Shown one piece after another: positions 1 through 64,000 of a stretch of 64,000 nucleotides of DNA. The DNA is taken from assembly GCA_037200965.1 (NCBI GenBank), contig JBBCGK010000001.1, positions 576,001 through 640,000 on the forward strand, written 5' to 3'. Every line of letters starts with the position of its first letter. Position 1 is the first letter of the stretch. The position numbers were made by a program, and so were the translations under genes. The notes beneath the pieces were generated by a model, which was given only the letters and a program-made list of their open reading frames with translations, searched no databases and was not told the origin of the DNA. This DNA is from a bacterium (lineage in GTDB: Bacteria; Patescibacteriota; Minisyncoccia; Phycocordibacterales; Phycocordibacteraceae).

Positions 1-15
1 TGGGGAGCTGCCATA

Positions 16-450
16 TCAGGATTCATCCTTCCTGTCCTGGACGTCAAGCGACCAGGCAAGGTCCCGGAGCTTGCTTTGCGAGAGTTTCGGAAGCGCCGAC
101 GGCCGTACTTCCTCGGCCTTGGCGCGGGCGGCCGCGGCGGCAGTCGTCGCGGCCGCCTCGCTCTGGGTCGGGTCGGAATGCCGCCACAGGAAGAGCTTTC
201 CTCCTCCGTAGAAGCCGATCGCCGCCTCGATAAGCTCGACGAATGACTTGCCGTTCACTTTATAGAATGCGAGCGCTCCCGCGAGCGCAACTACGGGAAT
301 GCAGAGGATGATGGCGAGGACGAGCGGCAGGGAGAGGATAATGATGGCGCAGAGGCCGCCGCCGCCCGCGATATAAATGAACTGCTTGAGCGTGAGCGGG
401 CCCACGATCTTGTCCTCCACTTCGATGAATTGGGGTACCGGATACTCCAT
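16..450 (-). CDS. PrgI-family-like small membrane protein (T4SS/conjugation-associated), two TM helices
   Basis: N-terminus MEYPVPQFIEVEDKIVGPLTLKQFIYIAGGGG followed by two hydrophobic helices. This resembles PrgI-family proteins of Gram-positive and CPR type IV secretion clusters. It is the last gene of a minus-strand operon. Confidence 0.5.
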   Translation of the reverse strand: MEYPVPQFIEVEDKIVGPLTLKQFIYIAGGGGLCAIIILSLPLVLAIILCIPVVALAGALAFYKVNGKSFVELIEAAIGFYGGGKLFLWRHSDPTQSEAAATTAAAAARAKAEEVRPSALPKLSQSKLRDLAWSLDVQDRKDES

Positions 451-513
451 TTGCTTCCAGTATATACCAAAAGAGCCGCGCGAAGCGGGCGCTATCCTCT
501 TCTTCTCCTGTAT

Positions 514-1092
514 CTAGTGTTGATCGATCGGCTCGTGATACGGGTCCTCGGCATACTCCTTCACGATCGGGCGCGGCAGCGGCGGGGTCTCAAAGGGAGG
601 GCGTGTTTCCGGAGTAGCTGGTGGTGTCTGATATTGCGAGACTTCCTTTTGCTGCCGTACGACAGCGTTTTCGGCCCCGGGCAGGTTCGAAGGGGGAGGT
701 ATTTGTTTTGCGATATGCGTCGGAACTTGCGGCACCTGCCGCATTGATGTGTCCTGCGGCGCTGCTGCGGTTGCCGCGCGCATTTTTGCCTGAAGCGGCT
801 GGAATACATCCTTATTGATATCCTCGAGGATTGCCTTCAGTATTTCCGGCGCGAGCCCAAGCTCCTCCTGCAGTGATTGTGCGAGTTCTGCCGGTGCTTC
901 TGTCCCCGTTAATACCAGCATAAGCTCGCGCCGCACCACTGCTCCTTGGTCGACATGGAGCTTGTATTTGGAAGTAATGGCGCGCGCGGTATTTGCAAGG
1001 CCGTCTTGTGCCAGATATTCGCGTATGGGCGGCGGCAATATTTCCATCATCCGTCCTATACTTTCTTCCAGCGTCGGTTCGGTTTCGTTCAT
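514..1092 (-). CDS. hypothetical protein, Pro-rich C-terminus, member of the secretion-like operon
   Basis: 192-aa ORF co-oriented and tightly spaced with neighbouring genes. No recognisable motif. Confidence 0.4.
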   Translation of the reverse strand: MNETEPTLEESIGRMMEILPPPIREYLAQDGLANTARAITSKYKLHVDQGAVVRRELMLVLTGTEAPAELAQSLQEELGLAPEILKAILEDINKDVFQPLQAKMRAATAAAPQDTSMRQVPQVPTHIAKQIPPPSNLPGAENAVVRQQKEVSQYQTPPATPETRPPFETPPLPRPIVKEYAEDPYHEPIDQH

Positions 1093-1103
1093 ATGTTCTT
1101 TGA

Positions 1104-3107
1104 TTATTTCGCACCCCCCGCGTTTTCAGCCGCCTTTTTGAGAAGCCCCTCGATAGTATCGTATTCTTTTTCGGTTTTCTTCTTTTTTGCCTCGGTTCGG
1201 ATTTTTCGTGCGGCGGCGTTGTCGGCAGCGCGCCCAGGACCGCTGAGCCAGTATGGCTTTTCAAGCGGTATACCAAAGAGGCTAAAGTCTTCTTCAAGAG
1301 CCTGCGCGTACCCTTTCTTTCCTTTCCTGATGATATTTCCGTCCTTATCTTTGATTTCTTCAATACCGATTTGAGGAGCCTTGCTGTACGTGTCGATGAT
1401 TTCATTCTGAGTCTTCTCAACAATCTTATGAGCGGCCTTGGCACGCTCAAGTTCCGCTTTTGCGGCATCGATATCGGCCTGCACGCCGGTCGCTTTTGCC
1501 TTGTCAAGCTTCTCCTCAAGCTCGTCGACGTGTTTCTGCGAGGCGTTTCTTTTAGCGTCCGCCTCGTCAATGATTTTTTGTTCTTCCGGAGTGTTCTTCA
1601 TGCGCTTAGACCGTTCCAGACGTCCCTTTTCAGCGTCCGCTTCCATCTGCCGGTAATTACTCTTCGAGGCAGTACCCAAATCAAGGCCACCTGCCTTAGC
1701 AATTCCCCCAAGGGCTCCGCGCCCGTCGAAAGTCGCTTTCGCGCCTGCATCCGCAACGCGGAAGGCGATGCTATTAACCAGCGGACGCTTGCGCAGCCAC
1801 TCGCTCTTTTCGAACCGCTTGCCAAGGCGGTTGAATCCTCTGCCGATCGTGCGTCGGCCCACGGCTGCGCTGATGCCGAAGAACGCACCGCTGGTGGCTT
1901 TGCTTGCCGTACTCACCGCAAAACCAGCCCCCATCGCGCCGAGTTCCTTGGCCGACATGAGCGCGGCGATCATAAAGCCGATGATGATCGCGAAGGTGAT
2001 GAAAACGCTTACGGAACCGCCCCCCCCGGCCGCAAGCGCGGTCGCGAAACCACCGCCTCCCGCCGCCGCCGAGACCCCCTGGCCGATTTTGAGCCCGATA
2101 AGTGTGAGGAGGAGATAAACCGGAACGAAGAACGACTGGTGGAGTATCGTCGTCCACCATTGCTTCGCATACCCATGGAACATCGGCAGCGCCATGCCAG
2201 CAAAACCGATCGGGGAAAGGACCATCAAAAAAGCGAGCACGACGATACGGACTACGAGCATGATCGCGGCGGCGAACAGAACGACGGCCGCGATCAGCAC
2301 GAAGATGGTCGATAAAATTAAGACAATGACACCGTTGAAATTCCCGCTGAATTTGGTATAGGACTGAAGCCCGTCTTCTCCGAAAATAGTGCCGATGCCA
2401 AGCGTGCTGAGGACCGCTCCCGCAAGGCCGGAATCTGTAAAACAGCTTGCACTATTGCTGCTTTGTATGCTGCAGGTGCTCGAACTTTGGGAACTGATGT
2501 TCGAATAAATAGCGGTCGACAGAAGGTTTGAGCTGTCGATAATCACTTGCGAGATAAAGAGCGAGAAGTTGAGAAGAATCGCGAACAGGAGCAGCTGGGG
2601 CAGTGATTTTTTGAGGCCGTAGTTTTGAAGGCCGAGGATGATGGCGATGCCGATAAAGACAAAGCTGAATATGAGTACGATATTCCCGACGTCGCGCAGC
2701 ACCCCCCAGCCGATTCCGATGCCGGATGCGGTACCGCCGAGCGTCTGGCCGAAGTTGAGGACGCTGTAATAAATAGCCGTATTGAGCAGAATGCCCGAAA
2801 GCCACAGAAGGCCCGATGCGAGCGTAAGAAAAAGATAAGCAATGCTGCCCATCGCGCACGGTACCCACGTGCTTACGCTCCAGATGCTGCATTCGGTTGG
2901 TCCTTTGGTGCCGGACTCAGGGGGTCCCGGTGTCGTTTGCGCGGGCGCTGCCGGAGTATTTGTCGGCGGAGTGGTCGCTGGCGGAGTGGGTGTCCCGAAT
3001 CCGGGCGTCCCGTTTCCGAGTGCGAGCAACGAAAGATTTGTCGCAGACGCTACGCTGGGAAGTGCGAGAATCGCGAGCAACAGAAGCGAAAGAAGGAATT
3101 TTTTCAT
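1104..3107 (-). CDS. TrbL/VirB6-like polytopic membrane protein (signal peptide, Thr/Pro linker, multiple TM helices, charged coiled-coil C-terminus)
   Basis: N-terminal signal peptide MKKFLLSLLLLAILALPSVASA, a TP-rich linker, at least 6 hydrophobic helices, and a C-terminal K/E-rich coiled coil. This architecture is typical of TrbL/VirB6. Confidence 0.5.
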   Translation of the reverse strand: MKKFLLSLLLLAILALPSVASATNLSLLALGNGTPGFGTPTPPATTPPTNTPAAPAQTTPGPPESGTKGPTECSIWSVSTWVPCAMGSIAYLFLTLASGLLWLSGILLNTAIYYSVLNFGQTLGGTASGIGIGWGVLRDVGNIVLIFSFVFIGIAIILGLQNYGLKKSLPQLLLFAILLNFSLFISQVIIDSSNLLSTAIYSNISSQSSSTCSIQSSNSASCFTDSGLAGAVLSTLGIGTIFGEDGLQSYTKFSGNFNGVIVLILSTIFVLIAAVVLFAAAIMLVVRIVVLAFLMVLSPIGFAGMALPMFHGYAKQWWTTILHQSFFVPVYLLLTLIGLKIGQGVSAAAGGGGFATALAAGGGGSVSVFITFAIIIGFMIAALMSAKELGAMGAGFAVSTASKATSGAFFGISAAVGRRTIGRGFNRLGKRFEKSEWLRKRPLVNSIAFRVADAGAKATFDGRGALGGIAKAGGLDLGTASKSNYRQMEADAEKGRLERSKRMKNTPEEQKIIDEADAKRNASQKHVDELEEKLDKAKATGVQADIDAAKAELERAKAAHKIVEKTQNEIIDTYSKAPQIGIEEIKDKDGNIIRKGKKGYAQALEEDFSLFGIPLEKPYWLSGPGRAADNAAARKIRTEAKKKKTEKEYDTIEGLLKKAAENAGGAK

Positions 3108-3110
3108 GGC

Positions 3111-4712
3111 TCAGTGGATGACTGGCGAGAGACAAGCATTCGCCTCCTTCACGATATTATTCATCGTGGTTATAAGCGTACCTCCCTCTCCCCCGGAATC
3201 GGTGCTTTGCGTTTCGGCGTCCGCTATTTCGCTCGCGGAAGGCGTGGTTGAAGCAGAAAGGAATTGCTGATAGTTGAGTCCCGCCCGCGCAAGCGCGCCC
3301 GCGGCGGGAACGGAACCGTCCGCAGGCGTTACTTGCTCGGAAAGAATGCCCAGTGTCTGAAGCGAAGCGACGGCCTTCGCATCTGCGGCGGAAGCCTGGT
3401 CTATCACAGGATTCACGACCGTTTCTATCACGGCGCCCGCGTTCGCTCCTTCTTCAAAAGTGCAGGCACCGAAGACAGTATGGCTGTTGGCAGCCTCCGT
3501 GGCCGCCGTCTTTGCCGCATCTGCGGCGGCACCGATCTTCTTCCAGTCGTTCTGATATTTCGTAATTTGCGTTTTTCCTTGCTGGAGCGCTTCCGAGAGA
3601 TTGGATACGACATTCGAGACGTTCCCCGCATCGGCTGCCGCGAGGTCCGGTCGGCTGAAATAATCACTGCCGCCGCCTTGCGGTTTGGAAAGACCCAGGA
3701 AGCCGCTGCCGCCGAGCACGTTCTTGATAAGTCCCTGGAGAACGGCACCGATAATTTCGTCTATCTCGTCGGCCGAGATGACGGAGTCGATCGGGGTGCC
3801 GATCGCCTTGCTCGCGGCGTCCGCGATGACCGAGCCCGGGGTCTCGATATCGTATTCAAGACAGTTTGCACCATTGTCCTTCACGACCGGGTCGGAGAAC
3901 TGGAAGTCCATCGTGCCGTCCGGGTTTGTCGTTACGACCGGGTCGGCCACTTCAACGGTCTGCGGCGCTTGACCTTGCAGTTTGCAGTCGCCGCGCCAGG
4001 AGAGGAAGCCCTTATTCTGAGTTATTTCATCTTTGCTTTGTGTGACTGCCGCAGTCGCCCGGGCGATGAGCTCGTCACGCGCCCGCATCGCGAAGCCCAC
4101 GGGGTTATTCTGGGAATCCATCGTGAACCTGAACCATCCCGAGAGCCCGCCTTTATTGAAATCGAATCCGGAAGATGAAACCGCAACGGTCGCGCTTCCG
4201 AGCGTGCACTGGTTGAGAAGGAAGAATGAGTTGCTCGACGTCGACTTGTAGTAGTCCGCCTGGAGAAGCGCCGCCGTATTTACTTTGAAAGGCAGGTCGA
4301 GTGAGAAGTTACCGATCTGCGAGAAGAATTTCGACGCAACCTGATCGACGATGTTTCCGAGATGCACGTTCAGGTTCACCACGAACGACGGTGATCCGTT
4401 GAAACCGTTGCTCGCCCAACTGACGATGCTTTGCACCATGGCGGCCTTCACTTGCTGCACGACCGCATAAGCGAGCGGATCGAGCACATATTCTTTTATT
4501 TGGAGTGCAAGGGCGTTTTCGGACGTTACGGCATCGGCAGCAGCAGAGATCGTTTGCTTTGCGATTTCGATGAAGGTGGTGGGTGCTGAGTCGCTTGCTA
4601 TGTGCACAGTCTGTGCCTGCACGCGCGAAGAAGCGAAGAGTGTCGGGGCCGCGAGCGAAAGCCCGATGATAAAAACTGCGGCCCGGACGCGACTTGAGGG
4701 GGGTTGCGGCAT
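3111..4712 (-). CDS. secreted hypothetical protein (signal peptide, A/S/T-rich)
   Basis: 533-aa ORF with a signal peptide (MPQPPSSRVRAAVFIIGLSLAAPTLFASS). It is separated by 3-4 nt from its neighbours in the operon. Confidence 0.5.
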   Translation of the reverse strand: MPQPPSSRVRAAVFIIGLSLAAPTLFASSRVQAQTVHIASDSAPTTFIEIAKQTISAAADAVTSENALALQIKEYVLDPLAYAVVQQVKAAMVQSIVSWASNGFNGSPSFVVNLNVHLGNIVDQVASKFFSQIGNFSLDLPFKVNTAALLQADYYKSTSSNSFFLLNQCTLGSATVAVSSSGFDFNKGGLSGWFRFTMDSQNNPVGFAMRARDELIARATAAVTQSKDEITQNKGFLSWRGDCKLQGQAPQTVEVADPVVTTNPDGTMDFQFSDPVVKDNGANCLEYDIETPGSVIADAASKAIGTPIDSVISADEIDEIIGAVLQGLIKNVLGGSGFLGLSKPQGGGSDYFSRPDLAAADAGNVSNVVSNLSEALQQGKTQITKYQNDWKKIGAAADAAKTAATEAANSHTVFGACTFEEGANAGAVIETVVNPVIDQASAADAKAVASLQTLGILSEQVTPADGSVPAAGALARAGLNYQQFLSASTTPSASEIADAETQSTDSGGEGGTLITTMNNIVKEANACLSPVIH

Positions 4713-4714
4713 AG

Positions 4715-5737
4715 TTAATAGCCGTTAACGGGCGAAATGCTGAGAAACTGTGATCCGGGCTCTCCTGCGGGGACGACCACTCCCGCATCCTTGAATGTCT
4801 GTGCCATCGCGACGAACGCGTTGCGCATCGCGATGACGTCGTCAGGATACTTGGCAAGCCCGAGCGAAGTCAGGAGCGGATCGCGATCAAGCGCAGCGAG
4901 CTGTTGTGTCACTGTGCCCATGTTCGCGAGCGCGTTCGCGAGCGCGAGATGTTTCGTCGCGAGTTCCTCGGGTACCGGCACGCTGCTGAGGGCATGTGCT
5001 CCCCCGGTATAGGTCTCGGCGATCTTCCCTATCATGTCGAGCGCCTTTGTGTCGCTTCCACTTATCGCGTCTCCGAGATAGAGGAGCTCGCTCTTTTTTG
5101 AAGGGGCTGTATATCCGGCAAGCGTATTTTCAGCAGCGGCCGCGTAAGTCCGCATTGCTTCCGGGCCGCTTCCCGATACGTTCATTTGCCCGAGCGTAAA
5201 TGCATCCTGTTGCGGCACCGCGCGCTCCAATTCCGAAAGCGCGCTCGCGACGAACGTTGCCATATCGTCCGCGGAAAGAGGCGCTCCCTGATGCGCCGCG
5301 ACGTATTGCGCGAAGAATGCCTGGGCGAACTGCTCGGTGAGGGAGCCGGGAGCTGGCGCTTTCCCCGGAATGTTTTTTGCTATGGTCGAGGAAGCAACCG
5401 AGGATGCCGGTATCGGCGCCTTCGGCACGATAAGTCCCTGCGCGACTGCTTGCGCGTCCGTCATGCCCCGCCCGCCGGTGTCGGTCTTATCCGGATCCGT
5501 ACCGTAGAGCGACTCTTCCCAGTCCGGGAGGCCGTCGCCGTCGGAGTCTTTTACGGCTATGGCCTTGAGGAGATCGTCGGTCGTCCCGGCCTCCGCGTTC
5601 GACGCTTTGAAAAGATGCGGCCACTGCGGGATGAGGTACGCCGCAAACACCATTACCAGGGCAATGGCGAGCGCAACTGGCGTGCTCCATTGTTTCGTTT
5701 TGTTAGTCACACGCGTACCGTAAAGGATAGCACGCAA
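4715..5737 (-). CDS. membrane-anchored protein with thrombospondin-type-3-like Ca-binding repeat (DSDGDGLPDWEE, DPDKTD)
   Basis: N-terminal TM anchor followed by a DxDxDG acidic repeat. It is the first gene of the minus-strand operon 5737->16. Confidence 0.5.
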   Translation of the reverse strand: MRAILYGTRVTNKTKQWSTPVALAIALVMVFAAYLIPQWPHLFKASNAEAGTTDDLLKAIAVKDSDGDGLPDWEESLYGTDPDKTDTGGRGMTDAQAVAQGLIVPKAPIPASSVASSTIAKNIPGKAPAPGSLTEQFAQAFFAQYVAAHQGAPLSADDMATFVASALSELERAVPQQDAFTLGQMNVSGSGPEAMRTYAAAAENTLAGYTAPSKKSELLYLGDAISGSDTKALDMIGKIAETYTGGAHALSSVPVPEELATKHLALANALANMGTVTQQLAALDRDPLLTSLGLAKYPDDVIAMRNAFVAMAQTFKDAGVVVPAGEPGSQFLSISPVNGY

Positions 5738-5760
5738 GCCCGTTTTACCTCACTATACCT

Positions 5761-6543
5761 TCATGGTGTGTGCATAGCGCTGGCGAGGAGAAGCCATGTG
5801 GAAAGACCCAAATCTTCCGCGCGCGCCTTCTCCGGAACTTCCGCCGCAAGAAACGCATGTTGGATCGCTTCCGGTGCGGCGATTGCCTCCAAATTTCGCG
5901 CCAAAAGCTTCCTTTTATGGGCGAATCCGGCACGGATAGCCGAGAAAAAGGACTCTTCCTGGGCCGTATTCTTGAAATTAGCACGGCCGATGTTTTCTAT
6001 GGTGAGCACGGCCGAGTCTACGGCCGGAGCGGGCACGAACGCGCCTTTGGGGACCGTAAAGCGGTATTTCGGCTCGCCGTACGCCTTCACCGAAAGCGAA
6101 AGCAGGCTCTCCTTCTTGCTTCTGGCGATACGAACGGCCACCTCCTTCTGCACCAGAAGCGTCATCGAGGCGGGCTGGTGCGCGTCGGTAAGGAACCGGC
6201 GCAGGATCTCGCCGCTTATGTAGTACGGAATATTCGCCACGAGGAGATAGCGCTTCGGGAACGCTGCCGTGTCGAACGCGCGGATGTCCTCATGGATAAG
6301 CTCGAGCTTTCCTAAGCCAATCTCCGCGGCGAAGGTTTCCCGGAGTATGGGAATAAGCTCCTTATCGGTCTCGACGGCGACCACATGCCCGGCGCGCGAG
6401 AGGAGTTCCCGCGTGAGAAGCCCGGTTCCGGGACCGATTTCAAGTACGGTGTCTTTGGGGCCGATGCCCGCGGCATCCGCGATGCGTGCGGCAATCGAGG
6501 CGTGCATGAGAAAGTGCTGGCCGAGCGATTTCTTCGCGCGCAT
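5761..6543 (-). CDS. rsmA: 16S rRNA (adenine1518/1519-N6)-dimethyltransferase RsmA/KsgA
   Basis: Motifs KSLGQHFL, EIGPGTGLLT and NIPYYISG. Confidence 0.9.
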   Translation of the reverse strand: MRAKKSLGQHFLMHASIAARIADAAGIGPKDTVLEIGPGTGLLTRELLSRAGHVVAVETDKELIPILRETFAAEIGLGKLELIHEDIRAFDTAAFPKRYLLVANIPYYISGEILRRFLTDAHQPASMTLLVQKEVAVRIARSKKESLLSLSVKAYGEPKYRFTVPKGAFVPAPAVDSAVLTIENIGRANFKNTAQEESFFSAIRAGFAHKRKLLARNLEAIAAPEAIQHAFLAAEVPEKARAEDLGLSTWLLLASAMHTP

Positions 6544-6546
6544 AGA

Positions 6547-6840
6547 TTAGAAACTCCGGCGCTTTAACGCGCGAAGCAGGTCCGGCCCGTATCCCTGGCT
6601 TCGATGCCGCAGAACCAGGACGATCAGTTCGTCTTTTTTGCACCGGCGGATGGCCCGCCAGTCTCCGACCCGGAGGGAGCGATAGTCCGAAAGCGGGTAC
6701 CCGAGAGGCTTCCCGGGAAGCGCCATGCGCGCATACTGCTGTTCGATAGACGTATGTACGCACTTCCATACCGAAGCGTCGAGACTCCGCGCGTCTTTGG
6801 CAATAACCTCGCTATGATAGCTAACGCGCCACGCGCTCAT
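6547..6840 (-). CDS. type II toxin, RelE/ParE family
   Basis: C-terminal LSDYRSLRVGDWRAIRRCKKDELIVLVLRHRSQGY matches the RelE/ParE core. The start (MSAWRV) lies inside a longer ORF and overlaps the upstream antitoxin by 20 nt. Confidence 0.65.
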   Translation of the reverse strand: MSAWRVSYHSEVIAKDARSLDASVWKCVHTSIEQQYARMALPGKPLGYPLSDYRSLRVGDWRAIRRCKKDELIVLVLRHRSQGYGPDLLRALKRRSF

Positions 6841-7102
6841 CGTGCAATTTGCGCCAGAGCGCGTCTGCCTCGCCCGCGCTGAGGTATTTCGTGCCCGGGG
6901 CGGTACGTTCCTTGAGCATCTTCGCAAGCGCCCGCTGCTCTTTCGGCGTTATATATTCGAATTCTTCTTCCGCAATAGCCGCGTCAAGCATTCTGGCGGC
7001 GATGGTGGCGCGCGGAGTCCGTTCCCGCTTGGCGCGAAGGGAGAGCGCCCGCGCGGTCGACGGCGCGAGTGTCACCAGCATGCGCTCCTTGGTTGTCGCC
7101 AT
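6821..7102 (-). CDS. ribbon-helix-helix-type antitoxin
   Basis: 93-aa protein MATTKERMLVTLAPSTARALSLRAKRERTPRATIAARMLD immediately upstream of, and overlapping, the toxin gene. Confidence 0.55.
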   Translation of the reverse strand: MATTKERMLVTLAPSTARALSLRAKRERTPRATIAARMLDAAIAEEEFEYITPKEQRALAKMLKERTAPGTKYLSAGEADALWRKLHDERVAR

Positions 7103-7145
7103 ATATCAAAAGTGTATCACCTGCTCCGCGCGTGCGCAACCGGAA

Positions 7146-10139
7146 TCACGCCTCGATGATACGTTCCTGTCCGGAATGTCTCATGAGCGCGGGATCGATG
7201 TCGTGCAAGAAGTTCGACGGCTCGGTGATAAAGTCGGCGCCGTAGATGCGGCGGATGCGTGCGAGCGTAAGCACGAGGCGTTTTTTCGCGCGCGTCATCG
7301 CGACATAGAAGAGGCGCCGCTCCTCTTCGTCGTCGTCTTCCTCGTTGCGCTCGTGCGGGAACAACCCTTCTTCAAGTCCGCTTACGAACACCAGATCGAA
7401 CTCGAGTCCTTTCGCCGCGTGCACCGTCATGAGCGTAACGCCCGTCTTCCCTTCAACGCGGTCGAGCTCGTCCTGGTCTCCCGCAAGAGCCGCGTCCGCA
7501 AGGAACGCCGCGATGCCTCCCCGCCCCGGAGTATCGTCGTAGCGCGTCGCCAGAGTAGCGAGCTCCTGGATGTTCTCGAAGCGTTCCTTCTCTTCTTCGT
7601 TTCCGTGCTCGAGTTCGGCCTTAAGCCCGCTCTTCTCGACGACGAGCCGCACGAACTCCGAAGGTGCCGCGCTTTCGGCGCTTCGCGAAAGTTCCCCGAC
7701 TATCGCTTCGAACGCCGCGACTTTCGCCTTCTCGCCCGCCCGGAGCTCGTCGCGCTTTCCTGCCGAAAGTTTCCCGAGCGTCGTCTTGCCGATGCCGCGC
7801 GTTGGCGCCTGCACCGCGCGCATCCGGTCCGCTTCGCGCGAGGGTTCAAGCGAAAGACGCACCCACGCGAGTACGTCTTTCACCTCCTTGCGGTCGTAGA
7901 ACCTCGTACCTAAGAGCTTGTACGAAATCCCTTCGGCAAGGAACGCCTCCTCGAGCGCGCGGGACTGGAAGTTAGTGCGAAACAGAACCGCGATTTCTTC
8001 CGGTGCCGTGCCGTTTCGTATCACGCGTCCCGTCTCGTGCGCGATCCAACGCGCTTCGTCTTCCGCGTTGTCCGCGACGTGGAGCGTGATCGGATCGCCA
8101 GGTGCGTTTTCCGTAACCGAGCGCTTTTCTTTCCGGCGCCGGTTTTTTTCGATCACGGCGTTCGCCGCGGAAACGATCGTCGCCGTCGATCGGTAGTTAT
8201 GCTCGAGCATGATGGTTTTCGCGCTCGGGTAGGTTTCGTCAAACGCGAGCAGGTTGTCTATCGTCGCGCCGCGCCAGCTATAGATGCAATTGTGCGTCGC
8301 GATGCCATTCGCGACGAAATTGTGTGTGCCTTCAATGTCGATGTCGTATACCCGCACTTTCCTTGCGGGGACGCGTTCAACCTTATCTACAAGGTCGTAT
8401 CCTCCCTCGGAATCAAAGACCGCCATGCCCGGCCGTACGCTTGCGGCGGGAAGGAGCGGAAGCGAATTCCCGTCCCTGAGCCTCGCCTTTTTCCCGCCAA
8501 GCCGTGCCGCACGCACGATGCTCGCGCTTGGAAACGCGACGCGAAGGCGTTCGACGCTTTCAAGCAGTGCCCCGTAACTCTTATGGGCGGATTCGAATCG
8601 CCAGCTGGCAGATCCTTTCTTTGCCGGACGCACGGAGAATCCGGCCTTTCGTAAAAGGATGCTGCCTTCCTCGTCGCTACCCACCACCGATATCCTGTGC
8701 ATTGTTGTTTCCCCGCGCCGGTCGCCGCACAACGTTATGTTGATGTTTCGCCGGTCGCTCCGGGTCGCCTGCGCGCGGTGGTGCGGATGCGCAGGAGAAA
8801 GGAAGAGGTCGTCCATAAGTTTCTTCGCACCGGACTCAGTATCGAAAGAAGCGAAGACGGAATCGATCGTTCCTTGATCATGAACGTATCCTCCGGTGCC
8901 GCTCCCCTTGCGCGCGACAAACGGGAGCGTCGGGATACCATATGAAAGGGACAGCTTGTATTCCATCACCCGTGCTGCCCGGGAAGTATCGTGTGTCCCG
9001 AGAACCCACACCGCGTCTCCGTGCTCCTGGTTGCAGCGCTGCTGGAATCCGGCCATAGCCAGGCGCTGTCCGTTCGTATAGGCGCGCGAAACGCCGAGCC
9101 GCCAGCCGACACCGTTTTTTGCCATGAGATACGTAAAATAAAGTTGCGGCATGAGTCCGAGCCGATATCCGGCGAAATGCACGTGTTCTGGCGTGCTCGT
9201 GAGGATCCGTCCCGCGGCCGTGGTTATGCGCACCAATGTGCCAGAGTGCGTCCGCTGCTTAGCGCGAATAACGCGCGCGGCGCGCGTATCGCCGCTTCCG
9301 TAGTTCGACCGAACCTCGTCGCCTATTCGTATCTTCTCGATGTTCCTTTCGGAACCGTCGGCCATTGCCACTTTCGTCCCGGCGACAAGGCATTGATCGA
9401 TATCTCCGACCACAAATACGTTCCCGTGCCGCCTGGAAAGCATGCCGACGAGCGTTCCTTGAAGCGCGTTCGTATCCTGAAACTCGTCAATGTGGAGATA
9501 GTCCCAGCGCTCCTGCGCGAGCGCACGTACGTCCTCATGCTCGCGCAGGAGCCGTACCGGAAGCGAGATGAGATCGTCGAAGTCGAGCGCTTTCTCTTCC
9601 CTCAGCGTTTTCTCATAGCGCAGCCACGCTTCGGCGACGATACGCCCCCCGAAGCTTTTGCGGCCATGCTCGGCATAGAAGCTCTCCGCGGTTTCTCCCG
9701 CTCCCTTGGCCTTCGATATGCGCGACAACACCGCTCTTGGCGAAAGTTCCTTCGTGTCGACATCAAGTTCCTTGAGAGCCTTGCCGATCGCTTTCTGGGA
9801 GTCGTCCCGGTCGAAGATGGTGAAGTGCCTCGGCACGCCGATCTTTGCGCCGTACGACTCGAGAAGCTCGCGGCCGAGCCCGTGGAATGTGGCGATGAAA
9901 GGCGGCCGGCCGCCGTGAAGAAGCCTTGAAAGCCGCTCGCGCATCTCGCGCGCGGCTTTGTTGGTAAAGGTGACGGCGAGGATCTTCTCGGCGGGCACCC
10001 CCTCCTTTATAAGGTGGTAAATCCGGGTGGTAAGCACCTTCGTTTTCCCCGATCCTGCCCCGGCAAGCACCGATACCGGGCCGGCGGTCGCGAGAACCGC
10101 CGCTTTTTGGGCGTCATTAAGGTCTTCGAGGTGGTTCAC
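7146..10139 (-). CDS. UvrD/PcrA-family ATP-dependent DNA helicase, intein-containing
   Basis: Walker A AGAGSGKTKVL and DEFQDT are present. Helicase motif III (VGDIDQ / CIYSWRGA) is split by a 368-aa insertion. C-terminal helicase motifs are intact. Confidence 0.85.
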   Translation of the reverse strand: MNHLEDLNDAQKAAVLATAGPVSVLAGAGSGKTKVLTTRIYHLIKEGVPAEKILAVTFTNKAAREMRERLSRLLHGGRPPFIATFHGLGRELLESYGAKIGVPRHFTIFDRDDSQKAIGKALKELDVDTKELSPRAVLSRISKAKGAGETAESFYAEHGRKSFGGRIVAEAWLRYEKTLREEKALDFDDLISLPVRLLREHEDVRALAQERWDYLHIDEFQDTNALQGTLVGMLSRRHGNVFVVGDIDQCLVAGTKVAMADGSERNIEKIRIGDEVRSNYGSGDTRAARVIRAKQRTHSGTLVRITTAAGRILTSTPEHVHFAGYRLGLMPQLYFTYLMAKNGVGWRLGVSRAYTNGQRLAMAGFQQRCNQEHGDAVWVLGTHDTSRAARVMEYKLSLSYGIPTLPFVARKGSGTGGYVHDQGTIDSVFASFDTESGAKKLMDDLFLSPAHPHHRAQATRSDRRNINITLCGDRRGETTMHRISVVGSDEEGSILLRKAGFSVRPAKKGSASWRFESAHKSYGALLESVERLRVAFPSASIVRAARLGGKKARLRDGNSLPLLPAASVRPGMAVFDSEGGYDLVDKVERVPARKVRVYDIDIEGTHNFVANGIATHNCIYSWRGATIDNLLAFDETYPSAKTIMLEHNYRSTATIVSAANAVIEKNRRRKEKRSVTENAPGDPITLHVADNAEDEARWIAHETGRVIRNGTAPEEIAVLFRTNFQSRALEEAFLAEGISYKLLGTRFYDRKEVKDVLAWVRLSLEPSREADRMRAVQAPTRGIGKTTLGKLSAGKRDELRAGEKAKVAAFEAIVGELSRSAESAAPSEFVRLVVEKSGLKAELEHGNEEEKERFENIQELATLATRYDDTPGRGGIAAFLADAALAGDQDELDRVEGKTGVTLMTVHAAKGLEFDLVFVSGLEEGLFPHERNEEDDDEEERRLFYVAMTRAKKRLVLTLARIRRIYGADFITEPSNFLHDIDPALMRHSGQERIIEA
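8289..9392 (-). other. intein (368 aa) inserted in helicase motif III; Cys1 (CLVAGTKV), terminal HN, +1 Cys
   Basis: N-terminal splicing block CLVAGTKVAMADG...IGDEV and C-terminal block VYDIDIEGTHNFVANGIATHN followed by the extein CIYSWRGA. No LAGLIDADG or HNH motif is recognisable in the central region. Confidence 0.7.
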
Positions 10140-10500
10140 CGGTCAAATATACCCCACATTCCCCTATCCCCAGCTTCACCAAGCCTTCATTGACAGGGGT
10201 TTTTGCCCGGGTAAGATAGCTGAATCGACTGACCCGGAAGAACTCAAGAAATGGCCCATATAAGCCGTTTTTGTACTTGGGAGCACGCCTGAACAACCTT
10301 TAAACCGTATCTTCTCGAACAAGAATCTTCCTGATTCCAAAGGGCGCAAAGGTGCACCTCAGGACGCATATCGGCTGATCCACCCCGCAACCGCGGCGTG
10401 CCTCGCCCTCTGTCTTCTTTTTCTCCTGGCCCCGGGCCTTGCGAAGGCTTTTTCGCTTTCCGGGCTCTTCGGAAGCCCTGCCCAGGGTGCTTCGGGGGTA

Positions 10501-11439
10501 ATGACCGTCGTTCCCGACCCGGGCCTCGCCCTTCTTGCTTCCCCGACCAATTCCGACCCGAATGCCGGAAGCGCTCCGGACGCCCCCGACACCACCGGGG
10601 GCGCTGCGCTTGTCGCCCATACCGGGCCTGCGGGCACCATCGCCGATATCGTCGAAATGCCCGCAAACGACCAAATTTCTACATATGTCGTTCGTTCGGG
10701 CGACTCGATTTCCGATATTGCCCAGATGTTCGATGTTTCCGTAAATACCATCATTTGGGCCAATAACCTGAAGAGCGCCAAGGATATTCATGTGGGACAG
10801 ACGCTCGTCATTCTTCCGGTCTCGGGCCTCAAGTACACGGTCGTTAAGGGCGATACGCTTGCGGGGGTCGCGAAGAAATACGGAGCGGACGCGGAAGAAA
10901 TAGCGCAGTTCAGCGGTCTTGAGGGTGCCGCGCCGCTTGTTGCCGGGCAAGTACTCATTATTCCGGGAGGCGAGCTTGCGGCTGCGGCTCCTGCGAAGAA
11001 AACCAGTACGTCGAAAACTCCTGCGAACCCGCTTCGCGGCGCGAGCGGTCCTTCCATCCCCGGCTACTACGGAAACCCTCTTCCGGGCGCCATTCTTACG
11101 CAGGGCCTTCACGGCAACAACGGCGTCGACCTCGGAAAGCCTTCGGGAGCACCTATCCTTGCGGCGGCGGCGGGTACCGTCATCGTCTCGAAAGCCGACG
11201 GCGCGTGGAACGGCGGATATGGAAGCTACGTGGTTATAAGCCACGGCAACGGCACCCAGACGCTTTACGCGCACATGAGCCGCGACATCGCGACGGTCGG
11301 CGAGACGGTCGCGAAGGGCGACGTCATCGGCTACGTCGGCCGCACGGGCGAAGCCACCGGCCCGCACCTCCACTTCGAAGTCCGCGGCGCGAAGAATCCC
11401 ATTCCCGCTTCCTGCGCCGTCGGGAGGGCGTGCTGGTAA
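10501..11439 (+). CDS. LysM-domain M23 family peptidoglycan metalloendopeptidase
   Basis: Two LysM repeats (YVVRSGDSISDIAQMF, YTVVKGDTLAGVAKKYG) and an M23 core (HGNNGVD ... GPHLHFEV). The in-frame upstream sequence encodes a signal-peptide-like stretch without a canonical start, so the N-terminus is uncertain. Confidence 0.85.
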   Translation: MTVVPDPGLALLASPTNSDPNAGSAPDAPDTTGGAALVAHTGPAGTIADIVEMPANDQISTYVVRSGDSISDIAQMFDVSVNTIIWANNLKSAKDIHVGQTLVILPVSGLKYTVVKGDTLAGVAKKYGADAEEIAQFSGLEGAAPLVAGQVLIIPGGELAAAAPAKKTSTSKTPANPLRGASGPSIPGYYGNPLPGAILTQGLHGNNGVDLGKPSGAPILAAAAGTVIVSKADGAWNGGYGSYVVISHGNGTQTLYAHMSRDIATVGETVAKGDVIGYVGRTGEATGPHLHFEVRGAKNPIPASCAVGRACW

Positions 11440-11490
11440 CAATATTTCAATAACAAAAGCAATTACTGGTACAAACATAAGCTGCATCAG

Positions 11491-12451
11491 CTTAATATCG
11501 CACTAACATATCGAACACTCTTGCAGTCGAGCATACGGCGTCTTGAGCTCGATGCCAAGGTGCGGCCGTTCGTGGTTGTATTCGCGCAGAAAGGCCTGAT
11601 ACTGGGCATTGAGGTCCTCCATTGAAGCGGGCTTTTTCATGAAGCGCCAGAAGAACTCCTCCTCGTCGGTGCGGAATGACCGCTCGATGACCGCGTTCTC
11701 ATTCGGGTTCGCCTTGTGGATGAAATGATGCTTCCAGCCGAGTTCCCCAGTCACGAAGGCGCGGAAGCGGCTCTGGAACTCAAGGCCGTTGTCGGTCTGC
11801 ACGAAATCCGGTACGAACGGCAGCGAAACCGTCCGCAGGGCCTCGATGGAGAAGTCCTGCACGAGCTCGGGGAAGATGACGCCAGCTTTGTATCGGCTCC
11901 AAATATCAATGACGGCATACAGATACAGGGTATGCGGGAGCCCCGACAGCTCGGGCGTCACGTACTTCACATCCATCTGAAGCTTCCCGGGCGCGGTCAC
12001 GTTCTTGAGATACATATGCGTGGTCTCCTGATATCTCGGCCGTCGGTATGACGCGCCTTCCAGTATATGACCTTTCGCTTTGAGGAAGCGATGGATGGTC
12101 GCCGGGTGCTCGGAGAGGCCGAGCAGCACTTTGAGCTTGCGCGCCCCGTATCCTTTCTCTTCGCGCAGGCGCAAGAGCGCCTCAGCCCGCTCTCCCGAGA
12201 GCGTCCTGCGGCGAAGACGCTTCGGTCTTGTCGACTTGCGGACAAGCTGCCGCGTCGAGAGCGCAAACCGGCTCCGGATGCTCCGGGCTCGCTTCTTCCA
12301 GAACACCACCGTGCCCGGAGATATGCCGAGTGTCCGTGCGGTTTCGCGCACCTTTCCTCCCGACTTCTTCAATTTCCTGATGATTTCCCTGGGTTCTTTG
12401 CGCATATCCTCCTTAGTATTAGGGAGTGTTCGATATGCAGTGCGACCTTAA
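11491..12451. mobile_element. IS481-like insertion sequence (~961 bp) with ~30-bp imperfect terminal inverted repeats and a 7-bp direct repeat GCATCAG
   Basis: Left end CTTAATATCGCACTAACATATCGAACACTC. The right end reverse complement is CTTAAGGTCGCACTG-CATATCGAACACTC. A flanking GCATCAG lies at 11484-11490 and at 12452-12458. Confidence 0.75.
11503..12405 (-). CDS. DDE transposase, IS481/IS3 superfamily (N-terminal HTH, DDE integrase core)
   Basis: Motifs DVKYV, LYLYAVIDIWSR, QTDNGLEF and YNHERPHLG. Confidence 0.85.
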   Translation of the reverse strand: MRKEPREIIRKLKKSGGKVRETARTLGISPGTVVFWKKRARSIRSRFALSTRQLVRKSTRPKRLRRRTLSGERAEALLRLREEKGYGARKLKVLLGLSEHPATIHRFLKAKGHILEGASYRRPRYQETTHMYLKNVTAPGKLQMDVKYVTPELSGLPHTLYLYAVIDIWSRYKAGVIFPELVQDFSIEALRTVSLPFVPDFVQTDNGLEFQSRFRAFVTGELGWKHHFIHKANPNENAVIERSFRTDEEEFFWRFMKKPASMEDLNAQYQAFLREYNHERPHLGIELKTPYARLQECSIC

Positions 12452-12541
12452 GCATCAGTTGCGTTCGCGACGGTTTTTGATAGCATTCGCGGAATCGCCG
12501 TAGGTTTTGGATGCGGCGCAACGAGTAAGAGGGAGAATAAG

Positions 12542-12898
12542 ATGGGCGACAAATCGCCAGAGTACCTTCCGTACGAAGAATTCCACGCGTGTCTCAAAAG
12601 ACGCCTGCCCAGGCTAAATCCCGGGAACAGGGACGACATGCAATTTCTGAGTGCCGCCGCCGTCTTGCGCAACTGCATCGCAGAAGAACATCGGCTTGCC
12701 GTGCTTGAGGACATCAGCGCGGGTCTTGCTGTGCTTCACGGCAACGAACATCCGGACGCCGAGCGAATGCGGAAGCTCCTGGAAACGCTGCGCCGGGGCG
12801 TCTACTTCACCGGGTATCCGTCGGAGGAATCTGCAAGCAAGACTCCTCCGCTTCCGCGGGGCGGAGTTATCAATGGCGACTGCACGCAATCCATGTGA
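12542..12898 (+). CDS. hypothetical protein
   Basis: 118-aa ORF with the SD-like AGAGGGAG upstream. No recognisable motif. Confidence 0.4.
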   Translation: MGDKSPEYLPYEEFHACLKRRLPRLNPGNRDDMQFLSAAAVLRNCIAEEHRLAVLEDISAGLAVLHGNEHPDAERMRKLLETLRRGVYFTGYPSEESASKTPPLPRGGVINGDCTQSM

Positions 12899-12984
12899 CG
12901 GATTCGGCACACTTGCAGGCGGCGGGGGATCGTTTCCTCCCCCGCCTGTTTTCTTTTGTACAGATTGGTTAAACTGAAAGTTGT

Positions 12985-13788
12985 ATGCGGAAGCCAGCGA
13001 CTCCTCTCACCGAACGCATCATCGATGCGCTATCAAACGGTCCGCGCGGGAAAGTGGAACTGCGCAACCGGGTCGTCGGCAAGGATTTTACCTACCAAGG
13101 CTTCTATAAAGCACTCGCCTCGCTCCGCGCCGCGGAAATAGTTACCCTCCATCGTGACACGGTAAGCCTTTCCGTCGTCTGGCTCGAGCGGGAGCGGGAG
13201 CGTATCGCGAAGAGTGCGGACGCATATCATCTCTCCGGATATCAGAGTTATTTCGGCGGGTTGAAGAATGGCAAGAAACTCTCTTTTAAATTCAAGACGC
13301 TCCGTGAACTCGACCTCTTCTGGACGCAGGCGGTGCTTATCGCGATGCAGGGCGCCGGTCGCGGCGTTCCCATCATTTCCTTCATCCCCCACGACTGGTT
13401 TTACCTTCTTCGGCCCTCGACCGCCGACGTATGGTTCAAACTGCTTGGCAAGGAGAATCCGCATGTGAACATCCTCACGCACGCGACTCGGGAAGAAAAG
13501 AAACTGAGCGAGCATCCTCGCGTTGCCCGCATCGAAAATATGTTCGGCGAGAACCCGCTCCGGCAGAAGGAATCCGCGTATATGAATGTTATCGGCGATC
13601 TGGTGATCGAAGCTGCCCTTGATGAGGCAGTCGTACCCGGGATTCGACGGGCGGTCCGCGGTGAGGCGGTCGACATCGACAAACTCACGGCTCAAAAAGG
13701 TGTTTTCAAGCTTTCTATCCGGCGCGATTCTGCCAAGGCTTCTGTCTTTACGAAGAAAGCCCAAAAGTACTTCAGCATATCTCTGTAA
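12985..13788 (+). CDS. uncharacterised winged-helix regulator-like protein, paralog family X (1 of 3)
   Basis: 267 aa with an N-terminal wHTH-like region. It shows clear similarity to 26571..27374 and 62739..63554 (IPHDWFYL / NPHDFWAY / NPHNWSS, and the C-terminal blocks). Confidence 0.55.
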   Translation: MRKPATPLTERIIDALSNGPRGKVELRNRVVGKDFTYQGFYKALASLRAAEIVTLHRDTVSLSVVWLERERERIAKSADAYHLSGYQSYFGGLKNGKKLSFKFKTLRELDLFWTQAVLIAMQGAGRGVPIISFIPHDWFYLLRPSTADVWFKLLGKENPHVNILTHATREEKKLSEHPRVARIENMFGENPLRQKESAYMNVIGDLVIEAALDEAVVPGIRRAVRGEAVDIDKLTAQKGVFKLSIRRDSAKASVFTKKAQKYFSISL

Positions 13789-13799
13789 ACAACCGGAAG

Positions 13800-14141
13800 T
13801 TGAAAGTATCGACAAATCCGGGAAGTTATTTGCCGATCCTGTTCCGAGGGCTATCTTTCGTGAAGTTACGTGCGATAGAGGAGATGCGCATGATGTGTTC
13901 TGTATGGCCCTACATAATTACTGTCGCGTTCCTTGGAGCAGGGGCTTTTTTGTTCTTGAGTCCGGAATTGAATAGGTACACGGCTCACCGAAGGACGGAA
14001 CTTGGTCTTCCTCCCCTGCCCGCTACTTTCGGTCAAGTCTTCGTACATGGTCTGTGGGCCGCCTTCATGATGTCCCTTATGAGCGGTTTCGTGGCGTATT
14101 TGGTCTATATCACCGTTCACGCTTCCGCGGCCTGCCGCTAG
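13800..14141 (+). CDS. small membrane protein (2 TM), hypothetical
   Basis: Hydrophobic ORF followed by the hairpin 14153..14181. The start is uncertain. Confidence 0.3.
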   Translation: MKVSTNPGSYLPILFRGLSFVKLRAIEEMRMMCSVWPYIITVAFLGAGAFLFLSPELNRYTAHRRTELGLPPLPATFGQVFVHGLWAAFMMSLMSGFVAYLVYITVHASAACR

Positions 14142-14152
14142 GCCAGCCAACC

Positions 14153-14181
14153 CGCCCGGTTTCCGACGAGGAAACCGGGCG
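14153..14181 (+). terminator. GC hairpin (CGCCCGGTTTC / GAAACCGGGCG)
   Basis: Perfect 11-bp stem immediately downstream of 13800..14141. Confidence 0.4.
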
Positions 14182-14276
14182 AACTATTATCAGCACATGC
14201 AACTTTTAGTTGTTTATATCCATACATACCTTCATTTCCTTCGCTTTTATACTTTATTAATCCTAGGCTAGCGGGC

Positions 14277-15092
14277 ATGCGCAAAAGCGATCCGAATCCC
14301 TCTTTCGACTGGTGGGATGAACGCGTCACGAACGAAATATATCTTTCCACGAACCGTCCGGATTGGTGGCGGTTCTGCAAGGCTGTCGCTGGGCTGCTTG
14401 CTGACGGAGAGAATGTGCTTGATGTCGGAACGGGCGACGGCCATACCTTCTGGCAAATCATCTCGGTCGCCTCCGCGCTTCCTTCGTACCGGATAAATAG
14501 CCTGTTCCTGCTCGAACCGAACGAAAGCGGCCTTCGAAGGGCCATGCGCCGCTGCTCGCAATTGCCCGTGGAGCGCATAGTGCCGTACCGGAGTTCGTTT
14601 GCCGATTTCGCGGCCGCATGGGAGCGGAATCCTGAGAGGCTTGATGCGCCGAAGCAGTTCGATAAATTGTTCGCGGGACATGTCAATTACTACCTCGCGG
14701 GCACCCCGAATAACGAAAGTTCGTACCGCGCCGCGCTCGACGCCATGGCCGCTATGGCGGAGACGCTCGTCATCGTTACCGCCCCGCGGGACGGCGACTA
14801 CTACAAAATGGTCCCGAACCCGTTTGGAGAGTATGTGTACAGCGATGTCGTAGCCGAGCACTACCGATCCAGGGGTCTGCGGGTCGAGGTAACGGAGATG
14901 CCCATGCGTTTTTATATTGATCATGTAAATCAGAGCAGGCATGAAGCCGCCGTGCTGTGGCAGTTCTTCAGCAATACCGAGCGGAAGCCGAGTGAAGCTG
15001 AACTTGAAGAGTTTGTAGCGAATGCAAATAAGACCAAGGATAGGAACGGGGATATAAATTTTAAGGACCAAATTCTAGTTATAAATACGTAA
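14277..15092 (+). CDS. class I SAM-dependent methyltransferase
   Basis: SAM-binding motif VLDVGTGDGHTF. Confidence 0.65.
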   Translation: MRKSDPNPSFDWWDERVTNEIYLSTNRPDWWRFCKAVAGLLADGENVLDVGTGDGHTFWQIISVASALPSYRINSLFLLEPNESGLRRAMRRCSQLPVERIVPYRSSFADFAAAWERNPERLDAPKQFDKLFAGHVNYYLAGTPNNESSYRAALDAMAAMAETLVIVTAPRDGDYYKMVPNPFGEYVYSDVVAEHYRSRGLRVEVTEMPMRFYIDHVNQSRHEAAVLWQFFSNTERKPSEAELEEFVANANKTKDRNGDINFKDQILVINT

Positions 15093-15128
15093 GCAGGAGA
15101 CGAGAAGTTTGGTGAACAAATCGCAAAG

Positions 15129-15875
15129 TTAAAGACCGTCCCACAAAACGTCAAAAGCGTCTTTCAGATACTTCACGATCGCCTGATTCTCGATCATCAC
15201 TCCCACGTTGTCCTTGTACGAGAAGAAATACGCGCGGTTGCCCACAAAATAGATTCCCGCTTCCTGCTCGTCGATGTCGAGCCGTTTAACGTTTCGCCCG
15301 AGCGCGGTCTGCTCATCCCTGATGCCGAAGTTGTCCGGCGCGTCCGCGATGAGGAGGTTGGTCGTGACTCCGTACGAGTGCCGACGCTCGATAAATCCGC
15401 GGATGTATTCTTCGAGTCCGCCATCGAAGCGATTGATGCCGAACCCGCGGAAGCTTTTGGCTTTGGTGCCTTTGTGCTGCGTAAGAATATTCTCGAACAG
15501 TCTCTTCAGTCCCTCTTGCCCTTCGTAGTACTGCACGACCGGGAATGCGCCTCCGCGCTTGTTCTCCGCAAGAAGCTTCGGCAGCTCCCGCTCGAGCGTC
15601 TTTTTCTGCTTTTCAAGTTCGTCTTTCCTTTCGGCGACCAGCCGCAAGAGCTCGTTCGGGTCGGCATAGAATTGCCGGACGCCCCGCTTGTCGCTCTGGT
15701 CGATAAATCGCTTCTTGACCAGATCGGCGAGGAGCGAATAGACCGTCTGCCGCGGCAGTCCTGTTTCTTTCGCAACTTTAGCGGCGCCCGCAAGCCCGAT
15801 TCGTAGTAGAGCGAGGTACACACACGTTTCTTTTTCGGACAGGCCGAGTTTTTGTAGGATTTGTTCCACACCCAT
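15129..15875 (-). CDS. TrmB-family transcriptional regulator
   Basis: N-terminal LGLSEKETCVYLALLRIG...ETGLPRQTVYSLLADLVKKRFI. Confidence 0.8.
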   Translation of the reverse strand: MGVEQILQKLGLSEKETCVYLALLRIGLAGAAKVAKETGLPRQTVYSLLADLVKKRFIDQSDKRGVRQFYADPNELLRLVAERKDELEKQKKTLERELPKLLAENKRGGAFPVVQYYEGQEGLKRLFENILTQHKGTKAKSFRGFGINRFDGGLEEYIRGFIERRHSYGVTTNLLIADAPDNFGIRDEQTALGRNVKRLDIDEQEAGIYFVGNRAYFFSYKDNVGVMIENQAIVKYLKDAFDVLWDGL

Positions 15876-16037
15876 ACCTATAGCTTATTGCTGACGAGAA
15901 CTTTCGTCAATTCTTTTAAAAGAAGGCGGACAGTAAGCAATTCTGTACACGACTTGTCATACAAGTCTTGATTATTACTAAAACATCAGCAAAGTAGGGC
16001 GCAGGAACCTGTACGGTGTAAGAAGGAGCAACTGAAG

Positions 16038-16439
16038 ATGAACTACGATGTTTATGGAGACCTGAAAGACAGATTGCGGTTTAGGAGTGGAGTTCGCTTC
16101 GCCCTTAGGATGGTCGGCGGCAGAATTCCTTCAAATTTCACTCTTACCAAACACGGCGCTTCCTGGGAATACATCACGCAGCCCTTAGAGGTCATCGTGC
16201 TTTACGAGGACAAGCCGGAGCCGCGCGTGACTGTCGATTATTCCAGAAACAATCCATTCTTTTCCGCCGTTTTCTGTTGGCCGGAAGAAGGGCGAGAATC
16301 GGACAATGACAGGATGCCATCCAGCGCCCGTCGCCTATGCCGGGTTTTGCTCCGCCGGGCGCGGAGAATGTACTCCCGGCGTATGTTCTGGGCGAAAGTC
16401 CGCCGGGCTCTTTGGCTCGGCAAACCCTTGACGGATTGA
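16038..16439 (+). CDS. hypothetical protein
   Basis: 133-aa ORF with AAGGAG 8 nt upstream of the ATG. It is divergent from the TrmB gene. Confidence 0.4.
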   Translation: MNYDVYGDLKDRLRFRSGVRFALRMVGGRIPSNFTLTKHGASWEYITQPLEVIVLYEDKPEPRVTVDYSRNNPFFSAVFCWPEEGRESDNDRMPSSARRLCRVLLRRARRMYSRRMFWAKVRRALWLGKPLTD

Positions 16440-16499
16440 GAAGACAGGAAAAGCAGCGCGGTGTTTACACCGCGCTGTTCCTTTTCCGTCCCCCGGTTC

Positions 16500-16874
16500 T
16501 TATCCGTTCAAATGTGCCTTACAGGTCGCCGCAGCAGGGTCGGCGTTAAGGCGGTCTTCTTCAATCGGTTCGCCGGAAACGGTGCAGATGCCGTAGGTTC
16601 TCTTCTCAATGCGGTCGAGCGCGGCAAGCACTTCGTTATAGCGTATTTCAAGGTCGCTCAGAATCCCCGCGTTTTCCTCATATGCCTCCTTCTGGTCCGC
16701 AGCGTCTACGGGATCCGGTTCGGAGCCGGTCTCGGGAGGAACGGTTTCCCAGTCGCCCGAATTCCCGGGATTCCTGCGCCCAAGGCTTGCAAGCTCGCTT
16801 TCAAGCTTTGCCTTCTCTTCCGCAAGCCTCGCTTTGTATGTATTGGTGTCGGTCATATCGGCCGATTCTAGCAC
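16500..16874 (-). CDS. DksA/TraR-family protein (degenerate C-terminal zinc finger)
   Basis: Coiled-coil N-terminus and a C-terminal CTVSGEPIEEDRLNADPAAATC. Confidence 0.6.
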   Translation of the reverse strand: MLESADMTDTNTYKARLAEEKAKLESELASLGRRNPGNSGDWETVPPETGSEPDPVDAADQKEAYEENAGILSDLEIRYNEVLAALDRIEKRTYGICTVSGEPIEEDRLNADPAAATCKAHLNG

Positions 16875-16877
16875 GGC

Positions 16878-18197
16878 TTATTGCTTGCGAGTAGTCGCAA
16901 GGCGGTTCATGAGTTCGGTGAAGGCTGCCGCGTCGCGGGCGATGACGAGCGTCGACTGGTTCCAATAGCCGTACATGATAAGGCTTCGTCCGCTTGCGTC
17001 CCGAAGCGTCCGCACGTCATGGTTTGCCACCACTTCGTCCTTAAATGAAGGCGCGGGAAGAAATTGCGCGGAAGACACCGAAGAAGAGGGTGTCGTGGTT
17101 GATGCGATCGGCTCGGAAACGACGGCGGCGGGATATGCCGGGTACAGAAGCGCCAAATCTCCGGGAAGGGTCGGCTCCCACGCGAGCATGCCGCCGAAGC
17201 TGCGTTCGAACGAGTCGACTTTGAGTATGAAAAACGGGCGCGTCTCTTCCCCGTTTCGTACGACGCCGAGCATGCTTTCGGGCAAGATGCTGCGGAGCAG
17301 GATGTCCGGCGCGGGGAGCTGCATGGCCGCCACAAGGGAGCCGCCGGAAACGGGGGAACTTGAGGTTATTCCGTCCGCGGTCGTCGTGCTCACCGTCGCA
17401 TACACGAGGCGGACGGCCCCCGCGGCAAGCGGCTTCTGGGCGGCTTCTGCAAAGGCGGCAAGAAGATCGCGCCCAGTGCCCGTGATCTCTTGCTGCTCGT
17501 CGACGAAAATAAGGGAAGGGGCGCTCACTACGGTCGGGATGATATTGGCCGCCTGCATGAAGTAGTACGCGGCGTAGAGTGCGCCTCCTCCAAGAAGCAC
17601 GATCGCGATTCCCGACAACATGAGCGCAACGCCTCCCTTTTTCACGGGCGCGGCGGTAACTTTTCGTGCGGGCGCGTCCGATTCGGTTGCGAGAACGCTT
17701 ATAGCCGAAGCCCCTTTGTCTTCGATGTGTTCCGCGAAATCATTCTTATACGTATGCAGTCCGGCAGAAATATCAGGCGCTTTGACCGGAGCGGCCGGAG
17801 CCGGAACTGGTGCGGGCGGCGGAACAAACGCTTCCGGTACCTCAAGCGGGCTCGCTTCTATGAGGCGCTCCGAGGCGGTGGGAGCATATCTGTCCCGTAC
17901 GCTCGCGGAAGCGTTCCGGTCCGCGTCGAACGCCGATTCCGGAGGCGCTTGCGCGGTCTCAGGCTGCCGCACGGCGCCCGCTTTCGCGCGGAGGCGCGCG
18001 AGTATGGCGTCACGGTCTTCTTGCGCGGCCGCTTGCGGCGCGGGAACCGGCGGGGGCACTGCCGCGCCCTGCGCGGTCACGCCTGTAATCGAGGCGACAT
18101 CGCCCGCATAGGTGCGTATCACGCGCTCCGGCACGTCGCGGCCTCCGGCGAGTGCCGGGGCCTCTTCGGTCGCATCGATGTAATTGTCGTCCTGCAT
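16878..18197 (-). CDS. hypothetical membrane-anchored Pro/Ala-rich protein
   Basis: 439-aa ORF with a single TM (VALMLSGIAIVLLGGGALYAAYYF). Confidence 0.45.
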   Translation of the reverse strand: MQDDNYIDATEEAPALAGGRDVPERVIRTYAGDVASITGVTAQGAAVPPPVPAPQAAAQEDRDAILARLRAKAGAVRQPETAQAPPESAFDADRNASASVRDRYAPTASERLIEASPLEVPEAFVPPPAPVPAPAAPVKAPDISAGLHTYKNDFAEHIEDKGASAISVLATESDAPARKVTAAPVKKGGVALMLSGIAIVLLGGGALYAAYYFMQAANIIPTVVSAPSLIFVDEQQEITGTGRDLLAAFAEAAQKPLAAGAVRLVYATVSTTTADGITSSSPVSGGSLVAAMQLPAPDILLRSILPESMLGVVRNGEETRPFFILKVDSFERSFGGMLAWEPTLPGDLALLYPAYPAAVVSEPIASTTTPSSSVSSAQFLPAPSFKDEVVANHDVRTLRDASGRSLIMYGYWNQSTLVIARDAAAFTELMNRLATTRKQ

Positions 18198-18329
18198 CGC
18201 TTAGGAAAGTATAACCGAAAAGATATGCGCGAAATCCCGGCGGGTGCCTTACTTTTTTGAGGGGGGTGAATATTTTTGGGATGTATGCGATAGTGCCGGA
18301 CAGCGGAATTGTTCCAAGGAGTACCTGAA

Positions 18330-18839
18330 ATGCGAATACTAAGGCTCGAAGGGGACGGGCGGATCCTGGAACAGATCGGTGAACTGAAAATCCATGACCC
18401 TCCCCCGTTCTCAGTTTCGGTGCACGGACTTCACCTGCGGGGTTGTGAAGTCACGCGTACAAGGAATTTCAATCGGCGCTTCAACGCAATCCGCAGACCA
18501 GCGCTCGGCGACGCAGCCATCTGCATATGGAAACTCAGTCTCTCCGGCGTTTCGGACAAAGCAACGGCCGAGGACATATTCGGACCGTTTCCGGTACCCG
18601 TAGAGATAGGCCATGCCAGAATAGTCCTCGCCCGGCATCTGAAAAAGGGCGGCCTCCTAAGCGAAGGAACGGAGGCCAACATCTTTCCCGCCCTCGCCTC
18701 GGGAGACGAAATACACACTGTTCGCTTGGCGCGTGTTGCGCGCGGGAAGTGGATATACGGAAGTCCTATAGCGCCGAGACCGCTTCAGGACGAATATCGA
18801 AGCGGCACATACGTGCTTTCCTATCCGCCGGGAGCGTAA
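18330..18839 (+). CDS. hypothetical protein
   Basis: ATG at 18330 with SD CCAAGGAG 8 nt upstream. Confidence 0.4.
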   Translation: MRILRLEGDGRILEQIGELKIHDPPPFSVSVHGLHLRGCEVTRTRNFNRRFNAIRRPALGDAAICIWKLSLSGVSDKATAEDIFGPFPVPVEIGHARIVLARHLKKGGLLSEGTEANIFPALASGDEIHTVRLARVARGKWIYGSPIAPRPLQDEYRSGTYVLSYPPGA

Positions 18840-18894
18840 ACACACAGGCCCCGGGACACATGCGTGTCCCGGGGCCAAATTTCAGTCTATATGC

Positions 18895-19410
18895 CTATCC
18901 CCGGTGCCCGATAATGAATTTCTTCGGGTCGTCGCACATGTCGGTGAAGGCATGTACCGCTTCCTTGAGCTTCGCCGAGGAAGACTTGCCGAACGAGATC
19001 GCTTCCACCTGACATCCCTCGTTCATGTCGAGGTATTCGACGAGCGGAACGTAATCGCCATCGCCGGACGCGATGATAACCGTGTCGAGCTTCGGCGCCA
19101 TTTTGACCGCGTCGATCGCGAGCCCTACGTCCCAGTCGGCCTTTTTCGCGCCGTCGGAGAAGACCTGGAGGCCTTTTACCTTGGTCTCGATGCCGATTTT
19201 CGTAAGGGCGTCGAAGAACGCGCTCTCTTCCCCGCTTTCGGTCGAGATGACGTAGGCGATGGCGCGCACGAGCACGCGACCGCCGACCGCTTCCTTGAGA
19301 ACGTTCGCGAAGTTCACGCGCGCCTTATAAAGATGCTTCGCGCTGTGATAGAGATTCTGCGTATCGATAAATACGCCGACCCGCTGCGCGGGATGTTTGA
19401 TGACTGCCAT
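18895..19410 (-). CDS. NYN-domain (LabA-like) protein
   Basis: Motifs RVGVFIDTQNLY and TVIIASGDGDYVPLVEYL. Confidence 0.75.
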   Translation of the reverse strand: MAVIKHPAQRVGVFIDTQNLYHSAKHLYKARVNFANVLKEAVGGRVLVRAIAYVISTESGEESAFFDALTKIGIETKVKGLQVFSDGAKKADWDVGLAIDAVKMAPKLDTVIIASGDGDYVPLVEYLDMNEGCQVEAISFGKSSSAKLKEAVHAFTDMCDDPKKFIIGHRG

Positions 19411-19497
19411 AGAAAGTAATGCTTATGAGAAACGTTTATTAAAACAGGACGGAAGTCCTGAGCTACATACTACCATCCCGCAAGCGGCGGGAAGAAG

Positions 19498-19764
19498 CTA
19501 CTTCTTAAGCCCGAGCTTCTTGACGACCGCGTTGTAGCGGCGCTTGTCGTTGTTCTCGAGATAGTGGAGGTGGCTCCGGCGGTCGGCGACCATCTGGAGA
19601 AGTCCGCGGCGGGAATGGAAATCCTTCGCGTTCTTCTTGAGGTGCTTGGCAAGGTCGTCGATCTTCTTGCTAAGAAGCGCGATCTGCACGTTGGCAGAGC
19701 CGGTGTCGGTCGGGTGGATACCCGAGTCCTTCATGATTGCCGCCTTTTTCTTCGTAGTTAGCAT
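19498..19764 (-). CDS. rpsO: 30S ribosomal protein S15
   Basis: Sequence MLTTKKKAAIMKDSGIHPTDTGS...RRGLLQMVADRRSHLHYLEN. The start is the internal ATG at 19764. A GC hairpin CCCGCAAGCGGCGGG lies downstream. Confidence 0.9.
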   Translation of the reverse strand: MLTTKKKAAIMKDSGIHPTDTGSANVQIALLSKKIDDLAKHLKKNAKDFHSRRGLLQMVADRRSHLHYLENNDKRRYNAVVKKLGLKK

Positions 19765-19852
19765 GTGCCGATACCCTACCACATCTTGATTATTTATGCA
19801 AGGGTTGTATTGTAAGTGCTGGTTCGGCAGCACTGTTTTAACGGAGGAACTC

Positions 19853-20161
19853 ATGCATAAGATAGTCGCTTCTTTTTGCGCCGACGGGCGGGAAATCCTG
19901 ACCCCCGAGGTCAGAAAGGAAGCTCGCACAATCGGGCGGGCGCTGAAGAAGAGAGCGCCCCTTACGGGCTACATGGTTGTGGCAACCGGGAAAGGGATTC
20001 GGACATTTTCAGTTCTCCATGTTCCGAACATTAACCGGCTCAGTCTCGAAGGGGGCGGGCGCGTGTCGGTTTGGTGGCGCTCCAGTCGCAACGATGCGGA
20101 TACCATGTTCAAGCAATTGCTCGGTCTGCCCGAGGTCAGCTGCTGGGTGCTGACACTCTGA
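19853..20161 (+). CDS. hypothetical small protein
   Basis: SD GGAGG 5 nt before the ATG. It is followed by a perfect 9-bp-stem hairpin, GACCCGCGG-CTGGTG-CCGCGGGTC. Confidence 0.35.
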   Translation: MHKIVASFCADGREILTPEVRKEARTIGRALKKRAPLTGYMVVATGKGIRTFSVLHVPNINRLSLEGGGRVSVWWRSSRNDADTMFKQLLGLPEVSCWVLTL

Positions 20162-20247
20162 GTGTTCGAACGCCAGACAATGACGACCCGCGGCTGGTGC
20201 CGCGGGTCGCTAATTATTGTGCGCACATCGGTGCTACACTTCCCCAT

Positions 20248-21168
20248 ATGAATGCCGAGCAGCTCAAGCGGCAATTTCTCGAATACATCGAAATCGAGCG
20301 AGGCCGGAGCGTGAAAACGGTCGAGAACTACGACCGCTACCTTTCGCGCTTTATCAAACAGGCGGATATAAAAGACCCTTCCGATATTACCGAACCGAAA
20401 ATCCGCGAATTCCGCATGTGGCTCAACCGCCAGTCGGGCACCGGACGGGACTCGATGAAGCGCCGCACCCAGAACTATTACCTCATCGCGCTCCGCGCAT
20501 TCCTCAAATACCTCCGGAGGCTCGAGATCCAGACCATAGCCCCCGAGCGCATCGAACTCGCGAAGGTGCCGGAGCGGCAGATCGACCTTATAACCTCGGC
20601 GGAGCTCAGTCGCCTTATAGACTCCCCTGCCGAGGCGCTCAAAACGGAAAAAGACCCGCACGTGCGCCGTACCCTCCTTCGCGACCGCGCAATCATGGAA
20701 CTTCTCTTCTCCACGGGCCTGCGTATCGCCGAGTTGTGTTCCCTCAATAACGATCTCGATCTTGGAAGGGACGAATTTTCCATACGAGGCAAAGGCGACA
20801 AAGTCCGCGTGGTATTCCTCTCCCCTGCCGCCAAGGAGGCGGTACGCGAATACCTCAAGGCTCGCGCTGATATGGAGGAGGCGCTCTTCGTCGACGGCCG
20901 CCCGAAGAAGCTCCACCGCATCACTCCCCGCGACGTGCAGCGGCACCTCAAGGCGTATGCCGCCCGGGCCGGTATCACGAGCAAAGTGTCTCCCCATACC
21001 CTTCGGCACGTCTTCGCGACTGATCTTCTAAGCAACGGCGCGGATATCAGAAGCGTCCAGCAGCTCCTCGGCCACGCCTCCATCATCACGACGCAGATCT
21101 ACACGCACGTTACCGACTCGCACTTGCGGGATGTGCATAAGAAGTTTCATAGCAAAAACCGCGAGTAG
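20248..21168 (+). CDS. tyrosine recombinase XerC/XerD family
   Basis: Motifs HTLRHVFATDLLSNGADIRSVQQLLGHASIITTQIYTHV. The start was chosen at the internal ATG (MNAEQLKRQFLEYIEIERG). Confidence 0.8.
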   Translation: MNAEQLKRQFLEYIEIERGRSVKTVENYDRYLSRFIKQADIKDPSDITEPKIREFRMWLNRQSGTGRDSMKRRTQNYYLIALRAFLKYLRRLEIQTIAPERIELAKVPERQIDLITSAELSRLIDSPAEALKTEKDPHVRRTLLRDRAIMELLFSTGLRIAELCSLNNDLDLGRDEFSIRGKGDKVRVVFLSPAAKEAVREYLKARADMEEALFVDGRPKKLHRITPRDVQRHLKAYAARAGITSKVSPHTLRHVFATDLLSNGADIRSVQQLLGHASIITTQIYTHVTDSHLRDVHKKFHSKNRE

Positions 21169-21172
21169 TTGT

Positions 21173-21865
21173 TTAGGAAGAAGGAAGGCCTCTCGGGACT
21201 GCATCGAAGTGTTCTATGCCCTCATATTCTTTTATATACCTGGCAAGCCGCTTCGTAAGCGGGAGAACAACCATTTCACAGAGTATCACCGCCATCCAGC
21301 TGACAGTCGCTGCGGAAGCCATAAGCGCAAGCGGCAGGATACCCGCGAATGCGATCCCATAGAAGAAGAGCACGTTCACTATCTGTGCTACCGCTACCGA
21401 CGTAAGAGCCCTACCGTAGAAGTACCGAGCCGTGAAATGTACCTTCAAGCGCGACATGACGTATGAGTTGGTGAGTTCTGTGACAAAGTACGCAATAATT
21501 CCCGCAGTGGTTATGCGCGGAACTTGGGAGAAGAGAGTGACGAACGCCGAGTTATTCGCGTAACCTGCCGCAGGCGGGAGGAATACGGCGAGTTCTATGA
21601 AAATGGTATAGACGATAAGACCTCCGAGCCCGACCCACAGAAGTCGTCTCACTCGCCGATAGCCGTATACCTCGGCAAGAATGTCAGCAACGATAAGCGA
21701 CAAGACATAGCTGATTTGCGAACCGACTATCGAGATCCCGAAAAAGTTGACGAACTTGAGATTAAGAACTTCGGTAACAAGCATGAGCGCCATCATAGGC
21801 ATGGCGAGGTACACCAGCGCTTTTGGCTGCCAGGTGTCGCCGACCGCAACCTTTAATTCCTTCAT
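21173..21865 (-). CDS. queuosine-precursor transporter (YhhQ/DUF165 family)
   Basis: Polytopic membrane protein with VADILAEVYGYRRVRR and FVTELTNSYV. Confidence 0.65.
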   Translation of the reverse strand: MKELKVAVGDTWQPKALVYLAMPMMALMLVTEVLNLKFVNFFGISIVGSQISYVLSLIVADILAEVYGYRRVRRLLWVGLGGLIVYTIFIELAVFLPPAAGYANNSAFVTLFSQVPRITTAGIIAYFVTELTNSYVMSRLKVHFTARYFYGRALTSVAVAQIVNVLFFYGIAFAGILPLALMASAATVSWMAVILCEMVVLPLTKRLARYIKEYEGIEHFDAVPRGLPSS

Positions 21866-21981
21866 AACTTCACCTTATTTTCGACAGGGAAAGGCGTCAA
21901 AAAAGTCGACAAAGTGTCTAGAATCAAGAAAATACCCATGGTTTACATATGGTATTGTTTGTCTGACTAGCCGTCAGAATC

Positions 21982-22728
21982 ATGCAAAACCGGGAATCGC
22001 TCAGAAAAATGCTCATACGCTCGGGCCTTAACGATCACGAAGCCGTAGTGTATCTTTCGATGCTTGAACTCGGCCCCTCGACCGTGCTCAAAATCTCCCG
22101 ACAGTCGGGGGTAAAACGAACAACCATTTACGCCGTTATAGAGTCCCTGCGCGCCAAAGGACTGGTAGGGATTGAGGAGCCGGGTCTCAAGCGCATATAC
22201 GTAGCGGAGAATCCGACGCGTCTTGAACGCATACTCGATGAACAGAAGCATGCCCTTCAGTCGTTTTTTCCCGAACTTCAGGCACTCTATTCGCTGCGCG
22301 GCAATAACTCAATAATCCGTTATTACGTCGGTACCGAGGCGATGAGGAGCGTCTACGACGAACTTCTCGCGGAACTCAAAAGCGGTGACGACTATTATGT
22401 CTTTGGGGACCCCGAGCGGTGGGATGCGTTCGATAAAGACTATTTCAAGTCTTTCATTGCTCGCAGGCTGCGGATCAATCTCAAGGCGAAGATCGCGCTC
22501 ATACCCTCAGAAGTTGCGAAAAGTTATAAGCTAAATGAGAAGAATTTTCGGGAAGAGGTTCGCTTGCTTCCGAAAGGCACGCGGCTTGATGCAAATATGC
22601 TGATAACGCCTCGGAAAATCGTAATTCACCCGCTCACCTATCCCATTACGACCATTGTTATTGAAACAGACGCCTTGGTTCGTATGCAGCAGGAGCTGTT
22701 TATGGTGACGTGGGAAGGACTCATATAA
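21982..22728 (+). CDS. TrmB-family transcriptional regulator
   Basis: Sequence SGLNDHEAVVYLSMLELGPSTVLKISRQSGVKRTTIYAVIESLRAKGLV. Confidence 0.8.
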   Translation: MQNRESLRKMLIRSGLNDHEAVVYLSMLELGPSTVLKISRQSGVKRTTIYAVIESLRAKGLVGIEEPGLKRIYVAENPTRLERILDEQKHALQSFFPELQALYSLRGNNSIIRYYVGTEAMRSVYDELLAELKSGDDYYVFGDPERWDAFDKDYFKSFIARRLRINLKAKIALIPSEVAKSYKLNEKNFREEVRLLPKGTRLDANMLITPRKIVIHPLTYPITTIVIETDALVRMQQELFMVTWEGLI

Positions 22729-23268
22729 AAATCTGGAAGACCAGCACCTTAAGAAACCTGTATATTTGATTGATCAAGTTATAAAACAGAGAACCACCTT
22801 GCAGAAGCCGGCCTTAAACAAGGCGATTCTCTGCATGGTGGTCGATTATGCGGCATCGTCACCTCCTGTTGTCGTTGCCGGGACAGTCGTTGTCGTGCGA
22901 GCAATTTTGCACAGCCAGTCGAGCATGGCCCGGCGAGCCTTACCATTTGTCTGGGTCCGAAAATACACATACACGTGGCCTGCGTGAGAGGTACCGTGGA
23001 TACCGAAATAGTCGTCCGCGATGCCTAACCGCTTCGCCATTTCTTTTGCAGACCTCTGGGAAAAGGACTCAAACTCTTCCTCGGATGTGCGGGGGCGAAG
23101 AAGAAAACGGGCAACTGTTACCGCGGACCCAAGGCTTATTCTTGCCGTGAATGTCCAGGTCACTCCTGATGCTCTACGCATTGTTGGCACCCTCCTTAAC
23201 GATGCCGCTGATAAATGTATACCTGAAATACGTAAAAGCAACCGGCCGGGAACGTGTAAGATAAAGAA

Positions 23269-24060
23269 ATGAAGATCGTCTCGTGGAACGTGAACGGTAT
23301 ACGTGCGGTGCACCGGAAAGGCGTCTTTCTCCCTTTCATTGAGGAAATAAAACCCGACATCCTCTGCCTCCAGGAAACGAAAGCTCAGGAACACCAGTCG
23401 GAGATAGATCTGCCGGGCTATACGGAATACTGGAACTCCGCGAAGAAGGCCGGGTACAGCGGTACGGCCATCTTCTCGAAAGAAGAAGCGCTCGACATAC
23501 GGCTTGGTCTTCCCGAGGATCTCGTGGCGAAATACGGTCTTGCGGACGACTCCTACGGTGACCCTAATACCGAAGGAAGGGTTATTACGGCCGAATACCA
23601 AAAATTCTTCGTAATCTCCGCGTATACGCCGAACTCAAAGCCCGACTTAAGCAGGCTCGGCCTCAGGCATACGCAATGGGACCCAGCGTTTCTTGAGTAC
23701 TGCAAGTGGCTTGAGGAGGAGAAGCCGGTTATATTCTGCGGCGATCTCAATGTGGCCCATACGCCGGACGACCTCGCCCATCCCACGGAGCATGAAGGCG
23801 GGCACGGCTACACTAAGGAGGAACGCGAAGGGATCGACCAGATCATAGCGGCTGGCTTTATTGACACTTTCCGTTTATTTACCAAGGGCAACGGACACTA
23901 CTCCTGGTGGAACCATTGGAACTTCGCCCGGGAGCGCAACATAGGTTGGCGAATCGATTATATATTCGTATCAAAATCTCTTGCGCCGCTTATTAAAGAG
24001 GCGGCGATACATCCGGAAATCCTGGGCTCCGACCACTGCCCTGTTTCAATAACGATCTAA
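23269..24060 (+). CDS. xth: exodeoxyribonuclease III (ExoIII/APE1 family)
   Basis: Motifs MKIVSWNVNGIRA, LCLQETK and SDHCPV. Confidence 0.9.
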   Translation: MKIVSWNVNGIRAVHRKGVFLPFIEEIKPDILCLQETKAQEHQSEIDLPGYTEYWNSAKKAGYSGTAIFSKEEALDIRLGLPEDLVAKYGLADDSYGDPNTEGRVITAEYQKFFVISAYTPNSKPDLSRLGLRHTQWDPAFLEYCKWLEEEKPVIFCGDLNVAHTPDDLAHPTEHEGGHGYTKEEREGIDQIIAAGFIDTFRLFTKGNGHYSWWNHWNFARERNIGWRIDYIFVSKSLAPLIKEAAIHPEILGSDHCPVSITI

Positions 24061-24424
24061 AGGACATAAAGGACACTTATCCCCTGCTTGCCTCTTTACT
24101 TCGTCCTTTACAAGAGTATCCTTACCTTCGGGCAGTTGTACCGTTGATCGCTCTTTAGCTCTTTGTGCGAGCAAACATCAATCAGTGAGCGCCAAAGCAC
24201 GAGACAGCCAGCCTCCGCCAGGGACGAATCCCTTACGTACTCAGGGCTTGGCCAGTTGCACGTGAAAAGACGCCCAGTTCAAGGCAATCTCTCGAAAGCC
24301 GCCAGAAACCCAGTCTCTTATAGTGAAGGACCATCAGTTCTCCCCCGTTCCCCCATTTGTGGTCCCCACTCCTTCGGGTTACAGGCGGCTTTCTCTTTTC
24401 CGTACTGTTTCCCGTGTAACTGAT

Positions 24425-25894
24425 TTAACAAACGTGGTGTCTCTCGAGGATCTTCTGTAGTTCCGCCTCTTCCTCCGCTTCCCTCCTCTTCATGCCTGCG
24501 TCTCCGAGCTCTTTAAGTGCTTTGTCGCTAAGAGTGCTGAACTCTGCTATCTTCCCGTCCAAATACTCCAAGGAGTTCTTTTTTGGGTCCTCAAGCACCT
24601 CTTCAAGAAGTGCGTGAAGCATCCAACCTATCCTTGGCCCCGGTTGCACGTGTAACACTTCCATGATCCTCCTGCCGTCAGTTTTTAGCATAGCTACGGA
24701 TATAGGGTCCCTGAGGGCTTCGTCCACCATCGCTTTGTATTTACGGAAACGGAACGGCTGCTCCTTGGGCCTTCCGGTGCCTATACGGTCGCATATGCGC
24801 AGATTGAGCAAGTCCATGATGTTTTCCTGCCCCACGTTCCGAATCATTCTCCGTACGGCCGAGAGGGTTATCTGATCAGGGTCGGAGAAGAACATGTGCC
24901 AACGGACCAGTTTGGTGACCTTTTCGATGGTTTCACGTGGAAACTTAAGATCTTCAAGGGCCTTTTGTGTTACACGTGAACCAACCACCTCGTGTCCATG
25001 GAAGGTCCAGTCCTGCTTTTCCTCTGACCATCGACGGGTTTCCGGCTTAGATACGTCGTGGAACAGGGCAGCAAGGCGTATATCGAATTCCCAGCCCTTG
25101 TCTGCAGCGTGCTGCATGCTCCTCATCAGGTGGCCAAACACGTCATAGCTGTGTGCCTGGTTCTGGTCGATCCCTATACCGCGGGTTAAGTCGTGGGCGA
25201 TATAACTAAGTATTCCAAGCTGCTGTGCCAGCACAAGGGCCATCATGGGCTGGTCGGACTCAAGAATGCGGGTGAGCTCATCGCGTATGCGCTCCTTTGA
25301 AATATGCTGCAGGTTTGGGGCCTTTGCCTGGATAGCTGCAGCGGCATCGCCATCAAGTGCGAAACCTAGCTCCGCCACGAGCCGCACCGCACGCATAAGG
25401 CGCAAGGCGTCCTCTTCGAAGCGTAGAGCCGCCTCCCCCACCGTTCTGAGCACTTTGTCCTTTATGTCCTTTTGACCGCCGTACGGGTCAATTAGATGTC
25501 CTTTAGACTCATCAAGGGCTATGGCGTTGATCGTGAAATCGCGGCGCGCGAGGTCTTCGGTAAGGCTTTGGCCGAATTCGACCTTATCCGGCCGTCGTTT
25601 GTCGGTATAGGAGGATTCGGTGCGGTAGGGTGTAACCTCGATCACTTTAAGGCTCTCCTCGTCCGTTTCACGTAGAACACCAACGGTTCCAAAGTCGTTG
25701 GTGTAGTAGGAATCGGGGAATATACGCTGTATATCCTCAGGTTTTGCGTTGGTAGTGACATCCCAATCTTTCGGCTTACGGCCTATAAGAAGATCGCGTA
25801 CGCATCCGCCGACAAGATATGCTTCGAACCCTTCCTTGCGGAGTATTTCGGAAACCGAGGAAACTTCTTTTGAAATAGAGAAGTGCATAATCAA
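24425..25894 (-). CDS. cca: CCA-adding tRNA nucleotidyltransferase with HD domain
   Basis: Motifs GGCVRDLL, DFTINAIA and HDVSKP. Confidence 0.85.
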   Translation of the reverse strand: MIMHFSISKEVSSVSEILRKEGFEAYLVGGCVRDLLIGRKPKDWDVTTNAKPEDIQRIFPDSYYTNDFGTVGVLRETDEESLKVIEVTPYRTESSYTDKRRPDKVEFGQSLTEDLARRDFTINAIALDESKGHLIDPYGGQKDIKDKVLRTVGEAALRFEEDALRLMRAVRLVAELGFALDGDAAAAIQAKAPNLQHISKERIRDELTRILESDQPMMALVLAQQLGILSYIAHDLTRGIGIDQNQAHSYDVFGHLMRSMQHAADKGWEFDIRLAALFHDVSKPETRRWSEEKQDWTFHGHEVVGSRVTQKALEDLKFPRETIEKVTKLVRWHMFFSDPDQITLSAVRRMIRNVGQENIMDLLNLRICDRIGTGRPKEQPFRFRKYKAMVDEALRDPISVAMLKTDGRRIMEVLHVQPGPRIGWMLHALLEEVLEDPKKNSLEYLDGKIAEFSTLSDKALKELGDAGMKRREAEEEAELQKILERHHVC

Positions 25895-25955
25895 TAAAAT
25901 AGTAGCCCGCGATTAGGCTTTCTCCTAGCCGTGTCTTAGTATCAAAGAGTTCAAT

Positions 25956-26027
25956 GCCCCTGTGGTGAAATGGATATCATTACAGACTTCGAATCTGTCG
26001 TTCCAAGTTCGAATCTTGGCGGGGGCA
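25956..26027 (+). tRNA. tRNA-Arg (anticodon UCG), CCA not encoded
   Basis: Cloverleaf folded by hand: acceptor GCCCCUG/CGGGGGC, anticodon loop CUUCGAA, T-arm CCAAG-UUCGAAU-CUUGG. Confidence 0.8.
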
Positions 26028-26036
26028 CAAAAAGAA

Positions 26037-26059
26037 GCAGGCGGCTCTGGGCCGCCTGC
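26037..26059. terminator. bidirectional hairpin GCAGGCGGC-TCTGG-GCCGCCTGC
   Basis: Perfect 9-bp stem between tRNA-Arg (+) and the end of 26079..26438 (-). Confidence 0.5.
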
Positions 26060-26078
26060 GGGGAAGTTGGTGTAGGGC

Positions 26079-26438
26079 TTATTGTGGTCTCCGGACCAGC
26101 TCGCCCTTCTTGTTGATGTGAAGCTCCGCGATCAGAACTTCGGCGCGGTCGAGAGCCGCATTGATTGCCGACCGGGGATTCGGATGCTTCCCGCTTGCGA
26201 GCTCCTCGTCGGCGTAGCTGTACACGCCTTTGGCGAATTCGAGCGTACCCCGAACCACGCCGTCCGGGGTTTCCGGAGCCGCGGTAACGAGCTTCAGGGC
26301 CGCGAGCTCACCGCGGATTCCGGCGGGAAGGTCCGGCCACTTTCCGTCGATGACCTCTTGATCGAGATCCTCGATGCATCCTTCAAAGAGCTCGTGGGCG
26401 CCGTTCCTGGCGCGCTGGGCAAAACCTGATGGGGGCAT
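26079..26438 (-). CDS. hypothetical protein
   Basis: 119-aa ORF. The minus strand was preferred over the overlapping plus-strand ORF because of the downstream hairpin. Confidence 0.35.
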   Translation of the reverse strand: MPPSGFAQRARNGAHELFEGCIEDLDQEVIDGKWPDLPAGIRGELAALKLVTAAPETPDGVVRGTLEFAKGVYSYADEELASGKHPNPRSAINAALDRAEVLIAELHINKKGELVRRPQ

Positions 26439-26570
26439 GGTCTTCTCCTGTTTCCGTTAGACCTTCTCGGTCCGAGGTTGAGATTACTAAGTATGATTTT
26501 ATAATGCGATTATACTGGCGCTTTTTATATACTTTTGTACTTTTAGTTCAAATAGAGTATCCTCTCGATA

Positions 26571-27374
26571 GTGATATTCAGCCGCACGGAAGACCTCGAA
26601 GACCGTATCATCGAACTCCTCCTTGAGGGTCGTTTGAGTATCAAATCGATGCACGCCCGGCTGGTCTTTCCTGAGAAATCGCTCTCGCTTCGCGCTATTT
26701 ATAAAGCGACGGACAAACTCATCGCGGCGGGCGTGCTCATTAAAACCGGGAAGCGGCTGATGGTGGACGAAGAATGGGCGCGAAGGGTAGGGGAGCGACT
26801 TCGTCCTGTCCCGGTCGCGGCGCCCTCAGTCGGGGAGAAATTTTCCCATACCTTTACATCGATCGAACACCTCGATGCCTTCTGGAAGACAGTGGTCCTC
26901 CCTATTGAGGAATCGGTTCCGAACCCCGAAGTCTTCTTCTACAACCCGCACGATTTCTGGGCATATATGCCCGAGCGCAAGGAAAGCGAGGAGGCGTATT
27001 ATCGGCATTTCGCTAAGGTGGGGCGCCACGGCTTTTTTATCGTAGGAGGGGAGTCTGAGGCGGACAAGGAATTTAAGCGGGAATACCAAGGCGAATACCT
27101 TCAAATAGATACAAGAAATATCCTATCCCTTCGCCGAAGTGACCATGTGACCGTTATAGGCTCTCTTATCGTCACGGTACGGCTCCCTAAGGTATCAGCG
27201 ACGCGGATCGATAAGCTCTATGAATCGAACAGGCCGATAAAGGACACACTTCCCGAGCTTCTCCCCATCTGTCGGGCGTTGGGGAAGATTCGCTTCACCC
27301 TTGAAAACGACCCCTTGAAGGCAAAGAAGCTCAGAAAGCTTCTTGCGAGGAACTTCTATTTTCCGAAAACGTAG
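26571..27374 (+). CDS. uncharacterised winged-helix regulator-like protein, paralog family X (2 of 3)
   Basis: 267 aa, homologous to 12985..13788 and 62739..63554. Confidence 0.55.
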   Translation: MIFSRTEDLEDRIIELLLEGRLSIKSMHARLVFPEKSLSLRAIYKATDKLIAAGVLIKTGKRLMVDEEWARRVGERLRPVPVAAPSVGEKFSHTFTSIEHLDAFWKTVVLPIEESVPNPEVFFYNPHDFWAYMPERKESEEAYYRHFAKVGRHGFFIVGGESEADKEFKREYQGEYLQIDTRNILSLRRSDHVTVIGSLIVTVRLPKVSATRIDKLYESNRPIKDTLPELLPICRALGKIRFTLENDPLKAKKLRKLLARNFYFPKT

Positions 27375-27426
27375 CGGCTGTTAACAATCTTGCGTCATAA
27401 CCGTACTCTCGTCGTAGAGTATATAT

Positions 27427-28128
27427 ATGCGAAAGGATAAAGACAAAGCTTTTGAATTACGCAGGAATGGAAAGAGCTACAGAGAAATCAGGGGCGCCCT
27501 TAAGGTACCAATAAGCACCCTTTCTGGCTGGTTCAGTGAAATTGGATGGTCTAAGAAGATGGCCAGAGATTTAGCAGCAAAGGCCCAGATACAGCACACG
27601 GCCAGGATAATCGAACTCGACAGGATTCGGGGCGTTCATCTGGCTCGGATATACGAGGAAGCGAAGGAAGAAGCCCGGACAGACCTTGAGATTCTCAAAT
27701 ACAACCCCCTCTTTATAGCCGGGCTCATGCTCTATTGGGGCGAAGGAGACAAGACGACGAAAAGTCAGGTGCGGCTCGCGAATACCGACCCGGAATTAAT
27801 CAGACTCTTTGTCGTCTTCTTGAAGAACGTATGCAATATACCCGAGGAGAAAGTGTGGGTCTCCATCCTCACTTATCCGGATATAGACGATGAGGCGAAT
27901 CGGCGTTATTGGTCCCAAGCATCCGGGGTCCCGCTCGATAAGTTCCTCAAAAGCATCCTTATACAGGGCCGCCATAAGACGAAGCGTCTCGGACACGGCG
28001 TCTGCAGCATCTTCGTCTCAAGTACGTACCTGAAGGTGAAGATGATCGAGTGGCTGCGGTTGTTACCGCAGGAATTGATGAACTTGCAATATTATGAGAA
28101 TATAAAGCCCGAGGCGGACATGGTTTAG
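27427..28128 (+). CDS. hypothetical protein with N-terminal HTH
   Basis: Sequence AFELRRNGKSYREIRGALKVPISTLSGWF. Its 3' end overlaps the first 15 nt of tRNA-Gly. Confidence 0.45.
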   Translation: MRKDKDKAFELRRNGKSYREIRGALKVPISTLSGWFSEIGWSKKMARDLAAKAQIQHTARIIELDRIRGVHLARIYEEAKEEARTDLEILKYNPLFIAGLMLYWGEGDKTTKSQVRLANTDPELIRLFVVFLKNVCNIPEEKVWVSILTYPDIDDEANRRYWSQASGVPLDKFLKSILIQGRHKTKRLGHGVCSIFVSSTYLKVKMIEWLRLLPQELMNLQYYENIKPEADMV

Positions 28129-28187
28129 TGGTAAAACAGGATCTTGCCAAGATTCAGTCGGGGGTTCGATTCCCCCTGTCCGCACCA
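28114..28187 (+). tRNA. tRNA-Gly (anticodon GCC), CCA encoded
   Basis: Acceptor GCGGACA/UGUCCGC, anticodon loop UUGCCAA, T-arm GGGGG-UUCGAUU-CCCCC. Confidence 0.85.
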
Positions 28188-28194
28188 GCTTCTT

Positions 28195-28234
28195 GAAGCG
28201 CAAAAACGGCCTTGAATGGCCGTTTTTGCGCTTC
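28195..28234 (+). terminator. rho-independent-like hairpin (17-bp stem GAAGCGCAAAAACGGCC / GGCCGTTTTTGCGCTTC)
   Basis: Perfect inverted repeat immediately 3' of tRNA-Gly. Confidence 0.6.
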
Positions 28235-28394
28235 GGACAAAAGTGGATAAAGGTGTTAATACTGGGGATAAAGGACAATATTTGACGCTCTGTCCACCGC
28301 GATGGTCTGTAGAATTGCAAGCAAATAGGCCCTCATTCTTAAAGCCGTGAGGTCCTCTCGGAAAATGAAGAAAGGACATAAAGGTTTTAGGCGA

Positions 28395-28436
28395 CCAAAA
28401 TGTAAAACACCCCTGACGGGGTGTTTTACATTTTGG
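28395..28436 (-). terminator. 19-bp-stem hairpin CCAAAATGTAAAACACCCC-TGAC-GGGGTGTTTTACATTTTGG overlapping the tRNA-Pro 3' end
   Basis: Perfect inverted repeat directly downstream of tRNA-Pro on the minus strand. Confidence 0.6.
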
Positions 28437-28507
28437 TCGGGGCGCCGGGAATCGAACCCGGTCATCTTGCTCCCAAAGCAAGCGTACTACCGGTATACGA
28501 CGCCCCG
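28434..28507 (-). tRNA. tRNA-Pro (anticodon UGG), CCA encoded
   Basis: Reverse complement folds as acceptor CGGGGCG/CGCCCCG, anticodon loop UUUGGGA (G37), T-arm CCGGG-UUCGAUU-CCCGG. Confidence 0.85.
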
Positions 28508-28603
28508 AGTGCAAGCAGAGTAACACGGGCCCTTAACCCTTGCGACTTTTACATTCTCCGATCAGTGCGGAAAAGCCCCGTAAGTGGTATTCTCGGGAAC
28601 GAA

Positions 28604-28674
28604 GCGGGATTAGTTTAATGGTAGAACATCAGTTTTCCAAACTGATGGCGGGAGTTCGATTCTCCCATCCCGCA
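28604..28674 (+). tRNA. tRNA-Gly (anticodon UCC), CCA not encoded
   Basis: Acceptor GCGGGAU/AUCCCGC, anticodon stem UCAGU/ACUGA with loop UUUCCAA, T-arm GGGAG-UUCGAUU-CUCCC. Confidence 0.75.
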
Positions 28675-28810
28675 CAGCGGTCAGAGACCCGTTTTTCGTC
28701 TGCGAGGCCTCGAAAATAGTTCGCAACCGCGAGGCCTGCCCGGTCGAGCTTTAGTGTTCCGCATCCGTTCCGTCTAAATTAAACCGACCCGGCAAGCTAT
28801 ACTTACCTCT

Positions 28811-29347
28811 ATGTCCCACGAGGTCCCGAAACTCAATCAGAGCGAATCTAAGGAAAAGCCGCCTGTTCTGTACCATGGAACAGCGAACGGTGATATCAAG
28901 GAGTTTGAACCACGTTCCGCGGCAGAAAGACCCGATGAAGAACCGGCGGTGTATGCATCTCCTGATCGTGAGATCGCCATTCAATCAATGGCGAATAAAT
29001 TCGTGACAAACGGCGGTATCGTAAATGGGCGTAAATTCGTATGTATTCCCATGACCCGTGAAGAATTTATAGAACAGGATCACGGTGGCACGGTGTATAG
29101 CTTCCCCAGCGATTCCTTCGAAATAAATAAAGGAATCGGACTTGGCGATAAGGAATGGGTTTCTAGAACTACTGTTAAACCCCGTGGGTTAGAGCGGTTC
29201 CCTTCGCTATTAGCAGCAATGCTCAAACAAGGAACCGAGGTTTATTTTATTAAACCCGAAATGGTCTCGGTAATTAGTAAAGCTCAAGATAGTGACCCTG
29301 AAGAATTAGAGAGGCTTCTTGGGGGTCTTGAACGGGCAGAGTCTTGA
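28811..29347 (+). CDS. hypothetical protein (island cargo)
   Basis: 178-aa ORF with no recognisable motif. Confidence 0.45.
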   Translation: MSHEVPKLNQSESKEKPPVLYHGTANGDIKEFEPRSAAERPDEEPAVYASPDREIAIQSMANKFVTNGGIVNGRKFVCIPMTREEFIEQDHGGTVYSFPSDSFEINKGIGLGDKEWVSRTTVKPRGLERFPSLLAAMLKQGTEVYFIKPEMVSVISKAQDSDPEELERLLGGLERAES

Positions 29348-29478
29348 ATCGCGTCCGACCCCATCATTTTGACCTTTCCCAAATTCGCCGTGGAGCCTCG
29401 CGGTGCCACACATGCTGTGGTTTTCATCCGTCCACGCCCGTTCACGCACAAAAGCCCGACATTCGTCGGGCTTTTGTG

Positions 29479-30804
29479 CTAGTCGGCCAGCGTGATGATT
29501 CGGTCGTTGAGAATAAGCCGATCTCTGAGGTGCTCCAGCAGCTCCCGCTTTTCCTCTCTCGTGCCGTTCTTCAGCAGATACTTGGCATACTTGCGTATGT
29601 CCATCTCCTTGGCCTCGATGGTTTCTTTGGTGCCCTCCACCTCCGCCCGCAGCTTGTTGTATCGGGACACCTCCCGCTCAATGAGGTGTCGCGCCCCGAT
29701 CTCGTCAAGGGAGATGCGGTCTATCATGGTGGCGAGCTGGTCGAGTACTTTCTCCTCCCGCAGATACGGGTTCTTGCACTGGGTATCCTTGGCCCGGGAG
29801 CAGGAATAATACACATAGGAGACGGGCTCGCCGGTACTCAATATCTTCTGCTTCTCCTGTGCCGTTATGCCGCTCCCGCAGTACCCGCACAGCAGGAGCT
29901 TGGTGAAGTTCCATTCTTTGAAGCGGTGCTTGGGGCGGTTCTCCTCGGCGATCTTTTCCTGCACGGCTTGGAAGAGTTCCTGGGTGATAAGCGGCGTATG
30001 TTTGCCGGTATACCAGTTTCCCGAGCCTCTCGGATACTCGAACACGCCGCAATAGAAGGGGTTCTTGAGCATTTTGTATAGCGTCGAGAGATTCATGCTC
30101 TTGCCGATGCGCGAGGCGAACTGCACATCCCTCTTCAGCCACCCGTGTACCTTGCGGCCGCTCCAGCGCTCGATCCCGACTTTCTCGAAGACCTGTTTAA
30201 TGATTGGCGCTCTAATAGGGTCCACCAATATCTCGCAGCGGTGATCCTTCCGAGAATCGTTGAGGTATCCCGTGGGCGCGATGCCGGGCCACAGGCCCAT
30301 CTCGGCCCTTGCACGTAGCCCGCGCTTCACATTGATGCGCTTGTTATCGTTCTCAAGCTTCGCTTGGCTCCCAAGAATCATCAGCAAGAACTTCTCGTTC
30401 GGGTTGTTGCCGAACCGCTGCCCATATGTGCGTATGTCCACCAAGTGCCTGCTATCCATTAAGTCCACGATGCGGCCGAGGTCGCCTGCGTTGCGACTGA
30501 TGCGGTCCGGTGCCCAGGTTAAGATGCCGTTGAACTTTCCAGCCCTCAATTCGTCTACGATTTCATTGAATACCGGTCGCGCTCCGGCCTCCTTGGCCGA
30601 GTGCGACTCTCGCTTCACCTCGACAATCTCCAATTTCTCTTTCTCTGCGAGCGCCAACATCTCCTTGACCTGGCTCTCGATGCTCAAAACTTGCTGCTCC
30701 TCGCTCTCTGTACTTTTCCTCGCATACAAGCAGTACCGCACCGCCTGTACCTCCACCAAGGGAGGAGCCGCCCCAAATCCGCCCTGAATCATTGCTGTTT
30801 CCAT
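29479..30804 (-). CDS. large serine recombinase (resolvase-type catalytic domain + recombinase domain + zinc ribbon + coiled coil)
   Basis: Catalytic motif [16 protein letters not shown], a recombinase domain, CGYCGS...[12 protein letters not shown], and a long C-terminal coiled coil. Confidence 0.85.
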
Positions 30805-30902
30805 ACATTTGCCGTTATTGCTAACGGGTCAATGGATGACGCAACCCCTCGTGGGTGTCCAGCGAGGGGTTGTTGGTATCTAATGCGGAATTTAGTACCT
30901 TG

Positions 30903-31934
30903 TTATTTTCTCTTCCCTGGTTTTCTCACAGGCTCGGCGTGAGGGAACTTCTCAAAGTGATCGATGACGGCTTCCTCTTTTGCAACTTGTTCTGACGCAG
31001 TACGTTTGCGCTCTTCATCCTCCTTCTCGCGGCGAGTCACCGCTTCGCGCTCCTCATCTTCCCGAATACGTTCACGCTCCTTCGCCTCGATTTCCCCAAG
31101 AACCTCGGTTGCGATTTTAAGCTCGTGTTCGTCGCCAAATTTTCGTATGTGCTCAAGCGCATCCTGGGCATACTGCTCATCCAGTAAACTTAGATATAGA
31201 CGGAATTTCGCGGGATATTCTCGCAGGGAGGACTCAACTTCTTCGGCAGAGTAGAATTGGTCACCCAAGCGGTATTCACTCGGATGTTCGCGAATAAACG
31301 CCGCGACCTCTTCGATTCTTGCCTTCGGAATAAGAACACCCGAAGCGACCAGCCCGATTTCGTGGTATGTGCTGCCGTCCTGGAAATTCGCAGTCGGGAG
31401 ATCTAATGCTTTTGCGAGCGCCTCCTCTCGATCTTGGCGAATAGGGCCGTCCCTGCGAGGCAGAGCGGGGCGACGGCTCCATCCATCGCCGATGCTCTTA
31501 TCAAGAAAATCAAAAACAAGAAGCGCGTTTTCACCCAAGATCCCGCCGTCCTCATGTTCGGATGGAAAGAATCTATCGCGATTTTGCATGAGCCTTCCGT
31601 CAGGCAGGTCCTCACTGGATATGATCGTGAATTCTGGGAGGCCAAGCTCTTCGAGACTTCCTTCCTGCCGTAACAGGTCTATGAGAACATCGTGGTCACT
31701 TTTGCCTAAGTCCTTGCCGAGCGCATTTAACTCAAGATGTGTATTGTGCCGCTCAGAGTCTATGAGTTCCGCTTCCGTTTTCACTTCTGGGTCGGTGAGA
31801 GCGTGCGCGTTCTGCTTGCGAAATCGCTTAAGCTCCTTGAACTTGTCTTGATACGAACGAACAAGACGGCCATACTTTTTCTGAGCGGTTTCCTGTGATT
31901 CGGGCCGTGGGCCAGCACCTTCAAATCCGGACAT
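30903..31934 (-). CDS. hypothetical protein with charged E/K/R-rich C-terminus (island cargo)
   Basis: 343-aa ORF. Confidence 0.45.
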   Translation of the reverse strand: MSGFEGAGPRPESQETAQKKYGRLVRSYQDKFKELKRFRKQNAHALTDPEVKTEAELIDSERHNTHLELNALGKDLGKSDHDVLIDLLRQEGSLEELGLPEFTIISSEDLPDGRLMQNRDRFFPSEHEDGGILGENALLVFDFLDKSIGDGWSRRPALPRRDGPIRQDREEALAKALDLPTANFQDGSTYHEIGLVASGVLIPKARIEEVAAFIREHPSEYRLGDQFYSAEEVESSLREYPAKFRLYLSLLDEQYAQDALEHIRKFGDEHELKIATEVLGEIEAKERERIREDEEREAVTRREKEDEERKRTASEQVAKEEAVIDHFEKFPHAEPVRKPGKRK

Positions 31935-32019
31935 ATAGACATCATACTATGACAAATGAAAAGCCGTCCTCAAACGACTTTTCGTTAGAGAACGGCTTTG
32001 GCCTGTTAGAGCTTTTGCC

Positions 32020-32304
32020 CTACTGGGAGGCCGACGCGCGGCCTGCCATGAAGAGTTTCAGGAGGAGCTCTTCGGCGCCATTTTTTCTATGCAGGTTGGC
32101 ATCAATCGCCAACCAGAGCACGCCCGAAATGGCGGCAATTGCCAGGTCGTCCTCGTCGAGATCGACGTATCCAACGACCTCTTCGGTGCCACCACTTTCC
32201 GTAATCATCCGACGCGCTTCTTCGATGTCGTCGACGTTGCAGATGGCCGCTCCGAATCCTTCATCGGCTTTCGCGCCGACCTGACGAGTGAATACGATAC
32301 CCAT
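32020..32304 (-). CDS. hypothetical small acidic protein
   Basis: 94 aa from the internal ATG (MGIVFTRQVGAKADEGFGAAICNVDDIEEA...). The longer upstream extension overlaps the neighbouring gene out of frame. Confidence 0.3.
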   Translation of the reverse strand: MGIVFTRQVGAKADEGFGAAICNVDDIEEARRMITESGGTEEVVGYVDLDEDDLAIAAISGVLWLAIDANLHRKNGAEELLLKLFMAGRASASQ

Positions 32305-32458
32305 AGATCTTCTCCCTAGCTGGATGCCCGTAAATGGGCGACAAATTGACTGTTTTCTATAGTAGCATGTAGCACATATACTGTCAAGGGTCATGCGCCT
32401 GGATTCTATATCAAAAGCCCCACACCGGATTGTGTGGGGCTGTAGCGGACGGATTGTG

Positions 32459-32923
32459 CTAGGCGTGGTGTCTCCGTTGGTTGAGCAGCACGAGGCCGCC
32501 GAAGAAGAAACCGATTCCGAGCGGAAGGTCCGCGAGGAAGTTGAGGAACCAGTTGCGCCAGGGAGCGGTGCTCCCGCCCGTATGCACCGCAGATATCGCG
32601 GCGAAGACCAGAGTGGCCATGGGCCACAGAAACATCCAATCGCGATCCGGCCCCCGGAAACTCGTGGGATGATACACACCCTCCCTCAAGAAGAGGAGGC
32701 CAGTAATCGCGCAGAGTGCACTCAGCCCGCACATCAGGGCTTCGAGTTTGCGATCGTCGTCCCCAATCCTTCCGCCCGCCGCCATCGTGCAGAGGACGGT
32801 GACGGTCAGGGCGACGCCGATACCGACGCCGATGCGCTGGGTAAACAGGGCGATTGCCCCGCCGACCAGAAGCTGGGCGAGCAGGATGCCCGCGTTCCAG
32901 TACCAATTTCTCAATGTCGTCAT
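32459..32923 (-). CDS. hypothetical 4-TM membrane protein
   Basis: 154-aa ORF with four hydrophobic helices. Confidence 0.45.
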   Translation of the reverse strand: MTTLRNWYWNAGILLAQLLVGGAIALFTQRIGVGIGVALTVTVLCTMAAGGRIGDDDRKLEALMCGLSALCAITGLLFLREGVYHPTSFRGPDRDWMFLWPMATLVFAAISAVHTGGSTAPWRNWFLNFLADLPLGIGFFFGGLVLLNQRRHHA

Positions 32924-33014
32924 GTTTGTGGCCCTCCTTAGGCCATTTGTGCTACCGTACGCAGTATTACATATCTACTTAGGAAGTCAAGGATTGCATG
33001 GCGACCCCGAATTC

Positions 33015-33539
33015 TAGGCATTTGTAGGCATTTCGCGGCCTGCCGTATGAGTGTCTAATGTGTCTAATCGGCACCTACCGAAAGTGACAGTGCGCTGTCA
33101 CTCTTTACGCCTAATTTCCTCTAAGATACCCAGCATCTGCGGTCTGGTTCTCTGAAAATGTTACGCGCCCGTACATGCCGTATTCGTGTAACATTTGTAA
33201 CATTTTGCCCTCCGGCATTGGACACGCCTGCGGGGGTATCTAACGTCCTTGCAACCCCAAAATGCAACATGCCACAAACGCCGTTTTGACGTTGCATTCT
33301 ATATCATTTTGACCCCCGACCCCCTGTCAGATTTGTAAGGTAACAGTCCACTTTCCGAACACTCGGGATAGCCCTTTTCGTGTTCGGTTTGTTCGCTTTT
33401 CCAGTCCGCAACCGCGAGGCCCACGCTCGCCACTCGTGAGACACACCCAAAACGCTAGAATACCTTGCAACTGCTTGCTGGAATCGCTAAAACGAGACAG
33501 TGTCCGATATACCCTACCTGTGTCTCATTTGTCTCATTT
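33015..33539. repeat. noncoding region with four short tandem duplications (TAGGCATTTG x2, GTGTCTAAT x2, GTAACATTT x2, TGTCTCATT x2) plus palindromes
   Basis: Tandem units at 33015-33033, 33051-33068, 33188-33206 and 33521-33539. Perfect palindrome AGTGACAG-TGCG-CTGTCACT at 33083-33102. Inverted repeat AATGCAAC...GTTGCATT at 33261-33298. Confidence 0.6.
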
Positions 33540-33770
33540 TGTACCCGACCCCGAGGCCTCGATCGGGGTTAGCGGCTACTCGCCAAAGGGCGTTGCGTTT
33601 GCCTCGCCTGGCCCAGTTCAGTACAGTGAGGGGGCACACTCTAGTGCTAGTTCAAGTGACCGAGGTGCATAAAGAAAAACCGCCTCTTGCGAAGCGGTTT
33701 AAGGTTGCGCCCTATCTTTATCCTGCCCAGCGCGGCAGTTCGATTTTTGGTTCTGTTGCCAAGCGGGTTT

Positions 33771-34532
33771 TCATCCCGCTCCGTTAATCTCCAAGAGCTC
33801 GCTCTCTAGTTCCCTAGCTATATGTGGCCAAGCCTCTTCCACGACTCCCGTTAATAGTCCGACGCGTTCTAAGTCGCGCACCATCGTTTCAACAGGGATA
33901 CTGAAGAAAAGACGACCTGATTTAGCGTAGTAACAAGGATGCGCTTCTGGGTCATGGCGATCTAGGATGTTCCATCCCTTAGTGGGACGATAACAATCTA
34001 AGATTTCCACCGTGCATTGTGGGAAGAGTTCCCCTAGCCATGCACGAAGACTCTCGCATCCCAATTCGGGATTACCGCGGAAGGGCTCATGATCTCCAAA
34101 GTGGGAAGTCCAGAGAGAAACGACCTTAGGCTCGCCGATCTTGTCGGCAACCATGCGAGCCACCTTTTGAAAGATAGCTTTCGTTTCTTCCAACCCGATA
34201 TCATGGGTCGACTTTTCTCCAAAGAGAGAGGCCGAAATCCCCCGAGCGATCAGCTGATCCAACCCACCGAAACGGAACTGTTTGGCGGATAGAAACAGAT
34301 CGCTCTTGCAGGTAAGGTCGGGGAGCCAATAGGAAGCCTCCTTTGCCTCCGTTTCCATATTGTCGCGGTCACGGAAGATACCTTGAAATCCACGAGGATA
34401 GGATTTCTCCCTCACCTCGTACCCAGCTATCTTCAATGTCTCCAGGATGCGTGGGACATACGCCTCGAATACATCGTTCGAGCGGTAAGTAACAAGTACG
34501 GTCTTAGTCATATGGTTGCCCTCCTGAGGCAT
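33771..34532 (-). CDS. hypothetical protein
   Basis: 253-aa ORF. The start may instead be the internal MTKTVLV. Confidence 0.45.
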   Translation of the reverse strand: MPQEGNHMTKTVLVTYRSNDVFEAYVPRILETLKIAGYEVREKSYPRGFQGIFRDRDNMETEAKEASYWLPDLTCKSDLFLSAKQFRFGGLDQLIARGISASLFGEKSTHDIGLEETKAIFQKVARMVADKIGEPKVVSLWTSHFGDHEPFRGNPELGCESLRAWLGELFPQCTVEILDCYRPTKGWNILDRHDPEAHPCYYAKSGRLFFSIPVETMVRDLERVGLLTGVVEEAWPHIARELESELLEINGAG

Positions 34533-34660
34533 GCGCCGAAGCGCGATAAAGCGAACTTGATTTCTGAGATTAGTGTAGCGCAGTATTGTATAAAGTCAAG
34601 TAGTCTTGACGACCAAATATATGACCTATATGCTATGTAAATAAAGGCTATTTAATACCT

Positions 34661-35434
34661 ATGTCAATAATTCTTGACCAAACGGATAGCAAGGAGTTGA
34701 TTGAAGGGCTTGAGACGCTGGGCCTGAACGCTAAGGAGGCACAGGTCTATCTGGCCCTTTTGCCCCGTCGGGACGTCGGTTCCTCGAAGATTGTCCTTGC
34801 GACAGGCCTTCATAAGCAGTTCGTATACAATGCAATCGAAAAACTGGAGCAATTAGGCCTCATAAAGCATGTCATACAGAACGGCCGGAAGAAGTTCAGT
34901 GCCAATCCGCCGAGTCGTCTCCTCTCTATCGTGGAAGAGAAGCGCCTTGCCGCTCAAAACATGGCGAAGCGCCTCCAGGAACGCTTTATCGGCGCGCATG
35001 AGCAGGATTTCGAAGTGTTCCAAGGAGATTCGGCCGTACTTGCCCACCATTACGATATGTTCGAACGCATCGAACAGGACCAGGAAGCGCTCGTGATATC
35101 GGGACCCACCGAGACATTCCTTAAGATTATCGGCCCGGACGAGAAGGATGTATTCGAGGAAACGCGCGTAGCGAAAGGCCTTCGCATCCGCTATCTGGGT
35201 ATGGAATCGATGCGCGAACGGCTCATCGAGACGAAAAAATGGCGCAAGCTCTTCGATTACCGCATCCTGCCGGGCGGACAATCGACCGGCCAGCTCGATA
35301 TCGATATCTGGCCGAACAACGTCACGTACAACCTTTTCGGTGATCCTCTGCTCTCCATCACGATTACGAACAAAGCGATGACCGATGGATACCGGGAGTT
35401 CTTCGAGTCGCTGTGGAAGCTCTCGAAACCATAA
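34661..35434 (+). CDS. TrmB-family transcriptional regulator
   Basis: Sequence LGLNAKEAQVYLALLPRRDVGSSKIVLATGLHKQFVYNAIEKLEQLGLI. A TTGACG-17-TATGCT promoter-like element lies upstream. Confidence 0.75.
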   Translation: MSIILDQTDSKELIEGLETLGLNAKEAQVYLALLPRRDVGSSKIVLATGLHKQFVYNAIEKLEQLGLIKHVIQNGRKKFSANPPSRLLSIVEEKRLAAQNMAKRLQERFIGAHEQDFEVFQGDSAVLAHHYDMFERIEQDQEALVISGPTETFLKIIGPDEKDVFEETRVAKGLRIRYLGMESMRERLIETKKWRKLFDYRILPGGQSTGQLDIDIWPNNVTYNLFGDPLLSITITNKAMTDGYREFFESLWKLSKP

Positions 35435-35599
35435 AAGAAGTGCTAGACCGAGATGCCTCAGCTTTGGTCTGAGGAATTCGCCAAGGAACCTTTGAAATGC
35501 CTCACTCGGTGCAGTTCACGACTGGGGTGGGGCACAGTTAGAGATTTCGAGTCCGCAGATCTCGAAGAAGTCCTGAAAATCCAAGCCAGGATAGAGATT

Positions 35600-36160
35600 T
35601 AATACCCCAATTCCCCGCGGCTCTGCCGCGGGGTACCGCTAAGGAGGGTTCGGGAACCGTTGGTTCCCGAGATACAATACGCGCATGGCCGTCGTCCGTT
35701 CGAACCACTGCGCCTTCGACACCCACTACCACATCGTCTTTCCGGTCAAATACCGCAAAGCACTCCTGACACCTGTCGTCACCAAGGCAATTCGGGATAT
35801 CGCTGGCGATATAGCCGAACGGTACGACATCGTCTTCGAGCAGCTCGGTACCGACCAGAACCATATCCATATACTGTGCTCCTTCCATCCCAAATACAGC
35901 GGGGGAGATGTCGTACGGATGTTCAAGTCCATCACCGCAAAACAGCTGTTTGAGCGATTTCCCGAATTGAAGAAGGACCTCTGGGGCGGAGAGTTCTGGG
36001 CAGACGGCTACTATATCGCCACCGTCTCCACACACGGCGACTGGACCACGGTCGAACGCTATGTCGCTAACCAAGGAAAGACGAGCGGACAACCAACCCA
36101 ACTCACGATTCTCTGACGGCCATGCACGACTCAATACCCCGGGGCTCTGCCCCGGGGTTG
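35600..36160. mobile_element. IS200/IS605-family element (tnpA only) bounded by subterminal GC hairpins
   Basis: Left hairpin CCCCGCGG-CTCTG-CCGCGGGG (35613-35633). Right hairpin CCCCGGGG-CTCTG-CCCCGGGG (36137-36157). Both are preceded by AATACCCC. Confidence 0.7.
35685..36116 (+). CDS. tnpA: IS200/IS605 family HUH (Y1) transposase TnpA
   Basis: Motifs HYHIVFPVKYRK and NHIHIL. Confidence 0.85.
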   Translation: MAVVRSNHCAFDTHYHIVFPVKYRKALLTPVVTKAIRDIAGDIAERYDIVFEQLGTDQNHIHILCSFHPKYSGGDVVRMFKSITAKQLFERFPELKKDLWGGEFWADGYYIATVSTHGDWTTVERYVANQGKTSGQPTQLTIL

Positions 36161-36201
36161 TTTATTAGCGATTTCCGCATAGGTTAGCAGCTTTTCAAAC
36201 G

Positions 36202-36231
36202 CAAAACAGCCAGCGTACGCTGGCTGTTTTG
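36202..36231. terminator. hairpin CAAAACAGCCAGCG-TA-CGCTGGCTGTTTTG
   Basis: Perfect 14-bp stem downstream of 36248..36661 (-). Confidence 0.6.
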
Positions 36232-36247
36232 CTCGTCTCGCTCCAGA

Positions 36248-36661
36248 TTAGAGTGGAACGTCGGCCGAAGGCGAGATTGCCGTACCGGTCGCGGCAATGT
36301 TCACCACGCCGCTGTGGAGAGCGAGCCCGGTGGCGGCTACCAGCGCTTCCGAGGCGTTCGCCGCGACGACCGTCTTCACGTCGCCGTTCACGTTTATGTA
36401 TTGATACGTGCCTGACGGGTAGTTGGCATCCGTCGTCGTTCCGCCGGGGAGCGACGCGCTATCGCCTGCGTTCAAGAAGCCCATATCAAGCACCACACCA
36501 CTATGCGGAGCGATATTGATCGCCTGCGCGAGCGCCTGCTCGGCGTTTGCCGCGTTGGTGTCCTGTATTTCCCCGCTCGTGTTCACGTAGTGGTATGTGG
36601 CTGCAAGCGAAGCGGTGGGGAGCGCAAGCAGCATTACGGCAAGAAGGAGTATTTTCGTCAT
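36248..36661 (-). CDS. small secreted protein with two internal ~45-aa tandem repeats
   Basis: Signal peptide MTKILLLAVMLLALPTASLA. Repeat units YHYVNTSGEIQDTNAANAEQALAQAINIAPHSGVV and YQYINVNGDVKTVVAANASEALVAATGLALHSGVV. Confidence 0.55.
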   Translation of the reverse strand: MTKILLLAVMLLALPTASLAATYHYVNTSGEIQDTNAANAEQALAQAINIAPHSGVVLDMGFLNAGDSASLPGGTTTDANYPSGTYQYINVNGDVKTVVAANASEALVAATGLALHSGVVNIAATGTAISPSADVPL

Positions 36662-36785
36662 AGATTCATTCTTTCATCATGCCTTATTTGGTAATATCCC
36701 GGCGTCAGTATCCCATTTTCCTCATGAAGGGGGCGTGAGGGTCTTTGCTCACTTTATATATAAGTAAGAAGCGTACAATAGAGAT

Positions 36786-37925
36786 ATGGAACCCCTCGCC
36801 GCCCGCATACGCCCGAAAAACCTTGATGATGTGAGAGGGCAAGAGCACTTGGTAGGTCCTGGAAAGCCGCTCCGGGTCGCCATTGAGAAAAAGCATCTCT
36901 TCTCTTTCATCCTCTGGGGCCCGCCCGGGACAGGAAAGACCACTATCGCCCGCATTTACGCCCGCGCGCTCGACGCCGAGCTCTTTGAGCTCTCGGCAGT
37001 CTCGGCGGGAAAGGAGGATATACGGAAGATAGTGGGGAATGGGAAGAAAACGCTCGGTTTTGATAAACCGAAAGTTCTCTTTCTCGACGAGATACACCGT
37101 TTCAACAAGTCGCAGCAGGATTTCCTCCTCCCGTATGTCGAAAGCGGTGAGCTCACCTTGATCGGCGCGACGACGGAGAACCCGAGCTTTGAAGTGATCC
37201 CGGCACTCCTCTCAAGGGCCCGCGTGTTCGTTCTCGAACCACTTTCGGAGGGGTCTCTCAAAGCAATTGTGAAAAGCACCAAGATTAAGGTGCCAAAGGA
37301 TGCGTTTGATTGGCTTTTAGGCTACGCAAACGGCGACGCGCGCCGGGTGCTCGGGATGCTTGAGGGAGCCGAAAAGCTGTACGGTAATATCACGGTCGAG
37401 AATCTCAATAAAGCGCTCGAGTCTCCGCACCTGCGCTACGACAAGAAGGGCGAAGAGCACTACGACACCATCTCCGCGTTCATAAAATCCATGCGCGCTT
37501 CGCAGCCTGATGCTGCACTCTACTATCTCGCGCGCATGGTCGAAGCCGGGGAAGACCCGCTCTTTATCGCAAGGAGGATGGTAGTCTTCGCGTCGGAAGA
37601 CGTAGGGCTTGCCGTGCCGACCGCACTCGTGGTCGCGAATGCGGTATTCCGCGCATGCGAAACGATCGGGTATCCCGAATGCGCCATAAACCTCGCGCAC
37701 GGCGTCGCGTATCTCGCCGAGTGCAAGAAAAGCCGGAAGAGCTACGATGCATACTTTGAAGCGGTAGCGGATGTGCAGAAGCTCGGCAATCTTCCGGTGC
37801 CGATGAAGATCCGAAACGCGCCCACCAAGCTCATGAAGAACCTGGGATACCACAAGGGCTACAAGCTCTACGACGAGGAGTCGTATCTGCCGGAAAAGCT
37901 TAAGAAGAGGAAGTATTTGAACTGA
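36786..37925 (+). CDS. rarA: replication-associated recombination protein A (AAA+ ATPase RarA/MgsA)
   Basis: Motifs [10 protein letters not shown] and [14 protein letters not shown]. Confidence 0.9.
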
Positions 37926-37965
37926 CGGTCGGCCTACCCACAAGCTATAGTATCAAAGGTTTGCA

Positions 37966-37992
37966 ATAACCGTATCACTGTGATACGGTTAT
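37966..37992. promoter_or_regulatory. perfect 12-bp inverted repeat ATAACCGTATCA-CTG-TGATACGGTTAT immediately upstream of the fic ATG
   Basis: Seen directly in the sequence. It ends 5 nt before the ATG at 37998. Confidence 0.5.
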
Positions 37993-37997
37993 CCTAT

Positions 37998-39062
37998 ATG
38001 ATTGATACGATAAAAAGTTCCGTTCAAGCGAATCTCTTTGAATTCTTATTCCGGAGTGGCAGCGGCAAGTCCTCCGAGCTGCATTCTTTCATTGCTCGAA
38101 AAGGAGCGGACGACGTGTCGCTCGTTACGATAAAACGGCTTTTGGGAAGGCTGCAAAAAGAAGGATCCCTTGCGGTCGCGGGGAAAGGTCCAGCCACCCG
38201 CTACGCCCTTACTCCTTTGGGAAGACTTACGGCAAAAGTCGATGCGCACGCATACTGCGCCGAGGAACCCGACCGCCGGTTCGGTCTGGCCGGGTATCAG
38301 TTCGATCTTTTCCCGGCGCTCGCCTTCGATCCGTTCTCTCCGAAAGAACTCGAAGCGCTCGAAACGGCAACCGCTGGGTATCGGGGAAAATCGAACGGGC
38401 TATCGGAAGCGCTCCGTCGGAAAGAGCTCGAGCGTTTCGTGATAGAGCTCTCGTGGAAATCGTCGAAGATAGAAGGCAACACCTACACGCTCCTTGATAC
38501 CGAGCGTCTCCTTAAAGACGGCAGCGAAGCGGCGGGGCACGGCAAGGACGAGGCGACGATGATCCTCAATCACAAAGCCGCGTTTTCTTATATTACCGAG
38601 CATCGCGAACGGTTTTCGGCATTGACGCGCGCGGGCGCGGAGGAGGTGCATGATCTTCTTACCCGCGGGCTGTCGGTCGCACGCGGCTTCCGCTCCGGCC
38701 TCGTGGGGGTGACCGGCTCCCGCTATCGGCCGCTCGACAACCGCTACCAGATCGAGGAGGCTTTCGAAGAGCTCGCGCACGCGGTCGGCCGCATGCCGCA
38801 CGGCTACGCGAAAGCGCTCGTCGCGCTCGTCGGCCTAAGCTACATCCAGCCGTTTGAGGACGGCAACAAGCGGTCGGCGCGCCTCATGGGGAATGCGCTC
38901 CTTCTTTCCCACGGCCTTTCGCCGCTCTCCTATCGGAGCGTGAGCGAAGAGGCATACCGCGAGGCGATGCTCGCATTCTACGAGCTCAACACTCTCGAGC
39001 CGTTCAAGGCGCTTTTTCTCGAGCAGTATCGGTTCTCCGCCGAAACGTACGCGCTTTCGTGA
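37998..39062 (+). CDS. Fic-family protein (Fic/DOC) with N-terminal wHTH
   Basis: Fic motif IQPFEDGNKRSARL (HPFx[DE]GNGR-like). Start chosen at the ATG (MIDTIKSS); the ORF track's upstream start is a GTG inside the palindrome. Confidence 0.8.
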   Translation: MIDTIKSSVQANLFEFLFRSGSGKSSELHSFIARKGADDVSLVTIKRLLGRLQKEGSLAVAGKGPATRYALTPLGRLTAKVDAHAYCAEEPDRRFGLAGYQFDLFPALAFDPFSPKELEALETATAGYRGKSNGLSEALRRKELERFVIELSWKSSKIEGNTYTLLDTERLLKDGSEAAGHGKDEATMILNHKAAFSYITEHRERFSALTRAGAEEVHDLLTRGLSVARGFRSGLVGVTGSRYRPLDNRYQIEEAFEELAHAVGRMPHGYAKALVALVGLSYIQPFEDGNKRSARLMGNALLLSHGLSPLSYRSVSEEAYREAMLAFYELNTLEPFKALFLEQYRFSAETYALS

Positions 39063-39187
39063 CGGAATAGATGCGGAGGCCGCGAGCCTTACGATGAGGA
39101 GTTGTACTTGCCGGAGAAAGAAGAGGAAGTATATGAAATAGGAAAATGGCCGCGACTAGCGCGGCCATCTCAAGTTTTTGTTGGAAA

Positions 39188-39733
39188 CTAAAGCCCGATG
39201 AGTTTCTGGGCATCTTCCGGTCCTCCGACATAGAAGACAAGCTTCAGCATAGTCGTGCCCTCGTCCGCAATGCTCAGATGCGGCGTCCCGGCGGGGTTAT
39301 AAACGATGCTTCCTGCGGCGACTGGTTCTTCGGCCCTGCGCATGTCGTGCGGCAGCGTCCATTCGTTCTCGTGCGCCCAGAGTTCGATGCCGTGCTTGCA
39401 GAGGCCGTGAAGTCCGCCGTGTTTCCTTTTGGGAACATTCAGCATGAGCTTCTCGCCCTCGGGAATCCGCTCGAAAAGCAGCGATACCGGCAAGCCGATG
39501 TAGTGATTCTTTCGCTTGTGTACGACGCAAATGATGACTCGGTCGGCGAGTTTGAGCCGACCGCGGGACATTTGCACGCGGTTCGCGCTGTTCGCGGCGT
39601 AGAAAAGGCATCGTTCGCCGTCGATGAGGCGCATATTGAGCCACATCTCGCCCTCTCCGTGCCTGGTCGGAACTTTCTTGACGCGGTGGCCTCGGGCCCG
39701 CGCATGGCTGCAGCCCTTTTCGATGTATCCCAT
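39188..39733 (-). CDS. hypothetical His-rich protein
   Basis: SD AGGAGTG 8 nt upstream of the ATG. The minus strand was preferred over the overlapping plus-strand ORF on composition grounds. Confidence 0.35.
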   Translation of the reverse strand: MGYIEKGCSHARARGHRVKKVPTRHGEGEMWLNMRLIDGERCLFYAANSANRVQMSRGRLKLADRVIICVVHKRKNHYIGLPVSLLFERIPEGEKLMLNVPKRKHGGLHGLCKHGIELWAHENEWTLPHDMRRAEEPVAAGSIVYNPAGTPHLSIADEGTTMLKLVFYVGGPEDAQKLIGL

Positions 39734-39813
39734 GGATAACACTCCTGCGTAACTGTTGCGGTCTGACCGGATACTAGCGTCGAAGGGGATAAAACGCAAT
39801 TCGTATAGGGAAA

Positions 39814-39840
39814 ACCCGCGGAGGTAAAATCTCCGCGGGT
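39814..39840 (-). terminator. hairpin ACCCGCGGAG-GTAAAAT-CTCCGCGGGT downstream of hup
   Basis: Perfect 10-bp stem. Confidence 0.55.
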
Positions 39841-39860
39841 CTTCCTGCGAGAAAAAGAAA

Positions 39861-40133
39861 CTATTTAACCGCGTCCTTAAGCGCCTTGGCCGCGCGGAAC
39901 TTCGGAGTGCGGGTCGCGGCGATCTTGATTGACTCGCCGGTGCGGGGGTTCCTGCCGGTGCGTGCCGGGCGGGCCTTCGCTACGAAGATGCCGAGGCCTG
40001 CGATCGAAACCTCGTCGCCTTTCTTGAGGCCGTCCGTGATGCACTCGATCATCGTCTCGACCGCGCGCTCCGCGTCCGCCTTGGTCGAACCAAGAACGCC
40101 GTGCACTTTGTCTACGATAGCTGCTTTATTCAT
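39861..40133 (-). CDS. hup: HU-family DNA-binding protein
   Basis: Motifs MNKAAIVDKV...SIAGLGIFVAKARPARTGRNPRTGE. Confidence 0.9.
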   Translation of the reverse strand: MNKAAIVDKVHGVLGSTKADAERAVETMIECITDGLKKGDEVSIAGLGIFVAKARPARTGRNPRTGESIKIAATRTPKFRAAKALKDAVK

Positions 40134-40344
40134 ATTCTGGTCGGGGTTTTACCTATAATCCCTACCTAAAGCAGGGCTTGGCCTAAAGTATAGGAAATAG
40201 GCGGTTTTGTGCAACTGGCCTTGATATAAGCAGGGGACAGAACTAGGACCGTATTCACAGAATACTACCTTTCGGCGGGCCATCCGCAGGACTCCTTCCC
40301 GGGAATTGCGAAAAACCATAATTCCCGGTAATATAGGCCGTATT

Positions 40345-41307
40345 ATGAAGATTTATCTGCCAAACAGCGCTTTCCTTGGAAACATAGACTCCTTCTTCCG
40401 GGGATTTGACCCAAGCGATCCCCAGACACTTCAGGTAACTGCGAACAAGAATTGGATATCGGTTCACCCACTCGTGCTCACTATGCTTGCCGCACTTGGT
40501 AACACGATTACCCCGGAGAATCTCCATTTCGAGGTGCTTGAGGCGCGTTCGAAGCATTACTTCGAACGTATGGGTCTTTTCAAGCACCTGGGCTTGTATT
40601 CCGGCATGTCCATTACCGAACATGACCCAAGCGGCAGATTCATACCGCTTACGCAGGTTATCGACGCGACTGACCTTACGCGGTTCGTCACCGACATGAT
40701 CCCCTTACTCCATCTTTCTCCGACTCATGCGGAACCAATCCGGTATATCGTGAGCGAACTGGTGCGGAACGTGATCGAACACGCGGAAACCAGGGAAGGC
40801 GCGTTCGTTGCCGCTCAATATTATCCAAAGAGCAACACAATCCGGATCGGTATCTGCGACGCCGGGATCGGTATTACGAAAAGTATCCGCCGTTCTCATC
40901 AGGCTAGTGGCGACCTGCAAGCCATCCGCCTTGCCCTGACTCCGGGAATTACCGGTACGACGCCGCGCGAGGGTGGCAATGAGCAGAATGCGGGAGCCGG
41001 ATTGTTCTTCGTGAAATCAATCGCGGCCGTCAATGGAGACTTCTTCGGTATCTATAGCGGGAACGCATTCTACAAGCTTCTGCGGCAAGACAAAGAATCT
41101 CGCGATCTCCTTCATCCCGACCCGTTTGAGGATCGACATTCGGCGGGGCAGGACTATCCGTACTGGCAGGGAACGGCAATTGGTATCGATATATGTCTTG
41201 ACGCCCACGAGCGCTTTACCACCCTTCTCGGTCATATACGGGGTGCATACGCCAGAGCCGTCCGCGAACGCAAGCGTGACCGCTATAGAAAACCCGTATT
41301 CATATGA
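40345..41307 (+). CDS. GHKL/histidine-kinase-like ATPase (RsbW/SpoIIAB-like N-box) with N-terminal extension
   Basis: Motifs SELVRNVIEHA, GICDAGIGI and GAGLFFVKS. The start is uncertain (TTG at 40306 or ATG at 40345). It overlaps the next gene by 4 nt (ATGA). Confidence 0.6.
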   Translation: MKIYLPNSAFLGNIDSFFRGFDPSDPQTLQVTANKNWISVHPLVLTMLAALGNTITPENLHFEVLEARSKHYFERMGLFKHLGLYSGMSITEHDPSGRFIPLTQVIDATDLTRFVTDMIPLLHLSPTHAEPIRYIVSELVRNVIEHAETREGAFVAAQYYPKSNTIRIGICDAGIGITKSIRRSHQASGDLQAIRLALTPGITGTTPREGGNEQNAGAGLFFVKSIAAVNGDFFGIYSGNAFYKLLRQDKESRDLLHPDPFEDRHSAGQDYPYWQGTAIGIDICLDAHERFTTLLGHIRGAYARAVRERKRDRYRKPVFI

Positions 41308-41594
41308 AAACCATACCTTTACGGCCCCTTACGGGCCCGTTTGCCGAAAACAAGGATATCGCGAGGATGATCCGGCTTGAGATGATTACTCCCGCGCTCT
41401 CCGAAGATGGAGAAGTCATTCTCGACTTCTCAGGAATCGAGGGAGCAACCCAGTCTTTCGTTCACGCGCTTATCAGCGAACTGTTTCGTCAGCACGGAAG
41501 CCAGATTCTCGACCGCATCAGGTTCAGGGACTGCAACAGTACGTTGCAGGAGGTCATCACGATAGTGACCGAGTATATGCAGGAAGCGGAATAA
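41304..41594 (+). CDS. small STAS-like (DUF4325-like) protein, putative partner of the upstream ATPase
   Basis: 96 aa (ILDFSGIEGATQSFVHALISELF) translationally coupled to the GHKL gene. Confidence 0.5.
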   Translation: MKTIPLRPLTGPFAENKDIARMIRLEMITPALSEDGEVILDFSGIEGATQSFVHALISELFRQHGSQILDRIRFRDCNSTLQEVITIVTEYMQEAE

Positions 41595-41600
41595 GCTCCC

Positions 41601-43109
41601 TTACCGTGCAAACTCCACCACCCTGTTCTCCCGTATGATATTTATCTTTATTTCCCCCGGGTACTTGAGCTCTTCCTGGATACGCTTGGAGATATCCTTG
41701 GCGAGCCGGTGCATGGCGAGATCGGTAATCTTGCCCGGGTTCACGAACACGCGTATTTCGCGTCCGGCTTGTATGGCATAGACTTTCTCGACGCCTTCGA
41801 AGCCCCCCGCGATGCGCTCGAGTTCTCCGAGGCGCTCGAGATAGCGCTCTACCGTGTCCCTTCTCGCGCCGGGGCGTCCGCCGGATACTGCATCCGCCAC
41901 CTGGACGATGATCGATTCCGGCGTTTCATACGGATATTCCTCATGGTGCGACTGCATGGCTTGTATCACGCGCTTGTCGACGCCGAATTTCTCGAGAAGG
42001 CGGCGACCGATCTCCACGTGCGTGCCCTGCACTTCGTGGTCGACGGCCTTGCCGATGTCGTGGAGAAGGGCACCCGTTCGCGCGACGGCCGCGTCGGCCC
42101 CGAGCTCGGTCGCAAGCATCGAGGCGAGATGCGCCATTTCGACCGAGTGCGTGAGAACGTTCTGTCCGTAGCTTGTACGGAAATGGAGGCGGCCGAGAAG
42201 CGCGATGAGCTTAGGGTCAAGTCCGACGACCCCCGCTTCATACGCGGCCTTCTCGCCCTCCTGCTTCACTATCTCGGCGACTTCCGCCCGGGTCTTCTCG
42301 ACAGCCTCTTCTATCTTCGCGGGTTGGATGCGCCCGTCAGCGATAAGCTTCTCAAGCGCGATCTTCGCTATGTGGCGGCGCAGCGGATCGAAAGAGGAGA
42401 GGGTGATCTTATCCGGCGCATCGTCGATAAGGACATCGACGCCCGTCGCCCGCTCGAAGGCTTTTATATTGCGGCCTTCCTTGCCGATGATCTTGCCTTT
42501 CATCTCTTCTGAGGGGATGGTGACGGCAAGGCTCATCACCTCCGCGTTTACGGCATTCCCGAGGCGGTGTATTGCGGCAATCAGGATGCTGCGTGCCTTT
42601 TCCTCGAGCCGCTCGCGGCCGTGCGCTTCGAGCTTCTGGATGCGCGTAAGAATGGCCTCCTCCTGCCCGCTCTCTACCTCTTTTATCAAAGCCTCGCGCG
42701 CGTCCTTTTCCGTGAGGTGGCCAGCGCGTTCGAGTTCTTTGGTGCGTTTCTTTGAAAGTTCGTCGGCGACTTCCATCGCATTCTCGGCCTCGCGCTCGCG
42801 CTCGCGAACGTCTTCCGTCGCGGTATCGAGGTCGCGCTGGCGCTCGTCGAGGAATTCTTCTTTCTTCGCAAGCCGTTCCTCGCGTTCCCGGAGGGGATCG
42901 AGCATTTCGGTCTCAAGGGCCTCGGCCCTGGCCTGCGCCTCTTCGAGCACCTTCGCGGCCGCTTCCTTGGCGGCGAGGATCCGCTGCTTGATTTCCAATT
43001 CCAAAGAGCCCCGCTGTGAGAGCGAGACGAGGACGCGGAGCACGTAGCCGAACGCGATTCCCGCGACGCCCGAGAGCGCGAGCAGGGTGAGGATGATCTT
43101 GAGAGACAT
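41601..43109 (-). CDS. rny: ribonuclease Y
   Basis: N-terminal TM, a coiled coil, a KH domain (GKEGRNIKAFE) and an HD domain (LLHDIGKA). Confidence 0.9.
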   Translation of the reverse strand: MSLKIILTLLALSGVAGIAFGYVLRVLVSLSQRGSLELEIKQRILAAKEAAAKVLEEAQARAEALETEMLDPLREREERLAKKEEFLDERQRDLDTATEDVREREREAENAMEVADELSKKRTKELERAGHLTEKDAREALIKEVESGQEEAILTRIQKLEAHGRERLEEKARSILIAAIHRLGNAVNAEVMSLAVTIPSEEMKGKIIGKEGRNIKAFERATGVDVLIDDAPDKITLSSFDPLRRHIAKIALEKLIADGRIQPAKIEEAVEKTRAEVAEIVKQEGEKAAYEAGVVGLDPKLIALLGRLHFRTSYGQNVLTHSVEMAHLASMLATELGADAAVARTGALLHDIGKAVDHEVQGTHVEIGRRLLEKFGVDKRVIQAMQSHHEEYPYETPESIIVQVADAVSGGRPGARRDTVERYLERLGELERIAGGFEGVEKVYAIQAGREIRVFVNPGKITDLAMHRLAKDISKRIQEELKYPGEIKINIIRENRVVEFAR

Positions 43110-43309
43110 ATGCGGGTTATTAAACCCGCCGCCCCGAGGTCAAAGTGTTCTGTCGGAACGGTTTCAAAAATCCGGAATACACGGCGTACTTTGGTCGGGA
43201 GGGCAGGGGAGCGATCGGATAAGGTCGTTCAGGCGGGTCGGTACGGTCGCACTGTACTATAAAAGGTGGGAAGGGGCAAAAACCATGAAAAAGAGCTATA
43301 CTCATTTTC

Positions 43310-44059
43310 ATGAAATCTCCGGGCATGGAAAGCCGGGAAGTCCCTCCGAAAATCCTTTTCAAGGTTACTCTCATGCGGCATGAGAAGCCGTATTACAAGG
43401 ACGAAGGCCATGATCTGACGCCAGAAGGGGTCGAGCGCGCGGTGGAGACAGGAAAGCAGATGCGGGAACAGGGAACGGTAAGCGACGAGGATGAGATATA
43501 TCTCGTGCATTCGCCCCAGCCGCGCGCGAAAGGTACGCTCGAATTCGTCGCGCAAGGAGCGGGTTTGGAAGGAAAGCCTATGGTGAGCAGCAACCAGCTC
43601 CGCAAGAGCGACTTTCTGGATATGGACGCGTTTTTGGCGCGGGTAGCGGAACTCGGCCATGACCAGGAAAAGATAGCGCAAGACCACTACACGCACCCGA
43701 TGCATGCGGAAGGTTCCGTGATCGTCGAGCCGCATGCGCACAAGAAGGAAAGGCTGTATCGCGCATTCGAATATCTTCTCAAGTGGTTCGAGAGCCATCC
43801 GGCAGAAGGGAAGACCGCGCACGTCATCGCGGTATCCCATTTCGAGATCATTACCCACCTAATCGATGACGTCTTCGGTATGGAAAACATCGGAAGATAT
43901 AATGCGCCGAGTTTCGGCGAGGCAGTCCAGATCGAAGCCCGGCCGACTGCGGAAAGCAACCGGGTGCTCCTGAAGGTTACTTTTGACGGGAAAACCAAGG
44001 ATGTTTATTTCGACCGGGCCGCCCGTTCCATCGTTATCGACGGCCAGGCCGCCTCCTAA
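43310..44059 (+). CDS. histidine phosphatase (phosphoglycerate-mutase-like) family protein
   Basis: Motifs LMRHEKP ... AVSHFE. The start is uncertain. Confidence 0.5.
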   Translation: MKSPGMESREVPPKILFKVTLMRHEKPYYKDEGHDLTPEGVERAVETGKQMREQGTVSDEDEIYLVHSPQPRAKGTLEFVAQGAGLEGKPMVSSNQLRKSDFLDMDAFLARVAELGHDQEKIAQDHYTHPMHAEGSVIVEPHAHKKERLYRAFEYLLKWFESHPAEGKTAHVIAVSHFEIITHLIDDVFGMENIGRYNAPSFGEAVQIEARPTAESNRVLLKVTFDGKTKDVYFDRAARSIVIDGQAAS

Positions 44060-44069
44060 GCTTACCGCT

Positions 44070-45092
44070 ATGAGCTATTCGCAAAGACCGCTTATCGAAG
44101 CCTTCAAGCGGGGCGAAGTTCCTGGTGAAAGCACGGTCCCGAAGCATATAGAAACGGTCATCTCGAATGTCTTCCTGTTTCCCGAGCGCGTGTATAAGGT
44201 CTATAAGGATGACAACGAGTTCTTCAACAAGAATTTCAGGGACATCTCGGCCAAAGAGGCACGCTTTTCGTTTACCAGAAAGGACTTCGTCTGGAATTCC
44301 ACGTTAAGCCCTTCAATCTACCTTGAGCTCAAAGGAGCCGCGGTAGCAGGGGCTTCCATGCAGCTTGCCGAGCCTGGCGACAGCGCCGAAGAGCTTGTGT
44401 TCCTGATGAACCGAATCGACTCGAAAGATATCTTATTCGAGAAGCTCTCTCGCGGGGAAGTATCGGTCGCAGATGCTTATGCGATCGGCGGTCAGCTTGC
44501 GGGGAACTTGGCCAAAGTTCGCACCAGGGCGATAACCGGCCTCAACTATTTCGAGATATTCGAACGGGAGATACGCGATGTGCGCGAATGGATACAGGGA
44601 GTGTCCGAGTACATTCCCGAAGAAGAGTGGAAGAAATACTGTGATTTCATGGAAGAATTCAGGCAGACAAACCGCGCGTGGCATGAAGGTGAGCTTAGCG
44701 AACAGCTTGCCTATTCGGGCGACGCCCATAGCCATAATGCCGTTTTCTCAAACGGGGCGCTGTACCTGATGGACACGTATGCTCCGAAAGAGGAATGGAT
44801 GGTGGCGCACAATCTCATTCCTTTCTACCGGATCGGCGCAGACTTATGGGCGCTCGGCAGCAAGGAGCTGTTCGACTCGTATGCCCGTGGCTATGAAGCG
44901 GCTCTTGAAACCACCCTCGACCCCCGCCTGCAGGCTCCCTTCATTATCTATGCGGCATCCATCATGGTCTCCTATCTATACATGCTCCAAAAGACGGATA
45001 CTGACAAGAAAGAGGCTGCAAAGAAATATCATGAATTCATACAGAGGTATTACAAAGAGATTACCAATCCAGACGCACAGATTACGGTTTAG
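44070..45092 (+). CDS. hypothetical protein, possibly kinase/phosphotransferase-like
   Basis: 340 aa from the ATG just after the upstream stop. GDAHSHNAVF weakly resembles a phosphotransferase catalytic loop. Confidence 0.4.
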   Translation: MSYSQRPLIEAFKRGEVPGESTVPKHIETVISNVFLFPERVYKVYKDDNEFFNKNFRDISAKEARFSFTRKDFVWNSTLSPSIYLELKGAAVAGASMQLAEPGDSAEELVFLMNRIDSKDILFEKLSRGEVSVADAYAIGGQLAGNLAKVRTRAITGLNYFEIFEREIRDVREWIQGVSEYIPEEEWKKYCDFMEEFRQTNRAWHEGELSEQLAYSGDAHSHNAVFSNGALYLMDTYAPKEEWMVAHNLIPFYRIGADLWALGSKELFDSYARGYEAALETTLDPRLQAPFIIYAASIMVSYLYMLQKTDTDKKEAAKKYHEFIQRYYKEITNPDAQITV

Positions 45093-45102
45093 AGGCGCCG
45101 AA

Positions 45103-45147
45103 GGGAAAGGGAAACGCCCCGGCAAAACCGGGGCGTTTCCCTTTCCC
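45103..45147. terminator. 20-bp-stem bidirectional hairpin GGGAAAGGGAAACGCCCCGG-CAAAA-CCGGGGCGTTTCCCTTTCCC
   Basis: Perfect inverted repeat between convergent genes. Confidence 0.65.
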
Positions 45148-45157
45148 TCGATAAAAC

Positions 45158-45766
45158 CTATTTCCCCTTATACACCTGGTCAACGATCCCGTATTTCTTC
45201 GCCTCGTCGGCGGTCATGAAGAAGTCGCGCTCGACGTCCTTCTCGATCTTTTCAAGCGGCTGCCCGGTGTTCGCGGCGAGCATCTTGTTGAGGCTCGAAC
45301 GAAGCTTGAGTATCTGCTTCGCGGTGATCTCGATGTCGGTCGCCTGGCCTTCGGCGCCTCCCGAGGGCTGATGGATCATCACTTCCGCGTTCGGAAGCGC
45401 GAAGCGCTTGCCCTTCTTCCCGGCCGAGAGAAGTATCGCGCCGCCGGATGCCGCCATGCCGACGCATACGGTCGAGACGTCAGGCTTGATGTGATTCATG
45501 GTATCGACCATGGCAAGCGTTGCCGTGACCGAGCCGCCGGGGGAGTTTATATAGAGCTGGATATCCTTCTTCGGGTCTTCCGACTCGAGAAAGAGCATCT
45601 GCGCGATAACGAGGTTCGCAGTATCGTTGTCGATGCCGCCGCCAAGGAAAATGATGCGCTCGCGAAGGAGACGCGAGAAGATATCGTATGCGCGCTCGCC
45701 GAACTGCGATTTCTCGATGACCATCGGAACGAGCATGGATGCGCTCGGAGTGCTGTGTTTTTGCAT
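45158..45766 (-). CDS. clpP: ATP-dependent Clp protease proteolytic subunit
   Basis: Motifs [12 protein letters not shown]...SPGGSVTA...MIHQPSGG. The true start may be the internal MLVPMV. Confidence 0.9.
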
Positions 45767-45779
45767 GATAGTTTCTTGG

Positions 45780-45986
45780 TTACTCGGATACGGTCGTGGT
45801 GCCGACCGGGAGCGGCGCCTGGCGCTCGGCTATCTTCTTTCCCCAGGCATAGAAGGCTCCCACGACGACGATCGCCACGATGACGACGATGGCGATAAGT
45901 GCGCCATAGGACGTCTGCTTTTCGGTGCGGACGGGTTCAACAGTTGCCGGCGTCTCCCGGCTTGGCACGGGTTCGTTGGGTTCCAT
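45780..45986 (-). CDS. small single-TM membrane protein
   Basis: 68-aa ORF that exactly fills the gap inside the nusA-ppa-clpP minus-strand operon. Confidence 0.4.
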
Positions 45987-46009
45987 GCGAAGAGTATAGC
46001 AAACCGCCG

Positions 46010-46597
46010 CTATGCTTCGAGTTTCGGTTTATATTCCTTGTCGTAGCGCTCGATGCTTTCGTGTACGACCGTTTGAGCGTTCGCGACGTCGAGGAACTCT
46101 CCGACCGCGCCGGTTCCGGGCTTTTTGAGCGCCTTATAATTCTCCCAATAGTATTTCGTTTCCGTCTTGAAGTACTCCCCGAGATCCTCGACCGTCTTTA
46201 TGTGGTCGGCGCGCCGGTCGCTTGCGAGGACGGCGATGATCTTGTCATCCACCTCGCCGCCGTCGACGAACTTCATCGCCCCGATGATGCGGGCCTCGAC
46301 GAGCGATCCCGGCACCAAAGGCTCCGTAACGTTCACGATCTCCACGTCGAGAGGATCGTTATCAAGATCCCAGGTCTGCGGGATCGCCCCGTACGTGAAG
46401 GGATAGGCAAGGGAGGAATAACCGACGCGGTCGAGCTTGAGCTGTCCCGATTCCGTGATGAGTTCGTACTTGTTGATCGAGCCGGACGAGACTTCCACGA
46501 TTACGTTGACGATGCCTTTCTCCTCATCCGCAAACGCAGGAAGCGCGTGCAGGAGGTTCAGCATGTACCTTGAGGGTTTTTGATCGATGTTTGCCAT
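46010..46597 (-). CDS. ppa: inorganic pyrophosphatase (family I)
   Basis: Motifs DNDPLDVEIV...YPFTYGAIPQTW. Confidence 0.9.
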   Translation of the reverse strand: MANIDQKPSRYMLNLLHALPAFADEEKGIVNVIVEVSSGSINKYELITESGQLKLDRVGYSSLAYPFTYGAIPQTWDLDNDPLDVEIVNVTEPLVPGSLVEARIIGAMKFVDGGEVDDKIIAVLASDRRADHIKTVEDLGEYFKTETKYYWENYKALKKPGTGAVGEFLDVANAQTVVHESIERYDKEYKPKLEA

Positions 46598-46620
46598 ACG
46601 TTTCAGTATACGCTGTGCGG

Positions 46621-48036
46621 CTATTCATCCGACGCTTTCACGTCGCGCGCTTCCTCGGCGTCGGCCTTGGAGCCGTTGTCGGTGATCGCGGTCTCGTCCG
46701 CGACCGTAAGGCTCGAAGCCTCCGGATCGTCCTCATTGATGACCGACTCGCTTTCTGAAGGCTTGAGCCCTATCTCGGCGGACGGGTCCTCGGTCGGCAC
46801 ATGTGCCCGCTCGAGGCTTTCCTTAAGCGCGGCCCGGTCCGCCTTCTCGTCCCGTACGTTCGCAATGGAGATGCTCTCGCCGTCGGAGCCCGCGACGCTC
46901 GCGCCCCCGGTCGAGATGATGTCGATGTTCCAGCCCGTGAGCTTGGCGGCGAGGCGTACGTTCTGTCCGCCGCGGCCGATCGCAAGCGACTGCTGGTCCT
47001 CGCTCACCGTCACGATCGCGCGGTGGTCGGCCTCGTTAAGCTTCACCTCGATAGCTTCGGCGGGGGAGAGGGACTCCTTTATATAGGAGGCCTGGTCCTC
47101 GCTCCACTCGATGATGTCGATGCGCTCGCCTCCGAGTTCCGACATCACGGTAGAGACGCGGACGCCTCGTTGTCCGACAAGGGAGCCGACCGGATCGACG
47201 TGCGCCTCGGTCGAGGCGACGGCGATCTTCGTGCGGCTGCCCGCTTCACGCGCGAGTCCCTTCACTTCGATCGCGCCCGAAGCAAGTTCCGGAGCTTCCA
47301 TCTCGAAGAGCTTCAAGAGGAATTTCGGATGCGAGCGGGAAAGACGCAGGTATACGCCGCGGAATCCCTCGTCGACGGCGTAGAGATACGCGCGGATACG
47401 CTCTCCCGGGCGGAAGCGCTCGCCGGGAATTTGCTCCTCGTACGGGATGATGCCGGTCGCGCGACCGAGGTCGACGAAGACCGCGCCGCGCTCGACGCGC
47501 TGCGCAATGCCGGAAACGATCTCTCCTTTCTTGTGCCCGAACTCCTCCATGATGGAGATCTTTTCCGCTTCGCGGATCTTCTGTATCACCACCTGCTTCG
47601 CGGTCTGTGCCGCGATGCGGCCGAAGTCGTCCTGCGGCTCGAGCGGGAAGACGATCTCCTCGCCAAGCGCCGCGTCGCGCTTGATGCGCTTCGCGTCCTC
47701 AAGAAGCATGTGCTTCTCCGCATCAAAGCGGGGAAGTTCGCCTTCGGCCACCTGTTCCTCTTCATGAAAATGTCCGTGATCGGATTCCGGCGCGGCTTCT
47801 TCGCCGTCTTCGGGAAAACGCACCATCGAAGCGTCGACGATGGTCTTTACCTGCTCGAAGGACACGGTGCCAGTGTCAAGCGAAAGCTTGGCGCGCACGA
47901 CCTGGCCACGCTTGCCGTATTCCTTCTTGTACGCGGTTGCCATGGCGACTTCGATCGCGTCGATCATGGTCGCTTTGGAGATGCCGCGCTCTTCGAATTC
48001 CGTGAAAACCGAATTGATCGTCTTGAGATCCAACAT
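46621..48036 (-). CDS. nusA: transcription termination/antitermination factor NusA
   Basis: N-terminal domain, S1 and KH domains (GRGGQNVRLAAKLTGWNIDI), and an acidic tail. Confidence 0.9.
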   Translation of the reverse strand: MLDLKTINSVFTEFEERGISKATMIDAIEVAMATAYKKEYGKRGQVVRAKLSLDTGTVSFEQVKTIVDASMVRFPEDGEEAAPESDHGHFHEEEQVAEGELPRFDAEKHMLLEDAKRIKRDAALGEEIVFPLEPQDDFGRIAAQTAKQVVIQKIREAEKISIMEEFGHKKGEIVSGIAQRVERGAVFVDLGRATGIIPYEEQIPGERFRPGERIRAYLYAVDEGFRGVYLRLSRSHPKFLLKLFEMEAPELASGAIEVKGLAREAGSRTKIAVASTEAHVDPVGSLVGQRGVRVSTVMSELGGERIDIIEWSEDQASYIKESLSPAEAIEVKLNEADHRAIVTVSEDQQSLAIGRGGQNVRLAAKLTGWNIDIISTGGASVAGSDGESISIANVRDEKADRAALKESLERAHVPTEDPSAEIGLKPSESESVINEDDPEASSLTVADETAITDNGSKADAEEARDVKASDE

Positions 48037-48188
48037 ATATAGGGGGTGTTATAGGGTGTGTAGTAGCGTTTTCCAAAACGGAAGCCCGCTTCCGCGGGCT
48101 TCCGTAACGGTCGTGCTGTACGGAAAAGATAGCACGGACGGGGAGCGCGCGTCAAACTATATACCGCCGCCAGTGCATGCTTCGCCTG

Positions 48189-48216
48189 TTGACGAAAGAG
48201 CTACTATGGCTATAAT
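48189..48216 (+). promoter_or_regulatory. sigma70-like promoter TTGACG-16 nt-TATAAT
   Basis: Near-consensus boxes. The -10 box ends 7 nt before the antitoxin ATG at 48224, suggesting a leaderless or short-leader transcript. Confidence 0.45.
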
Positions 48217-48223
48217 GGCTCGT

Positions 48224-48499
48224 ATGACCAAAACGCTCATCAATGAAAATATGATCGACGCGCGGGAGGCGAAGAATAACTTCGGCGCGCTTATCGACGC
48301 CGCGCAGCGCCGCCCTATCATCATCCGCAAGCACGGGCGCAAGGTCGCCGTCATGCTCTCGCCGGAGGAATTCGCGCTTTTCGAGCGCATGGAGGACATC
48401 GTGTGGGGAAAGAAGGCGATGGCGGCACTCAAAAAGAACGATTTTCTCGGTCCGGCCGCGTCCAAACGCGTTCTCGACAAGTACCGCAATGCGGCTTGA
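48224..48499 (+). CDS. type II antitoxin, Phd/YefM family
   Basis: Sequence MTKTLINENMIDAREAKNNFGALIDAAQRRPIIIRKHGRKVAVMLSPEEFALFE. Confidence 0.65.
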   Translation: MTKTLINENMIDAREAKNNFGALIDAAQRRPIIIRKHGRKVAVMLSPEEFALFERMEDIVWGKKAMAALKKNDFLGPAASKRVLDKYRNAA

Positions 48500-48758
48500 G
48501 CTTTCCAAAGCATTAGACCGTTTCCTCGCCCGCATTCCGAAGAAACACGCGGGCCAAATTACCCGTAAGATCGACGAGTTGCTGATCAATCCCTATCCCA
48601 TAGACAGCAAGCTCCTGTCCGGCATCCCTCTGTATCGCGTCGATGTAGGCGAATACCGGATAGCGTACCGCGCGTATACGACTATGCTCGTCGTGGTTCT
48701 TGTTGGTAAGCGAAACGACGGCGATGTTTACCGCCGCCTGGCGAGGATGTTCCGTTAG
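48489..48758 (+). CDS. type II toxin, RelE/ParE family
   Basis: Sequence GEYRIAYRAYTTMLVVVLVGKRNDGDVY. It overlaps the antitoxin by 11 nt. Confidence 0.65.
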   Translation: MRLELSKALDRFLARIPKKHAGQITRKIDELLINPYPIDSKLLSGIPLYRVDVGEYRIAYRAYTTMLVVVLVGKRNDGDVYRRLARMFR

Positions 48759-48775
48759 CTTTTCATTTTTAGCGC

Positions 48776-50557
48776 ATGAAACCGGAAGTTTCCGCGTTAT
48801 ACTTCCTATACACAGACATGCACGTACCGGAACAACAGCTTACGCAATTCATCATCGATTCGGGGCTGGTATCCCGGAAGGATGTTGATAATGCGCACGC
48901 GGAAGCGAGGGAGCGCGGCCGATCCGTCGGCGATGTTCTCGTCCTTCGCGGGCATCTTTCCGAAGACGACCTGCGGCGTACCGCGTCCTATGTCCTTGGT
49001 ATCCCGTTCGTTCAGTTCGCCGGGAAACAGATCCCTCCCGATATTCTTCTGCTTATTCCCGAGCCCGTCGCCCGGGCGCATAACGTCATAGCGCTTGATG
49101 CGGACGAGAGCGGTATCGAAGTCGCCCTTCTCGACATCGACGACCTTGCGTCGCTTGACGCGCTCCGGGAGAAGACCGGGCGCGCCATCCGCCCCCGCCT
49201 TACGGACACCGGATCGATCCGCTCCGCGCTTATGCAATACCAGAAGGCTCTTCAGAAAGAGTTCGGCGCGATCATCTCCACCGAATCGAATCTGCTCGAC
49301 GCTGCCGGTCTTGTCGAAGGCGCCTCTAGGGAAGAAATAACGCGTTTGGCGGAAGACCCCTCGATCGCGCGCATCGTCGATGCGCTTTTGCGCCACGCGA
49401 TCGTGCAAAACGCGTCTGACGTGCATGTCGAACCGGCGGAAGGAGGAACGCTCGTCCGCTACCGCATCGACGGCGCTCTCCATGACGCCATGTCCCTTCC
49501 GGGAAACATCGCTCCGCGCATCATCGCCCGCATCAAGCTGCTTGCCGCGCTCGATCTTCACGAACGGCGCCTGCCGCAGGACGGACGGTTCAGGATGGAG
49601 ACGGAAAAAGATACGACATCGTTTCGCGTATCGACGCTCCAGACGGACCGCGGCGAGAAGCTCGTGCTGCGCCTCCTTCGCGAAACCGCCGAAGGATTTA
49701 CGCTCGAGACGCTCGGTTTCCACGGAGAGGGGCTTGAGCATCTACACAAGGCGCTCCGGGAACGAAGCGGGCTTATTCTCGTCGCGGGGCCTTCCGGTTC
49801 GGGCAGGACGACCACGCTCTATACGCTTCTCGACATACTGAACGCGCCGGAACGGAGCATCGCGACCATAGAAGAGCGCGTCGAATACCGGATGAAGCGC
49901 GTGAGCCAGACGCAAGTGGACGTGTCGGCAGGATTCGGCTTCGCAAACGGCCTGCGCGCGATCCTTCGCCAGGATCCCGATGTCGTCATGGTAGGCGACA
50001 TAGGGGATGCCGAGACCGCCGCGCTTGCGATAAGCGCGGCGCTATCCGGACGCCTCGTGCTCGGGGCGATATCGGCCGGGAGCGCCGCAGCGGCCATCTC
50101 CCGCCTCATAGCTGTGGGGGCGGATCCGTCCTCGCTTGCCGCTTCCCTTAAGGCAGTGATCGCCCAGCGGCTTGCGCGCCGGTTGTGTGATGAGAAAGAA
50201 ACGTACGTTTTGAATACAAAAGAGCGGGCGCCGGTTGCTCCGGAAGAGAGCTTCCGCGCCGCACTCGGAGCACTTCAGGAAGAGAGGGTCGCGAAGAGCG
50301 GTGTTTTTCTCGACACCGTCCCGTTTCCCCGCGCGAAGCCGTCTGCCGAGTGTATGGACGGGTTTAAGGGGTACGTCGGCCTTCAGGAAATCCTTCCCGT
50401 ATCTTCCGCAATCCGTGATCTCATTGTTCGCGAAGGAACGAACGAGGAGATAGAAGGACAAGCCGTAAGAGAAGGCATGCTCATGCTTTTTGAAGACGGT
50501 CTGTATAAGGTGATGCGGGGGATGACGAGCCTCGAGGAAGTGGCGGGTACGATATAG
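48776..50557 (+). CDS. GspE/PilB-family secretion/pilus assembly ATPase
   Basis: N-terminal GspE_N-like domain and Walker A LILVAGPSGSGRTTTLY. The C-terminal region is conserved. Confidence 0.8.
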   Translation: MKPEVSALYFLYTDMHVPEQQLTQFIIDSGLVSRKDVDNAHAEARERGRSVGDVLVLRGHLSEDDLRRTASYVLGIPFVQFAGKQIPPDILLLIPEPVARAHNVIALDADESGIEVALLDIDDLASLDALREKTGRAIRPRLTDTGSIRSALMQYQKALQKEFGAIISTESNLLDAAGLVEGASREEITRLAEDPSIARIVDALLRHAIVQNASDVHVEPAEGGTLVRYRIDGALHDAMSLPGNIAPRIIARIKLLAALDLHERRLPQDGRFRMETEKDTTSFRVSTLQTDRGEKLVLRLLRETAEGFTLETLGFHGEGLEHLHKALRERSGLILVAGPSGSGRTTTLYTLLDILNAPERSIATIEERVEYRMKRVSQTQVDVSAGFGFANGLRAILRQDPDVVMVGDIGDAETAALAISAALSGRLVLGAISAGSAAAAISRLIAVGADPSSLAASLKAVIAQRLARRLCDEKETYVLNTKERAPVAPEESFRAALGALQEERVAKSGVFLDTVPFPRAKPSAECMDGFKGYVGLQEILPVSSAIRDLIVREGTNEEIEGQAVREGMLMLFEDGLYKVMRGMTSLEEVAGTI

Positions 50558-50565
50558 TTATAGGC

Positions 50566-51423
50566 ATGAAGGAGGGAATGCCTGGTACCGGTAAGAACAC
50601 CCAGTCGCAATCGGAGCCGGAAAGGATCGATCGGCGGGTATTTCTTCGCGGCGTTCTTGCTGGCGGCGCTGCGGTGGCCGCAGGCCCGCTTGCTCCTCAG
50701 GAAGCGCAAGCGTCGACAGCGCAAGAGATCCACGAAGGGATGAAAAACGTCGCGGAACTCGAGACGGAAAACGCGAAATACAAGATCGTCTATTCGCTGC
50801 ATAACATCCCCACCAATCCCGGCGTGCTGGAAAGAAGCGACGCCTTGGTGCTTGAAATGACCGACATCAACGATGGGGAGATAGCAAAATCTGAGGTTAC
50901 TACGCATATGAACGGACATTCGGGGGCTAGCGGCAAATTGCAGTATCAGGACGTACTACCCACCGCTCTTGATCGAGGGATGCCGGTATATTTTGCAGAT
51001 GCGATGGGTTTTTCCGAAGAAGCGGTCTTCAGCGAAATGATTAAACGAGAGGTTATCACTCAAGCTGAAGGAACGGTGGGTATAGGAGCGTTGGTTGGTG
51101 GGGCCATCTCCCTTAAGAAGAATCAAAGCAGACCGGATAGAAGGAAGTTGCTGGGCGGCATCGCCGGGTTGACGAGCGGAATTTGGCTCAATATGCCAAG
51201 AGCGGAAAATCTCGTGCAACGAGCGCTGTATGCGGACAACACGCGGGAACCGGAAGAGGGCTCGCTCTACCGGACGATCGATAAGAAATTGACTGATGCG
51301 AATTACCATCTCCATCCCGAAACCCGTACCAAGGTCCGCGATGTTCGTAATACGCTCATAGCCCAAAAAGCGGAGAAACTCGGCAAATGGCTGACGGCAA
51401 AGCTCGACAAGAAACCGACCTAA
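50566..51423 (+). CDS. hypothetical secreted protein with twin-arginine-like signal (DRRVFLRGVLAGGAAVAA)
   Basis: 285-aa ORF. Confidence 0.45.
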   Translation: MKEGMPGTGKNTQSQSEPERIDRRVFLRGVLAGGAAVAAGPLAPQEAQASTAQEIHEGMKNVAELETENAKYKIVYSLHNIPTNPGVLERSDALVLEMTDINDGEIAKSEVTTHMNGHSGASGKLQYQDVLPTALDRGMPVYFADAMGFSEEAVFSEMIKREVITQAEGTVGIGALVGGAISLKKNQSRPDRRKLLGGIAGLTSGIWLNMPRAENLVQRALYADNTREPEEGSLYRTIDKKLTDANYHLHPETRTKVRDVRNTLIAQKAEKLGKWLTAKLDKKPT

Positions 51424-51639
51424 CACTTCTCATCGGGGGTGCGCATACGAGGATCGAGCGGGAGCTTGCGCGAACCGAAGAAGAAAGAGTGGAGGAATTG
51501 AAGAACATCCTCGGTCCATCGTTTAAGGCACAAGGCGCGGTCGTGAAGGTCTGGAAAGAGAACGGCCGCCTACAAAGCAAAGTCTTTACCGACGAAGCGT
51601 TCGAATAGGCCGTTTCTCGTGCCTGCTATACTTGAGTAT

Positions 51640-52383
51640 ATGCTCATCGTCGCGAACTGGAAGGCGTATGTGGCGAGCGAAGAGAAGGCGAGGAAGCTCT
51701 TCACGCTCGCGAAACGGCTCGCGAAACAGCCGAAGATAAAGATCGCGCTCGCCCCGCCCGCTCCGTACCTGGGGCTTTTCGCAAGTTTCAAAAAGTCGAA
51801 AATTTGGCTTGCCGCGCAGGATGTCTCGGAGGCGACTGGCGGGGCCGAAACCGGGGAGGTTCCCGCCCAGTTTCTTTCGGGCCTGGGCGTTTCATACGTG
51901 ATAATCGGGCACTCGGAACGGAGGGCGAGGGGCGAAACGCTCGAAGCGGTCGCCGTAAAGATGCAGCGGGCAAGCGCACAGGGATTAAAGCCGATTCTTT
52001 GCATCGGAGAAAAGGAGCGGGATCATAACGCGGCGTATCTCGCGCTTCTTCGCCAGCAGATCACCAGCGCGCTCGAGCCGCTTACCCAAAAAGAGCGCAT
52101 GAGCGTTACGATCGCGTACGAGCCCGTATGGGCCATAGGAAAATCCGCGGCTGACGCCATCACGCCGCCCGATCTGCATGAAATGGTGCTCTATATACGG
52201 AAAGTCTTGGCCGATCTCGTCCCCGGACGCGCCAACGCGCGCATTCCTATTCTCTACGGCGGTTCGGCGGAAGCGGGGAATATCCGGCTTCTTGCGGCCG
52301 GCAGCGGTATCGACGGATTCCTGGTCGGCCATGCTTCAGCCGATCCGGAGATGTTTTCGGAGTTGGTAAGAGCATTAGCATAG
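51640..52383 (+). CDS. tpiA: triosephosphate isomerase
   Basis: Motifs ANWK, GHSERR and AYEPVWAIG. The start may be GTG at 51619 or ATG at 51640. Confidence 0.9.
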   Translation: MLIVANWKAYVASEEKARKLFTLAKRLAKQPKIKIALAPPAPYLGLFASFKKSKIWLAAQDVSEATGGAETGEVPAQFLSGLGVSYVIIGHSERRARGETLEAVAVKMQRASAQGLKPILCIGEKERDHNAAYLALLRQQITSALEPLTQKERMSVTIAYEPVWAIGKSAADAITPPDLHEMVLYIRKVLADLVPGRANARIPILYGGSAEAGNIRLLAAGSGIDGFLVGHASADPEMFSELVRALA

Positions 52384-52439
52384 TAAGTTCATATAAAAAG
52401 TAACGGTGCACCGGCCAGAAGCCAGCACACCGTTAGAAG

Positions 52440-53702
52440 TCAGGCCGCAACCGAAAGCCTTTCGGCGACGCGCCTAGGCACGTCGCTGTAGAAGCGCTTC
52501 GGCAGGGATATGCCATCTTTCACGCACCCGTTGTTGAACTTGTTGATCTGGTAGTTCACGCTGCCTTGCCAGATATCAACCAGCGATGCATCCCGCACAT
52601 TCGGATGGACGACGAAGTCGGGTGTGTCGTTTCCGGGGCATCTCCAGACGGCACCATCGTAGTGCAGATAGAGTCCGTGCGTGAGCTGATTGCACGGAGC
52701 GATGCCGATGTAGGATGCGGCGCCTTCATGGTACAGCTGTTCAAGGGTCATGACGCCGCGGGTGATGGCCCAAGTGTAGACGTCGACGGCGAGGTCGAGA
52801 TAGTCGTTCTCGAACTTCTCATCCGCAGCCGACCTCACCAGCTTATGGCCCTTGCCGCTCACCATGGTGGGCGGCATCACAACGGGGATATTTCGTTCGG
52901 TTCCCCACTGATAGAGCTCGAACGCGCCATGTACGTTTTCGCCCGTAACCGGAGCGCAGGCGATCTCGAGGCGCTGATGCAGGAGGTCGCCGTTCATCCC
53001 GAGTCCGCAGAGGCGCTCGATGGCGAGGTTCCGCGCCGCGTGATAGTCGAACCTGATATCGCGGAACTCGCGCAAGTTCTGCGGAATGAAGCGATTTTCA
53101 AGCTCGGGATCGAACGACCGTGCGCCGACGAGGAACGTGGTGTTTGGATATGCCGCAAGACGCCGGGTCAGGTCCTCCGATCCGATCCCGTGATAGTGCC
53201 GCGACAGATGGTCATTGCCCATGATTGCCGCCTTGGTGAAGATACCGGCGATGATGTTCCTTTTCGCCAGCTCATCGAGGATGAAGAAGAGCTTTGAATT
53301 CGCCAGCAGTTCTCCGGGACCGAGAAACTTCATCGACTCGAGCCCGAGCAGTTTCGCCTGGTCGACAACCCGCATGACTTCAGGAAGAGTCATGATCGGA
53401 TTGACCAATTCGGCGTTGTTGAAGCAGCCGGGACAGGCGTGCGGACACGGATAGTTCTTCACGAACGTGTCCTTCGCCTCTTTGGAACCGGGCGCATGCG
53501 CGTTGACCTTGGCCGCAAAACCGGCCTCGGGGATATTGAGATCGAGGGTAAGCATTTTCTTTACGCGCTTGCCTTCAATCTCAACGCTTTCCCCGATACG
53601 GCTTTCAGGGAAGCTCCATTTATACACCATCAATGCGTAGCCGTTCGGGATCTGGCCCTTGGGCGGCAGAATGGGCACAACGGCAGGGAATATGTTTTTC
53701 AT
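52440..53702 (-). CDS. radical SAM protein with Cys-rich C-terminal (SPASM/twitch-like) region
   Basis: Motifs CPHACPGCF (CxxxCxxC + aromatic) and GPGELL. C-terminal cysteines (APC, WRC, GCV). Confidence 0.7.
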   Translation of the reverse strand: MKNIFPAVVPILPPKGQIPNGYALMVYKWSFPESRIGESVEIEGKRVKKMLTLDLNIPEAGFAAKVNAHAPGSKEAKDTFVKNYPCPHACPGCFNNAELVNPIMTLPEVMRVVDQAKLLGLESMKFLGPGELLANSKLFFILDELAKRNIIAGIFTKAAIMGNDHLSRHYHGIGSEDLTRRLAAYPNTTFLVGARSFDPELENRFIPQNLREFRDIRFDYHAARNLAIERLCGLGMNGDLLHQRLEIACAPVTGENVHGAFELYQWGTERNIPVVMPPTMVSGKGHKLVRSAADEKFENDYLDLAVDVYTWAITRGVMTLEQLYHEGAASYIGIAPCNQLTHGLYLHYDGAVWRCPGNDTPDFVVHPNVRDASLVDIWQGSVNYQINKFNNGCVKDGISLPKRFYSDVPRRVAERLSVAA

Positions 53703-53874
53703 GACGGTAGCCTTTCGGGTTGGGTTGCCTTTCTTTCAAGAAGCTTCGCACTTCTTCCGCAAGTATATTTCTACAAGTCAAGGATGTCAATAGGTCGTAT
53801 GCTAAAATAGGGCTTACTTAAAGCATGTGCACAGTAGTGTGGAACGCGTTTGACACGAATATACCCTATAGAGT

Positions 53875-54678
53875 ATGATTAAACTCATGAAAAAAAGACA
53901 AGAGGACGCGTCAGAAACGCTTCTGTCTTTAGGGCTTTCAAGAAGGGAAGTAGGAGTGTATATCGCGCTTTTAGAGCTTGGACACGGGACGGTCACCCAG
54001 ATATCAAGAAAGGCGGGTATAAATAGGACGACTGGTTACGATATCCTTGATGCGTTAGCGCACAAGAACCTCGCGCGGCTCTCCGGTAAGGAGCCAAAGG
54101 AAGAATACGTGGCTGAATCTCCGGAAAAGCTCGTTACGCTGCTTGATGAGAAGCTGGCAGAGACACAAAAGCAGCTGATCCTTGCGAAGGAATTTCTCCC
54201 GCAACTCAAAGCGATGCATACGGTTCAGGATCGTCCGCAAGTACGGTTCTATGAGGGTGTCGAAGGACTCAAAGAAGTATATGAAGACACTTTGACTTCC
54301 CCGGAACCGATTCGTGCGTACGCCTGTATCGACGACATGCACAAGGCGCTCCCCAACTACTTTCCCGAGTACTATAAACGTCGCGCGCGCAAAGGCATCT
54401 CGATACGCGGCATAGTCCCCGAGACAAAAACGGCGATGGCGCAGGCTGCGTTTAATGCGGAGGAAAAACGCGATATAGCGTTCGTGCCTGCCGATAAGTA
54501 TTACTTCTCTCCGGAAATAAATATTTACGCTAATAAAGTTATGGTGGCATCGTGGCGCGAGAAGCTCGGCATCATCATAGAAAGCGCCGAGATCGCTGAT
54601 GCCATGAAAAAGATATATGAGCTGGCGTGGGCAGAAGCCAAGCGGCTTGATGCGGCGAACTCACCGGTGTCGACATAG
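53875..54678 (+). CDS. TrmB-family transcriptional regulator
   Basis: Sequence LGLSRREVGVYIALLELGHGTVTQISRKAGINRTTGYDILDALAHKNL. Confidence 0.75.
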   Translation: MIKLMKKRQEDASETLLSLGLSRREVGVYIALLELGHGTVTQISRKAGINRTTGYDILDALAHKNLARLSGKEPKEEYVAESPEKLVTLLDEKLAETQKQLILAKEFLPQLKAMHTVQDRPQVRFYEGVEGLKEVYEDTLTSPEPIRAYACIDDMHKALPNYFPEYYKRRARKGISIRGIVPETKTAMAQAAFNAEEKRDIAFVPADKYYFSPEINIYANKVMVASWREKLGIIIESAEIADAMKKIYELAWAEAKRLDAANSPVST

Positions 54679-54714
54679 GCAACGTCGAAGGAAGGAGCAG
54701 GTTACTATGTATCC

Positions 54715-55854
54715 ATGAAAAGCGTTCGCGATATTCCGGTGCTTGAAAACGTACCGGTATTCGTGCGCTCGTCGCTCAATGTTCCGTTGGTAGATGGAAA
54801 GGTAGCGAACGCGTACCGCATCAAGCACGCGCTTCCCACCATCGAATTCCTCCGGAAAGAGAACGCGCGCATTGTTATCGGAAGCCATATCGGGGAAGCG
54901 GGAACCGAGACGCTCGAGCCCGTATACCTCGCGCTCAAGCAGATGCTCCCCGGCGTCTCGTTCTGCCCGGTCTCTACGGGTCCCCGGGCGCGCGAAGCGG
55001 TGCGGGCGCTTCTGCCGGGCGAAGTTCTCGTGCTTGAGAACCTGCGCAGGAATCGGGGGGAAGTGATGAACGACATGGCGTTTGCCGAAGCGCTTGCCGA
55101 ACTCACGGATGTCTTTGTCGAAGATGCGTTCGATACCTGCCATCGCGAGCACGCATCGATAGTAAGCCTTCCGACGCTCCTGCCTTCGTATGCGGGGCTT
55201 CAGCTCATCGAGGAGATCGCCGAACTCTCGAAGGCGCTCAAACCGAAGGCCCCGTCGCTCGCGGTCATCGGCGGCGCGAAGTTCGGCACCAAGGAGCCCG
55301 TGATCCGCAAGCTTCTCTCCCTCTACACGCACGTGTTTGTGGGCGGCGCGCTTGCGAACGATTTTCTCGCAGCTAAGGGCTATCCCGTGGGAAAGTCGCT
55401 CGTTTCGGGCGGAGATGCCGCCGCTACTAAAGAACTCTTGGTGGATAAGAAACTGGTGCTTCCGCTCGATTCGCTCGTCTGCAAATCCGGCGGCGCGAAA
55501 ACGCCCGGACAGGCACGTATCGCGGGACTTGATGACGTTCAGGAAGACGAAACCATCCTCGATCACGGCCCGAAGACGAATGAAATGCTCGCGAGATTGG
55601 CAGCCGGCGCGAAGACGATTCTCTGGAACGGGCCGCTCGGCCAGTATGAGGCGGGCTTCACGGAAGCGACGGATGCGCTTGCGGTCGCCATCGCCGACTC
55701 AGGCGCGGAGTCATACATCGGGGGAGGAGACACGGAAGCTGCCATCGACTCGCTCGGCCTCAACCGCCGATTCACGTTCATATCGACCGGCGGCGGCGCG
55801 ATGCTTTCGTATCTTGCGAAGGGGACGCTTCCGGGGATTGAGGCGCTGGGCTAG
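54715..55854 (+). CDS. pgk: phosphoglycerate kinase
   Basis: Full-length match to the PGK domain architecture (GSHIGEAG...STGGGAMLSYL). Confidence 0.9.
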   Translation: MKSVRDIPVLENVPVFVRSSLNVPLVDGKVANAYRIKHALPTIEFLRKENARIVIGSHIGEAGTETLEPVYLALKQMLPGVSFCPVSTGPRAREAVRALLPGEVLVLENLRRNRGEVMNDMAFAEALAELTDVFVEDAFDTCHREHASIVSLPTLLPSYAGLQLIEEIAELSKALKPKAPSLAVIGGAKFGTKEPVIRKLLSLYTHVFVGGALANDFLAAKGYPVGKSLVSGGDAAATKELLVDKKLVLPLDSLVCKSGGAKTPGQARIAGLDDVQEDETILDHGPKTNEMLARLAAGAKTILWNGPLGQYEAGFTEATDALAVAIADSGAESYIGGGDTEAAIDSLGLNRRFTFISTGGGAMLSYLAKGTLPGIEALG

Positions 55855-56111
55855 GTTCCGTACAGGTTATGGTGCGTGTCGATGTCCGTGAGGACGATGG
55901 CGTCACCTACCATCTCGTAGATGAGTCGCCAATCGCCGGTCACGTTGATGCTTCGAAAGCCCGTCCATTCTCCCCGCAAGGGATGGTTGTTAAGTAGCGG
56001 GTTTTGAGGATCGGCCATAAACAGCCTAAGGCGCTCGACGAGCGCGCGGCGGATACCAGCCGGTAGGCGCGATACTCGTTTCTCAAACTGTCGTTTGCGG
56101 AGAACCTGCAT
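55851..56111 (-). CDS. type II toxin, RelE/YafQ family
   Basis: Sequence LLNNHPLRGEWTGFRSINVTGDWRLIYE. Confidence 0.65.
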   Translation of the reverse strand: MQVLRKRQFEKRVSRLPAGIRRALVERLRLFMADPQNPLLNNHPLRGEWTGFRSINVTGDWRLIYEMVGDAIVLTDIDTHHNLYGT

Positions 56112-56113
56112 GA

Positions 56114-56383
56114 CTATGCGCGTATGGCGCGCGCGAATTCTTCAAGGGACGAAGCGATGAAATGCTCCGGATGTTCGCGGTATTCGCGGCTAAGCGCTTC
56201 CCATTCGCGCAGCTTCTCCGGACGCGGTACAAGCGATACCTCGAACCGCCCGTCGGAAACGAACTGCGCGAGCTGCGCGTTCATAACGGTAGTAAGGGGA
56301 ATGCCGAGCTTCTGCGCGGTGCGCTTCGCGGCATCCCGGAGCTTTTTGTCAGTCTTGATGGTGATAGTTGTTTTCGTATTCAT
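56114..56383 (-). CDS. type II antitoxin, DinJ/RelB family
   Basis: Sequence ITIKTDKKLRDAAKRTAQKLGIPLTTVMNAQLAQFV. It lies directly upstream of the toxin gene. Confidence 0.6.
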   Translation of the reverse strand: MNTKTTITIKTDKKLRDAAKRTAQKLGIPLTTVMNAQLAQFVSDGRFEVSLVPRPEKLREWEALSREYREHPEHFIASSLEEFARAIRA

Positions 56384-56530
56384 ACCTATATACTACTTTG
56401 GGTATGAGCGTGCTGTCAATCCAATGCAGTTCAAATCTCGTCCGCGAGCCCGCGCACTTCACAAAACCGCCTATCTGGGCGGCTTTGTGTTTAAGAGAAC
56501 GGAATGTTTAAACCAGGTATACTTTTAGTT

Positions 56531-56890
56531 ATGGAAGACTGCATTTTCTGCAAAATAGTGAACCGAGAATCACCTGCCTCGGTAGTGTTTGAAGACGATA
56601 CCTCTATGGTAATTGAACCCATTGATCCTATTTCAAAAGGACATGTACTCGTGCTGCCCAAGAAACATTTTGTGAATATGCTCGATACCGACGACGAGAC
56701 GTTATCTCATCTTGCTGTCGTTTCCAAGAATGTCGGGCACACAGTGCTTGGAAAAAACAACGCTCACTCAATGAACCTTCTCCATGCCGCTGGGATGGAG
56801 GCGCAGCAATCCGTATTCCATCTCCACTTCCATATCGTGCCACGGTATGAGAATGATGGGCTGGATCTCTGGTTTAGGAACAGTCTCTAG
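56531..56890 (+). CDS. HIT-family (histidine triad) protein
   Basis: Sequence MEDCIFCKI...HLHFHIVPR. Confidence 0.8.
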   Translation: MEDCIFCKIVNRESPASVVFEDDTSMVIEPIDPISKGHVLVLPKKHFVNMLDTDDETLSHLAVVSKNVGHTVLGKNNAHSMNLLHAAGMEAQQSVFHLHFHIVPRYENDGLDLWFRNSL

Positions 56891-56991
56891 GATTAGAGAG
56901 GATACTGGAATCGAACCATTCTCTCAGAAAGCACAGTAAGCTGAGCTAACACAATTTCGGTATAAGAATATAGCCCCTACACTCTCTTATC

Positions 56992-57504
56992 TTGGTTCCA
57001 ACAGCGTCTACGAGCTCGCGCACTCTGGACGATAGTGGAACTGCTATAGTTCCTGATATGGAAATTCCACAGATTAAGATGATTTACGCTTATCCGTTAG
57101 ACGAGGACAGGCGACGGTTTTTCTCTCAACAAAACTTAGGCCGGTATCCCTCCGTTGAAGAGGTCAGGGATACGACTTCTCACTGGAGAAATGTATGGAA
57201 TGAAACCAATAGAGACAACAGGATCGTCTTAACGTTACAAGAGTTAACGAAGAGAGTGCCAACGCGGAGCTTAGAGTGTTTCATTATCGGAGGAGGCATT
57301 AAAGCCATGTCTACCCCCTTCATTATTTCAGTCAGAAAAAGAAATGGGGAAGAGCGCTCAGATCAAGACTTCATCGAGACGCTAATTCACGAAGCAGCGC
57401 ATATTTTCGTATCAGACGTTCCGGCCTACTTCGACTCTCTTCGCGAGAAATATTCCGGGAGCCGCTATCTGCCCGGAATCATATACTCATTTACGCGCTA
57501 TTAG
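56992..57504 (+). CDS. hypothetical protein with HExxH motif (LIHEAAHIF), putative small metallopeptidase
   Basis: 170-aa ORF. The start is uncertain. Confidence 0.4.
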   Translation: MVPTASTSSRTLDDSGTAIVPDMEIPQIKMIYAYPLDEDRRRFFSQQNLGRYPSVEEVRDTTSHWRNVWNETNRDNRIVLTLQELTKRVPTRSLECFIIGGGIKAMSTPFIISVRKRNGEERSDQDFIETLIHEAAHIFVSDVPAYFDSLREKYSGSRYLPGIIYSFTRY

Positions 57505-57793
57505 AGAAACTATACTTAGACCTATTTAATTCTCGCCCAAGTGACTTTGCTAACAGTGACCTGCCGGACAGTTATATCCGAGCGATAGAAATCGTTAAGC
57601 AAGAGGGTTACGAAAAGCTGATTGAAGAATACCAGTCCTTCGTGTAGTAGTTCCGAGGTTGTCCGTAAGGTCGCGACCCTCCCATCTGTTTCACAAATAT
57701 GCCCGAATCTTCCCCGCATTCCCCTCGAAATCCATTTTGTCCCCTTCCGCTTGGCCTGGGAATATCCAGATATTCAATCGGTGGCAACGCGGT

Positions 57794-57848
57794 AGTAGCG
57801 TATCTTGCATGGGAAACGCTTCCGGGGACTGAGGCGCTGGAATCCTAG
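57794..57848 (+). repeat. degenerate duplicate of the pgk 3' terminus (would encode ..AYLAWETLPGTEALES*), direct repeat of 55805-55856
   Basis: CGTATCTTGC...ACGCTTCCGGGGA[T/C]TGAGGCGCTGG is shared with the pgk end (25 bp with 1 mismatch inside a ~45-bp ~85% match). Confidence 0.6.
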
Positions 57849-58615
57849 AGAGCCTTCCACATAAAGGCATGCATATTTTTAAACAGATTAGCGATATCCT
57901 TGTTTTCGATAACAACCGCAGATAAGTCCCGGAGACTTATAAGCGCGACCTTTTCGTTGAAAACAAGAACGTCGACATTGGACGTAAACCATTCGGGGAG
58001 CCGTTTGTCTGATTTATTTTCATATCCGTTCTTCTCGCGCAGAGCTCGCAGTTTTTTGTAGGTTTTAGCGCTTGCGATAAACAAATCCTTCGCCTTAAAC
58101 GCGTGATCGCTATTTGTCTTGTCGAAATCGCCGTATTCTGCTTCGGTGAAGTTTTCGAAGAAAATATCGGCGGGGAAGATGGAATACGTATCGCCGAGCG
58201 TTTTAAACAGTTCCTCGTAAATATTCTTGATCGCACGCTTTCCTTCGAAGAAGCCGACCTTGGGCTTGTTCGTCGCGCGTTCATATATCTTGCTCATGAC
58301 GGCGGCAGTCGAGTCGAATGCTAGAAGCTCCTTCCTAAGATTTGCGGCGACGGTCTTCGGATCGACTGCCGCGTACAGCGTGCGCTTGCCGATAGGTATC
58401 CGAGTAATGAAACCCTTTTTGAGCAGAAGATCCAGATATTCGTAGCAGGTAGCGCGCCGCACGTCCGCTTGGCGGACTATATCCGCGACTCCCATGCGGC
58501 TTTTCCCGAGAAGCGACACGTAAATCACCGCAGCCTTATCCGGCAAACCGATTCGTTCCAACTCCTTTATGAACGGGATATGTTCCATAAGTTCATATAA
58601 GCTGACTTGGAACAA
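57845..58615 (-). CDS. TrmB-family transcriptional regulator
   Basis: Sequence IGLPDKAAVIYVSLLGKSRMGVADIVRQADVRRATCYEYLDLLLKKGFI. Confidence 0.7.
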   Translation of the reverse strand: MFQVSLYELMEHIPFIKELERIGLPDKAAVIYVSLLGKSRMGVADIVRQADVRRATCYEYLDLLLKKGFITRIPIGKRTLYAAVDPKTVAANLRKELLAFDSTAAVMSKIYERATNKPKVGFFEGKRAIKNIYEELFKTLGDTYSIFPADIFFENFTEAEYGDFDKTNSDHAFKAKDLFIASAKTYKKLRALREKNGYENKSDKRLPEWFTSNVDVLVFNEKVALISLRDLSAVVIENKDIANLFKNMHAFMWKAL

Positions 58616-58720
58616 ATGTCAACGAAAGCGACATATTTTACCAGTACCCTCTAAACCACCCTTCACTTTATAAGTCTATTAATAAATATAAGCGTTATTC
58701 CAGACACAAGTACCCATTTA

Positions 58721-59245
58721 TTGAATACTGGGCGGGCTGGTATGGCGCTAAAATCAAAGACAACTCTGCAAACCAAACGCGGCATTTTCGAAGTCGGATA
58801 TTACGTTGTAGACGGGAATCCTTATGTTTCTTTCCGCTACGGGGATGTTTCCCAGGGCAGACCAATAGTGCGATTACAGTCGGCTTGCCTTTTCGGGGAG
58901 GCTTTCGGTTCGCTTGAGTGCGAGTGTGGCGCGCAACTTGCCAAGGCTCTGGACGCCATTGTTAGCCGCGGGGCGGGTCTTGTGCTCTATGCCTATGCGG
59001 AAGGTCGTGGCGCAGGGCTTGAGAAAAAGATAGAAGCTATGGAGATTCAAAGGACGACCGGATGCAATACAGTCGAAGCTTTTGACTCGCTTGGTCTTGA
59101 GAAGTCCGACTACCGGGATTATCAGGCTGAGGTGAACATCCTCACCGAGTTAGGCACAAGCCTCCATATCTGCTTGTTTTCGAAAAATCCAGCTCGATAT
59201 CAAGCGCTCAAAGACGCAGGCTTCGATGTAGATCCATATGAGTAG
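58721..59245 (+). CDS. GTP cyclohydrolase II (RibA)-family protein
   Basis: Motifs RLQSACLFGEAFGSLECECGAQLAKAL (zinc Cys triad) and EGRGAGLEKKIEA...NTVEAFDSLGLEKSDYRDY. The start may be the internal MALKSK. Confidence 0.75.
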   Translation: MNTGRAGMALKSKTTLQTKRGIFEVGYYVVDGNPYVSFRYGDVSQGRPIVRLQSACLFGEAFGSLECECGAQLAKALDAIVSRGAGLVLYAYAEGRGAGLEKKIEAMEIQRTTGCNTVEAFDSLGLEKSDYRDYQAEVNILTELGTSLHICLFSKNPARYQALKDAGFDVDPYE

Positions 59246-60140
59246 CTCGTCTGAGCTTATGTATCGTTGGCTTCGCGTATCTCCTACCGGAGACGGATAT
59301 ATCGAGCCCGATTATTACGATCAGCTTCTCAGAAAGTATATCTTTGATGGTAAAGAGGATACCGAGTACTTCCGAGAACATCTTGCAAAAGCACCTTCTC
59401 ATTCAGCATTTCTTGAGCTTGGCCCCGGGACCGGACGAGCGACAAATATACTATTCGCATCGGTTCCGGACATACATTCGCTTACGCTCGTTGATTTAAG
59501 CAGCCGTATGCTTAGTAGCTGCAAACAAGTTTTCACCCGCAAAGAATGCATTTCTTATGTCGTTTCCGATTCCATAGATTTCCTGTTGTCAGTGCAGTCG
59601 TCGTACGACTATATCTATAGCCTGTGGAGTCTTTCTCACTCCATACACAAGAATCTTGAAGACTTGGGAAAAGAAGACGGAAAAGCAAAAGTACGAGAGG
59701 CGCTCTTAAAAATGGTACGGGAGAATCTCAACCGGAACGGCTCTTTATTCCTGATACATTTCGATTCTTCCTCTCCCGAGCAGGAAATATCTATTCGGCA
59801 AAGGCGGCGCGATTCCCGTGACCGGAAATTGTTTGCAGATGTCTCCAAACAAAGTCCCTCTAAGGAAATACTCGACGAGTGCCTTGAAGAATTAAGGCGC
59901 TCGGGTGAGATCTGTTTTGAATGTGAGAGGCATGTAGGTACAGCGCTCGAATTCAGTTCGCTCGACGAAGCGCTCGAGTATTATCTTAATTTCCATATGG
60001 CTTCGTATTTCAATACCTCAAGTTCGATCGACGACATCTTGAAGGAGCTTTCTCAGGATTTACTGGAACACCAAGGGAGTGATGGAAAGATACGGATCGT
60101 TCCCGGTTGCTTCATCTACAAAGCAAGTAAGCCTGGTTAA
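59238..60140 (+). CDS. class I SAM-dependent methyltransferase
   Basis: Motif LELGPGTGRAT. Overlaps the upstream gene by 8 nt (ATGAGTAG). Confidence 0.6.
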   Translation: MSSSSELMYRWLRVSPTGDGYIEPDYYDQLLRKYIFDGKEDTEYFREHLAKAPSHSAFLELGPGTGRATNILFASVPDIHSLTLVDLSSRMLSSCKQVFTRKECISYVVSDSIDFLLSVQSSYDYIYSLWSLSHSIHKNLEDLGKEDGKAKVREALLKMVRENLNRNGSLFLIHFDSSSPEQEISIRQRRRDSRDRKLFADVSKQSPSKEILDECLEELRRSGEICFECERHVGTALEFSSLDEALEYYLNFHMASYFNTSSSIDDILKELSQDLLEHQGSDGKIRIVPGCFIYKASKPG

Positions 60141-60176
60141 ATGTTGGTTGCCAGAAAGCTCCCTATATAAAAATCA

Positions 60177-60998
60177 CTAAGATACTTGGCTATTCATCAG
60201 ATCGCGCAAAAGCTCGTTCGCATCTATAAGCTGCGAATGCTCCTGCATAAATTCAAAGGCGGAAAGAATCATTTTTTGTATCTCCGAGTTCTTGACTTCG
60301 ACAATCAATCCTTCGCTTAAGGAGAAGAGATATAAGGAATCCTTAAATATCCAGCACTGGCCGCCATGCCTGAAGTACTTTGGATCAATAACATTGACTC
60401 TCGCGGTGCGTCCTTCGAAATCTTTCACCCATTGTATTCCTAGAGAACGCGCTTGTTCCTCAAGCCACCCGATTGGCAAGACAGCTTCGGTAATCGTACG
60501 GCCCTTCTTTATATCGCGGTTTATTCGGTTTGTTTCGGAAACGGTGAACAGGGTATTCCAACTCTTGGTCGCGCGGTCACCTTGGAAGCCCCAGAAGAAC
60601 CGTTGGTTCTTGTTCGCTTCAAAGAGCTCAAGCATGACCTTCCTAATTGCTTCTTTTCCCCGATAGATACATACCGTTGAGTCAGCGCGACCGTGAACCT
60701 GTTGGTTTCCTTCGGGTATTTGCAGCAAGAAACGCTTGAAATCGTATAGTGCCTGATCAATAGTATCTCCGCTATGCAATTGCCACCGCTTGCGTCCTTT
60801 GGCGATGCGCGAAACGGCCAGCCCTCGTTTATGCAGATTCGCCAAAATCGCATAAATGGCAGAGCGGGAGATTCCCGTCTGGCGAGTCAGCTTTAAGGGC
60901 GTATCCGCACCGTCGCGAAGCGCCAAGAGAATCTTCCTTTCCTTGATTGAGAGGCCGAGTATTCGCAGATCATCGTGAAGTGCCATACGGCAAAACAT
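60177..60998 (-). CDS. TrmB-like transcriptional regulator
   Basis: Sequence LGLSIKERKILLALRDGADTPLKLTRQTGISRSAIYAILANLHKRGL. Confidence 0.65.
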   Translation of the reverse strand: MFCRMALHDDLRILGLSIKERKILLALRDGADTPLKLTRQTGISRSAIYAILANLHKRGLAVSRIAKGRKRWQLHSGDTIDQALYDFKRFLLQIPEGNQQVHGRADSTVCIYRGKEAIRKVMLELFEANKNQRFFWGFQGDRATKSWNTLFTVSETNRINRDIKKGRTITEAVLPIGWLEEQARSLGIQWVKDFEGRTARVNVIDPKYFRHGGQCWIFKDSLYLFSLSEGLIVEVKNSEIQKMILSAFEFMQEHSQLIDANELLRDLMNSQVS

Positions 60999-61169
60999 AG
61001 CAAAAGGTATATAACCTGTCCACTTTCTTAGACAGATATATAAAGCATAAAAACCCTTATATACAGCTTATTTCCAGTATTACTCAACTTAGAGAATACC
61101 TTACTATACTGTCAATGTCTTTAGGATCATTCTTATAGAGGGAACTAGAACTTTATATGGGAGACCGCT

Positions 61170-62318
61170 ATGGCTTGCGAAACGAACGAAGTGCCGCAGG
61201 AAGTGACCGCGATCGATCGTTGGATTGACCACGTATTGCACGGAGAAAAGGATACTGCGATTCCAACGTTACTTGGTCGGGAAGTTCCACCTCTTTTGTC
61301 GTGGATAGTGCGGGGCGGATGCGCGATACAGTGCCGCCACTGCATCTTTCCTCACGAAGGCCCGAAAACCTTCGGCGTGCAAACGGGCGAGGAAGCGCTT
61401 CTCGGCATTCTCCGCCAGTTGTCCGGTTCGCGCCACCTCATTCACGAAGGAAGGCAGCTACTTCCGTGGCAGGTACCGATCTTGGCGGCTGCAGGCCGCG
61501 CAGGACACGGAGTATCGCTTATCAATAACGGACAATATGCAGCGCCGAATATGCTGGCGCTATGCGAGCGAGAGGGGCTCGCAATCGACGCGCTTGACGT
61601 GTCGGTCGACGGTACGAAAGATATCCACAATGGACAGCGCGCGAGCAATAATGCCTGGGACATCGCAATGAAAGGGATTGTGCATGCCAAGCACATACTC
61701 AAGACCGATGGCAAACTTACTTCTCTCTTCACGCTCACCACGCTCAATCACGCGCACTTAGCCGAAACGGGAGAGATGCTCACGCAGGTGGTCGATGAAT
61801 GGCACGTGACGACGATGTCGTTACGGCCGGGGATCGAGCACCTGCGGGCAGGCGATCGCGAACTCGCCTTAGCGCTTGAACAATTGCTCGGCGGCAACTT
61901 CGCGAAACCAGTGTTCCTGCGTACCTATTCTCTCGACGATTTTGTCGCTCTGCTTGGAATTCTCGGAAAAGAAACGGCAAATAGGGTTCTCAGGAACGCG
62001 CTGGTGACTTATAACGCCATCGTACTCGATATCGGAATACCCCTGTACTTCTATCCTAAGTCCCTGCAGGTGAATGAAACGTTAGTGATCGACGCGGATG
62101 GGTGGTGGCGTCTGCCGTTTTGCATCCATCACTCGCTTGCGGAACTGCGGGCGGGAGAGGATGAGATGGGCAAGGATATTTCGCATTTCAATGTCGTCCC
62201 GGTACTGCCGTGCGTGGATGTCCCAACTCTCCATGCCAAGGCCGCATCGAGATGGTGGGTCAGTATAGGCCGGGATTGTTTATCGCTTGAGCGCCAGGCG
62301 CTCGAAGCGTTTCTCTAA
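61170..62318 (+). CDS. radical-SAM-like enzyme (CxxxCxxC: GGCAIQCRHCIF) with C-terminal Cys residues
   Basis: N-terminal Cys triad in typical rSAM spacing. Three further Cys near the C-terminus. No other family assignment is possible by eye. Confidence 0.5.
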   Translation: MACETNEVPQEVTAIDRWIDHVLHGEKDTAIPTLLGREVPPLLSWIVRGGCAIQCRHCIFPHEGPKTFGVQTGEEALLGILRQLSGSRHLIHEGRQLLPWQVPILAAAGRAGHGVSLINNGQYAAPNMLALCEREGLAIDALDVSVDGTKDIHNGQRASNNAWDIAMKGIVHAKHILKTDGKLTSLFTLTTLNHAHLAETGEMLTQVVDEWHVTTMSLRPGIEHLRAGDRELALALEQLLGGNFAKPVFLRTYSLDDFVALLGILGKETANRVLRNALVTYNAIVLDIGIPLYFYPKSLQVNETLVIDADGWWRLPFCIHHSLAELRAGEDEMGKDISHFNVVPVLPCVDVPTLHAKAASRWWVSIGRDCLSLERQALEAFL

Positions 62319-62341
62319 CAACCGGAAAGGAGGTGAAAACT

Positions 62342-62461
62342 ATGTCCGGAGCCAATACCGGTTCCGCTGGCGTGGATGCGAAAGCACGTCCGCCAGTGCA
62401 ATCGTCAGGGGCGAATACCGGTTCGACGGGCGTAACGACGCCGCGTTTGCCGCGTAAGTAG
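62342..62461 (+). CDS. 39-aa repeat peptide MSGANTGSAGVDAKARPPVQSSGANTGSTGVTTPRLPRK, candidate RiPP precursor/substrate
   Basis: Strong SD AAGGAGGTGA 8 nt upstream. Begins 24 nt after the rSAM-like stop. Two copies of SGANTGS[AT]GV. A nested hairpin (62472-62515) lies downstream. Confidence 0.4.
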   Translation: MSGANTGSAGVDAKARPPVQSSGANTGSTGVTTPRLPRK

Positions 62462-62738
62462 CCTCGGTGACTACAGAGAGCCCGTTCACGCTTTTGATTC
62501 GCGTGGGCGGGCTCTTCTCTTTTATACACTAAATGTGATTCTCGATGTTTCTTTAGAATCGATCGGTCGCCGTTCGCGTAGCCGAGACGGGTCTAACAAT
62601 CGAACGATAGCGGCGCAATGCTCAAGTCTCTTGCGGCTGAATGTTTTCAGCGATTGAAGCATTGAGAGACTAAACAGATTACTCTATTCATAAAGACGCA
62701 TATACCACCTCGTAAAGTCACCCAATACCGCTTTGGTA

Positions 62739-63554
62739 TCAACGACGAATATGAAAATCCTTGGATATACGGCGTTTCCACGCGGCGGCTTTCCCAGGGT
62801 CTTTAGCAATTTTTACCTTTGATGTAACTTCGTGATCTAACTTCTTCAACTTATCCTTGGCGCGCTCAAGGTCGGTTTCCGTTTTAAAGAGAAGTTCGAC
62901 TGCCTTTCGAGCTTTGGGATTAAAACGCACTTCAATCACCCATTCGTGGATTACGGCAATAAACACTTCTTGACGAACTTTCGGCGAGTACGATACCTCA
63001 ACGTTAGAGAATGCGAGCTCCCGGGTTGCGAGCTTGTCGAGCGCCGAAGAGGAGCCGATGAGAAGATAGGCTCTTCTTCCTTTTGCTCCAAGGAGCATAT
63101 CGTGGCTTTTGTCGCTATCGCCACGCAGTACACTCGACCAATTATGCGGATTAAAGAGGTAAAGGTGCTGGCGGTGAGGAACACCCTTTTCAATTACTGA
63201 AAACAGATGGGACCATATCCGATCCATAGCAGTAAGACCATGAATGGTAAGCGTGATCTCTTCTCCGCGTTCAAGCTGACTGAAGTCGCCGAGGATGGAA
63301 CTGTTTTTATATTCGACAAGCTGGCGAAGCTGCTTTAACCAATGTTCGCTTACCGATACGGCAGAACGGTAGACGATAACCTTCTCTTGCGCTCTCAGCT
63401 TTCTAAGCGCCCTATAAAAACCCTGCTTCGTGCAGGCGTGCTTCCTCCTCAGGCCTTTAAGGAGCTCAGTAGTCGTAACCGCTCCTTTTTGAAGTACAAA
63501 AGTAAGGACTGAATCTTCAAGGCGGCTGCCTAACAGTTGCATAGCAGTAAACAA
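62739..63554 (-). CDS. uncharacterised winged-helix regulator-like protein, paralog family X (3 of 3)
   Basis: 271 aa, homologous to 12985..13788 and 26571..27374 (FNPHNWSS, IGSSSALDK). Confidence 0.55.
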   Translation of the reverse strand: MFTAMQLLGSRLEDSVLTFVLQKGAVTTTELLKGLRRKHACTKQGFYRALRKLRAQEKVIVYRSAVSVSEHWLKQLRQLVEYKNSSILGDFSQLERGEEITLTIHGLTAMDRIWSHLFSVIEKGVPHRQHLYLFNPHNWSSVLRGDSDKSHDMLLGAKGRRAYLLIGSSSALDKLATRELAFSNVEVSYSPKVRQEVFIAVIHEWVIEVRFNPKARKAVELLFKTETDLERAKDKLKKLDHEVTSKVKIAKDPGKAAAWKRRISKDFHIRR

Positions 63555-63658
63555 CCCGTTTACTATACACCCATTTTGGCCCAGATGCTTGAGCTTGGCA
63601 AAAGGCGGGTTCTAAATGTACGCGGACGGAAGAACCGTTCTCTTTGGAGGAACGAACT

Positions 63659-64000
63659 ATGTGTTTTTGTGGCTATGATCCGAAAATGGGCGAGAGCGTC
63701 CGGGTGTTTGCTGAGGGGTTGAATCGATCCCTCAGCGCCAAGGCCGAGCGTCTCGGTCTTACCATGTCCGCGCAGATGCAATCGGAAGCGCTCGAGCTGA
63801 ACGCGCTGATCGAACTCCTGAACCAGAAGCTCGCGAACTCGGAAGACTCTCGACGACATGAGCTGGAAGGACTGCTCGGCATCGTGTACCTCATTCGTGC
63901 TCTTATGCAGCCGGAACGAAACGAGATATCCGTTCGCAGCGACTTCGAACTCTCAGTTCGCACGCGGGCAGTTCGACTGGACGAGAGCATGATTCGCTTC
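63659..64000 (+). CDS. hypothetical protein, 5' partial view (continues beyond window)
   Basis: ATG preceded by GGAGGA. The open frame runs to the window end. Confidence 0.3.
   Translation, partial: MCFCGYDPKMGESVRVFAEGLNRSLSAKAERLGLTMSAQMQSEALELNALIELLNQKLANSEDSRRHELEGLLGIVYLIRALMQPERNEISVRSDFELSVRTRAVRLDESMIRF

Follow-up and report, generated by a model that had tools for sequence, protein, structure and literature searches.

A chromosomally fixed eleven-gene block that very probably encodes a Patescibacteria T4SS of the Paceibacteria layout

Patescibacteria (CPR) are ultra-small bacteria that contribute a considerable fraction of bacterial diversity and seemingly live on other cells. In the single species analysed genetically, their T4SS is, to our knowledge, the first one found to be indispensable to the growth of the cell that carries it. 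Southlakia epibionticum requires its T4SS genes to grow as an epibiont (Wang et al. 2023, PMC10633639), and a 2025 survey reported relaxases in only 103 of 3,035 genomes, while VirD4 homologues are encoded in many Patescibacteria at sites distant from virB4 (Quinonero-Coronel et al. 2025, PMC12102498). The genes described here lie at one end of a 64-kb stretch of bacterial DNA (the window), which is part of a 960-kb source contig that was matched to it with full identity over 10,450 nt. Five of them, numbered g1–g5, very probably represent the part nearest the promoter of a T4SS that is fixed in the chromosome, is of monoderm type (MPF-FATA-related) and belongs to a kind that occurs throughout Patescibacteria, in the layout by the replication origin that is seen in Paceibacteria.

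The earlier note had read this end of the window as a five-gene operon on the minus strand with spacers of 3–12 nt. All five ORFs are present on that strand, namely g1 (4715–5737, 340 aa), g2 (3111–4712, 533 aa), g3 (1104–3107, 667 aa), g4 (514–1092, 192 aa) and the PrgI-like g5 (16–450, 144 aa). The spacers between them measure 2, 3, 11 and 63 nt in this order, such that the proposed range fits 3 and 11 nt, but neither the 2 nt after g1 nor the 63 nt that separate g4 from the PrgI gene. The 63-nt spacer was considered as a terminator or promoter and rejected as either, since folding of its hairpin was no better than that of shuffled sequence (z = +1.0) and consensus scans stayed at background. 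Although the five genes do form a co-oriented cluster, the real unit is a conserved block of 11 genes (g1–g11), of which they are the upstream part. Past position 1 the source contig continues with the TrsD-like g6, the VirB4 gene g7 and four further genes, followed by yidC, rnpA, rpmH and dnaA, while ksgA is located 23 nt upstream of g1. The GC content of the block equals that of its flanks.

The order UvrD-KsgA-g1 to g11-YidC-RnpA-L34 is essentially invariant in 70 related genomes counted at the species level, and g1–g5 occur in identical order in essentially every one of the 70 related loci that is long enough to show them, which places their clustering far beyond chance. The setting with ksgA, yidC, rnpA, rpmH and dnaA recurs in the approximately 45 loci that span the whole block. 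Orthologues of g1, g2 and g4 occupy the same position in 64, 68 and 65 loci, respectively, g5 is present in 62, and the median gaps in the related loci, both within g1–g4 and within g5–g8, are at most 5 nt or short overlaps. Since the same housekeeping genes flank the block in the 70 genomes, vertical inheritance is indicated. The proteins differ strongly in their median identity across loci, with 80% for VirB4, 59% for KsgA, 46% for YidC, 44% for RnpA and 29–34% for g1–g4. The VirB4 motor is more strongly constrained than ksgA, yidC and rnpA, the housekeeping genes next to the block, whereas the envelope parts g1–g4 diverge fast. All of the VirB4 orthologues compared at this median identity come from Paceibacteria-type MAGs.

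A VirB4-type ATPase had been predicted to lie just past position 1, and leftward extension of the sequence indeed revealed g7 (606 aa), preceded at a distance of 18 nt by g6 (219 aa). The latter starts at window position 26 on the minus strand, overlaps the stop of the PrgI gene by 11 nt and leaves the window at its edge after the first codons (1–26). The g7 protein scores 385.5 bits against conju_CD1110 (NCBIfam cut-off 325) and 92 bits against P-loop_TraG, displays a Walker A motif (GSGKS) and a Walker B-like motif (LLVIDEAW), and shares 32–36% identity with the closest VirB4 proteins from plasmids, which belong to Firmicutes and Actinobacteria. For g6, alignments were obtained to positions 1–120 of the CD1110 VirB4 (E 2e-7) and to positions 99–233 of the Mbov_0397 VirB4 (E 1.3e-11); its match to TrsD (NF041427, E 4.9e-4) is below the cut-off, and the precomputed assignment is TraC-like (PF26593). 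Judged by these alignments, the VirB4 motor is split into a TrsD-like N-domain gene (g6) and an ATPase gene (g7). Directly before them, g5 encodes a two-TM hairpin (residues ~21–66) and an Ala-rich hydrophilic tail, and the PrgI-like N-terminus noticed earlier was borne out by the profile search against PF12666 (43 bits, gathering score 27). Among a set of 23 proteins, the family HMM of g5 furthermore matches PrgI from a Clostridium perfringens plasmid (E 6.5e-5) and PrgI from pCF10 (E 0.021), and the profile matches together identify g5 as a VirB3/PrgI subunit. When the HMMs of all 11 families were compared with pCF10 PrgC-PcfC and the T4SS of the C. perfringens plasmid, only PrgI and VirB4 matched.

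The g3 protein had been described as VirB6/TrbL-like and polytopic with a long coiled-coil tail, a description that its TM helices, helical tail and fold largely uphold. A signal peptide, 6–7 TM segments and a Pro/Thr-rich segment are seen in the hydropathy scan and sequence, the AF2 model places TM helices at residues 78–410 and long helices at 485–575, and a Lys/Glu-rich helical tail of ~180 aa (residues 485–663) is probably cytoplasmic. Public gene callers give a shorter product of 582 aa, but the start chosen here (667 aa) adds the signal peptide, which is conserved in homologues, with A22 being nearly invariant among them. Hydropathy, the AF2 model and fold comparison agree on a polytopic protein (at least 5 TM) with the VirB6 fold. 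By contrast, the proposed TrbL profile search fails for g3 itself, for which no Pfam match was found at E ≤ 1 and none reaching the threshold of TrbL/VirB6 (PF04610). Since TrbL is matched by 18 of the 53 g3 homologues at E ≤ 0.01 (best 4.9e-7), the link at the sequence level is transitive only; the homologue matches together with the modelled fold identify g3 as an extended VirB6/TrbL-like channel or platform subunit. The VirB6-family structures of TrwI from R388 (7o3v, 8rt9) and DotA of the Legionella Dot/Icm system (9ngy) share only ~10% identity with g3, which adds to them the signal peptide, the Pro/Thr-rich segment and the C-terminal helical tail. For the genome scan a VirB6-like alignment of 23 sequences was used, as the one of 53 sequences was too divergent. 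A probable VirB2-like pilin, fused to an fn3 domain, is encoded by g10; g10 itself scores 22.8 bits against T4SS_pilin (PF18895, cut-off 26.6), but among its 36 orthologues 31 match this family (best 7.3e-11) and 20 match TrbC (PF04956). An all-against-all hhalign of the 11 families gave no internal paralogy except a match between g9 and g10 at columns 352–415. This lies beyond the 324-aa g9 of the present genome, and presumably stems from longer ORFs elsewhere that run into the pilin-like region.

The remaining parts are less familiar. The g1 protein is bitopic, with a single N-terminal TM segment at residues ~17–40 in the hydropathy scan, and carries one probable bacterial TSP3 repeat of the Ca-binding type at residues 64–82, where the motif DSDGDGLPDWEESLYGTDP is visible. 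The reading of g1 as a TSP3-repeat membrane protein is supported by the TM segment and by 33 of 60 orthologues that match TSP3_bac (PF18884, best E 4.6e-8), although g1 itself stays just below the cut-off (22.4 bits against 25). Beyond the repeat, a Pro/Ala/Ser linker leads to a C-terminal domain of ~200 aa outside known families, and for g1 and its 60 orthologues neither a relative among PDB sequences nor a Pfam or NCBIfam family other than TSP3 was found. The g2 protein, presumably exported or anchored, has an N-terminal hydrophobic segment in the hydropathy scan, a conserved N-terminal region with WINSGF-G-SP-FV and TPGSVI motifs, a helical C-terminal bundle and two nearly invariant cysteines (C284 and C527). 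The hydrophobic N-termini of g1, g2 and g3, as read from the sequence, are in line with the signal peptides that had been claimed, or with anchors. The g2 family comprises 5,984 clusters at 50% identity (E ≤ 1e-3) and is without a Pfam model; g2 and its orthologues have no relative in Pfam, NCBIfam or the PDB, and a tblastn search of 72,556 plasmids gave no match. A DUF4141 match of one g2 orthologue (E 9e-4) was treated as chance. The AF2 model of g2, built from 18 sequences, is poor (pLDDT 54), and a search with a 52-sequence profile returned the same 18 proteins, leaving the alignment no deeper; a TrwJ/TrwI fold match was discarded because of its low probability and the poor model, for which Foldseek otherwise gives generic helical bundles. 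The gene lies directly upstream of the VirB6-like g3 and holds the position relative to virB6 that is held by virB5; a VirB5 partner for g3 was not recognised at the locus. The g4 protein is soluble, without TM segments in the hydropathy scan. Its N-terminal domain of ~100 aa is followed by a linker rich in proline and, at the C-terminus, by the conserved peptide DPY[R/H/K]E, which in this genome reads EDPYHEPID. The motif was found in 61 of the 66 g4 orthologues, but nowhere else among the ORFs of the 71 loci and the window. Neither g4 nor its orthologues have a relative in Pfam, NCBIfam or the PDB; the family scans of g1, g2 and g4 covered 52–60 orthologues for each gene, and comparison of the g1, g2, g3 and g4 family profiles with PDB sequences returned coiled-coil noise only. 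No convincing match to the searched protein families was obtained for g8, g9 and g11. Furthermore, profile searches of the 11 proteins and their family members gave no signal for SLT, CHAP, lysozyme or VirB8/PrgL; for g1, g2, g8, g9 and g11 this absence refers to sequence profiles, not structures.

Within such a T4SS, PrgI would tether the TrsD/VirB4 ATPase to the membrane beside a VirB6 oligomer, while g1, anchored by its TM segment and carrying the probable Ca-binding repeat, and g2, exported and with conserved cysteines, may form the extracytoplasmic, wall-spanning part, and g4 could act as a cytoplasmic adaptor that docks via its C-terminal DPYRE peptide. VirB4 would extract VirB2-like pilins from the membrane, and from these a stalk or pilus on the cell surface would be built together with a conduit, which probably serves contact-dependent exchange with the host cell. 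An alternative that we regard as unlikely is that the system is an import machine for DNA or other macromolecules, like archaeal Ced or Helicobacter ComB, and supplies a cell that cannot produce its own nucleotides. Nucleotide biosynthesis is lacking in Patescibacteria, import from hosts is favoured by the authors of the survey (PMC12102498), relaxase and T4CP are missing from the searched region, as in T4SS-derived uptake systems, and the P-loop region of VirB4 gives weak, partial matches to CedB (E 2e-9) and CedD (E 2.5e-3), far below the cut-offs. However, these matches span the shared ATPase core only, profile searches detected no accessory proteins of the ComB or Ced type, and the probable VirB2-like pilins point to a structure that is built outward. 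Moreover, DNA uptake in Southlakia proceeds via ComEC and type IV pili and is not the reason why its T4SS is essential (PMC12857230).

The membership of g1, g2 and g4 in the T4SS is deduced from synteny only, as they have no detectable relation to T4SS subunits. It is conceivable, but improbable in our view, that only g3, g5 and the downstream ATPase belong to a T4SS, and that g1, g2 and g4 are unrelated envelope or cytoplasmic genes sharing an operon with ksgA near the origin. Comparisons with Pfam, NCBIfam, the PDB, pCF10 and the clostridial plasmid gave no T4SS subunit that resembles the three proteins, and UvrD and KsgA are equally syntenic, such that synteny alone is no proof of function. 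By contrast, g1 to g4 follow each other at 2–11 nt here and at medians of −4 to 5 nt elsewhere, g4 is placed between the VirB6 and PrgI genes in 65 loci, and g1, g2 and g4 diverge as fast as VirB6, unlike the more slowly evolving housekeeping genes on either side.

No relaxase, MobC, VirD4 or T4CP family was detected with Pfam among the genes called in the 64-kb window and 10 kb downstream of it, which makes conjugation of DNA unlikely; most likely, the system does not conjugate. This agrees with the earlier note, which had set such clusters of reduced-genome lineages apart from classical conjugation, and with published work (PMC10633639; PMC12102498). It is highly improbable that the cluster serves a classical conjugative element (ICE or integrated plasmid) as the mating-pair-formation module by which DNA is delivered to other cells, since the CD1110-family VirB4 typical of monoderm conjugative plasmids and ICEs, the VirB6-PrgI-VirB4 order collinear with pCF10 prgH-prgI-prgJ and the C. 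perfringens plasmid, and the recombinase, integrase and IS200 genes of the window, which are 14–30 kb away, are outweighed by the lack of DNA-processing genes in the searched region, the fixed position between UvrD, KsgA, YidC, RnpA, L34 and DnaA in 70 species-level genomes, the high VirB4 identity, the GC content and the rarity of relaxases in the surveyed genomes; an ICE or mobile origin is rejected on synteny, composition and the gene content of this region.

Returning to the Patescibacteria T4SS, we tentatively suggest, as a possibility slightly short of evenly balanced, that the T4SS of Paceibacteria is an invariant 11-gene machine in which g1, g2, g4, g8, g9 and g11 are genuine subunits unlike described T4SS components. 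If so, it would be a housekeeping-grade envelope machine of largely new architecture and not a trimmed conjugation system. Half of the parts of the module, including the very large g2 family, are uncharacterised and present targets for complex structure prediction and for genetics in cultivable relatives.

Compared with MPF-FATA systems (pCF10 Prg/Pcf and the clostridial CD1110/CD1115 plasmids), the locus shares the CD1110-family VirB4, with PrgI directly upstream and a VirB6-type protein before that, as well as the lack of an outer-membrane core. The MPF-FATA systems encode a relaxase, MobC, VirD4 (PcfC/CD1115), the VirB8-like PrgL and a VirB1-type hydrolase of large size (PrgK/SLT), their VirB4 is unsplit (~790 aa) and VirB2 pilins are absent, whereas the locus has a split VirB4 (219 + 606 aa) and a probable pilin, with none of the DNA-processing genes nearby. 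With SEML1_0006-0019 of S. epibionticum ML1 it has in common a VirB6-like protein, PrgI, a TrsD-like protein, VirB4 and, probably, pilins of the PF18895 type; the Southlakia T4SS is also located a few genes from dnaA, has no recognised coupling protein or relaxase, and nearly all of its genes are essential (PMC10633639). However, Southlakia, from which the essentiality data come, belongs to another class (Saccharimonadia) and has other accessory genes, namely two giant VirB6-like proteins, an NTF2-like (VirB8-like) protein, a lysozyme protein and six small pilins, none of which is recognisable at the locus, where g1, g2, g4, g8, g9, g11 and a single fn3-fused pilin are found instead. The closest counterpart is the Paceibacteria arrangement of the Patescibacteria T4SS (PMC12102498), which shares VirB4, TrsD, PrgI/VirB3, VirB6 and probably a VirB2-like pilin with the locus and is likewise chromosomal, beside ksgA, rnpA, rpmH and dnaA, with no relaxase or T4CP adjoining virB4; no feature of the locus contradicts membership in this group. 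Added to that description is the constant order of the 11 genes throughout 70 genomes, among them g1, g2, g4, g8, g9 and g11, which are without a convincing family match, TSP3 in g1 aside. The system is of a type already described in 2023–2025, and the locus is a further example of it, with several parts of no known function; it adds nothing new in kind, and shows a fixed 11-gene module with a constrained ATPase in Paceibacteria.

The first 5.7 kb of the window contain five minus-strand ORFs, exactly at the positions given in the earlier note: g1 (4715-5737, 340 aa), g2 (3111-4712, 533 aa), g3 (1104-3107, 667 aa), g4 (514-1092, 192 aa) and g5 (16-450, 144 aa). The spacers g1-g2, g2-g3, g3-g4 and g4-g5 measure 2, 3, 11 and 63 nt, so that the spacing of 3-12 nt stated for the cluster fails at the g4-g5 junction. 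The hairpin and T-run within this 63-nt spacer fold no better than shuffled sequences (z = +1.0), and promoter and terminator consensus scans of the spacer remained at background level. In a hydropathy scan, g1 has a single N-terminal transmembrane (TM) segment, g2 a signal-like segment at the N-terminus, g3 a signal peptide followed by 6-7 TM segments and g5 a two-TM hairpin, while g4 has none. With the one spacer excepted, the earlier observation is confirmed, and the interpretation of the gene cluster as secretion- or conjugation-like is supported.

The proposed PrgI-like protein, g5, is indeed a member of the PrgI/VirB3 family (PF12666, 43 bits against a gathering score of 27). The TrbL/VirB6 assignment of g3 failed for the protein alone, which has no TrbL/VirB6 match, but held at the level of its family (86 homologues, of Patescibacteria/Paceibacteria-type origin throughout), in which 18 of 53 members match PF04610 with a best E of 4.9e-7. 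In a Foldseek search of the PDB, an AF2 model of g3 built from the family alignment (pLDDT 76.9) matches TrwI/VirB6 of R388 best (probability 0.98-0.99). The signal peptide, a Pro/Thr-rich segment and a 180-aa helical, Lys/Glu-rich tail fit the "extended VirB6" described previously (PMC12857230). In the public annotation g3 starts at an internal Met and is 582 aa long, omitting window positions 2853-3107 (-). This shorter call loses the conserved signal peptide and the Pro/Thr-rich segment and creates a false intergenic gap of 258 nt. The 667-aa start is preferable, since the signal peptide is conserved in homologues and only 3 nt then separate g3 from g2.

Window positions 1-10450, in reverse complement, agree without a difference with a locus (L001) on the 960-kb contig JBBCBH010010897.1 of GCA_037975565.1, which encodes the PrgI-like protein and carries the region beyond position 1. 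There, g6 (219 aa) begins at window position 26, with an 11-nt overlap of the PrgI stop, and continues off the edge. Its profile matches comprise positions 1-120 of the CD1110-family VirB4 and 99-233 of the mycoplasma ICE VirB4, and it also has a weak TrsD match and a precomputed PF26593 TraC-like hit. The VirB4 ATPase expected just beyond position 1 follows 18 nt past g6 as g7 (606 aa), which scores 385.5 bits with NCBIfam conju_CD1110 (cut-off 325) over profile positions 179-733, and 92 bits with P-loop_TraG. Since g6 matches the N-terminal part of the VirB4 profile and g7 positions 179-733, VirB4 is split over two genes, one for a TrsD-like N-domain and one for the ATPase. NCBIfam NF042935, the 477-aa actinobacterial SCO6880 family, is matched by g5, g6 and g7 at positions 13-77, 231-289 and 363-476, respectively, which hints that SCO6880 proteins may represent a fused VirB3-TrsD-VirB4N arrangement. 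Past g7 lie a polytopic protein (g8, 163 aa), an exported protein (g9, 324 aa), a putative VirB2-like pilin hairpin joined to an fn3 domain (g10, L001 14412-15689, 425 aa) and a TM-anchored protein (g11, 416 aa), followed by yidC, two small genes, rnpA, rpmH and dnaA. Conservation among g10 orthologues is limited to the pilin hairpin (median coverage 0.27), and the C-terminal part varies, being fn3 in the source genome and DUF4329 (73 bits) in the related locus L019 (16974-18161). In the pooled g8-g11 set, "Cadherin-like" is matched by 11 members and Pre-toxin TG by one. These matches suggest swappable surface domains anchored by a pilin.

The arrangement was compared across 70 loci obtained from the VirB6-like alignment scan, with one genome per species, all of them Paceibacteria/Parcubacteria/Kaiserbacteria-type MAGs. 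Several of these (L010, L017, L019, L022 and others) bear "uncultured Candidatus Saccharibacteria" or "Bacillota bacterium" as a title despite a Paceibacteria-type block, and these titles are probably taxonomic mislabels. To assign genes, all ORFs of the loci were searched iteratively with HMMs of the 11 cluster proteins and of the neighbouring ones. Essentially every locus of sufficient length has the order UvrD, KsgA, g1-g11, followed on the opposite strand by YidC, RnpA and L34, and the full g1-to-g11 run is visible in about 45 loci. Genes inside g1-g4 and inside g5-g8 lie a median of -4 to 5 nt apart, and the junctions g4-g5 and KsgA-g1 have medians of about 45 nt and about 68 nt, respectively. 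Of all proteins in the region, VirB4 (L001 11103-12923) is the best conserved, above KsgA, YidC, RnpA and L34: median identity to the window's protein is 80% (about 57 species-level genomes), compared with 62% for TrsD, 59% for KsgA, 50% for PrgI, 46% for YidC, 44% for RnpA and 29-34% for g1-g4. These medians indicate that the VirB4 motor is under tighter constraint than the housekeeping genes beside it, and that the parts facing the envelope diverge fast. The UvrD/PcrA-type helicase (7146-10139 (-), 997 aa), syntenic with the block in 61 loci, contains an intein (precomputed Intein_splicing hit), with Hint-like CLVAGT...HN motifs seen in the translation; its median alignment coverage is only 0.39, so that many orthologues probably lack the intein.

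Among the window genes, g1 carries one bacterial TSP3 repeat just under the cut-off (22.4 bits), which is matched in 33 of 60 orthologues, and nothing recognisable beyond it. For g2 and g4, neither the single proteins nor 52-60 scanned orthologues or profiles gave a Pfam, NCBIfam or PDB match. The g2 family is very large: an exhaustive search yielded 5,984 clusters at 50% identity for E<=1e-3, and 3,473 when the limit was E<=1e-30. Its relatives with a source name are "hypothetical protein" entries of Kaiserbacteria and similar organisms. Because its near-invariant residues include the cysteines C284 and C527 and no acidic catalytic candidate, g2 may be a structural extracytoplasmic protein. 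Members of the g4 family end in DPY[R/H/K]E in 61 of 66 cases (window 514-560 (-)), a motif found in no non-g4 ORF of 71 loci or the window. The motif follows a proline-rich linker, and the two together resemble a docking peptide, possibly one for the ATPase complex.

The Pfam families of the genes called in the 64-kb window and the 10 kb beyond include no relaxase, no MobC and no coupling protein of the VirD4/TcpA type, and no VirB1-type hydrolase or VirB8/PrgL-like protein was recognisable among the 11 block proteins or their family members. The base composition of the block is continuous with its flanks, and the window has no long repeats as possible element ends and no DNA-level repeat of >= 60 nt. 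Since a coupling protein and relaxase are missing from these genes and a putative VirB2-like pilin is present, the most economical reading of the sequence would be a VirB4-driven machine for pilus or stalk assembly and host-cell contact, and not conjugation. PrgI would anchor the TrsD/VirB4 ATPase next to a VirB6 oligomer in the single membrane, g1 and g2 would form the wall-spanning, extracellular part, and g4 would act as an adaptor in the cytoplasm.

Genes of mobile-element type occupy the middle of the window: a tyrosine integrase (20248-21168(+)), a serine recombinase (29479-30792(-)), an IS200-type Y1 transposase (35685-36116(+)) and a Fic protein (37998-39062(+)) lie at least 14 kb off the block and without synteny to it, with YafQ/PhD-type toxin-antitoxin genes further along. 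A ~250-aa family has six divergent paralogues (21-36% identity) inside these 64 kb of a genome of <1 Mb (15129-15875(-), 21982-22728(+), 34661-35434(+), 53875-54678(+), 57845-58615(-), 60177-60998(-)), at least five of which match PF01978 (TrmB-type regulator), an unusual expansion. Three dispersed paralogues (20-26% identity) form an unannotated ~267-aa family (12985-13788(+), 26571-27374(+), 62739-63554(-)). A PilB/GspE-type ATPase (MshEN + T2SSE, 48818-50557 (+)) indicates that a type IV pilus or T2SS-like system is encoded in the genome as well, which is likewise reported from other Patescibacteria.

The locus belongs to the recently described system of Quinonero-Coronel et al. (2025), of which it is a further example; of interest are the invariance of its 11-gene architecture, the unusually tight constraint on VirB4 and the conserved but uncharacterised families, g2 and g4 foremost. 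In that study, whose findings match this locus, VirB4 occurred in about 80% of 3,035 Patescibacteria genomes as a clade nested within the monoderm MPF-FATA class, together with TrsD, PrgI/VirB3, VirB6 and VirB2-like pilins, almost never with a relaxase, and in Paceibacteria typically near dnaA, rnpA, rpmH and ksgA (PMC12102498). The VirB6-PrgI-TrsD-VirB4 core and the PF18895 pilins recur in SEML1_0006-0019 of Southlakia epibionticum (Saccharimonadia), the equivalent cluster and one essential for epibiotic growth (PMC10633639; PMC12857230). Its accessory genes are different ones, coding for an NTF2-like protein, a lysozyme protein and an array of six pilins. The order VirB6-PrgI-VirB4 is also that of pCF10 and a C. 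perfringens plasmid, and the best plasmid VirB4s reach 32-36% identity to g7. Classical monoderm conjugation systems, however, possess a relaxase, MobC, VirD4, a large hydrolase and an unsplit VirB4, and lack a pilin, whereas the locus described here combines a split VirB4 with a putative VirB2-like pilin.

Follow-up and report, generated by a model that had tools for sequence, protein, structure and literature searches.

Why does a 64-kb stretch of a Patescibacteria genome carry nine related winged-helix genes, and what do they do to the genes beside them? The stretch (hereafter the window) lies on a 960-kb contig from a Patescibacteria MAG. It also contains an HU gene, as well as transposase and recombinase genes located near the regulators. 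The preliminary description listed nine regulators and interpreted them as local switches paired with acquired genes. We found ORFs at all nine positions, six of family A and three of family B, and a search of the window with HMMs of both families found no further members. The products of all nine genes are regulators from one TrmB-like superfamily, in which A and B are remote homologues with the same fold. We think it likely that they are one-component regulators, those of family A controlling a divergent partner through a local palindrome, with effector-relieved repression as the likeliest mode, and those of family B forming a divergent clade. This type of switch is already known, but it is unusually abundant and unstudied in the CPR/Patescibacteria, which are ultra-small bacteria.

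The six family A ORFs match PF01978, the TrmB wHTH model, above its gathering score, in agreement with their initial annotation as TrmB-like, and share 20-32% identity over their full length. A1 (15129-15875, minus strand; 50.4 bits, with full-length similarity to family A) is paired with hyp133 (16038-16439, plus), and A3 (34661-35434, plus; 38.9 bits) with hyp246 (33771-34511, minus); neither partner matches a known family. A2 (21982-22728, plus) faces a queuosine precursor transporter (21173-21865, minus). We rejected the label queT for this gene, since PF02592 (108.9 bits) and TIGR00697 (78.8 bits, above cut-off) identify the Vut_1/YhhQ type. A4 (53875-54678, plus; 49 bits) is paired with rSAM1 (52440-53702, minus), a Radical SAM/SPASM-like enzyme. 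The gene for PGK lies 36 bp downstream of A4 on the same strand, an adjacency that is not kept in the related loci L015 and L017. The partner of A5 (57845-58588, minus; 47.9 bits; the ORF extends to 58615, with the recorded start at 58588) is an operon (58742-60140, plus) of a GTP cyclohydrolase II-like gene and a SAM methyltransferase (Methyltransf_25, 36 bits). The former, initially labelled "ribA-like", has a GTP cyclohydrolase II domain (PF00925, 115 bits), and its match to the NCBIfam RibA subfamily is below cut-off. A6 (60177-60998, minus) is the most divergent member: its PF01978 score is marginal (25.9 bits for a gathering score of 25.6), it matches the family A HMM over its full length, and in two other assemblies it is called as a protein of 269 aa with a weak TrmB match. 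It is paired with rSAM2 (61170-62318, plus), a Radical SAM-like enzyme. The motifs behind the two radical SAM labels are present (CPHACPGC at residue 86 of rSAM1, CAIQCRHC at residue 51 of rSAM2), but the domain matches are all sub-threshold (Radical_SAM and SPASM for rSAM1; Radical_SAM at 23.1 bits for rSAM2, which also has weak NirJ/AhbC-type NCBIfam matches). The partners are thus genes for uptake, salvage, or radical SAM/small-molecule enzymes, plus two hypotheticals, and they vary between lineages.

All six family A genes, and eight of the nine regulators when B2 and B3 are included, are head-to-head with their upstream neighbour. The family A pairs are separated by intergenic regions of 116-172 bp. 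Within the window the significance of this arrangement is modest (p about 0.015), the base rate of divergent neighbours being already 0.44-0.50. In 45 related loci, where genes were called crudely as greedy longest ORFs, the arrangement was found for 66 of 74 family A genes versus 216 of 538 other genes (40%, p=1.7e-16), which extends the earlier claim that most TrmB-like genes are head-to-head. The partners in these loci include Peripla_BP_6 (15 cases), Vut_1, NMT1, YcaO, radical SAM and other genes.

The search for operator motifs shared by the divergent intergenic regions, proposed in the preliminary description, returned a palindrome specific to family A. In an unbiased scan, TGTC-N9-GACA ranked first among 2,816 palindromes, being present upstream of 31 of 76 family A genes and of one of 486 others (p=6e-29). 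The variant with spacers of 8 to 11 nt was found upstream of 28 of 38 A2-like genes (background, 0.023 per 200 nt) and of only nine of the 36 other family A genes. The related loci were anchored on A2 homologues, and A2-like genes therefore dominate the motif statistics. The sites cluster at positions -19 to -34 and -84 to -104. They frequently occur in pairs, whose spacing peaks at 64-66 bp (mode of 65 bp). Orthologous Vut_1-A2 intergenic regions show two conserved blocks. The arms of the palindrome are conserved and the spacer is variable. The presence of the site covaries with a K-R-T-T recognition helix, and none of the seven genes encoding a Q at position 47 has it.

In the window, sites of this type occur at A2, A4, A5 and A6. 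The two at A2, distal CGTCAAAAAAGTCGACA (21895-21911, plus; in a conserved block) and proximal TGTCTGACTAGCCGTCA (21960-21976, plus; 5-22 bp upstream of the start), have one mismatch each to TGTC-N9-GACA and are separated by the modal 65 bp. A4 has TGTGGAACGCGTTTGACA (53838-53855, plus; N10, one mismatch, 20-37 bp upstream). The site at A5, TGTCGCTTTCGTTGACA (58617-58633, minus; 29-45 bp upstream), is the sole perfect match to TGTC-N9-GACA in the 64 kb, and A6 has a perfect TGTC-N10-GACA site, TGTCTAAGAAAGTGGACA (61017-61034, minus; 19-36 bp upstream). The TGTC-N9-GACA motif is absent upstream of A1 and A3. Upstream of A1, whose recognition helix has a Q, the candidate specific operator is a palindrome of another type, TGACGAAAgtTCTCGTCA (15892-15909, minus; 17-34 bp upstream), and the candidate upstream of A3 is GTCAAGtagtCTTGAC (34595-34610, plus).

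In the mechanism that we favour, a family A dimer would bind a 17-18-bp palindrome in the region shared with the divergent gene, the predicted targets being TGTC-N9/10-GACA for A2, A4, A5 and A6, with palindromes of their own for A1 and A3, and two sites 65 bp apart in the A2 subfamily. Binding would control both the regulator's own promoter and the partner, most likely by repression that an effector lifts, as in TetR/TetA. The back-to-back partner is probably controlled by the regulator through the conserved palindromic site. The idea of a local regulator with its neighbouring gene is thus strongly backed by the divergent pairs, the palindromes in the regulators' own regions, and the recurrence of Vut_1-A2 and rSAM1-A4 in other genera. 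The same proteins and sites might alternatively belong to ligand-dependent, LysR-like activators of the divergent gene, or to dual regulators. Among the archaeal TrmB-family proteins there are indeed repressors, activators and dual regulators (PMC4158304), and a -35-like hexamer overlaps the distal site, a position compatible with class II activation. Yet, the proximal site lies 5-35 bp before the start codon of the regulator, downstream of any plausible promoter, in a position typical of a repressor roadblock. We regard this alternative as rather unlikely, noting that none of these observations discriminates the mode of control of the partner gene.

The palindromes could also be promoter elements and not operators, with two -35-like hexamers placed back to back in divergent promoters; the proteins would then regulate other targets or none in particular. 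Half-sites match TTGACA at four to six of the six positions, the six family A intergenic regions are all enriched in TTGAC, and half-sites with GACA are similar enough to -35 hexamers (TCGACA, TGGACA) to be picked as such in promoter scans, so that operator and promoter signals are entangled. However, the other 486 upstream regions bear promoters as well, and only one of them has the palindrome with the fixed 9-bp spacer. The conservation of the arms while the spacer sequence varies, and the covariation with the recognition helix, also argue against promoter elements. Finally, about 5 bp separate the proximal site from the start codon, and the N-terminal residues encoded from there on are conserved and form part of the modelled wHTH, so that the site cannot be the -35 element of the regulator gene. 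We consider this explanation quite improbable.

The family B regulators B1 (12985-13788, plus), with a wHTH, a linker helix and a PLD-like domain, B2 (26571-27374, plus) and B3 (62739-63542, minus; the ORF extends to 63554, with the recorded start at 63542) are not matched by any Pfam or NCBIfam model. They are similar to each other (E 1e-9 to 1e-17), B2 and B3 being assigned by this similarity and by alignment, and are part of a family that is large (1,305 representative clusters) and uncharacterised. An alignment of 11 sequences shows P135 and H136 to be invariant, and H136 is so across 39 diverse members. Of the two sequence blocks initially quoted for these genes of about 267 codons, [FN]PH[DN]W is real as PH[DN][WF], but the preceding residue is I or N and B2 has F in place of W; IG..xAxDK occurs in B2 and B3 but is missing from B1 and its orthologues. 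B2 is divergent from hyp119 (hyp233 begins 52 bp after it) and B3 from hyp140, with a palindrome, TAGTAAACgggttGTTTACTG (63545-63565), just upstream of the B3 start. B1 is the only regulator co-directional with its upstream neighbour, hyp118. A GC-rich hairpin followed by a T-run, terminator-like as read from the sequence (12916-12948, plus), separates the two genes, and B1 thus probably has its own promoter. Immediately upstream of its start, the box TTAAACT-N3-AGTTG (12969-12983, plus), a candidate operator or -10 element, is kept in three otherwise diverged orthologous upstream regions, a weak signal from three sequences only. Comparison of upstream regions and neighbours demonstrated no operator and no conserved partner for family B.

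Unrelated folds, which would have counted against the preliminary description, are not what we find. Deep profiles of B and A align with hhalign over 206 columns (85%, E 6e-6), the N-terminus is similar in sequence to the TrmB structure 3qph (E 3e-7), and AlphaFold models have pLDDT of 81 and 84.5. Family B, with its invariant His in the PLD-like domain and its lack of a Pfam model, represents a divergent clade within the superfamily. A Tyr corresponding to TrmB Y50, a residue reported to be important in DNA recognition (PMC4158304), hardly varies in family A and is invariant in family B (Y41). The N-terminal TrmB-type winged helix, which has this conserved recognition-helix Tyr, would read DNA, and the long middle helix would probably form the dimer interface. 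The C-terminal PLD/Nuc-fold domain, the counterpart of the N-terminal half of the effector domain in TrmB, lacks the HKD catalytic residues and would probably bind a small-molecule effector; by analogy with TrmBL2, which has no known effector, it may serve oligomerisation only. The length and domain plan of TrmBL2, also devoid of the sugar-binding subdomain (PMC4158304), suggest that the proteins could be nucleoid-associated and coat DNA with little specificity, their abundance reflecting chromatin roles where other nucleoid proteins are few. This is very unlikely: nine paralogues at 20-32% identity with differing recognition helices are unlike a general architectural protein, specific palindromes occur at the regulators' own loci, scores against the NCBIfam TrmBL2 model are 12.7-14 bits for a cut-off of 530, and the window has an HU gene. 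Equally doubtful is an enzymatic PLD-like domain, mainly in family B, making these proteins DNA-targeted nucleases or phosphodiesterases linked to mobile elements or defence instead of regulators: Nuc, NucT and Zucchini, which are nucleases, are indeed among the best structural matches, H136 is invariant in B, and transposase and recombinase genes are nearby, but the HxK(x)4D motif is absent from the domain in both families, the alignment of family A has no conserved His or Lys there, and the hairpin that carries HxK in PLD enzymes appears to have variable residues in A and Y-x-N in B.

The suggestion that the partners are acquired genes, and the window a hotspot of gain, has only partial support. 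In its favour, the A1/hyp133 and Vut_1/A2 slots are filled by other genes in relatives with the same housekeeping backbone, A2-like regulators with the same operator are opposite different cargo in different lineages, and GC3 is lower in regulators and partners than in housekeeping genes. Against it, the family A paralogues are old, judging by their sequence divergence, and several pairs are conserved across genera. A2 to A5 have orthologues or co-orthologues in other genera (48-77% identity). The Vut_1-A2 pair is conserved in loci L012 to L016 and still adjacent in L017, and rSAM1-A4 is kept in L015 (76% and 71% identity). Co-orthologues of A3 occur in L011 (48-50%), and orthologues of A5 in L012 and L013 (63-65%), at another genomic position and lacking the GCH2 gene. 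The region itself is no island but a core backbone that is conserved (S15, NusA, RNase Y, PGK, TIM). Family A is about as dense in the window (five additional members in 71 genes) as it is near A2-like genes of other Patescibacteria, where 36 additional members are spread over 644 kb.

Among known systems, TetR/TetA and divergent LysR-type pairs have the same divergent layout of regulator and target around a short region with two palindromic operators. They would also share its logic, i.e., a ligand-responsive one-component regulator acting on itself and on its partner, but the folds are unrelated and the likeness concerns the presumed working only. Relative to the PLD/Nuc superfamily (Nuc, NucT, Zucchini, BfiI), the domain lacks the HKD motif and is joined to a wHTH, and would most likely act in sensing or dimerisation without catalysis. 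TrmBL2, the chromatin protein of Thermococcales (PDB 5BPD), has a similar length and also lacks the sugar-binding subdomain. Yet, it is encoded by one highly conserved gene and binds broadly to coding and intergenic DNA, whereas here there are many diverged paralogues below the TrmBL2 cut-off, each with its own palindromic candidate site and divergent partner. The closest counterparts are the archaeal sugar-sensing TrmB and TrmBL1 (PDB 3QPH, 2F5T; PF01978 and PF11495). They have in common with our proteins the N-terminal wHTH with its recognition-helix Tyr, the long post-wing helix, the PLD-like alpha/beta domain corresponding to the N-terminal portion of the effector domain, operators built as palindromes with half-sites of 4-6 nt split by several bases, and the link to uptake genes (solute-binding proteins, transporters). 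They differ in length (about 340 aa, versus about 250-270 aa here), in the C-terminal sugar-binding subdomain (missing here, with no PF11495 match) and in their operators (TACT-N3-AGTA, TATCAC-N5-GTGATA and TACT-N7-8-GAGTA, versus the predicted TGTC-N9/10-GACA). The partners in the window are not sugar ABC operons, family B is wholly missed by PF01978, and the host is a bacterium of the CPR, so that regulation would take place on sigma-70-type promoters.

All nine regulator open reading frames were found in the window. The six genes described as TrmB-like (family A, numbered A1 to A6 in window order) all scored above the PF01978 gathering cut-off of 25.6 bits, with 57.6, 50.4, 49.0, 47.9, 38.9 and 25.9 bits, the last being the marginal match of A6, and they resemble each other over their full length (20–32% pairwise identity). 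The second family, of three proteins of about 267 aa (family B, B1 to B3), was likewise recovered, its members being mutually similar with E from 1e-9 to 1e-17. None of the Pfam and NCBIfam models matched B1 to B3 (PF01978, 0/3), and 39 diverse members of family B had no meaningful match in Pfam (PF01978, 0/39). The membership of family B therefore rests on its fold and on profile-profile homology. Shallow profiles of the two families aligned with a probability of only 9% in hhalign, a result superseded by the deep profiles (49 sequences of family A against 39 of family B), which gave 85% probability and E 6e-6 over 206 columns covering both domains. All nine proteins are therefore part of one superfamily, in which family B is, by this profile probability and by its fold, a divergent clade without a Pfam model. 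The preliminary description had named unrelated folds as the finding that would speak against it; the two families are instead homologous by deep profiles and share the same fold plan.

Profiles of both families found no additional member in the window, including positions 1–12,984, nor in the adjoining 9.5 kb on its right side. One of the two sequence blocks claimed for family B was confirmed as PH[DN][WF], with P135 and H136 invariant, and H136 is also invariant across the 39 diverse members; the other, IG..xAxDK, is present in B2 and B3, and not in B1. An exhaustive profile search, with clustering at 50% identity, found at least 1,305 representative clusters of family B at E<=1e-3 and 251 at E<=1e-30. 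Their representatives are nearly all full-length (265–285 aa), and one named member comes from Magasanikbacteria. Among the best 120 of 8,000 candidates scored in a profile search, A2 was the only protein of this contig, and a closer family B alignment matched no relative among metagenome contigs.

Some related genes deserve mention. The A6 gene (60177–60998, minus strand) is annotated as a protein of 152 aa, without the winged helix-turn-helix (wHTH), in GCA_037975565.1. The open reading frame of 273 codons is unbroken, and in two further assemblies of this organism the gene is called as 269 aa, with a weak TrmB match; the short annotation is an artefact and the gene is not a pseudogene. The related locus L061 encodes two family B genes head-to-head (4745–5608, minus strand, and 6001–6807, plus strand), one a B1 orthologue and the other a further member (E 4e-47), so clusters of family B genes exist elsewhere too. 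Seven contigs with A2-like genes (L018, L020, L021, L038, L042, L043 and L047) belong to metagenome-assembled genomes (MAGs) labelled Gammaproteobacteria, Oligoflexia, Bdellovibrionota, Pseudomonadota or Victivallaceae, so the family reaches beyond Patescibacteria unless these contigs were mis-binned.

The head-to-head arrangement claimed for family A holds for all six genes, which are divergent from their upstream neighbour across intergenic regions of 116–172 bp. Strand switching is frequent in the window (base rate of divergent neighbours 0.44–0.50), and the arrangement is therefore only modestly significant within it (p about 0.015). The related loci gave a much stronger signal: 66 of the 74 family A genes were divergent, against 216 of 538 other genes (40%, p=1.7e-16), in 45 loci anchored on A2 homologues and taken from representative genomes, nearly all of Patescibacteria, in which genes were called crudely as greedy longest open reading frames. 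In family B, B2 and B3 are divergent from small hypothetical genes, and B1 has the same direction as its upstream gene and lies behind a terminator-like hairpin.

The divergent partners in the window are diverse. A1 faces the hypothetical gene hyp133, A2 a Vut_1/YhhQ queuosine precursor transporter, A3 the hypothetical gene hyp246, A4 a radical SAM/SPASM-like enzyme (rSAM1), A5 a GTP cyclohydrolase II-like gene (GCH II) followed by a methyltransferase, and A6 a second radical SAM-like enzyme (rSAM2). The most frequent partner in the related loci was a Peripla_BP_6 (LivJ-type) solute-binding protein (15 cases). Others were Vut_1, an NMT1-type binding protein, YcaO, a radical SAM enzyme, an octopine dehydrogenase-like enzyme, and thymidylate synthase-like and SLOG/LOG-like proteins.

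Several more specific ideas on the neighbours were discarded. The two radical SAM-like partners are not recognisable as paralogues, their similarity being undetectable outside the CxxxCxxC motif. Regulation of glycolysis by A4, which has the PGK gene adjacent and the TIM gene nearby, found no support, because this adjacency is not kept in L015 or L017. A conserved small partner family beside family B was dismissed as well: hyp118, hyp119 and hyp140 show no detectable relationship to each other, and in L056 the B1 orthologue has upstream of it a 118-aa gene that is not homologous. Downstream of B1, hyp271 (14277–15092, plus strand) has the SAM-methyltransferase motif I VLDVGTGDG and no Pfam or NCBIfam match; an orthologue 60% identical to it follows the B1 orthologue in L061 (6920–7735), so B1 and hyp271 may be a conserved pair. 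The gene 52 bp downstream of B2, hyp233 (27427–28128, plus strand), has a weak N-terminal HTH match and a stretch, IAGLMLYWGEGDK, that on reading recalls the LAGLIDADG motif.

The search for shared operators suggested by the preliminary description yielded a spaced palindrome, TGTC-N9-GACA, upstream of family A genes. A k-mer test (6-7-mers) of the six intergenic regions returned TTGAC alone as common to all. Phylogenetic footprinting showed TTGAC, which could be taken for a -35 box, to be part of the spaced palindrome: the alignment of the Vut_1-A2 intergenic region from six genomes has two conserved blocks amid diverged sequence. Within 200 nt upstream, TGTC-N8-11-GACA was found in 28 of the 38 A2-like genes (36–76% protein identity), against a background of 0.023 per 200 nt. 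Perfect TGTC-N9/10-GACA sites within 120 nt upstream were present in 33/76 family A genes and in 13/552 other genes (p=1e-23); tolerating one mismatch raised the counts to 52/76 and 52/552 (p=1e-28). An unbiased palindrome scan, which combined each of the 256 four-base half-sites with every spacer from 3 to 13 nt (2,816 tests), ranked TGTC-N9-GACA first by a wide margin, with 31/76 vs 1/486 (p=6e-29). Relative to the start codon of the regulator, the sites are concentrated between -19 and -34 and between -84 and -104; in 10 of the 17 site pairs the spacing is 64–66 bp, and the consensus of the distal site is TGTCATATnTGTCGACA.

In the window, A2 has two sites with one mismatch each (21895–21911 and 21960–21976), 65 bp apart, A4 has an N10 site with one mismatch (53838–53855), A5 the sole perfect N9 site of the 64 kb (58617–58633) and A6 a perfect N10 site (61017–61034). 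The palindromes of A1 (15892–15909) and A3 (34595–34610) are of another type, and both proteins have Q at position 47, in the recognition helix. Sites tend to accompany a K-R-T-T recognition helix (present for 31/55 proteins with RTT vs 0/7 with Q47), an association confounded by phylogeny. We thus predict, from the sequences, regulator-specific palindromic operators in the shared intergenic regions of A2, A4, A5 and A6.

The most likely mode of action of family A is repression relieved by a ligand. Regulator dimers would occupy the palindromes between the two divergent genes and thereby repress the regulator gene and the partner gene alike, until binding of a small molecule to the non-catalytic PLD-like domain lifted repression. 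For A2, queuosine precursors are the obvious candidate effectors. The main alternative is activation, or dual regulation, in place of repression. A second alternative, that TGTC-N9-GACA consists of pure promoter elements, draws on the likeness of its half-sites to -35 hexamers, which the promoter scan indeed takes as -35; it is nevertheless unlikely, because the paired palindrome is nearly absent from other upstream regions. The predicted operators probably overlap the promoters. Repression relieved by a ligand would most likely apply to family B as well, given promoter-proximal palindromes or boxes in three or four sequences; a search for a conserved family B partner found none.

The window mixes core genes (KsgA, UvrD, S15, a Xer-type recombinase, ExoIII, CCA-adding enzyme, RarA, HU, RNase Y, ClpP, PPase, NusA, PilB, TIM and PGK) with mobile-element or toxin-antitoxin genes and hypothetical genes. 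By exact matches of its proteins, the window lies on contig JBBCBH010010897.1 (960,259 bp) of MAG GCA_037975565.1, whose coordinates are those of the window plus 95,301. Near-identical contigs occur in GCA_015655515.1 and two Logan assemblies, and the closest relatives of the window proteins are in MAGs of Adlerbacteria, Nomurabacteria and other Patescibacteria. Gene order is partly conserved: NYN-S15-Xer-[Vut_1-A2]-...-ExoIII-CCA is kept in Adlerbacteria loci, and KsgA-UvrD-LysM/M23-...-B1 in three further genomes. The B1 backbone loci L056 and L061 lack family A genes over 20.8 and 12.8 kb, and there the A1/hyp133 and Vut_1/A2 slots are filled by other genes. A5 orthologues (63–65% identity) have another location in Adlerbacteria, without the GCH II gene, and the rSAM1-A4 pair is kept in L015, directly adjoining Vut_1-A2. 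From these slots, orthologue positions and conserved pairs we conclude that the modules have an old origin, move about inside the lineage and sit in variable slots of a conserved backbone, and that they are no recent island. Regulators and partners have a lower GC3 than housekeeping genes (0.60–0.61 vs 0.72, p=1.4e-4), which fits accessory status and also lower expression. The proposal of acquired genes, possibly at hotspots of gene gain, is only partly supported: the variable slots and the lower GC3 agree with it, and the age of the modules and the conserved backbone around them speak against it. The five further family A members among the 71 genes of the window make a density close to that of A2-like neighbourhoods elsewhere (36 further members in 644 kb).

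Two 100% identical direct copies, of 962 bp, of an IS3-family element (HTH_Tnp_1 and rve_3 transposase, 300 aa) lie about 59 kb apart, at 11491–12452 and at L058:1605–2566 (window-equivalent 70977–71938), and bracket all nine regulators. That the segment between them is a composite transposon is unlikely, because it holds core genes (S15, NusA, RNase Y, PGK and TIM) in an order conserved in other genera. Other mobile elements are dispersed in the window. A Y1_Tnp gene (IS200/IS605-type or REP-associated tyrosine transposase; 35685–36116, plus strand) follows A3 on the same strand at a distance of 250 bp. Between B2 and A3, a large serine recombinase (29479–30792, minus strand) is surrounded by a DUF6886-like gene and several low-GC3 hypotheticals (28811–33800), with an unusually long non-coding gap at about 33018–33499; this region may be an integrated element or its remnant. 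Two small toxin-antitoxin-like pairs are found among core genes, a Phd/YefM antitoxin with a partner and a YafQ toxin with a partner (48215–48758, plus strand, and 55851–56383, minus strand).

Two further loci are unusual. The UvrD/PcrA helicase (7146–10139, minus strand) has 997 aa and a weak Intein_splicing match; an intein of about 340 aa is probably inserted in it, since three related genomes have, at this locus, orthologues of 622–659 aa. At 40345–41594 (plus strand) a HATPase_c-domain protein (320 aa) and a DUF4325 protein (96 aa) are encoded by overlapping genes.

A very large part of bacterial diversity belongs to the CPR/Patescibacteria, whose genomes measure about 1 Mb and of which almost none have been cultured. 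To our knowledge, next to nothing is known about their gene regulation; a full-text literature search for TrmB with any CPR term found no paper, and a search on COG1378 found nothing relevant. The TrmB-like superfamily makes up about 12% of the genes in the 64-kb window. We tentatively propose, as a reading that is at present somewhat doubtful, that the expanded superfamily (families A and B) provides the main small-molecule-responsive switches of Patescibacteria, organised as a portable regulator-operator cassette that captures varied genes. The cassette may combine the regulator gene with a promoter/operator unit of fixed layout, in which two TGTC-N9-GACA sites are spaced by 65 bp. It may be conserved across class-level lineages and have repeatedly captured different uptake and salvage genes, among them YhhQ, LivJ-type and NMT1-type binding proteins, radical SAM, YcaO, thymidylate synthase-like and LOG-like genes. 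In that case regulons could be read from the operator, the PLD-like domains could point to the metabolites sensed by these host-dependent bacteria, and family B, in which a His is invariant, would represent a new clade of sensors. The near-constant pairing with an uptake, salvage or enzyme gene, together with a searchable operator, would make local regulons and sensed metabolites predictable from metagenomes, and the predicted operators supply testable protein-DNA pairs for in vitro work. Family B, so far without a Pfam model, now has an assigned fold, based on modelled structure, and a probable function.

The closest known systems are the archaeal TrmB regulators and the PLD/Nuc enzymes. AlphaFold models of A2 and B1 are confident (pLDDT 84.5 and 81.3) and have a common plan, in which a winged helix is followed by one long helix and a beta-alpha-beta-rich domain. 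The structural matches of A2 are NucT (score 13.5), Nuc (12.4), TrmB (12.3), the TrmB sugar-binding domain (12.2) and TrmBL2 (11.9), and those of B1 are Nuc (10.1), TrmBL2 (9.5), TrmB (8.5) and the TrmB sugar-binding domain (8.4). In these models both families have the PLD-like alpha/beta subdomain of the effector-binding domain of TrmB. The family A profile matched the Pyrococcus furiosus TrmB structure over the wHTH and the start of the next helix only (E 3e-7). A tyrosine of the recognition helix, Y50, is reported to be important for DNA recognition by that protein (PMC4158304). The family A Tyr that aligns with it in hmmsearch, Y50 in A2 numbering, is nearly invariant in 49 sequences, and the invariant Y41 of family B aligns with the family A residue in hhalign.

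There are also differences. The proteins have 248–273 aa, against 338 aa for TrmB, and the models end after the PLD-like domain; the C-terminal sugar-binding subdomain is absent in all nine, and PF11495 matched none of them. By the lack of PF11495 and their short length, they therefore resemble the short members of the TrmBL2/TrmBL3 type. Scores with the NCBIfam equivalogs for TrmB, TrmBL1 and halophile TrmB were far under the cut-offs, and the TrmBL2 equivalog NF041141 gave only 12.7–14 bits, for a cut-off of 530. The predicted locus-specific palindromes argue for specific DNA binding, unlike the broad binding of TrmBL2. TrmB responds to a sugar effector and controls genes of sugar uptake and of glycolysis-gluconeogenesis. 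The partners found here are a queuosine precursor transporter, radical SAM enzymes, GCH II with a methyltransferase, and hypotheticals. Unlike in PLD/Nuc enzymes, the HxK(x)4D(x)6G(S/T)xN motif is absent, and the C-terminal domain of family A has no conserved His or Lys. H136 of family B sits in P-H-[DN]-W, without Lys, and its place in the secondary structure suggests a fold position other than that of the catalytic His of PLD. What is new is the predicted conserved operator, the dual-site cassette, the fold assignment of family B and the strong statistics of regulator-cargo pairing. The system itself is of no new kind: its logic is that of the familiar divergent one-component regulator and would by analogy resemble TetR/TetA, a divergent repressor-target module.

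Follow-up and report, generated by a model that had tools for sequence, protein, structure and literature searches.

A 4,962-bp element at the end of a tRNA-Gly(UCC) gene, very probably mobilised by its own large serine recombinase

Large serine recombinases with the same three-domain organization as the enzyme described here are found in phiC31, Bxb1, A118, SPbeta and the Ccr system of SCC. In such elements the integrase gene locates at the element edge, and only a few bp are common to attL and attR. The attP of serine integrases is typically roughly 50 bp, and the classical sites of about 40-50 bp show an imperfect dyad symmetry. SCC inserts at the 3' end of rlmH. The use of tRNA genes is better known from tyrosine-integrase islands of the Islander/TIGER type, which insert at the 3' part of a tRNA gene that is preserved, carry variable cargo including defence genes and reuse the same hotspot. 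For serine integrases the use of tRNA genes is rare and without experimental proof. The integration site of phiRSM is a tRNA-Ser gene. Elements of the phiRSM type employ a serine recombinase as site-specific integrase (cited in PMC7192596). Among 297 serine-integrase islands, tRNA or tmRNA sites were found for only 14, a use that, according to the authors, "has not been reported previously" and calls for proof by experiment (Mageeney et al. 2020, PMC7192596). The tycheposons of Prochlorococcus are small cargo elements at tRNA genes of streamlined genomes, and in a minority of them (27 of 937) a large serine recombinase takes the place of the tyrosine recombinase (Hackl et al., bioRxiv 10.1101/2020.12.28.424599).

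The locus studied here lies within a window of 64,000 nucleotides (the whole stretch of DNA that was analysed). A preliminary description, made from the window alone, proposed that a large serine recombinase and cargo genes form an integrated element beside a tRNA cluster. Comparison with about 100 related loci set the junctions and gave an element of 4,962 bp (28676-33637), which very probably integrates and moves by means of the large serine recombinase that it encodes (Table 1). The proposal of an integrated element is supported by its absence from 17 relatives that share the tRNA cluster. The position of tRNA-Gly(UCC) and the five genes of 178, 441 (recombinase), 343 (charged tail), 94 (acidic) and 154 (membrane-type) aa were found as described. 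The noncoding stretch that was said to follow them as an iteron region is present as well (32924-33770, measured 847 bp) and does contain repeats, but most of it (32924-33637) lies inside the element, not beyond it.

Table 1. Positions in the window of the element, its target and its component features
Feature	Position	Strand	Remarks
tRNA-Gly(UCC), chromosomal target, intact	28604-28675	+	ARAGORN; Rfam 75.6 bits
attL core GCAC(A)	28672-28676		final acceptor bases, discriminator and C74 of tRNA; arm/tRNA alignments
Near arm P'	28676-28743	+	starts AGCGGTCAGAGACCCGTTTTT (terminator-like hairpin and T-run; terminator-like prediction at 28676-28693), then palindrome CGAGGCCTCG at 28703-28712, then R1
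R1, 19-bp repeat AGTTCGCAACCGCGAGGCC	28718-28736	+	start always 43 nt past core
Lineage-specific insertion inside P' side	28737-29438	+	carries DUF6886-like gene
DUF6886-like gene, 178 aa	28811-29347	+	Pfam DUF6886 E=2.5e-7
Perfect 15-bp-stem hairpin at recombinase stop codon	29446-29479		inverted repeat I7; 94% identical in L085; in all close relatives
Large serine recombinase, 441 aa	29479-30804	-	sole protein conserved across element family
Conserved 77-nt region upstream of recombinase gene	30805-30881	-	nucleotide homology with L082, L085 and L086 reaches 30881
Cargo ORF, 343 aa, charged C-terminal tail	30903-31934	-	one 31%-identical homologue in 5.8 billion proteins
Cargo ORF, 94 aa, acidic	32020-32304	-	gene call on Logan contig L001
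Cargo ORF, 154 aa, putative membrane protein	32459-32923	-	hydrophobic sequence, by sequence reading
Element-specific noncoding region, tandem 9-mer pairs	32924-33338		sequence words
Far arm P, conserved	33339-33637	+	87% identity over 284 nt to L180; aligned with L085, L086 and L088
R2, second 19-bp repeat, one mismatch to R1	33403-33421	+	most invariant P-arm block
R3, degenerate third copy AGTTCAGTACAGTGAGGGG abutting core	33615-33633	+	arm alignments
attR core GCAC(A)	33634-33638		far-arm alignments
Displaced original tRNA trailer B'	33638-33670	+	ACTCTAGTGCTAGTTCAAGTGA... matches L013 after unoccupied tRNA-Gly(UCC) (ACTCTAGTTCAAGCGA...)

The two junctions have in common a core of 4-5 bp, GCAC(A), one copy of which forms the tRNA end. 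It alone is common to attL and attR in the window and in the related loci L180, L085 and L088, and such a short core fits serine rather than tyrosine integrases. At attL, we infer a crossover inside GCAC, at a putative dinucleotide. Where a locus shows the near arm and encodes a recombinase of 70% identity or more, its tRNA ends with ...[G/T]CAC and the conserved arm comes directly after, with the exception of L099; among the aligned loci of this identity, 12 of 13 (again all except L099) have a tRNA ending ...CAC that is followed at once by the AGCRGTCAG... arm. The tRNAs at these junctions are Gly(UCC), Gly(GCC), Gly(CCC), Glu(UUC), Arg, Ile or Leu. Since the near arm is kept beside tRNA-Gly(UCC), Gly(GCC), Gly(CCC) and Glu(UUC) in different loci, it moves with the element. 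On the other side, the far-arm homology with L180, L085, L086 and L088 stops exactly after GAGGGGGCAC, and the sequence beyond differs at each locus. The homologous elements have in common only the recombinase, a 68-nt arm on the tRNA side and a far arm of about 300 nt, and the homology ends abruptly at GCAC.

Seventeen related Paceibacterota genomes contain the cluster tRNA-Arg, Gly(GCC), Pro, Gly(UCC), then RarA, without the element, and tRNA-Gly(UCC) is kept within the Arg-Gly-Pro-Gly cluster of about 20 relatives. The gap between tRNA-Gly(UCC) and RarA is 29 bp in L014 and L018 and 17 bp in L019, as compared with 8.1 kb in the window. Uninterrupted tRNA-to-downstream junctions, which the preliminary description had suggested looking for, are thus present, and the block is not conserved with identical junctions in all relatives. 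In the closest relative, L180, the recombinase is 95.7% identical, the element sits at tRNA-Gly(GCC) and tRNA-Gly(UCC) is empty. The flanking proteins of L180 and the window are less similar (CCA-adding enzyme 75%, RarA 83% and a third protein 70% identical); this difference between recombinase and housekeeping identity supports horizontal mobility.

Reciprocal empty sites display uninterrupted junctions. The elements of L180 and L085 are both at tRNA-Gly(GCC), and their attR flanks (CAGCT.../TGCTTC..., then GGATAAAG..GGGGATAAAGGACA) are also found in the window and L088, where they trail an unoccupied tRNA-Gly(GCC). Likewise, the attR flank of the window (ACTCTAG..TTCAAG.GA) is found directly after the unoccupied tRNA-Gly(UCC) in L013. 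Only 0.13% of L013 control windows scored equal or higher, a match that spans only about 25 nt and is modestly significant given the 17 relatives tested. L003 also begins with ACTCT. An excised circle, an attP junction or an empty site from the same population was not found, and a search of IMG/VR gave none. In L086, and probably also in L170, a P-core-P' junction is followed by a recombinase gene fragment. Catalysis by the element's own recombinase, its present-day activity and a route of cell-to-cell transfer may be inferred.

The recombinase matched three Pfam families above the gathering score: Resolvase (PF00239, residues 26-171, 1.6e-21), Recombinase (PF07508, 197-287, 5.7e-13) and Zn_ribbon_recom (PF13408, 300-360, 5.1e-9). 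Putative catalytic motifs, with the catalytic serine and the conserved arginines, could be read from the translation, namely Y-x-R-x-S-T...Q at residues 27-37 and PDRISRN (D-R-x-S-R) at 99-105. Among solved structures, the SPbeta integrase comes closest (E=1.5e-14). More than 8000 homologues were found, over 100 of them at 60-91% identity, and those with a named source all belong to Patescibacteria lineages. The conserved region upstream of the gene is presumed to contain its promoter and ribosome-binding site, and the hairpin at the stop codon is probably a bidirectional terminator. In blastn, window 28597-28734 corresponds to L086 11507-11369 and window 29439-30881 to L086 11366-9921, with the same picture in L180. 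Because the two segments abut in L086, 28737-29438 was inserted in the lineage of the window, and this 702-bp DUF6886 insertion accounts for the 803 nt between the recombinase stop codon and the tRNA end, a distance of 100-125 nt in 11 of 12 close relatives. The DUF6886-like protein has 281 cluster representatives in 1.84 billion proteins.

The cargo is wholly different between sister elements. The 343-aa ORF had no match in Pfam, PHROG, PADLOC or NCBIfam; the 94-aa ORF had no family match and no homology to small ORFs of sister elements; the 154-aa ORF had no homologue in other recombinase loci; and none of the cargo ORFs matched PHROG. The middle of the element is a free cargo slot, here filled with three proteins that have almost no detectable relatives. 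The noncoding region behind them contains the tandem 9-mer pairs AGGCATTT (twice, 33016-33033), GTGTCTAAT (twice, 33051-33068) and GTAACATTT (twice, 33188-33205, with an inverted copy at 33156-33164), the last of which is also found in L085, L086 and L158. With minus-strand promoter-like sites at 33330-33303 and 32990-32963, 32924-33338 is probably the promoter/operator region of a minus-strand cargo operon.

The far arm contains R2, an invariant TGCTTGCTGGAATC block, GAGACA with two copies of GTCTCATTT, the hairpin CCCCGAGGCCTCGATCGGGG and R3. Its terminus looks like the T-arm and acceptor 3' end of a tRNA, yet it is no copy of tRNA-Gly, and the spacing from AGTTC of R3 to GCAC equals that of the tRNA T-loop AGTTC. 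R2 lies upstream of R3 by 202, 212 or 222-223 nt in six elements; these steps are about one helical turn. With 2 mismatches allowed, R1 and R2 are the only matches to the repeat motif in the window, as compared with a shuffle expectation of 0.01. This motif occurs at the same two positions and in the same orientation in every homologous element with arms available (L180, L170, L085, L086 and L088), and as the tRNA-proximal copy also in L082, L087, L092, L174, L177 and L178. No other copy at up to 2 mismatches was found in 2.2 Mb of fetched loci. A T-arm-like 14-mer at 33732-33745 is outside the element, within a terminator-like hairpin. The recurrence at fixed element positions indicates that the motif is not due to chance. 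As judged from these alignments, the repeats are a conserved T-arm-like motif inside both arms, and most likely they serve as extra recombinase-binding or accessory sites.

The preliminary description had regarded the two 19-bp repeats as possible attL/attR remnants, with the element at about 28718-33421 and excision between them. The repeat itself is real, with one mismatch, and the caution that its length could arise by chance was fair, because any 18/19 direct repeat is expected about 0.4 times in 64 kb (estimate). The repeats are direct, 18/19 identical, flank all five genes and are kept in sister elements at homologous positions, and positions 11-12 of R1 and R2 agree in the window, L085 and L088. 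However, these positions disagree in L180 and L086, and the element homology extends outside both repeats, running 42 nt past R1 to the tRNA end and 216 nt past R2 to 33637. The empty sites are without the whole 28676-33637 block, both outer arm segments included, and such repeats are neither needed nor created by serine recombinases. It is very unlikely that they are the attachment sites. A resident, immobile recombinase module, either domesticated or a decaying relic beside the tRNAs with variability arising from other processes, is improbable, if somewhat less so. It would agree with the lack of a circular form in IMG/VR, with the directionality factor that was not identified, with the DUF6886 insertion that parts R1 from the recombinase gene and with the variable DNA past the element. 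A relic would not explain why the recombinase frame is full length with readable serine-recombinase motifs, why both arms have stayed complete and match L180 at 87% nucleotide identity, why the enzyme is far closer to that of L180 than the housekeeping proteins while occupying a different tRNA, and why one 90%-identity recombinase cluster occupies tRNA-Gly(UCC), Gly(GCC) and Gly(CCC).

The entire 8.1 kb from tRNA-Gly(UCC) to RarA (28676-36785) could also be viewed as a single composite island that arrived as a unit, since the tRNA directly abuts RarA in L014, L018 and L019 and the extra 3.1 kb encodes a 253-aa protein without detectable relatives, a TrmB-like regulator, an IS200/IS605 transposase and a 137-aa ORF. 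But the far arm ends at 33637 with the same terminus as in four other elements, the following 25 nt match the native L013 trailer, and no sequence past 33637 is common to any recombinase locus, which makes this arrival as a unit hardly credible. Integration of the 4,962-bp element by its recombinase is the preferred explanation.

For this integration, the recombinase would join attP of the element to a chromosomal attB. The attP would be made up of the far arm, ending with the tRNA-like ...AGTTC-N18-GCAC, and the near arm starting AGCGGTCAG, and R3 would itself form the far-arm half-site. The left half of attB would be provided by the T-arm and acceptor end of the tRNA gene; tRNA-Gly(UCC) is accordingly proposed as a B half-site with T-arm, acceptor 3' strand, discriminator A and C74. 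Strand exchange would occur at a dinucleotide in GCAC, corresponding to acceptor C72, discriminator A73 and C74, and would thus preserve the whole mature tRNA. The T-rich, terminator-like sequence of the element would take the place of the tRNA trailer, the former trailer would be displaced by 5 kb to attR, and the CCA-adding enzyme, whose gene is close by, would supply CCA. In the four observed cases the right halves of attB have no relation to one another, an outcome not predicted by canonical four-half-site recognition. It is conceivable, though rather doubtful, that the recombinase family reads mainly one half-site (the tRNA T-arm and acceptor end, mimicked by the far arm) with little regard for the downstream sequence, and that the T-arm-like repeats could bind extra recombinase subunits. 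The tandem arrangement of the L086 type, which strict attP x attB recombination would not be expected to produce, counts against the preferred explanation, as do the unrelated right half of attB, the lack of dyad symmetry in the att sites, the shortness of the L013 match and the negative searches for an excised circle and a directionality factor.

The element differs from known large serine recombinase elements in its tRNA-end target, with many tRNAs used across the family, its repeated T-arm-like arm motifs, its very small size, its merely distant sequence similarity to them and its conserved arms of about 70 and 300 nt, where known enzymes use an attP of roughly 50 bp. Unlike the classical sites, its att sites are without detectable symmetry: the best dyad scores of the reconstructed sites were 10-12 of 24 for attP and 9-15 for attB, not above shuffled maxima (median 11, 95th percentile 13) except for an off-centre match in L085 attB, although weak symmetry could escape. 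As with SCC, the insertion point is the extreme 3' end of a housekeeping gene that is conserved and left undamaged, but an SCC-type cassette was rejected by NCBIfam scores below the cut-offs (900 bits for CcrB, which reached 104, and 700 for CcrA, which reached 52.8). Directionality factors are too diverse for recognition by sequence; none was identified, and the sister elements have no small ORF in common. A tyrosine-integrase tRNA island was rejected as well, despite the shared insertion beside a preserved tRNA gene, variable cargo with defence genes and repeated hotspot use. None of the five element ORFs matched Phage_integrase (PF00589), only GCAC(A) is repeated instead of a duplicated tRNA fragment of 15-60 bp, and the crossover would be at the discriminator/CCA boundary, whereas that of tyrosine-integrase islands is inside the anticodon or T-loop. 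Tycheposons are in another phylum and many have replication genes, which are absent here, where no gene but that of the recombinase is conserved; the junctions and arms are not known to be common to tycheposons. The phiRSM enzyme is also a serine recombinase acting as site-specific integrase, but it is small and resolvase-like, without Recombinase and zinc-ribbon domains, and is carried by a filamentous phage. An iteron plasmid or integrated replicon does not fit, as no element ORF belongs to a Rep, primase or helicase family and the recombinase is the only protein common to elements with the repeat-bearing arm. A prophage does not fit either, as no cargo ORF matched a PHROG family and the element is no longer than 5 kb. 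A terminase-like gene does occur on the contigs of some distant family members at 60% identity (L167).

Across the family, the nearest downstream tRNA is convergent with the recombinase gene in all 57 loci that have one, and it is within 135 nt of the recombinase stop codon in 11 of the 12 loci at least 70% identical. The tRNAs are downstream in 96 cases and upstream in 11, in similar amounts of sequence. The targets include Gly, Glu, Arg, Ile, Leu and Ser tRNAs, and element sizes are 2.9-10 kb. The family is large and apparently undescribed, inserting at the ends of many different tRNA genes with changing cargo. If the one-half-site mechanism is true, insertion could take place at any tRNA gene ending with ...CAC, and new copies could come to lie beside old ones. 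The R1/R2 repeats could then take part in a resolvase-style accessory complex, which is not described for large serine recombinases. This family would then be a main cause of the multi-slot hotspots in Patescibacteria tRNA clusters, and perhaps of single-tRNA inversions.

The block immediately 3' of tRNA-Gly(UCC) is a real, integrated and precisely delimited element. ARAGORN, Rfam and the ORF and domain calls found the tRNA, the five downstream genes and the noncoding stretch as the preliminary description had them. The recombinase and all cargo genes are read from the far arm toward the tRNA, and beyond the cargo genes an 847-bp stretch lacks any credible ORF. The three cargo proteins received no family assignment from PHROGs, PADLOC or NCBIfam and have almost no homologues, the 343-aa protein having one match at 31%. 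The DUF6886-like gene lies in an additional insertion, 28737–29438, whose flanking segments (28597–28734 and 29439–30881) are adjacent in L086 and L180, two of the fetched related loci (L-numbers). GC content and skew over 20–42 kb showed no clear shift at the element.

Features of the element and its surroundings (window coordinates)
Feature	Position	Strand	Remark
267-aa ORF	26571–27374
233-aa ORF	27427–28128
tRNA-Gly(GCC)	28114–28187
tRNA-Gly(UCC)	28604–28675		ARAGORN and Rfam; last gene of cluster
Element	28676–33637		4,962 bp
Near arm (P')	28676–28743		tRNA-proximal
Repeat R1	28718–28736		19 bp
178-aa ORF	28811–29347	+	weak DUF6886 match
441-aa recombinase	29479–30804	-	Resolvase, Recombinase and Zn_ribbon_recom domains
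Cargo ORFs of 343, 94 and 154 aa		-
Far arm (P)	33339–33637
Repeat R2	33403–33421		19 bp
Repeat R3	33615–33633		degenerate third copy
253-aa ORF	within 33638–36785		sole match itself, among 5.8 billion proteins
137-aa ORF	within 33638–36785
TrmB-like regulator	34661–35434
IS200/IS605 Y1 transposase	35685–36116		followed by GC-rich hairpins, ~36139–36159 and 36205–36232
RarA	36786–37925

The preliminary description had proposed an integrated element beside the tRNA, bounded by the 19-bp repeats R1 and R2. The 19-mer does recur with one mismatch and occurs nowhere else in the window, and the kind of element is supported by homologous elements and empty sites, but its ends are not at the repeats. 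In nearly all close relatives (exception L099), the tRNA end ...[G/T]CAC is followed immediately by the conserved AGCRGTCAG..TTTT..GCGAGGCCTCG..AGTTCGCAACCGCGAGG. This near arm of ~68 nt is the same beside four different tRNA species and thus belongs to the element rather than to the chromosome. The far arm has homologous counterparts at the distal end of the L180 element (87% over 284 nt) and of those in L085, L086 and L088, and in all five cases, the window included, the homology breaks off after CAGTYCRNWACWGYGAGGGGGCAC with unrelated sequence beyond. Based on these homology limits, the two junctions share only the core GCAC(A), at 28672–28676 and 33634–33638.

The repeats lie inside the arms. 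R1 invariably starts 43 nt past the core, no block of the far arm is more invariant than R2, and R3 abuts the core. Co-variation of R1 and R2, considered as a sign of exchange between the repeats, was seen in the window, L085 and L088 but failed in L180 and L086, and this idea was dropped. The R2–R3 spacing is 202, 212, 212, 222, 222 and 223 nt, in steps of about one helical turn; with only three independent spacing classes, the pattern of R1, R2 and R3 is a weak hint that proteins might bind in phase. Serine integrases typically use an attP of about 50 bp, whereas the arms of this element are far longer. Dyad symmetry in the reconstructed attP and attB was not above shuffled controls, and no small ORF conserved between sister elements was found as a candidate directionality factor.

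Empty sites locate the exchange. The closest sister element (L180, 2,883 bp, different cargo) sits at tRNA-Gly(GCC), and its own tRNA-Gly(UCC) is unoccupied; L085 has the same arrangement. The L180 attR reads gggCAC/CAGCTATTTGC...GGGGATAAAGCTGTGCACAATGGGGATAAAGGACA, and the unoccupied tRNA-Gly(GCC) of the window reads ccgCAC/CAGCTTCTTG...GTGGATAAAGGTGTTAATACTGGGGATAAAGGACA. The position of the 'CA' displaced from the encoded CCA puts the exchange within GCAC. The attR flank of the window, ACTCTAGTGCTAGTTCAAGTGA, resembles ACTCTAGTTCAAGCGA directly 3' of the unoccupied tRNA-Gly(UCC) in L013, where 0.13% of control windows score as high or higher, a modestly significant match given the 17 relatives tested. 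The corresponding sequence in L003 likewise starts with ACTCT. An uninterrupted tRNA-to-downstream junction, which the preliminary description had suggested looking for, is present in relatives: tRNA-Gly(UCC) is empty in L013 and L180, and its end lies 29, 29 and 17 bp from the RarA start in L014, L018 and L019, compared with 8.1 kb in the window. At this locus, the recombinase block had no homologues in any of the 17 relatives compared. Searches with the 343-aa cargo protein and the 253-aa flank protein gave no closer genomes for this comparison.

Vertical inheritance of a fixed locus does not explain these data. The window and L180 are 95.7% identical in the recombinase but only 75% in the CCA-adding enzyme, 83% in RarA and 70% in a third flanking protein, and one 90%-identity recombinase cluster contains elements at Gly(UCC), Gly(GCC) and Gly(CCC). 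This excess of recombinase identity, together with different tRNAs within one cluster, argues against it. Independent short-read assemblies of such elements are interrupted within the tRNA gene or shortly ahead of it (L001, a Logan contig from SRR28211700, stops at about window 28616; L174 stops 29 nt short of the near arm; also L175 and L176), which could reflect graph branching there or heterogeneous occupancy in the population.

The excised circle would carry an attP consisting of far arm, GCAC and near arm, with the expected junction ...CAGTACAGTGAGGGGGCAC/AGCGGTCAGAGACCCG, and the empty attB would read ...TCTCCCATCCCGCAC/ACTCTAGTGCTAGTTC. The pattern GAGGGGGCACAGCRGTCAG for a free attP had no match in IMG/VR, where three recombinase relatives occur, all distant. 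The end of the far arm can be aligned with the 3' half of a tRNA, so one recombinase subunit surface could read both the left half-site of the element and the tRNA. In the four cases seen, the attB sites have unrelated right halves. Exchange within GCAC would keep the tRNA intact through C74 and supply a new T-rich trailer, and the 3' end would then be completed by the CCA-adding enzyme. A P-core-P' (attP-like) junction, GAGGGGGCAC/AGCAGTCAGAGACCCG, followed by a recombinase 3'-end fragment, is present in L086 (8076–8293) and, in reverse complement, probably in L170 (~6922–6950). It looks like the tandem remnant of an older copy beside the intact one, and stacked sequential integrations beside the tRNA could have produced the L086 arrangement. 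This junction, the long arms, the repeat spacing, the lack of dyad symmetry and the unrelated right halves of attB all depart from the textbook picture of serine integrases.

The recombinase has more than 8000 homologues, more than 100 of them at 60–91% identity, and those with a named source all come from Patescibacteria lineages. Among ~95 fetched recombinase loci, the nearest downstream tRNA is convergent with the recombinase gene in all 57 non-redundant loci having any downstream tRNA, and 96 tRNAs lie downstream versus 11 upstream in similar amounts of sequence. The tRNA 3' end is within 135 nt of the recombinase stop codon in 11 of 12 loci at ≥70% identity. The adjoining tRNAs are Gly(UCC), Gly(GCC), Gly(CCC) and Glu(UUC) at 86–96% recombinase identity, Arg, Ile and Leu at 70–76%, and mostly Ser at about 60%. 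In eight of the last group (L111, L120, L122, L123, L127, L130, L138 and L161), ARAGORN called a tRNA-Ser with anticodon ACT, unusual for bacteria, which may be either a false call or an atypical tRNA where the element integrated.

Across elements, no protein other than the recombinase is conserved. L177–L179 contain Cas1 with a 98-aa ORF, plus a large protein of 1,484 aa that has a peptidoglycan-binding domain, L174 a protein of 1,281 aa that combines Ig-like with peptidoglycan-binding domains, L086 and L170 pilin-like N_methyl proteins, and L169 type I restriction-modification with a ThsB-like TIR protein. The Cas1 pair (L177 604–1967, L178 8490–9838, L179 2978–4326) adjoins an ~89%-identical recombinase at tRNA-Gly(CCC), and elements of this type may carry CRISPR adaptation genes as cargo. 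A diversity-generating retroelement (bAvd and reverse transcriptase) lies directly upstream of an 88%-identical recombinase in L082, L083 and L084 (~6288–7698).

The noncoding region 32924–33637 contains minus-strand promoter-like sites and sets of 9-mer words, and we read it as promoter, operators and recombination arm. A reading as a plasmid replication origin was rejected, since no family member has a Rep-like protein and only the recombinase is conserved. Five words at 33016–33541 each occur in two tandem copies (AGGCATTT, GTGTCTAAT, GTAACATTT, GTTCGNTTT and GTCTCATTT), the last three also with an inverted copy upstream, and the GTCTC word reads GTCCC in all three copies in L085 and L086. 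As for a structured RNA, Rfam gave no score at E≤1 over 32900–33800, and RNAalifold gave a weak consensus on the far arm (covariation term -1.5). The sole clean covariation there, GAGACA/GTCTC to GGGACA/GTCCC, hits all three copies of a repeated word, a pattern that protein-binding sites explain no worse than an RNA helix does. A T-arm-like 14-mer (33732–33745) was rejected as a displaced tRNA fragment; it lies 95 nt beyond the conserved arm, in a terminator-like hairpin.

The surrounding locus is also variable. The cluster runs tRNA-Arg(UCG), tRNA-Gly(GCC), tRNA-Pro(UGG, minus strand), tRNA-Gly(UCC), and these four tRNAs are the only Rfam hits at gathering threshold. The best RarA relatives (77–83% identical) are in Paceibacterota, Kaiserbacteria-like and other Patescibacteria MAGs, and ~20 of these genomes share the order CCA-adding enzyme, tRNA-Arg, tRNA-Gly(GCC), tRNA-Pro, tRNA-Gly(UCC), RarA. 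Every spacer in the cluster varies among relatives, from tens of bp (~40 bp) to 7 kb, and the whole cluster is thus an insertion hotspot. Single tRNA genes of the cluster (window 25956–28675; L002–L025) are inverted in some relatives: the window, L002 and L016 have tRNA-Pro on the minus strand, Gly(GCC) is inverted in L003 and L022, and both Gly(GCC) and Arg in L016 and L019. Upstream of tRNA-Gly(GCC), the 233-aa ORF runs 15 nt into the start of the tRNA gene; several relatives also have this ORF and the 267-aa ORF, within or next to the cluster or the gene for the CCA-adding enzyme. The element and RarA are separated by 3.1 kb of additional accessory DNA (33638–36785). In L085 (141–1283), the RarA match is split into three pieces in different frames, either a pseudogene or a MAG assembly error.

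The genomes of Patescibacteria are tiny, and the routes by which these bacteria exchange genes are not well understood. The element belongs to a large Patescibacteria family and is a serine-integrase island whose target is the boundary between discriminator and CCA in tRNA genes. tRNA or tmRNA sites were assigned to 14 of 297 serine-integrase islands versus 44.5% for tyrosine integrases, and tRNA use by serine integrases was stated as unreported until then and needing proof (Mageeney et al. 2020, PMC7192596). Among tycheposons, 27 of 937 elements have a large serine recombinase (Hackl et al., bioRxiv 10.1101/2020.12.28.424599). The literature found on serine recombinases, integrases and tRNA in Patescibacteria/Candidate Phyla Radiation, of incomplete coverage, gave no description of this family. 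Such use of tRNA genes has so far only been predicted, and rarely; the family supplies natural attL/attR pairs by the dozen, each with its junctions exactly placed. An enzyme landing at the universally conserved end of a tRNA gene without damage could serve genome engineering. For Patescibacteria, this element type is a compact, precisely bounded vehicle of gene exchange of 3–10 kb that moves between lineages, its sister copies loaded with Cas1, type I restriction-modification and TIR, a diversity-generating retroelement, and pilin-like and giant surface proteins.
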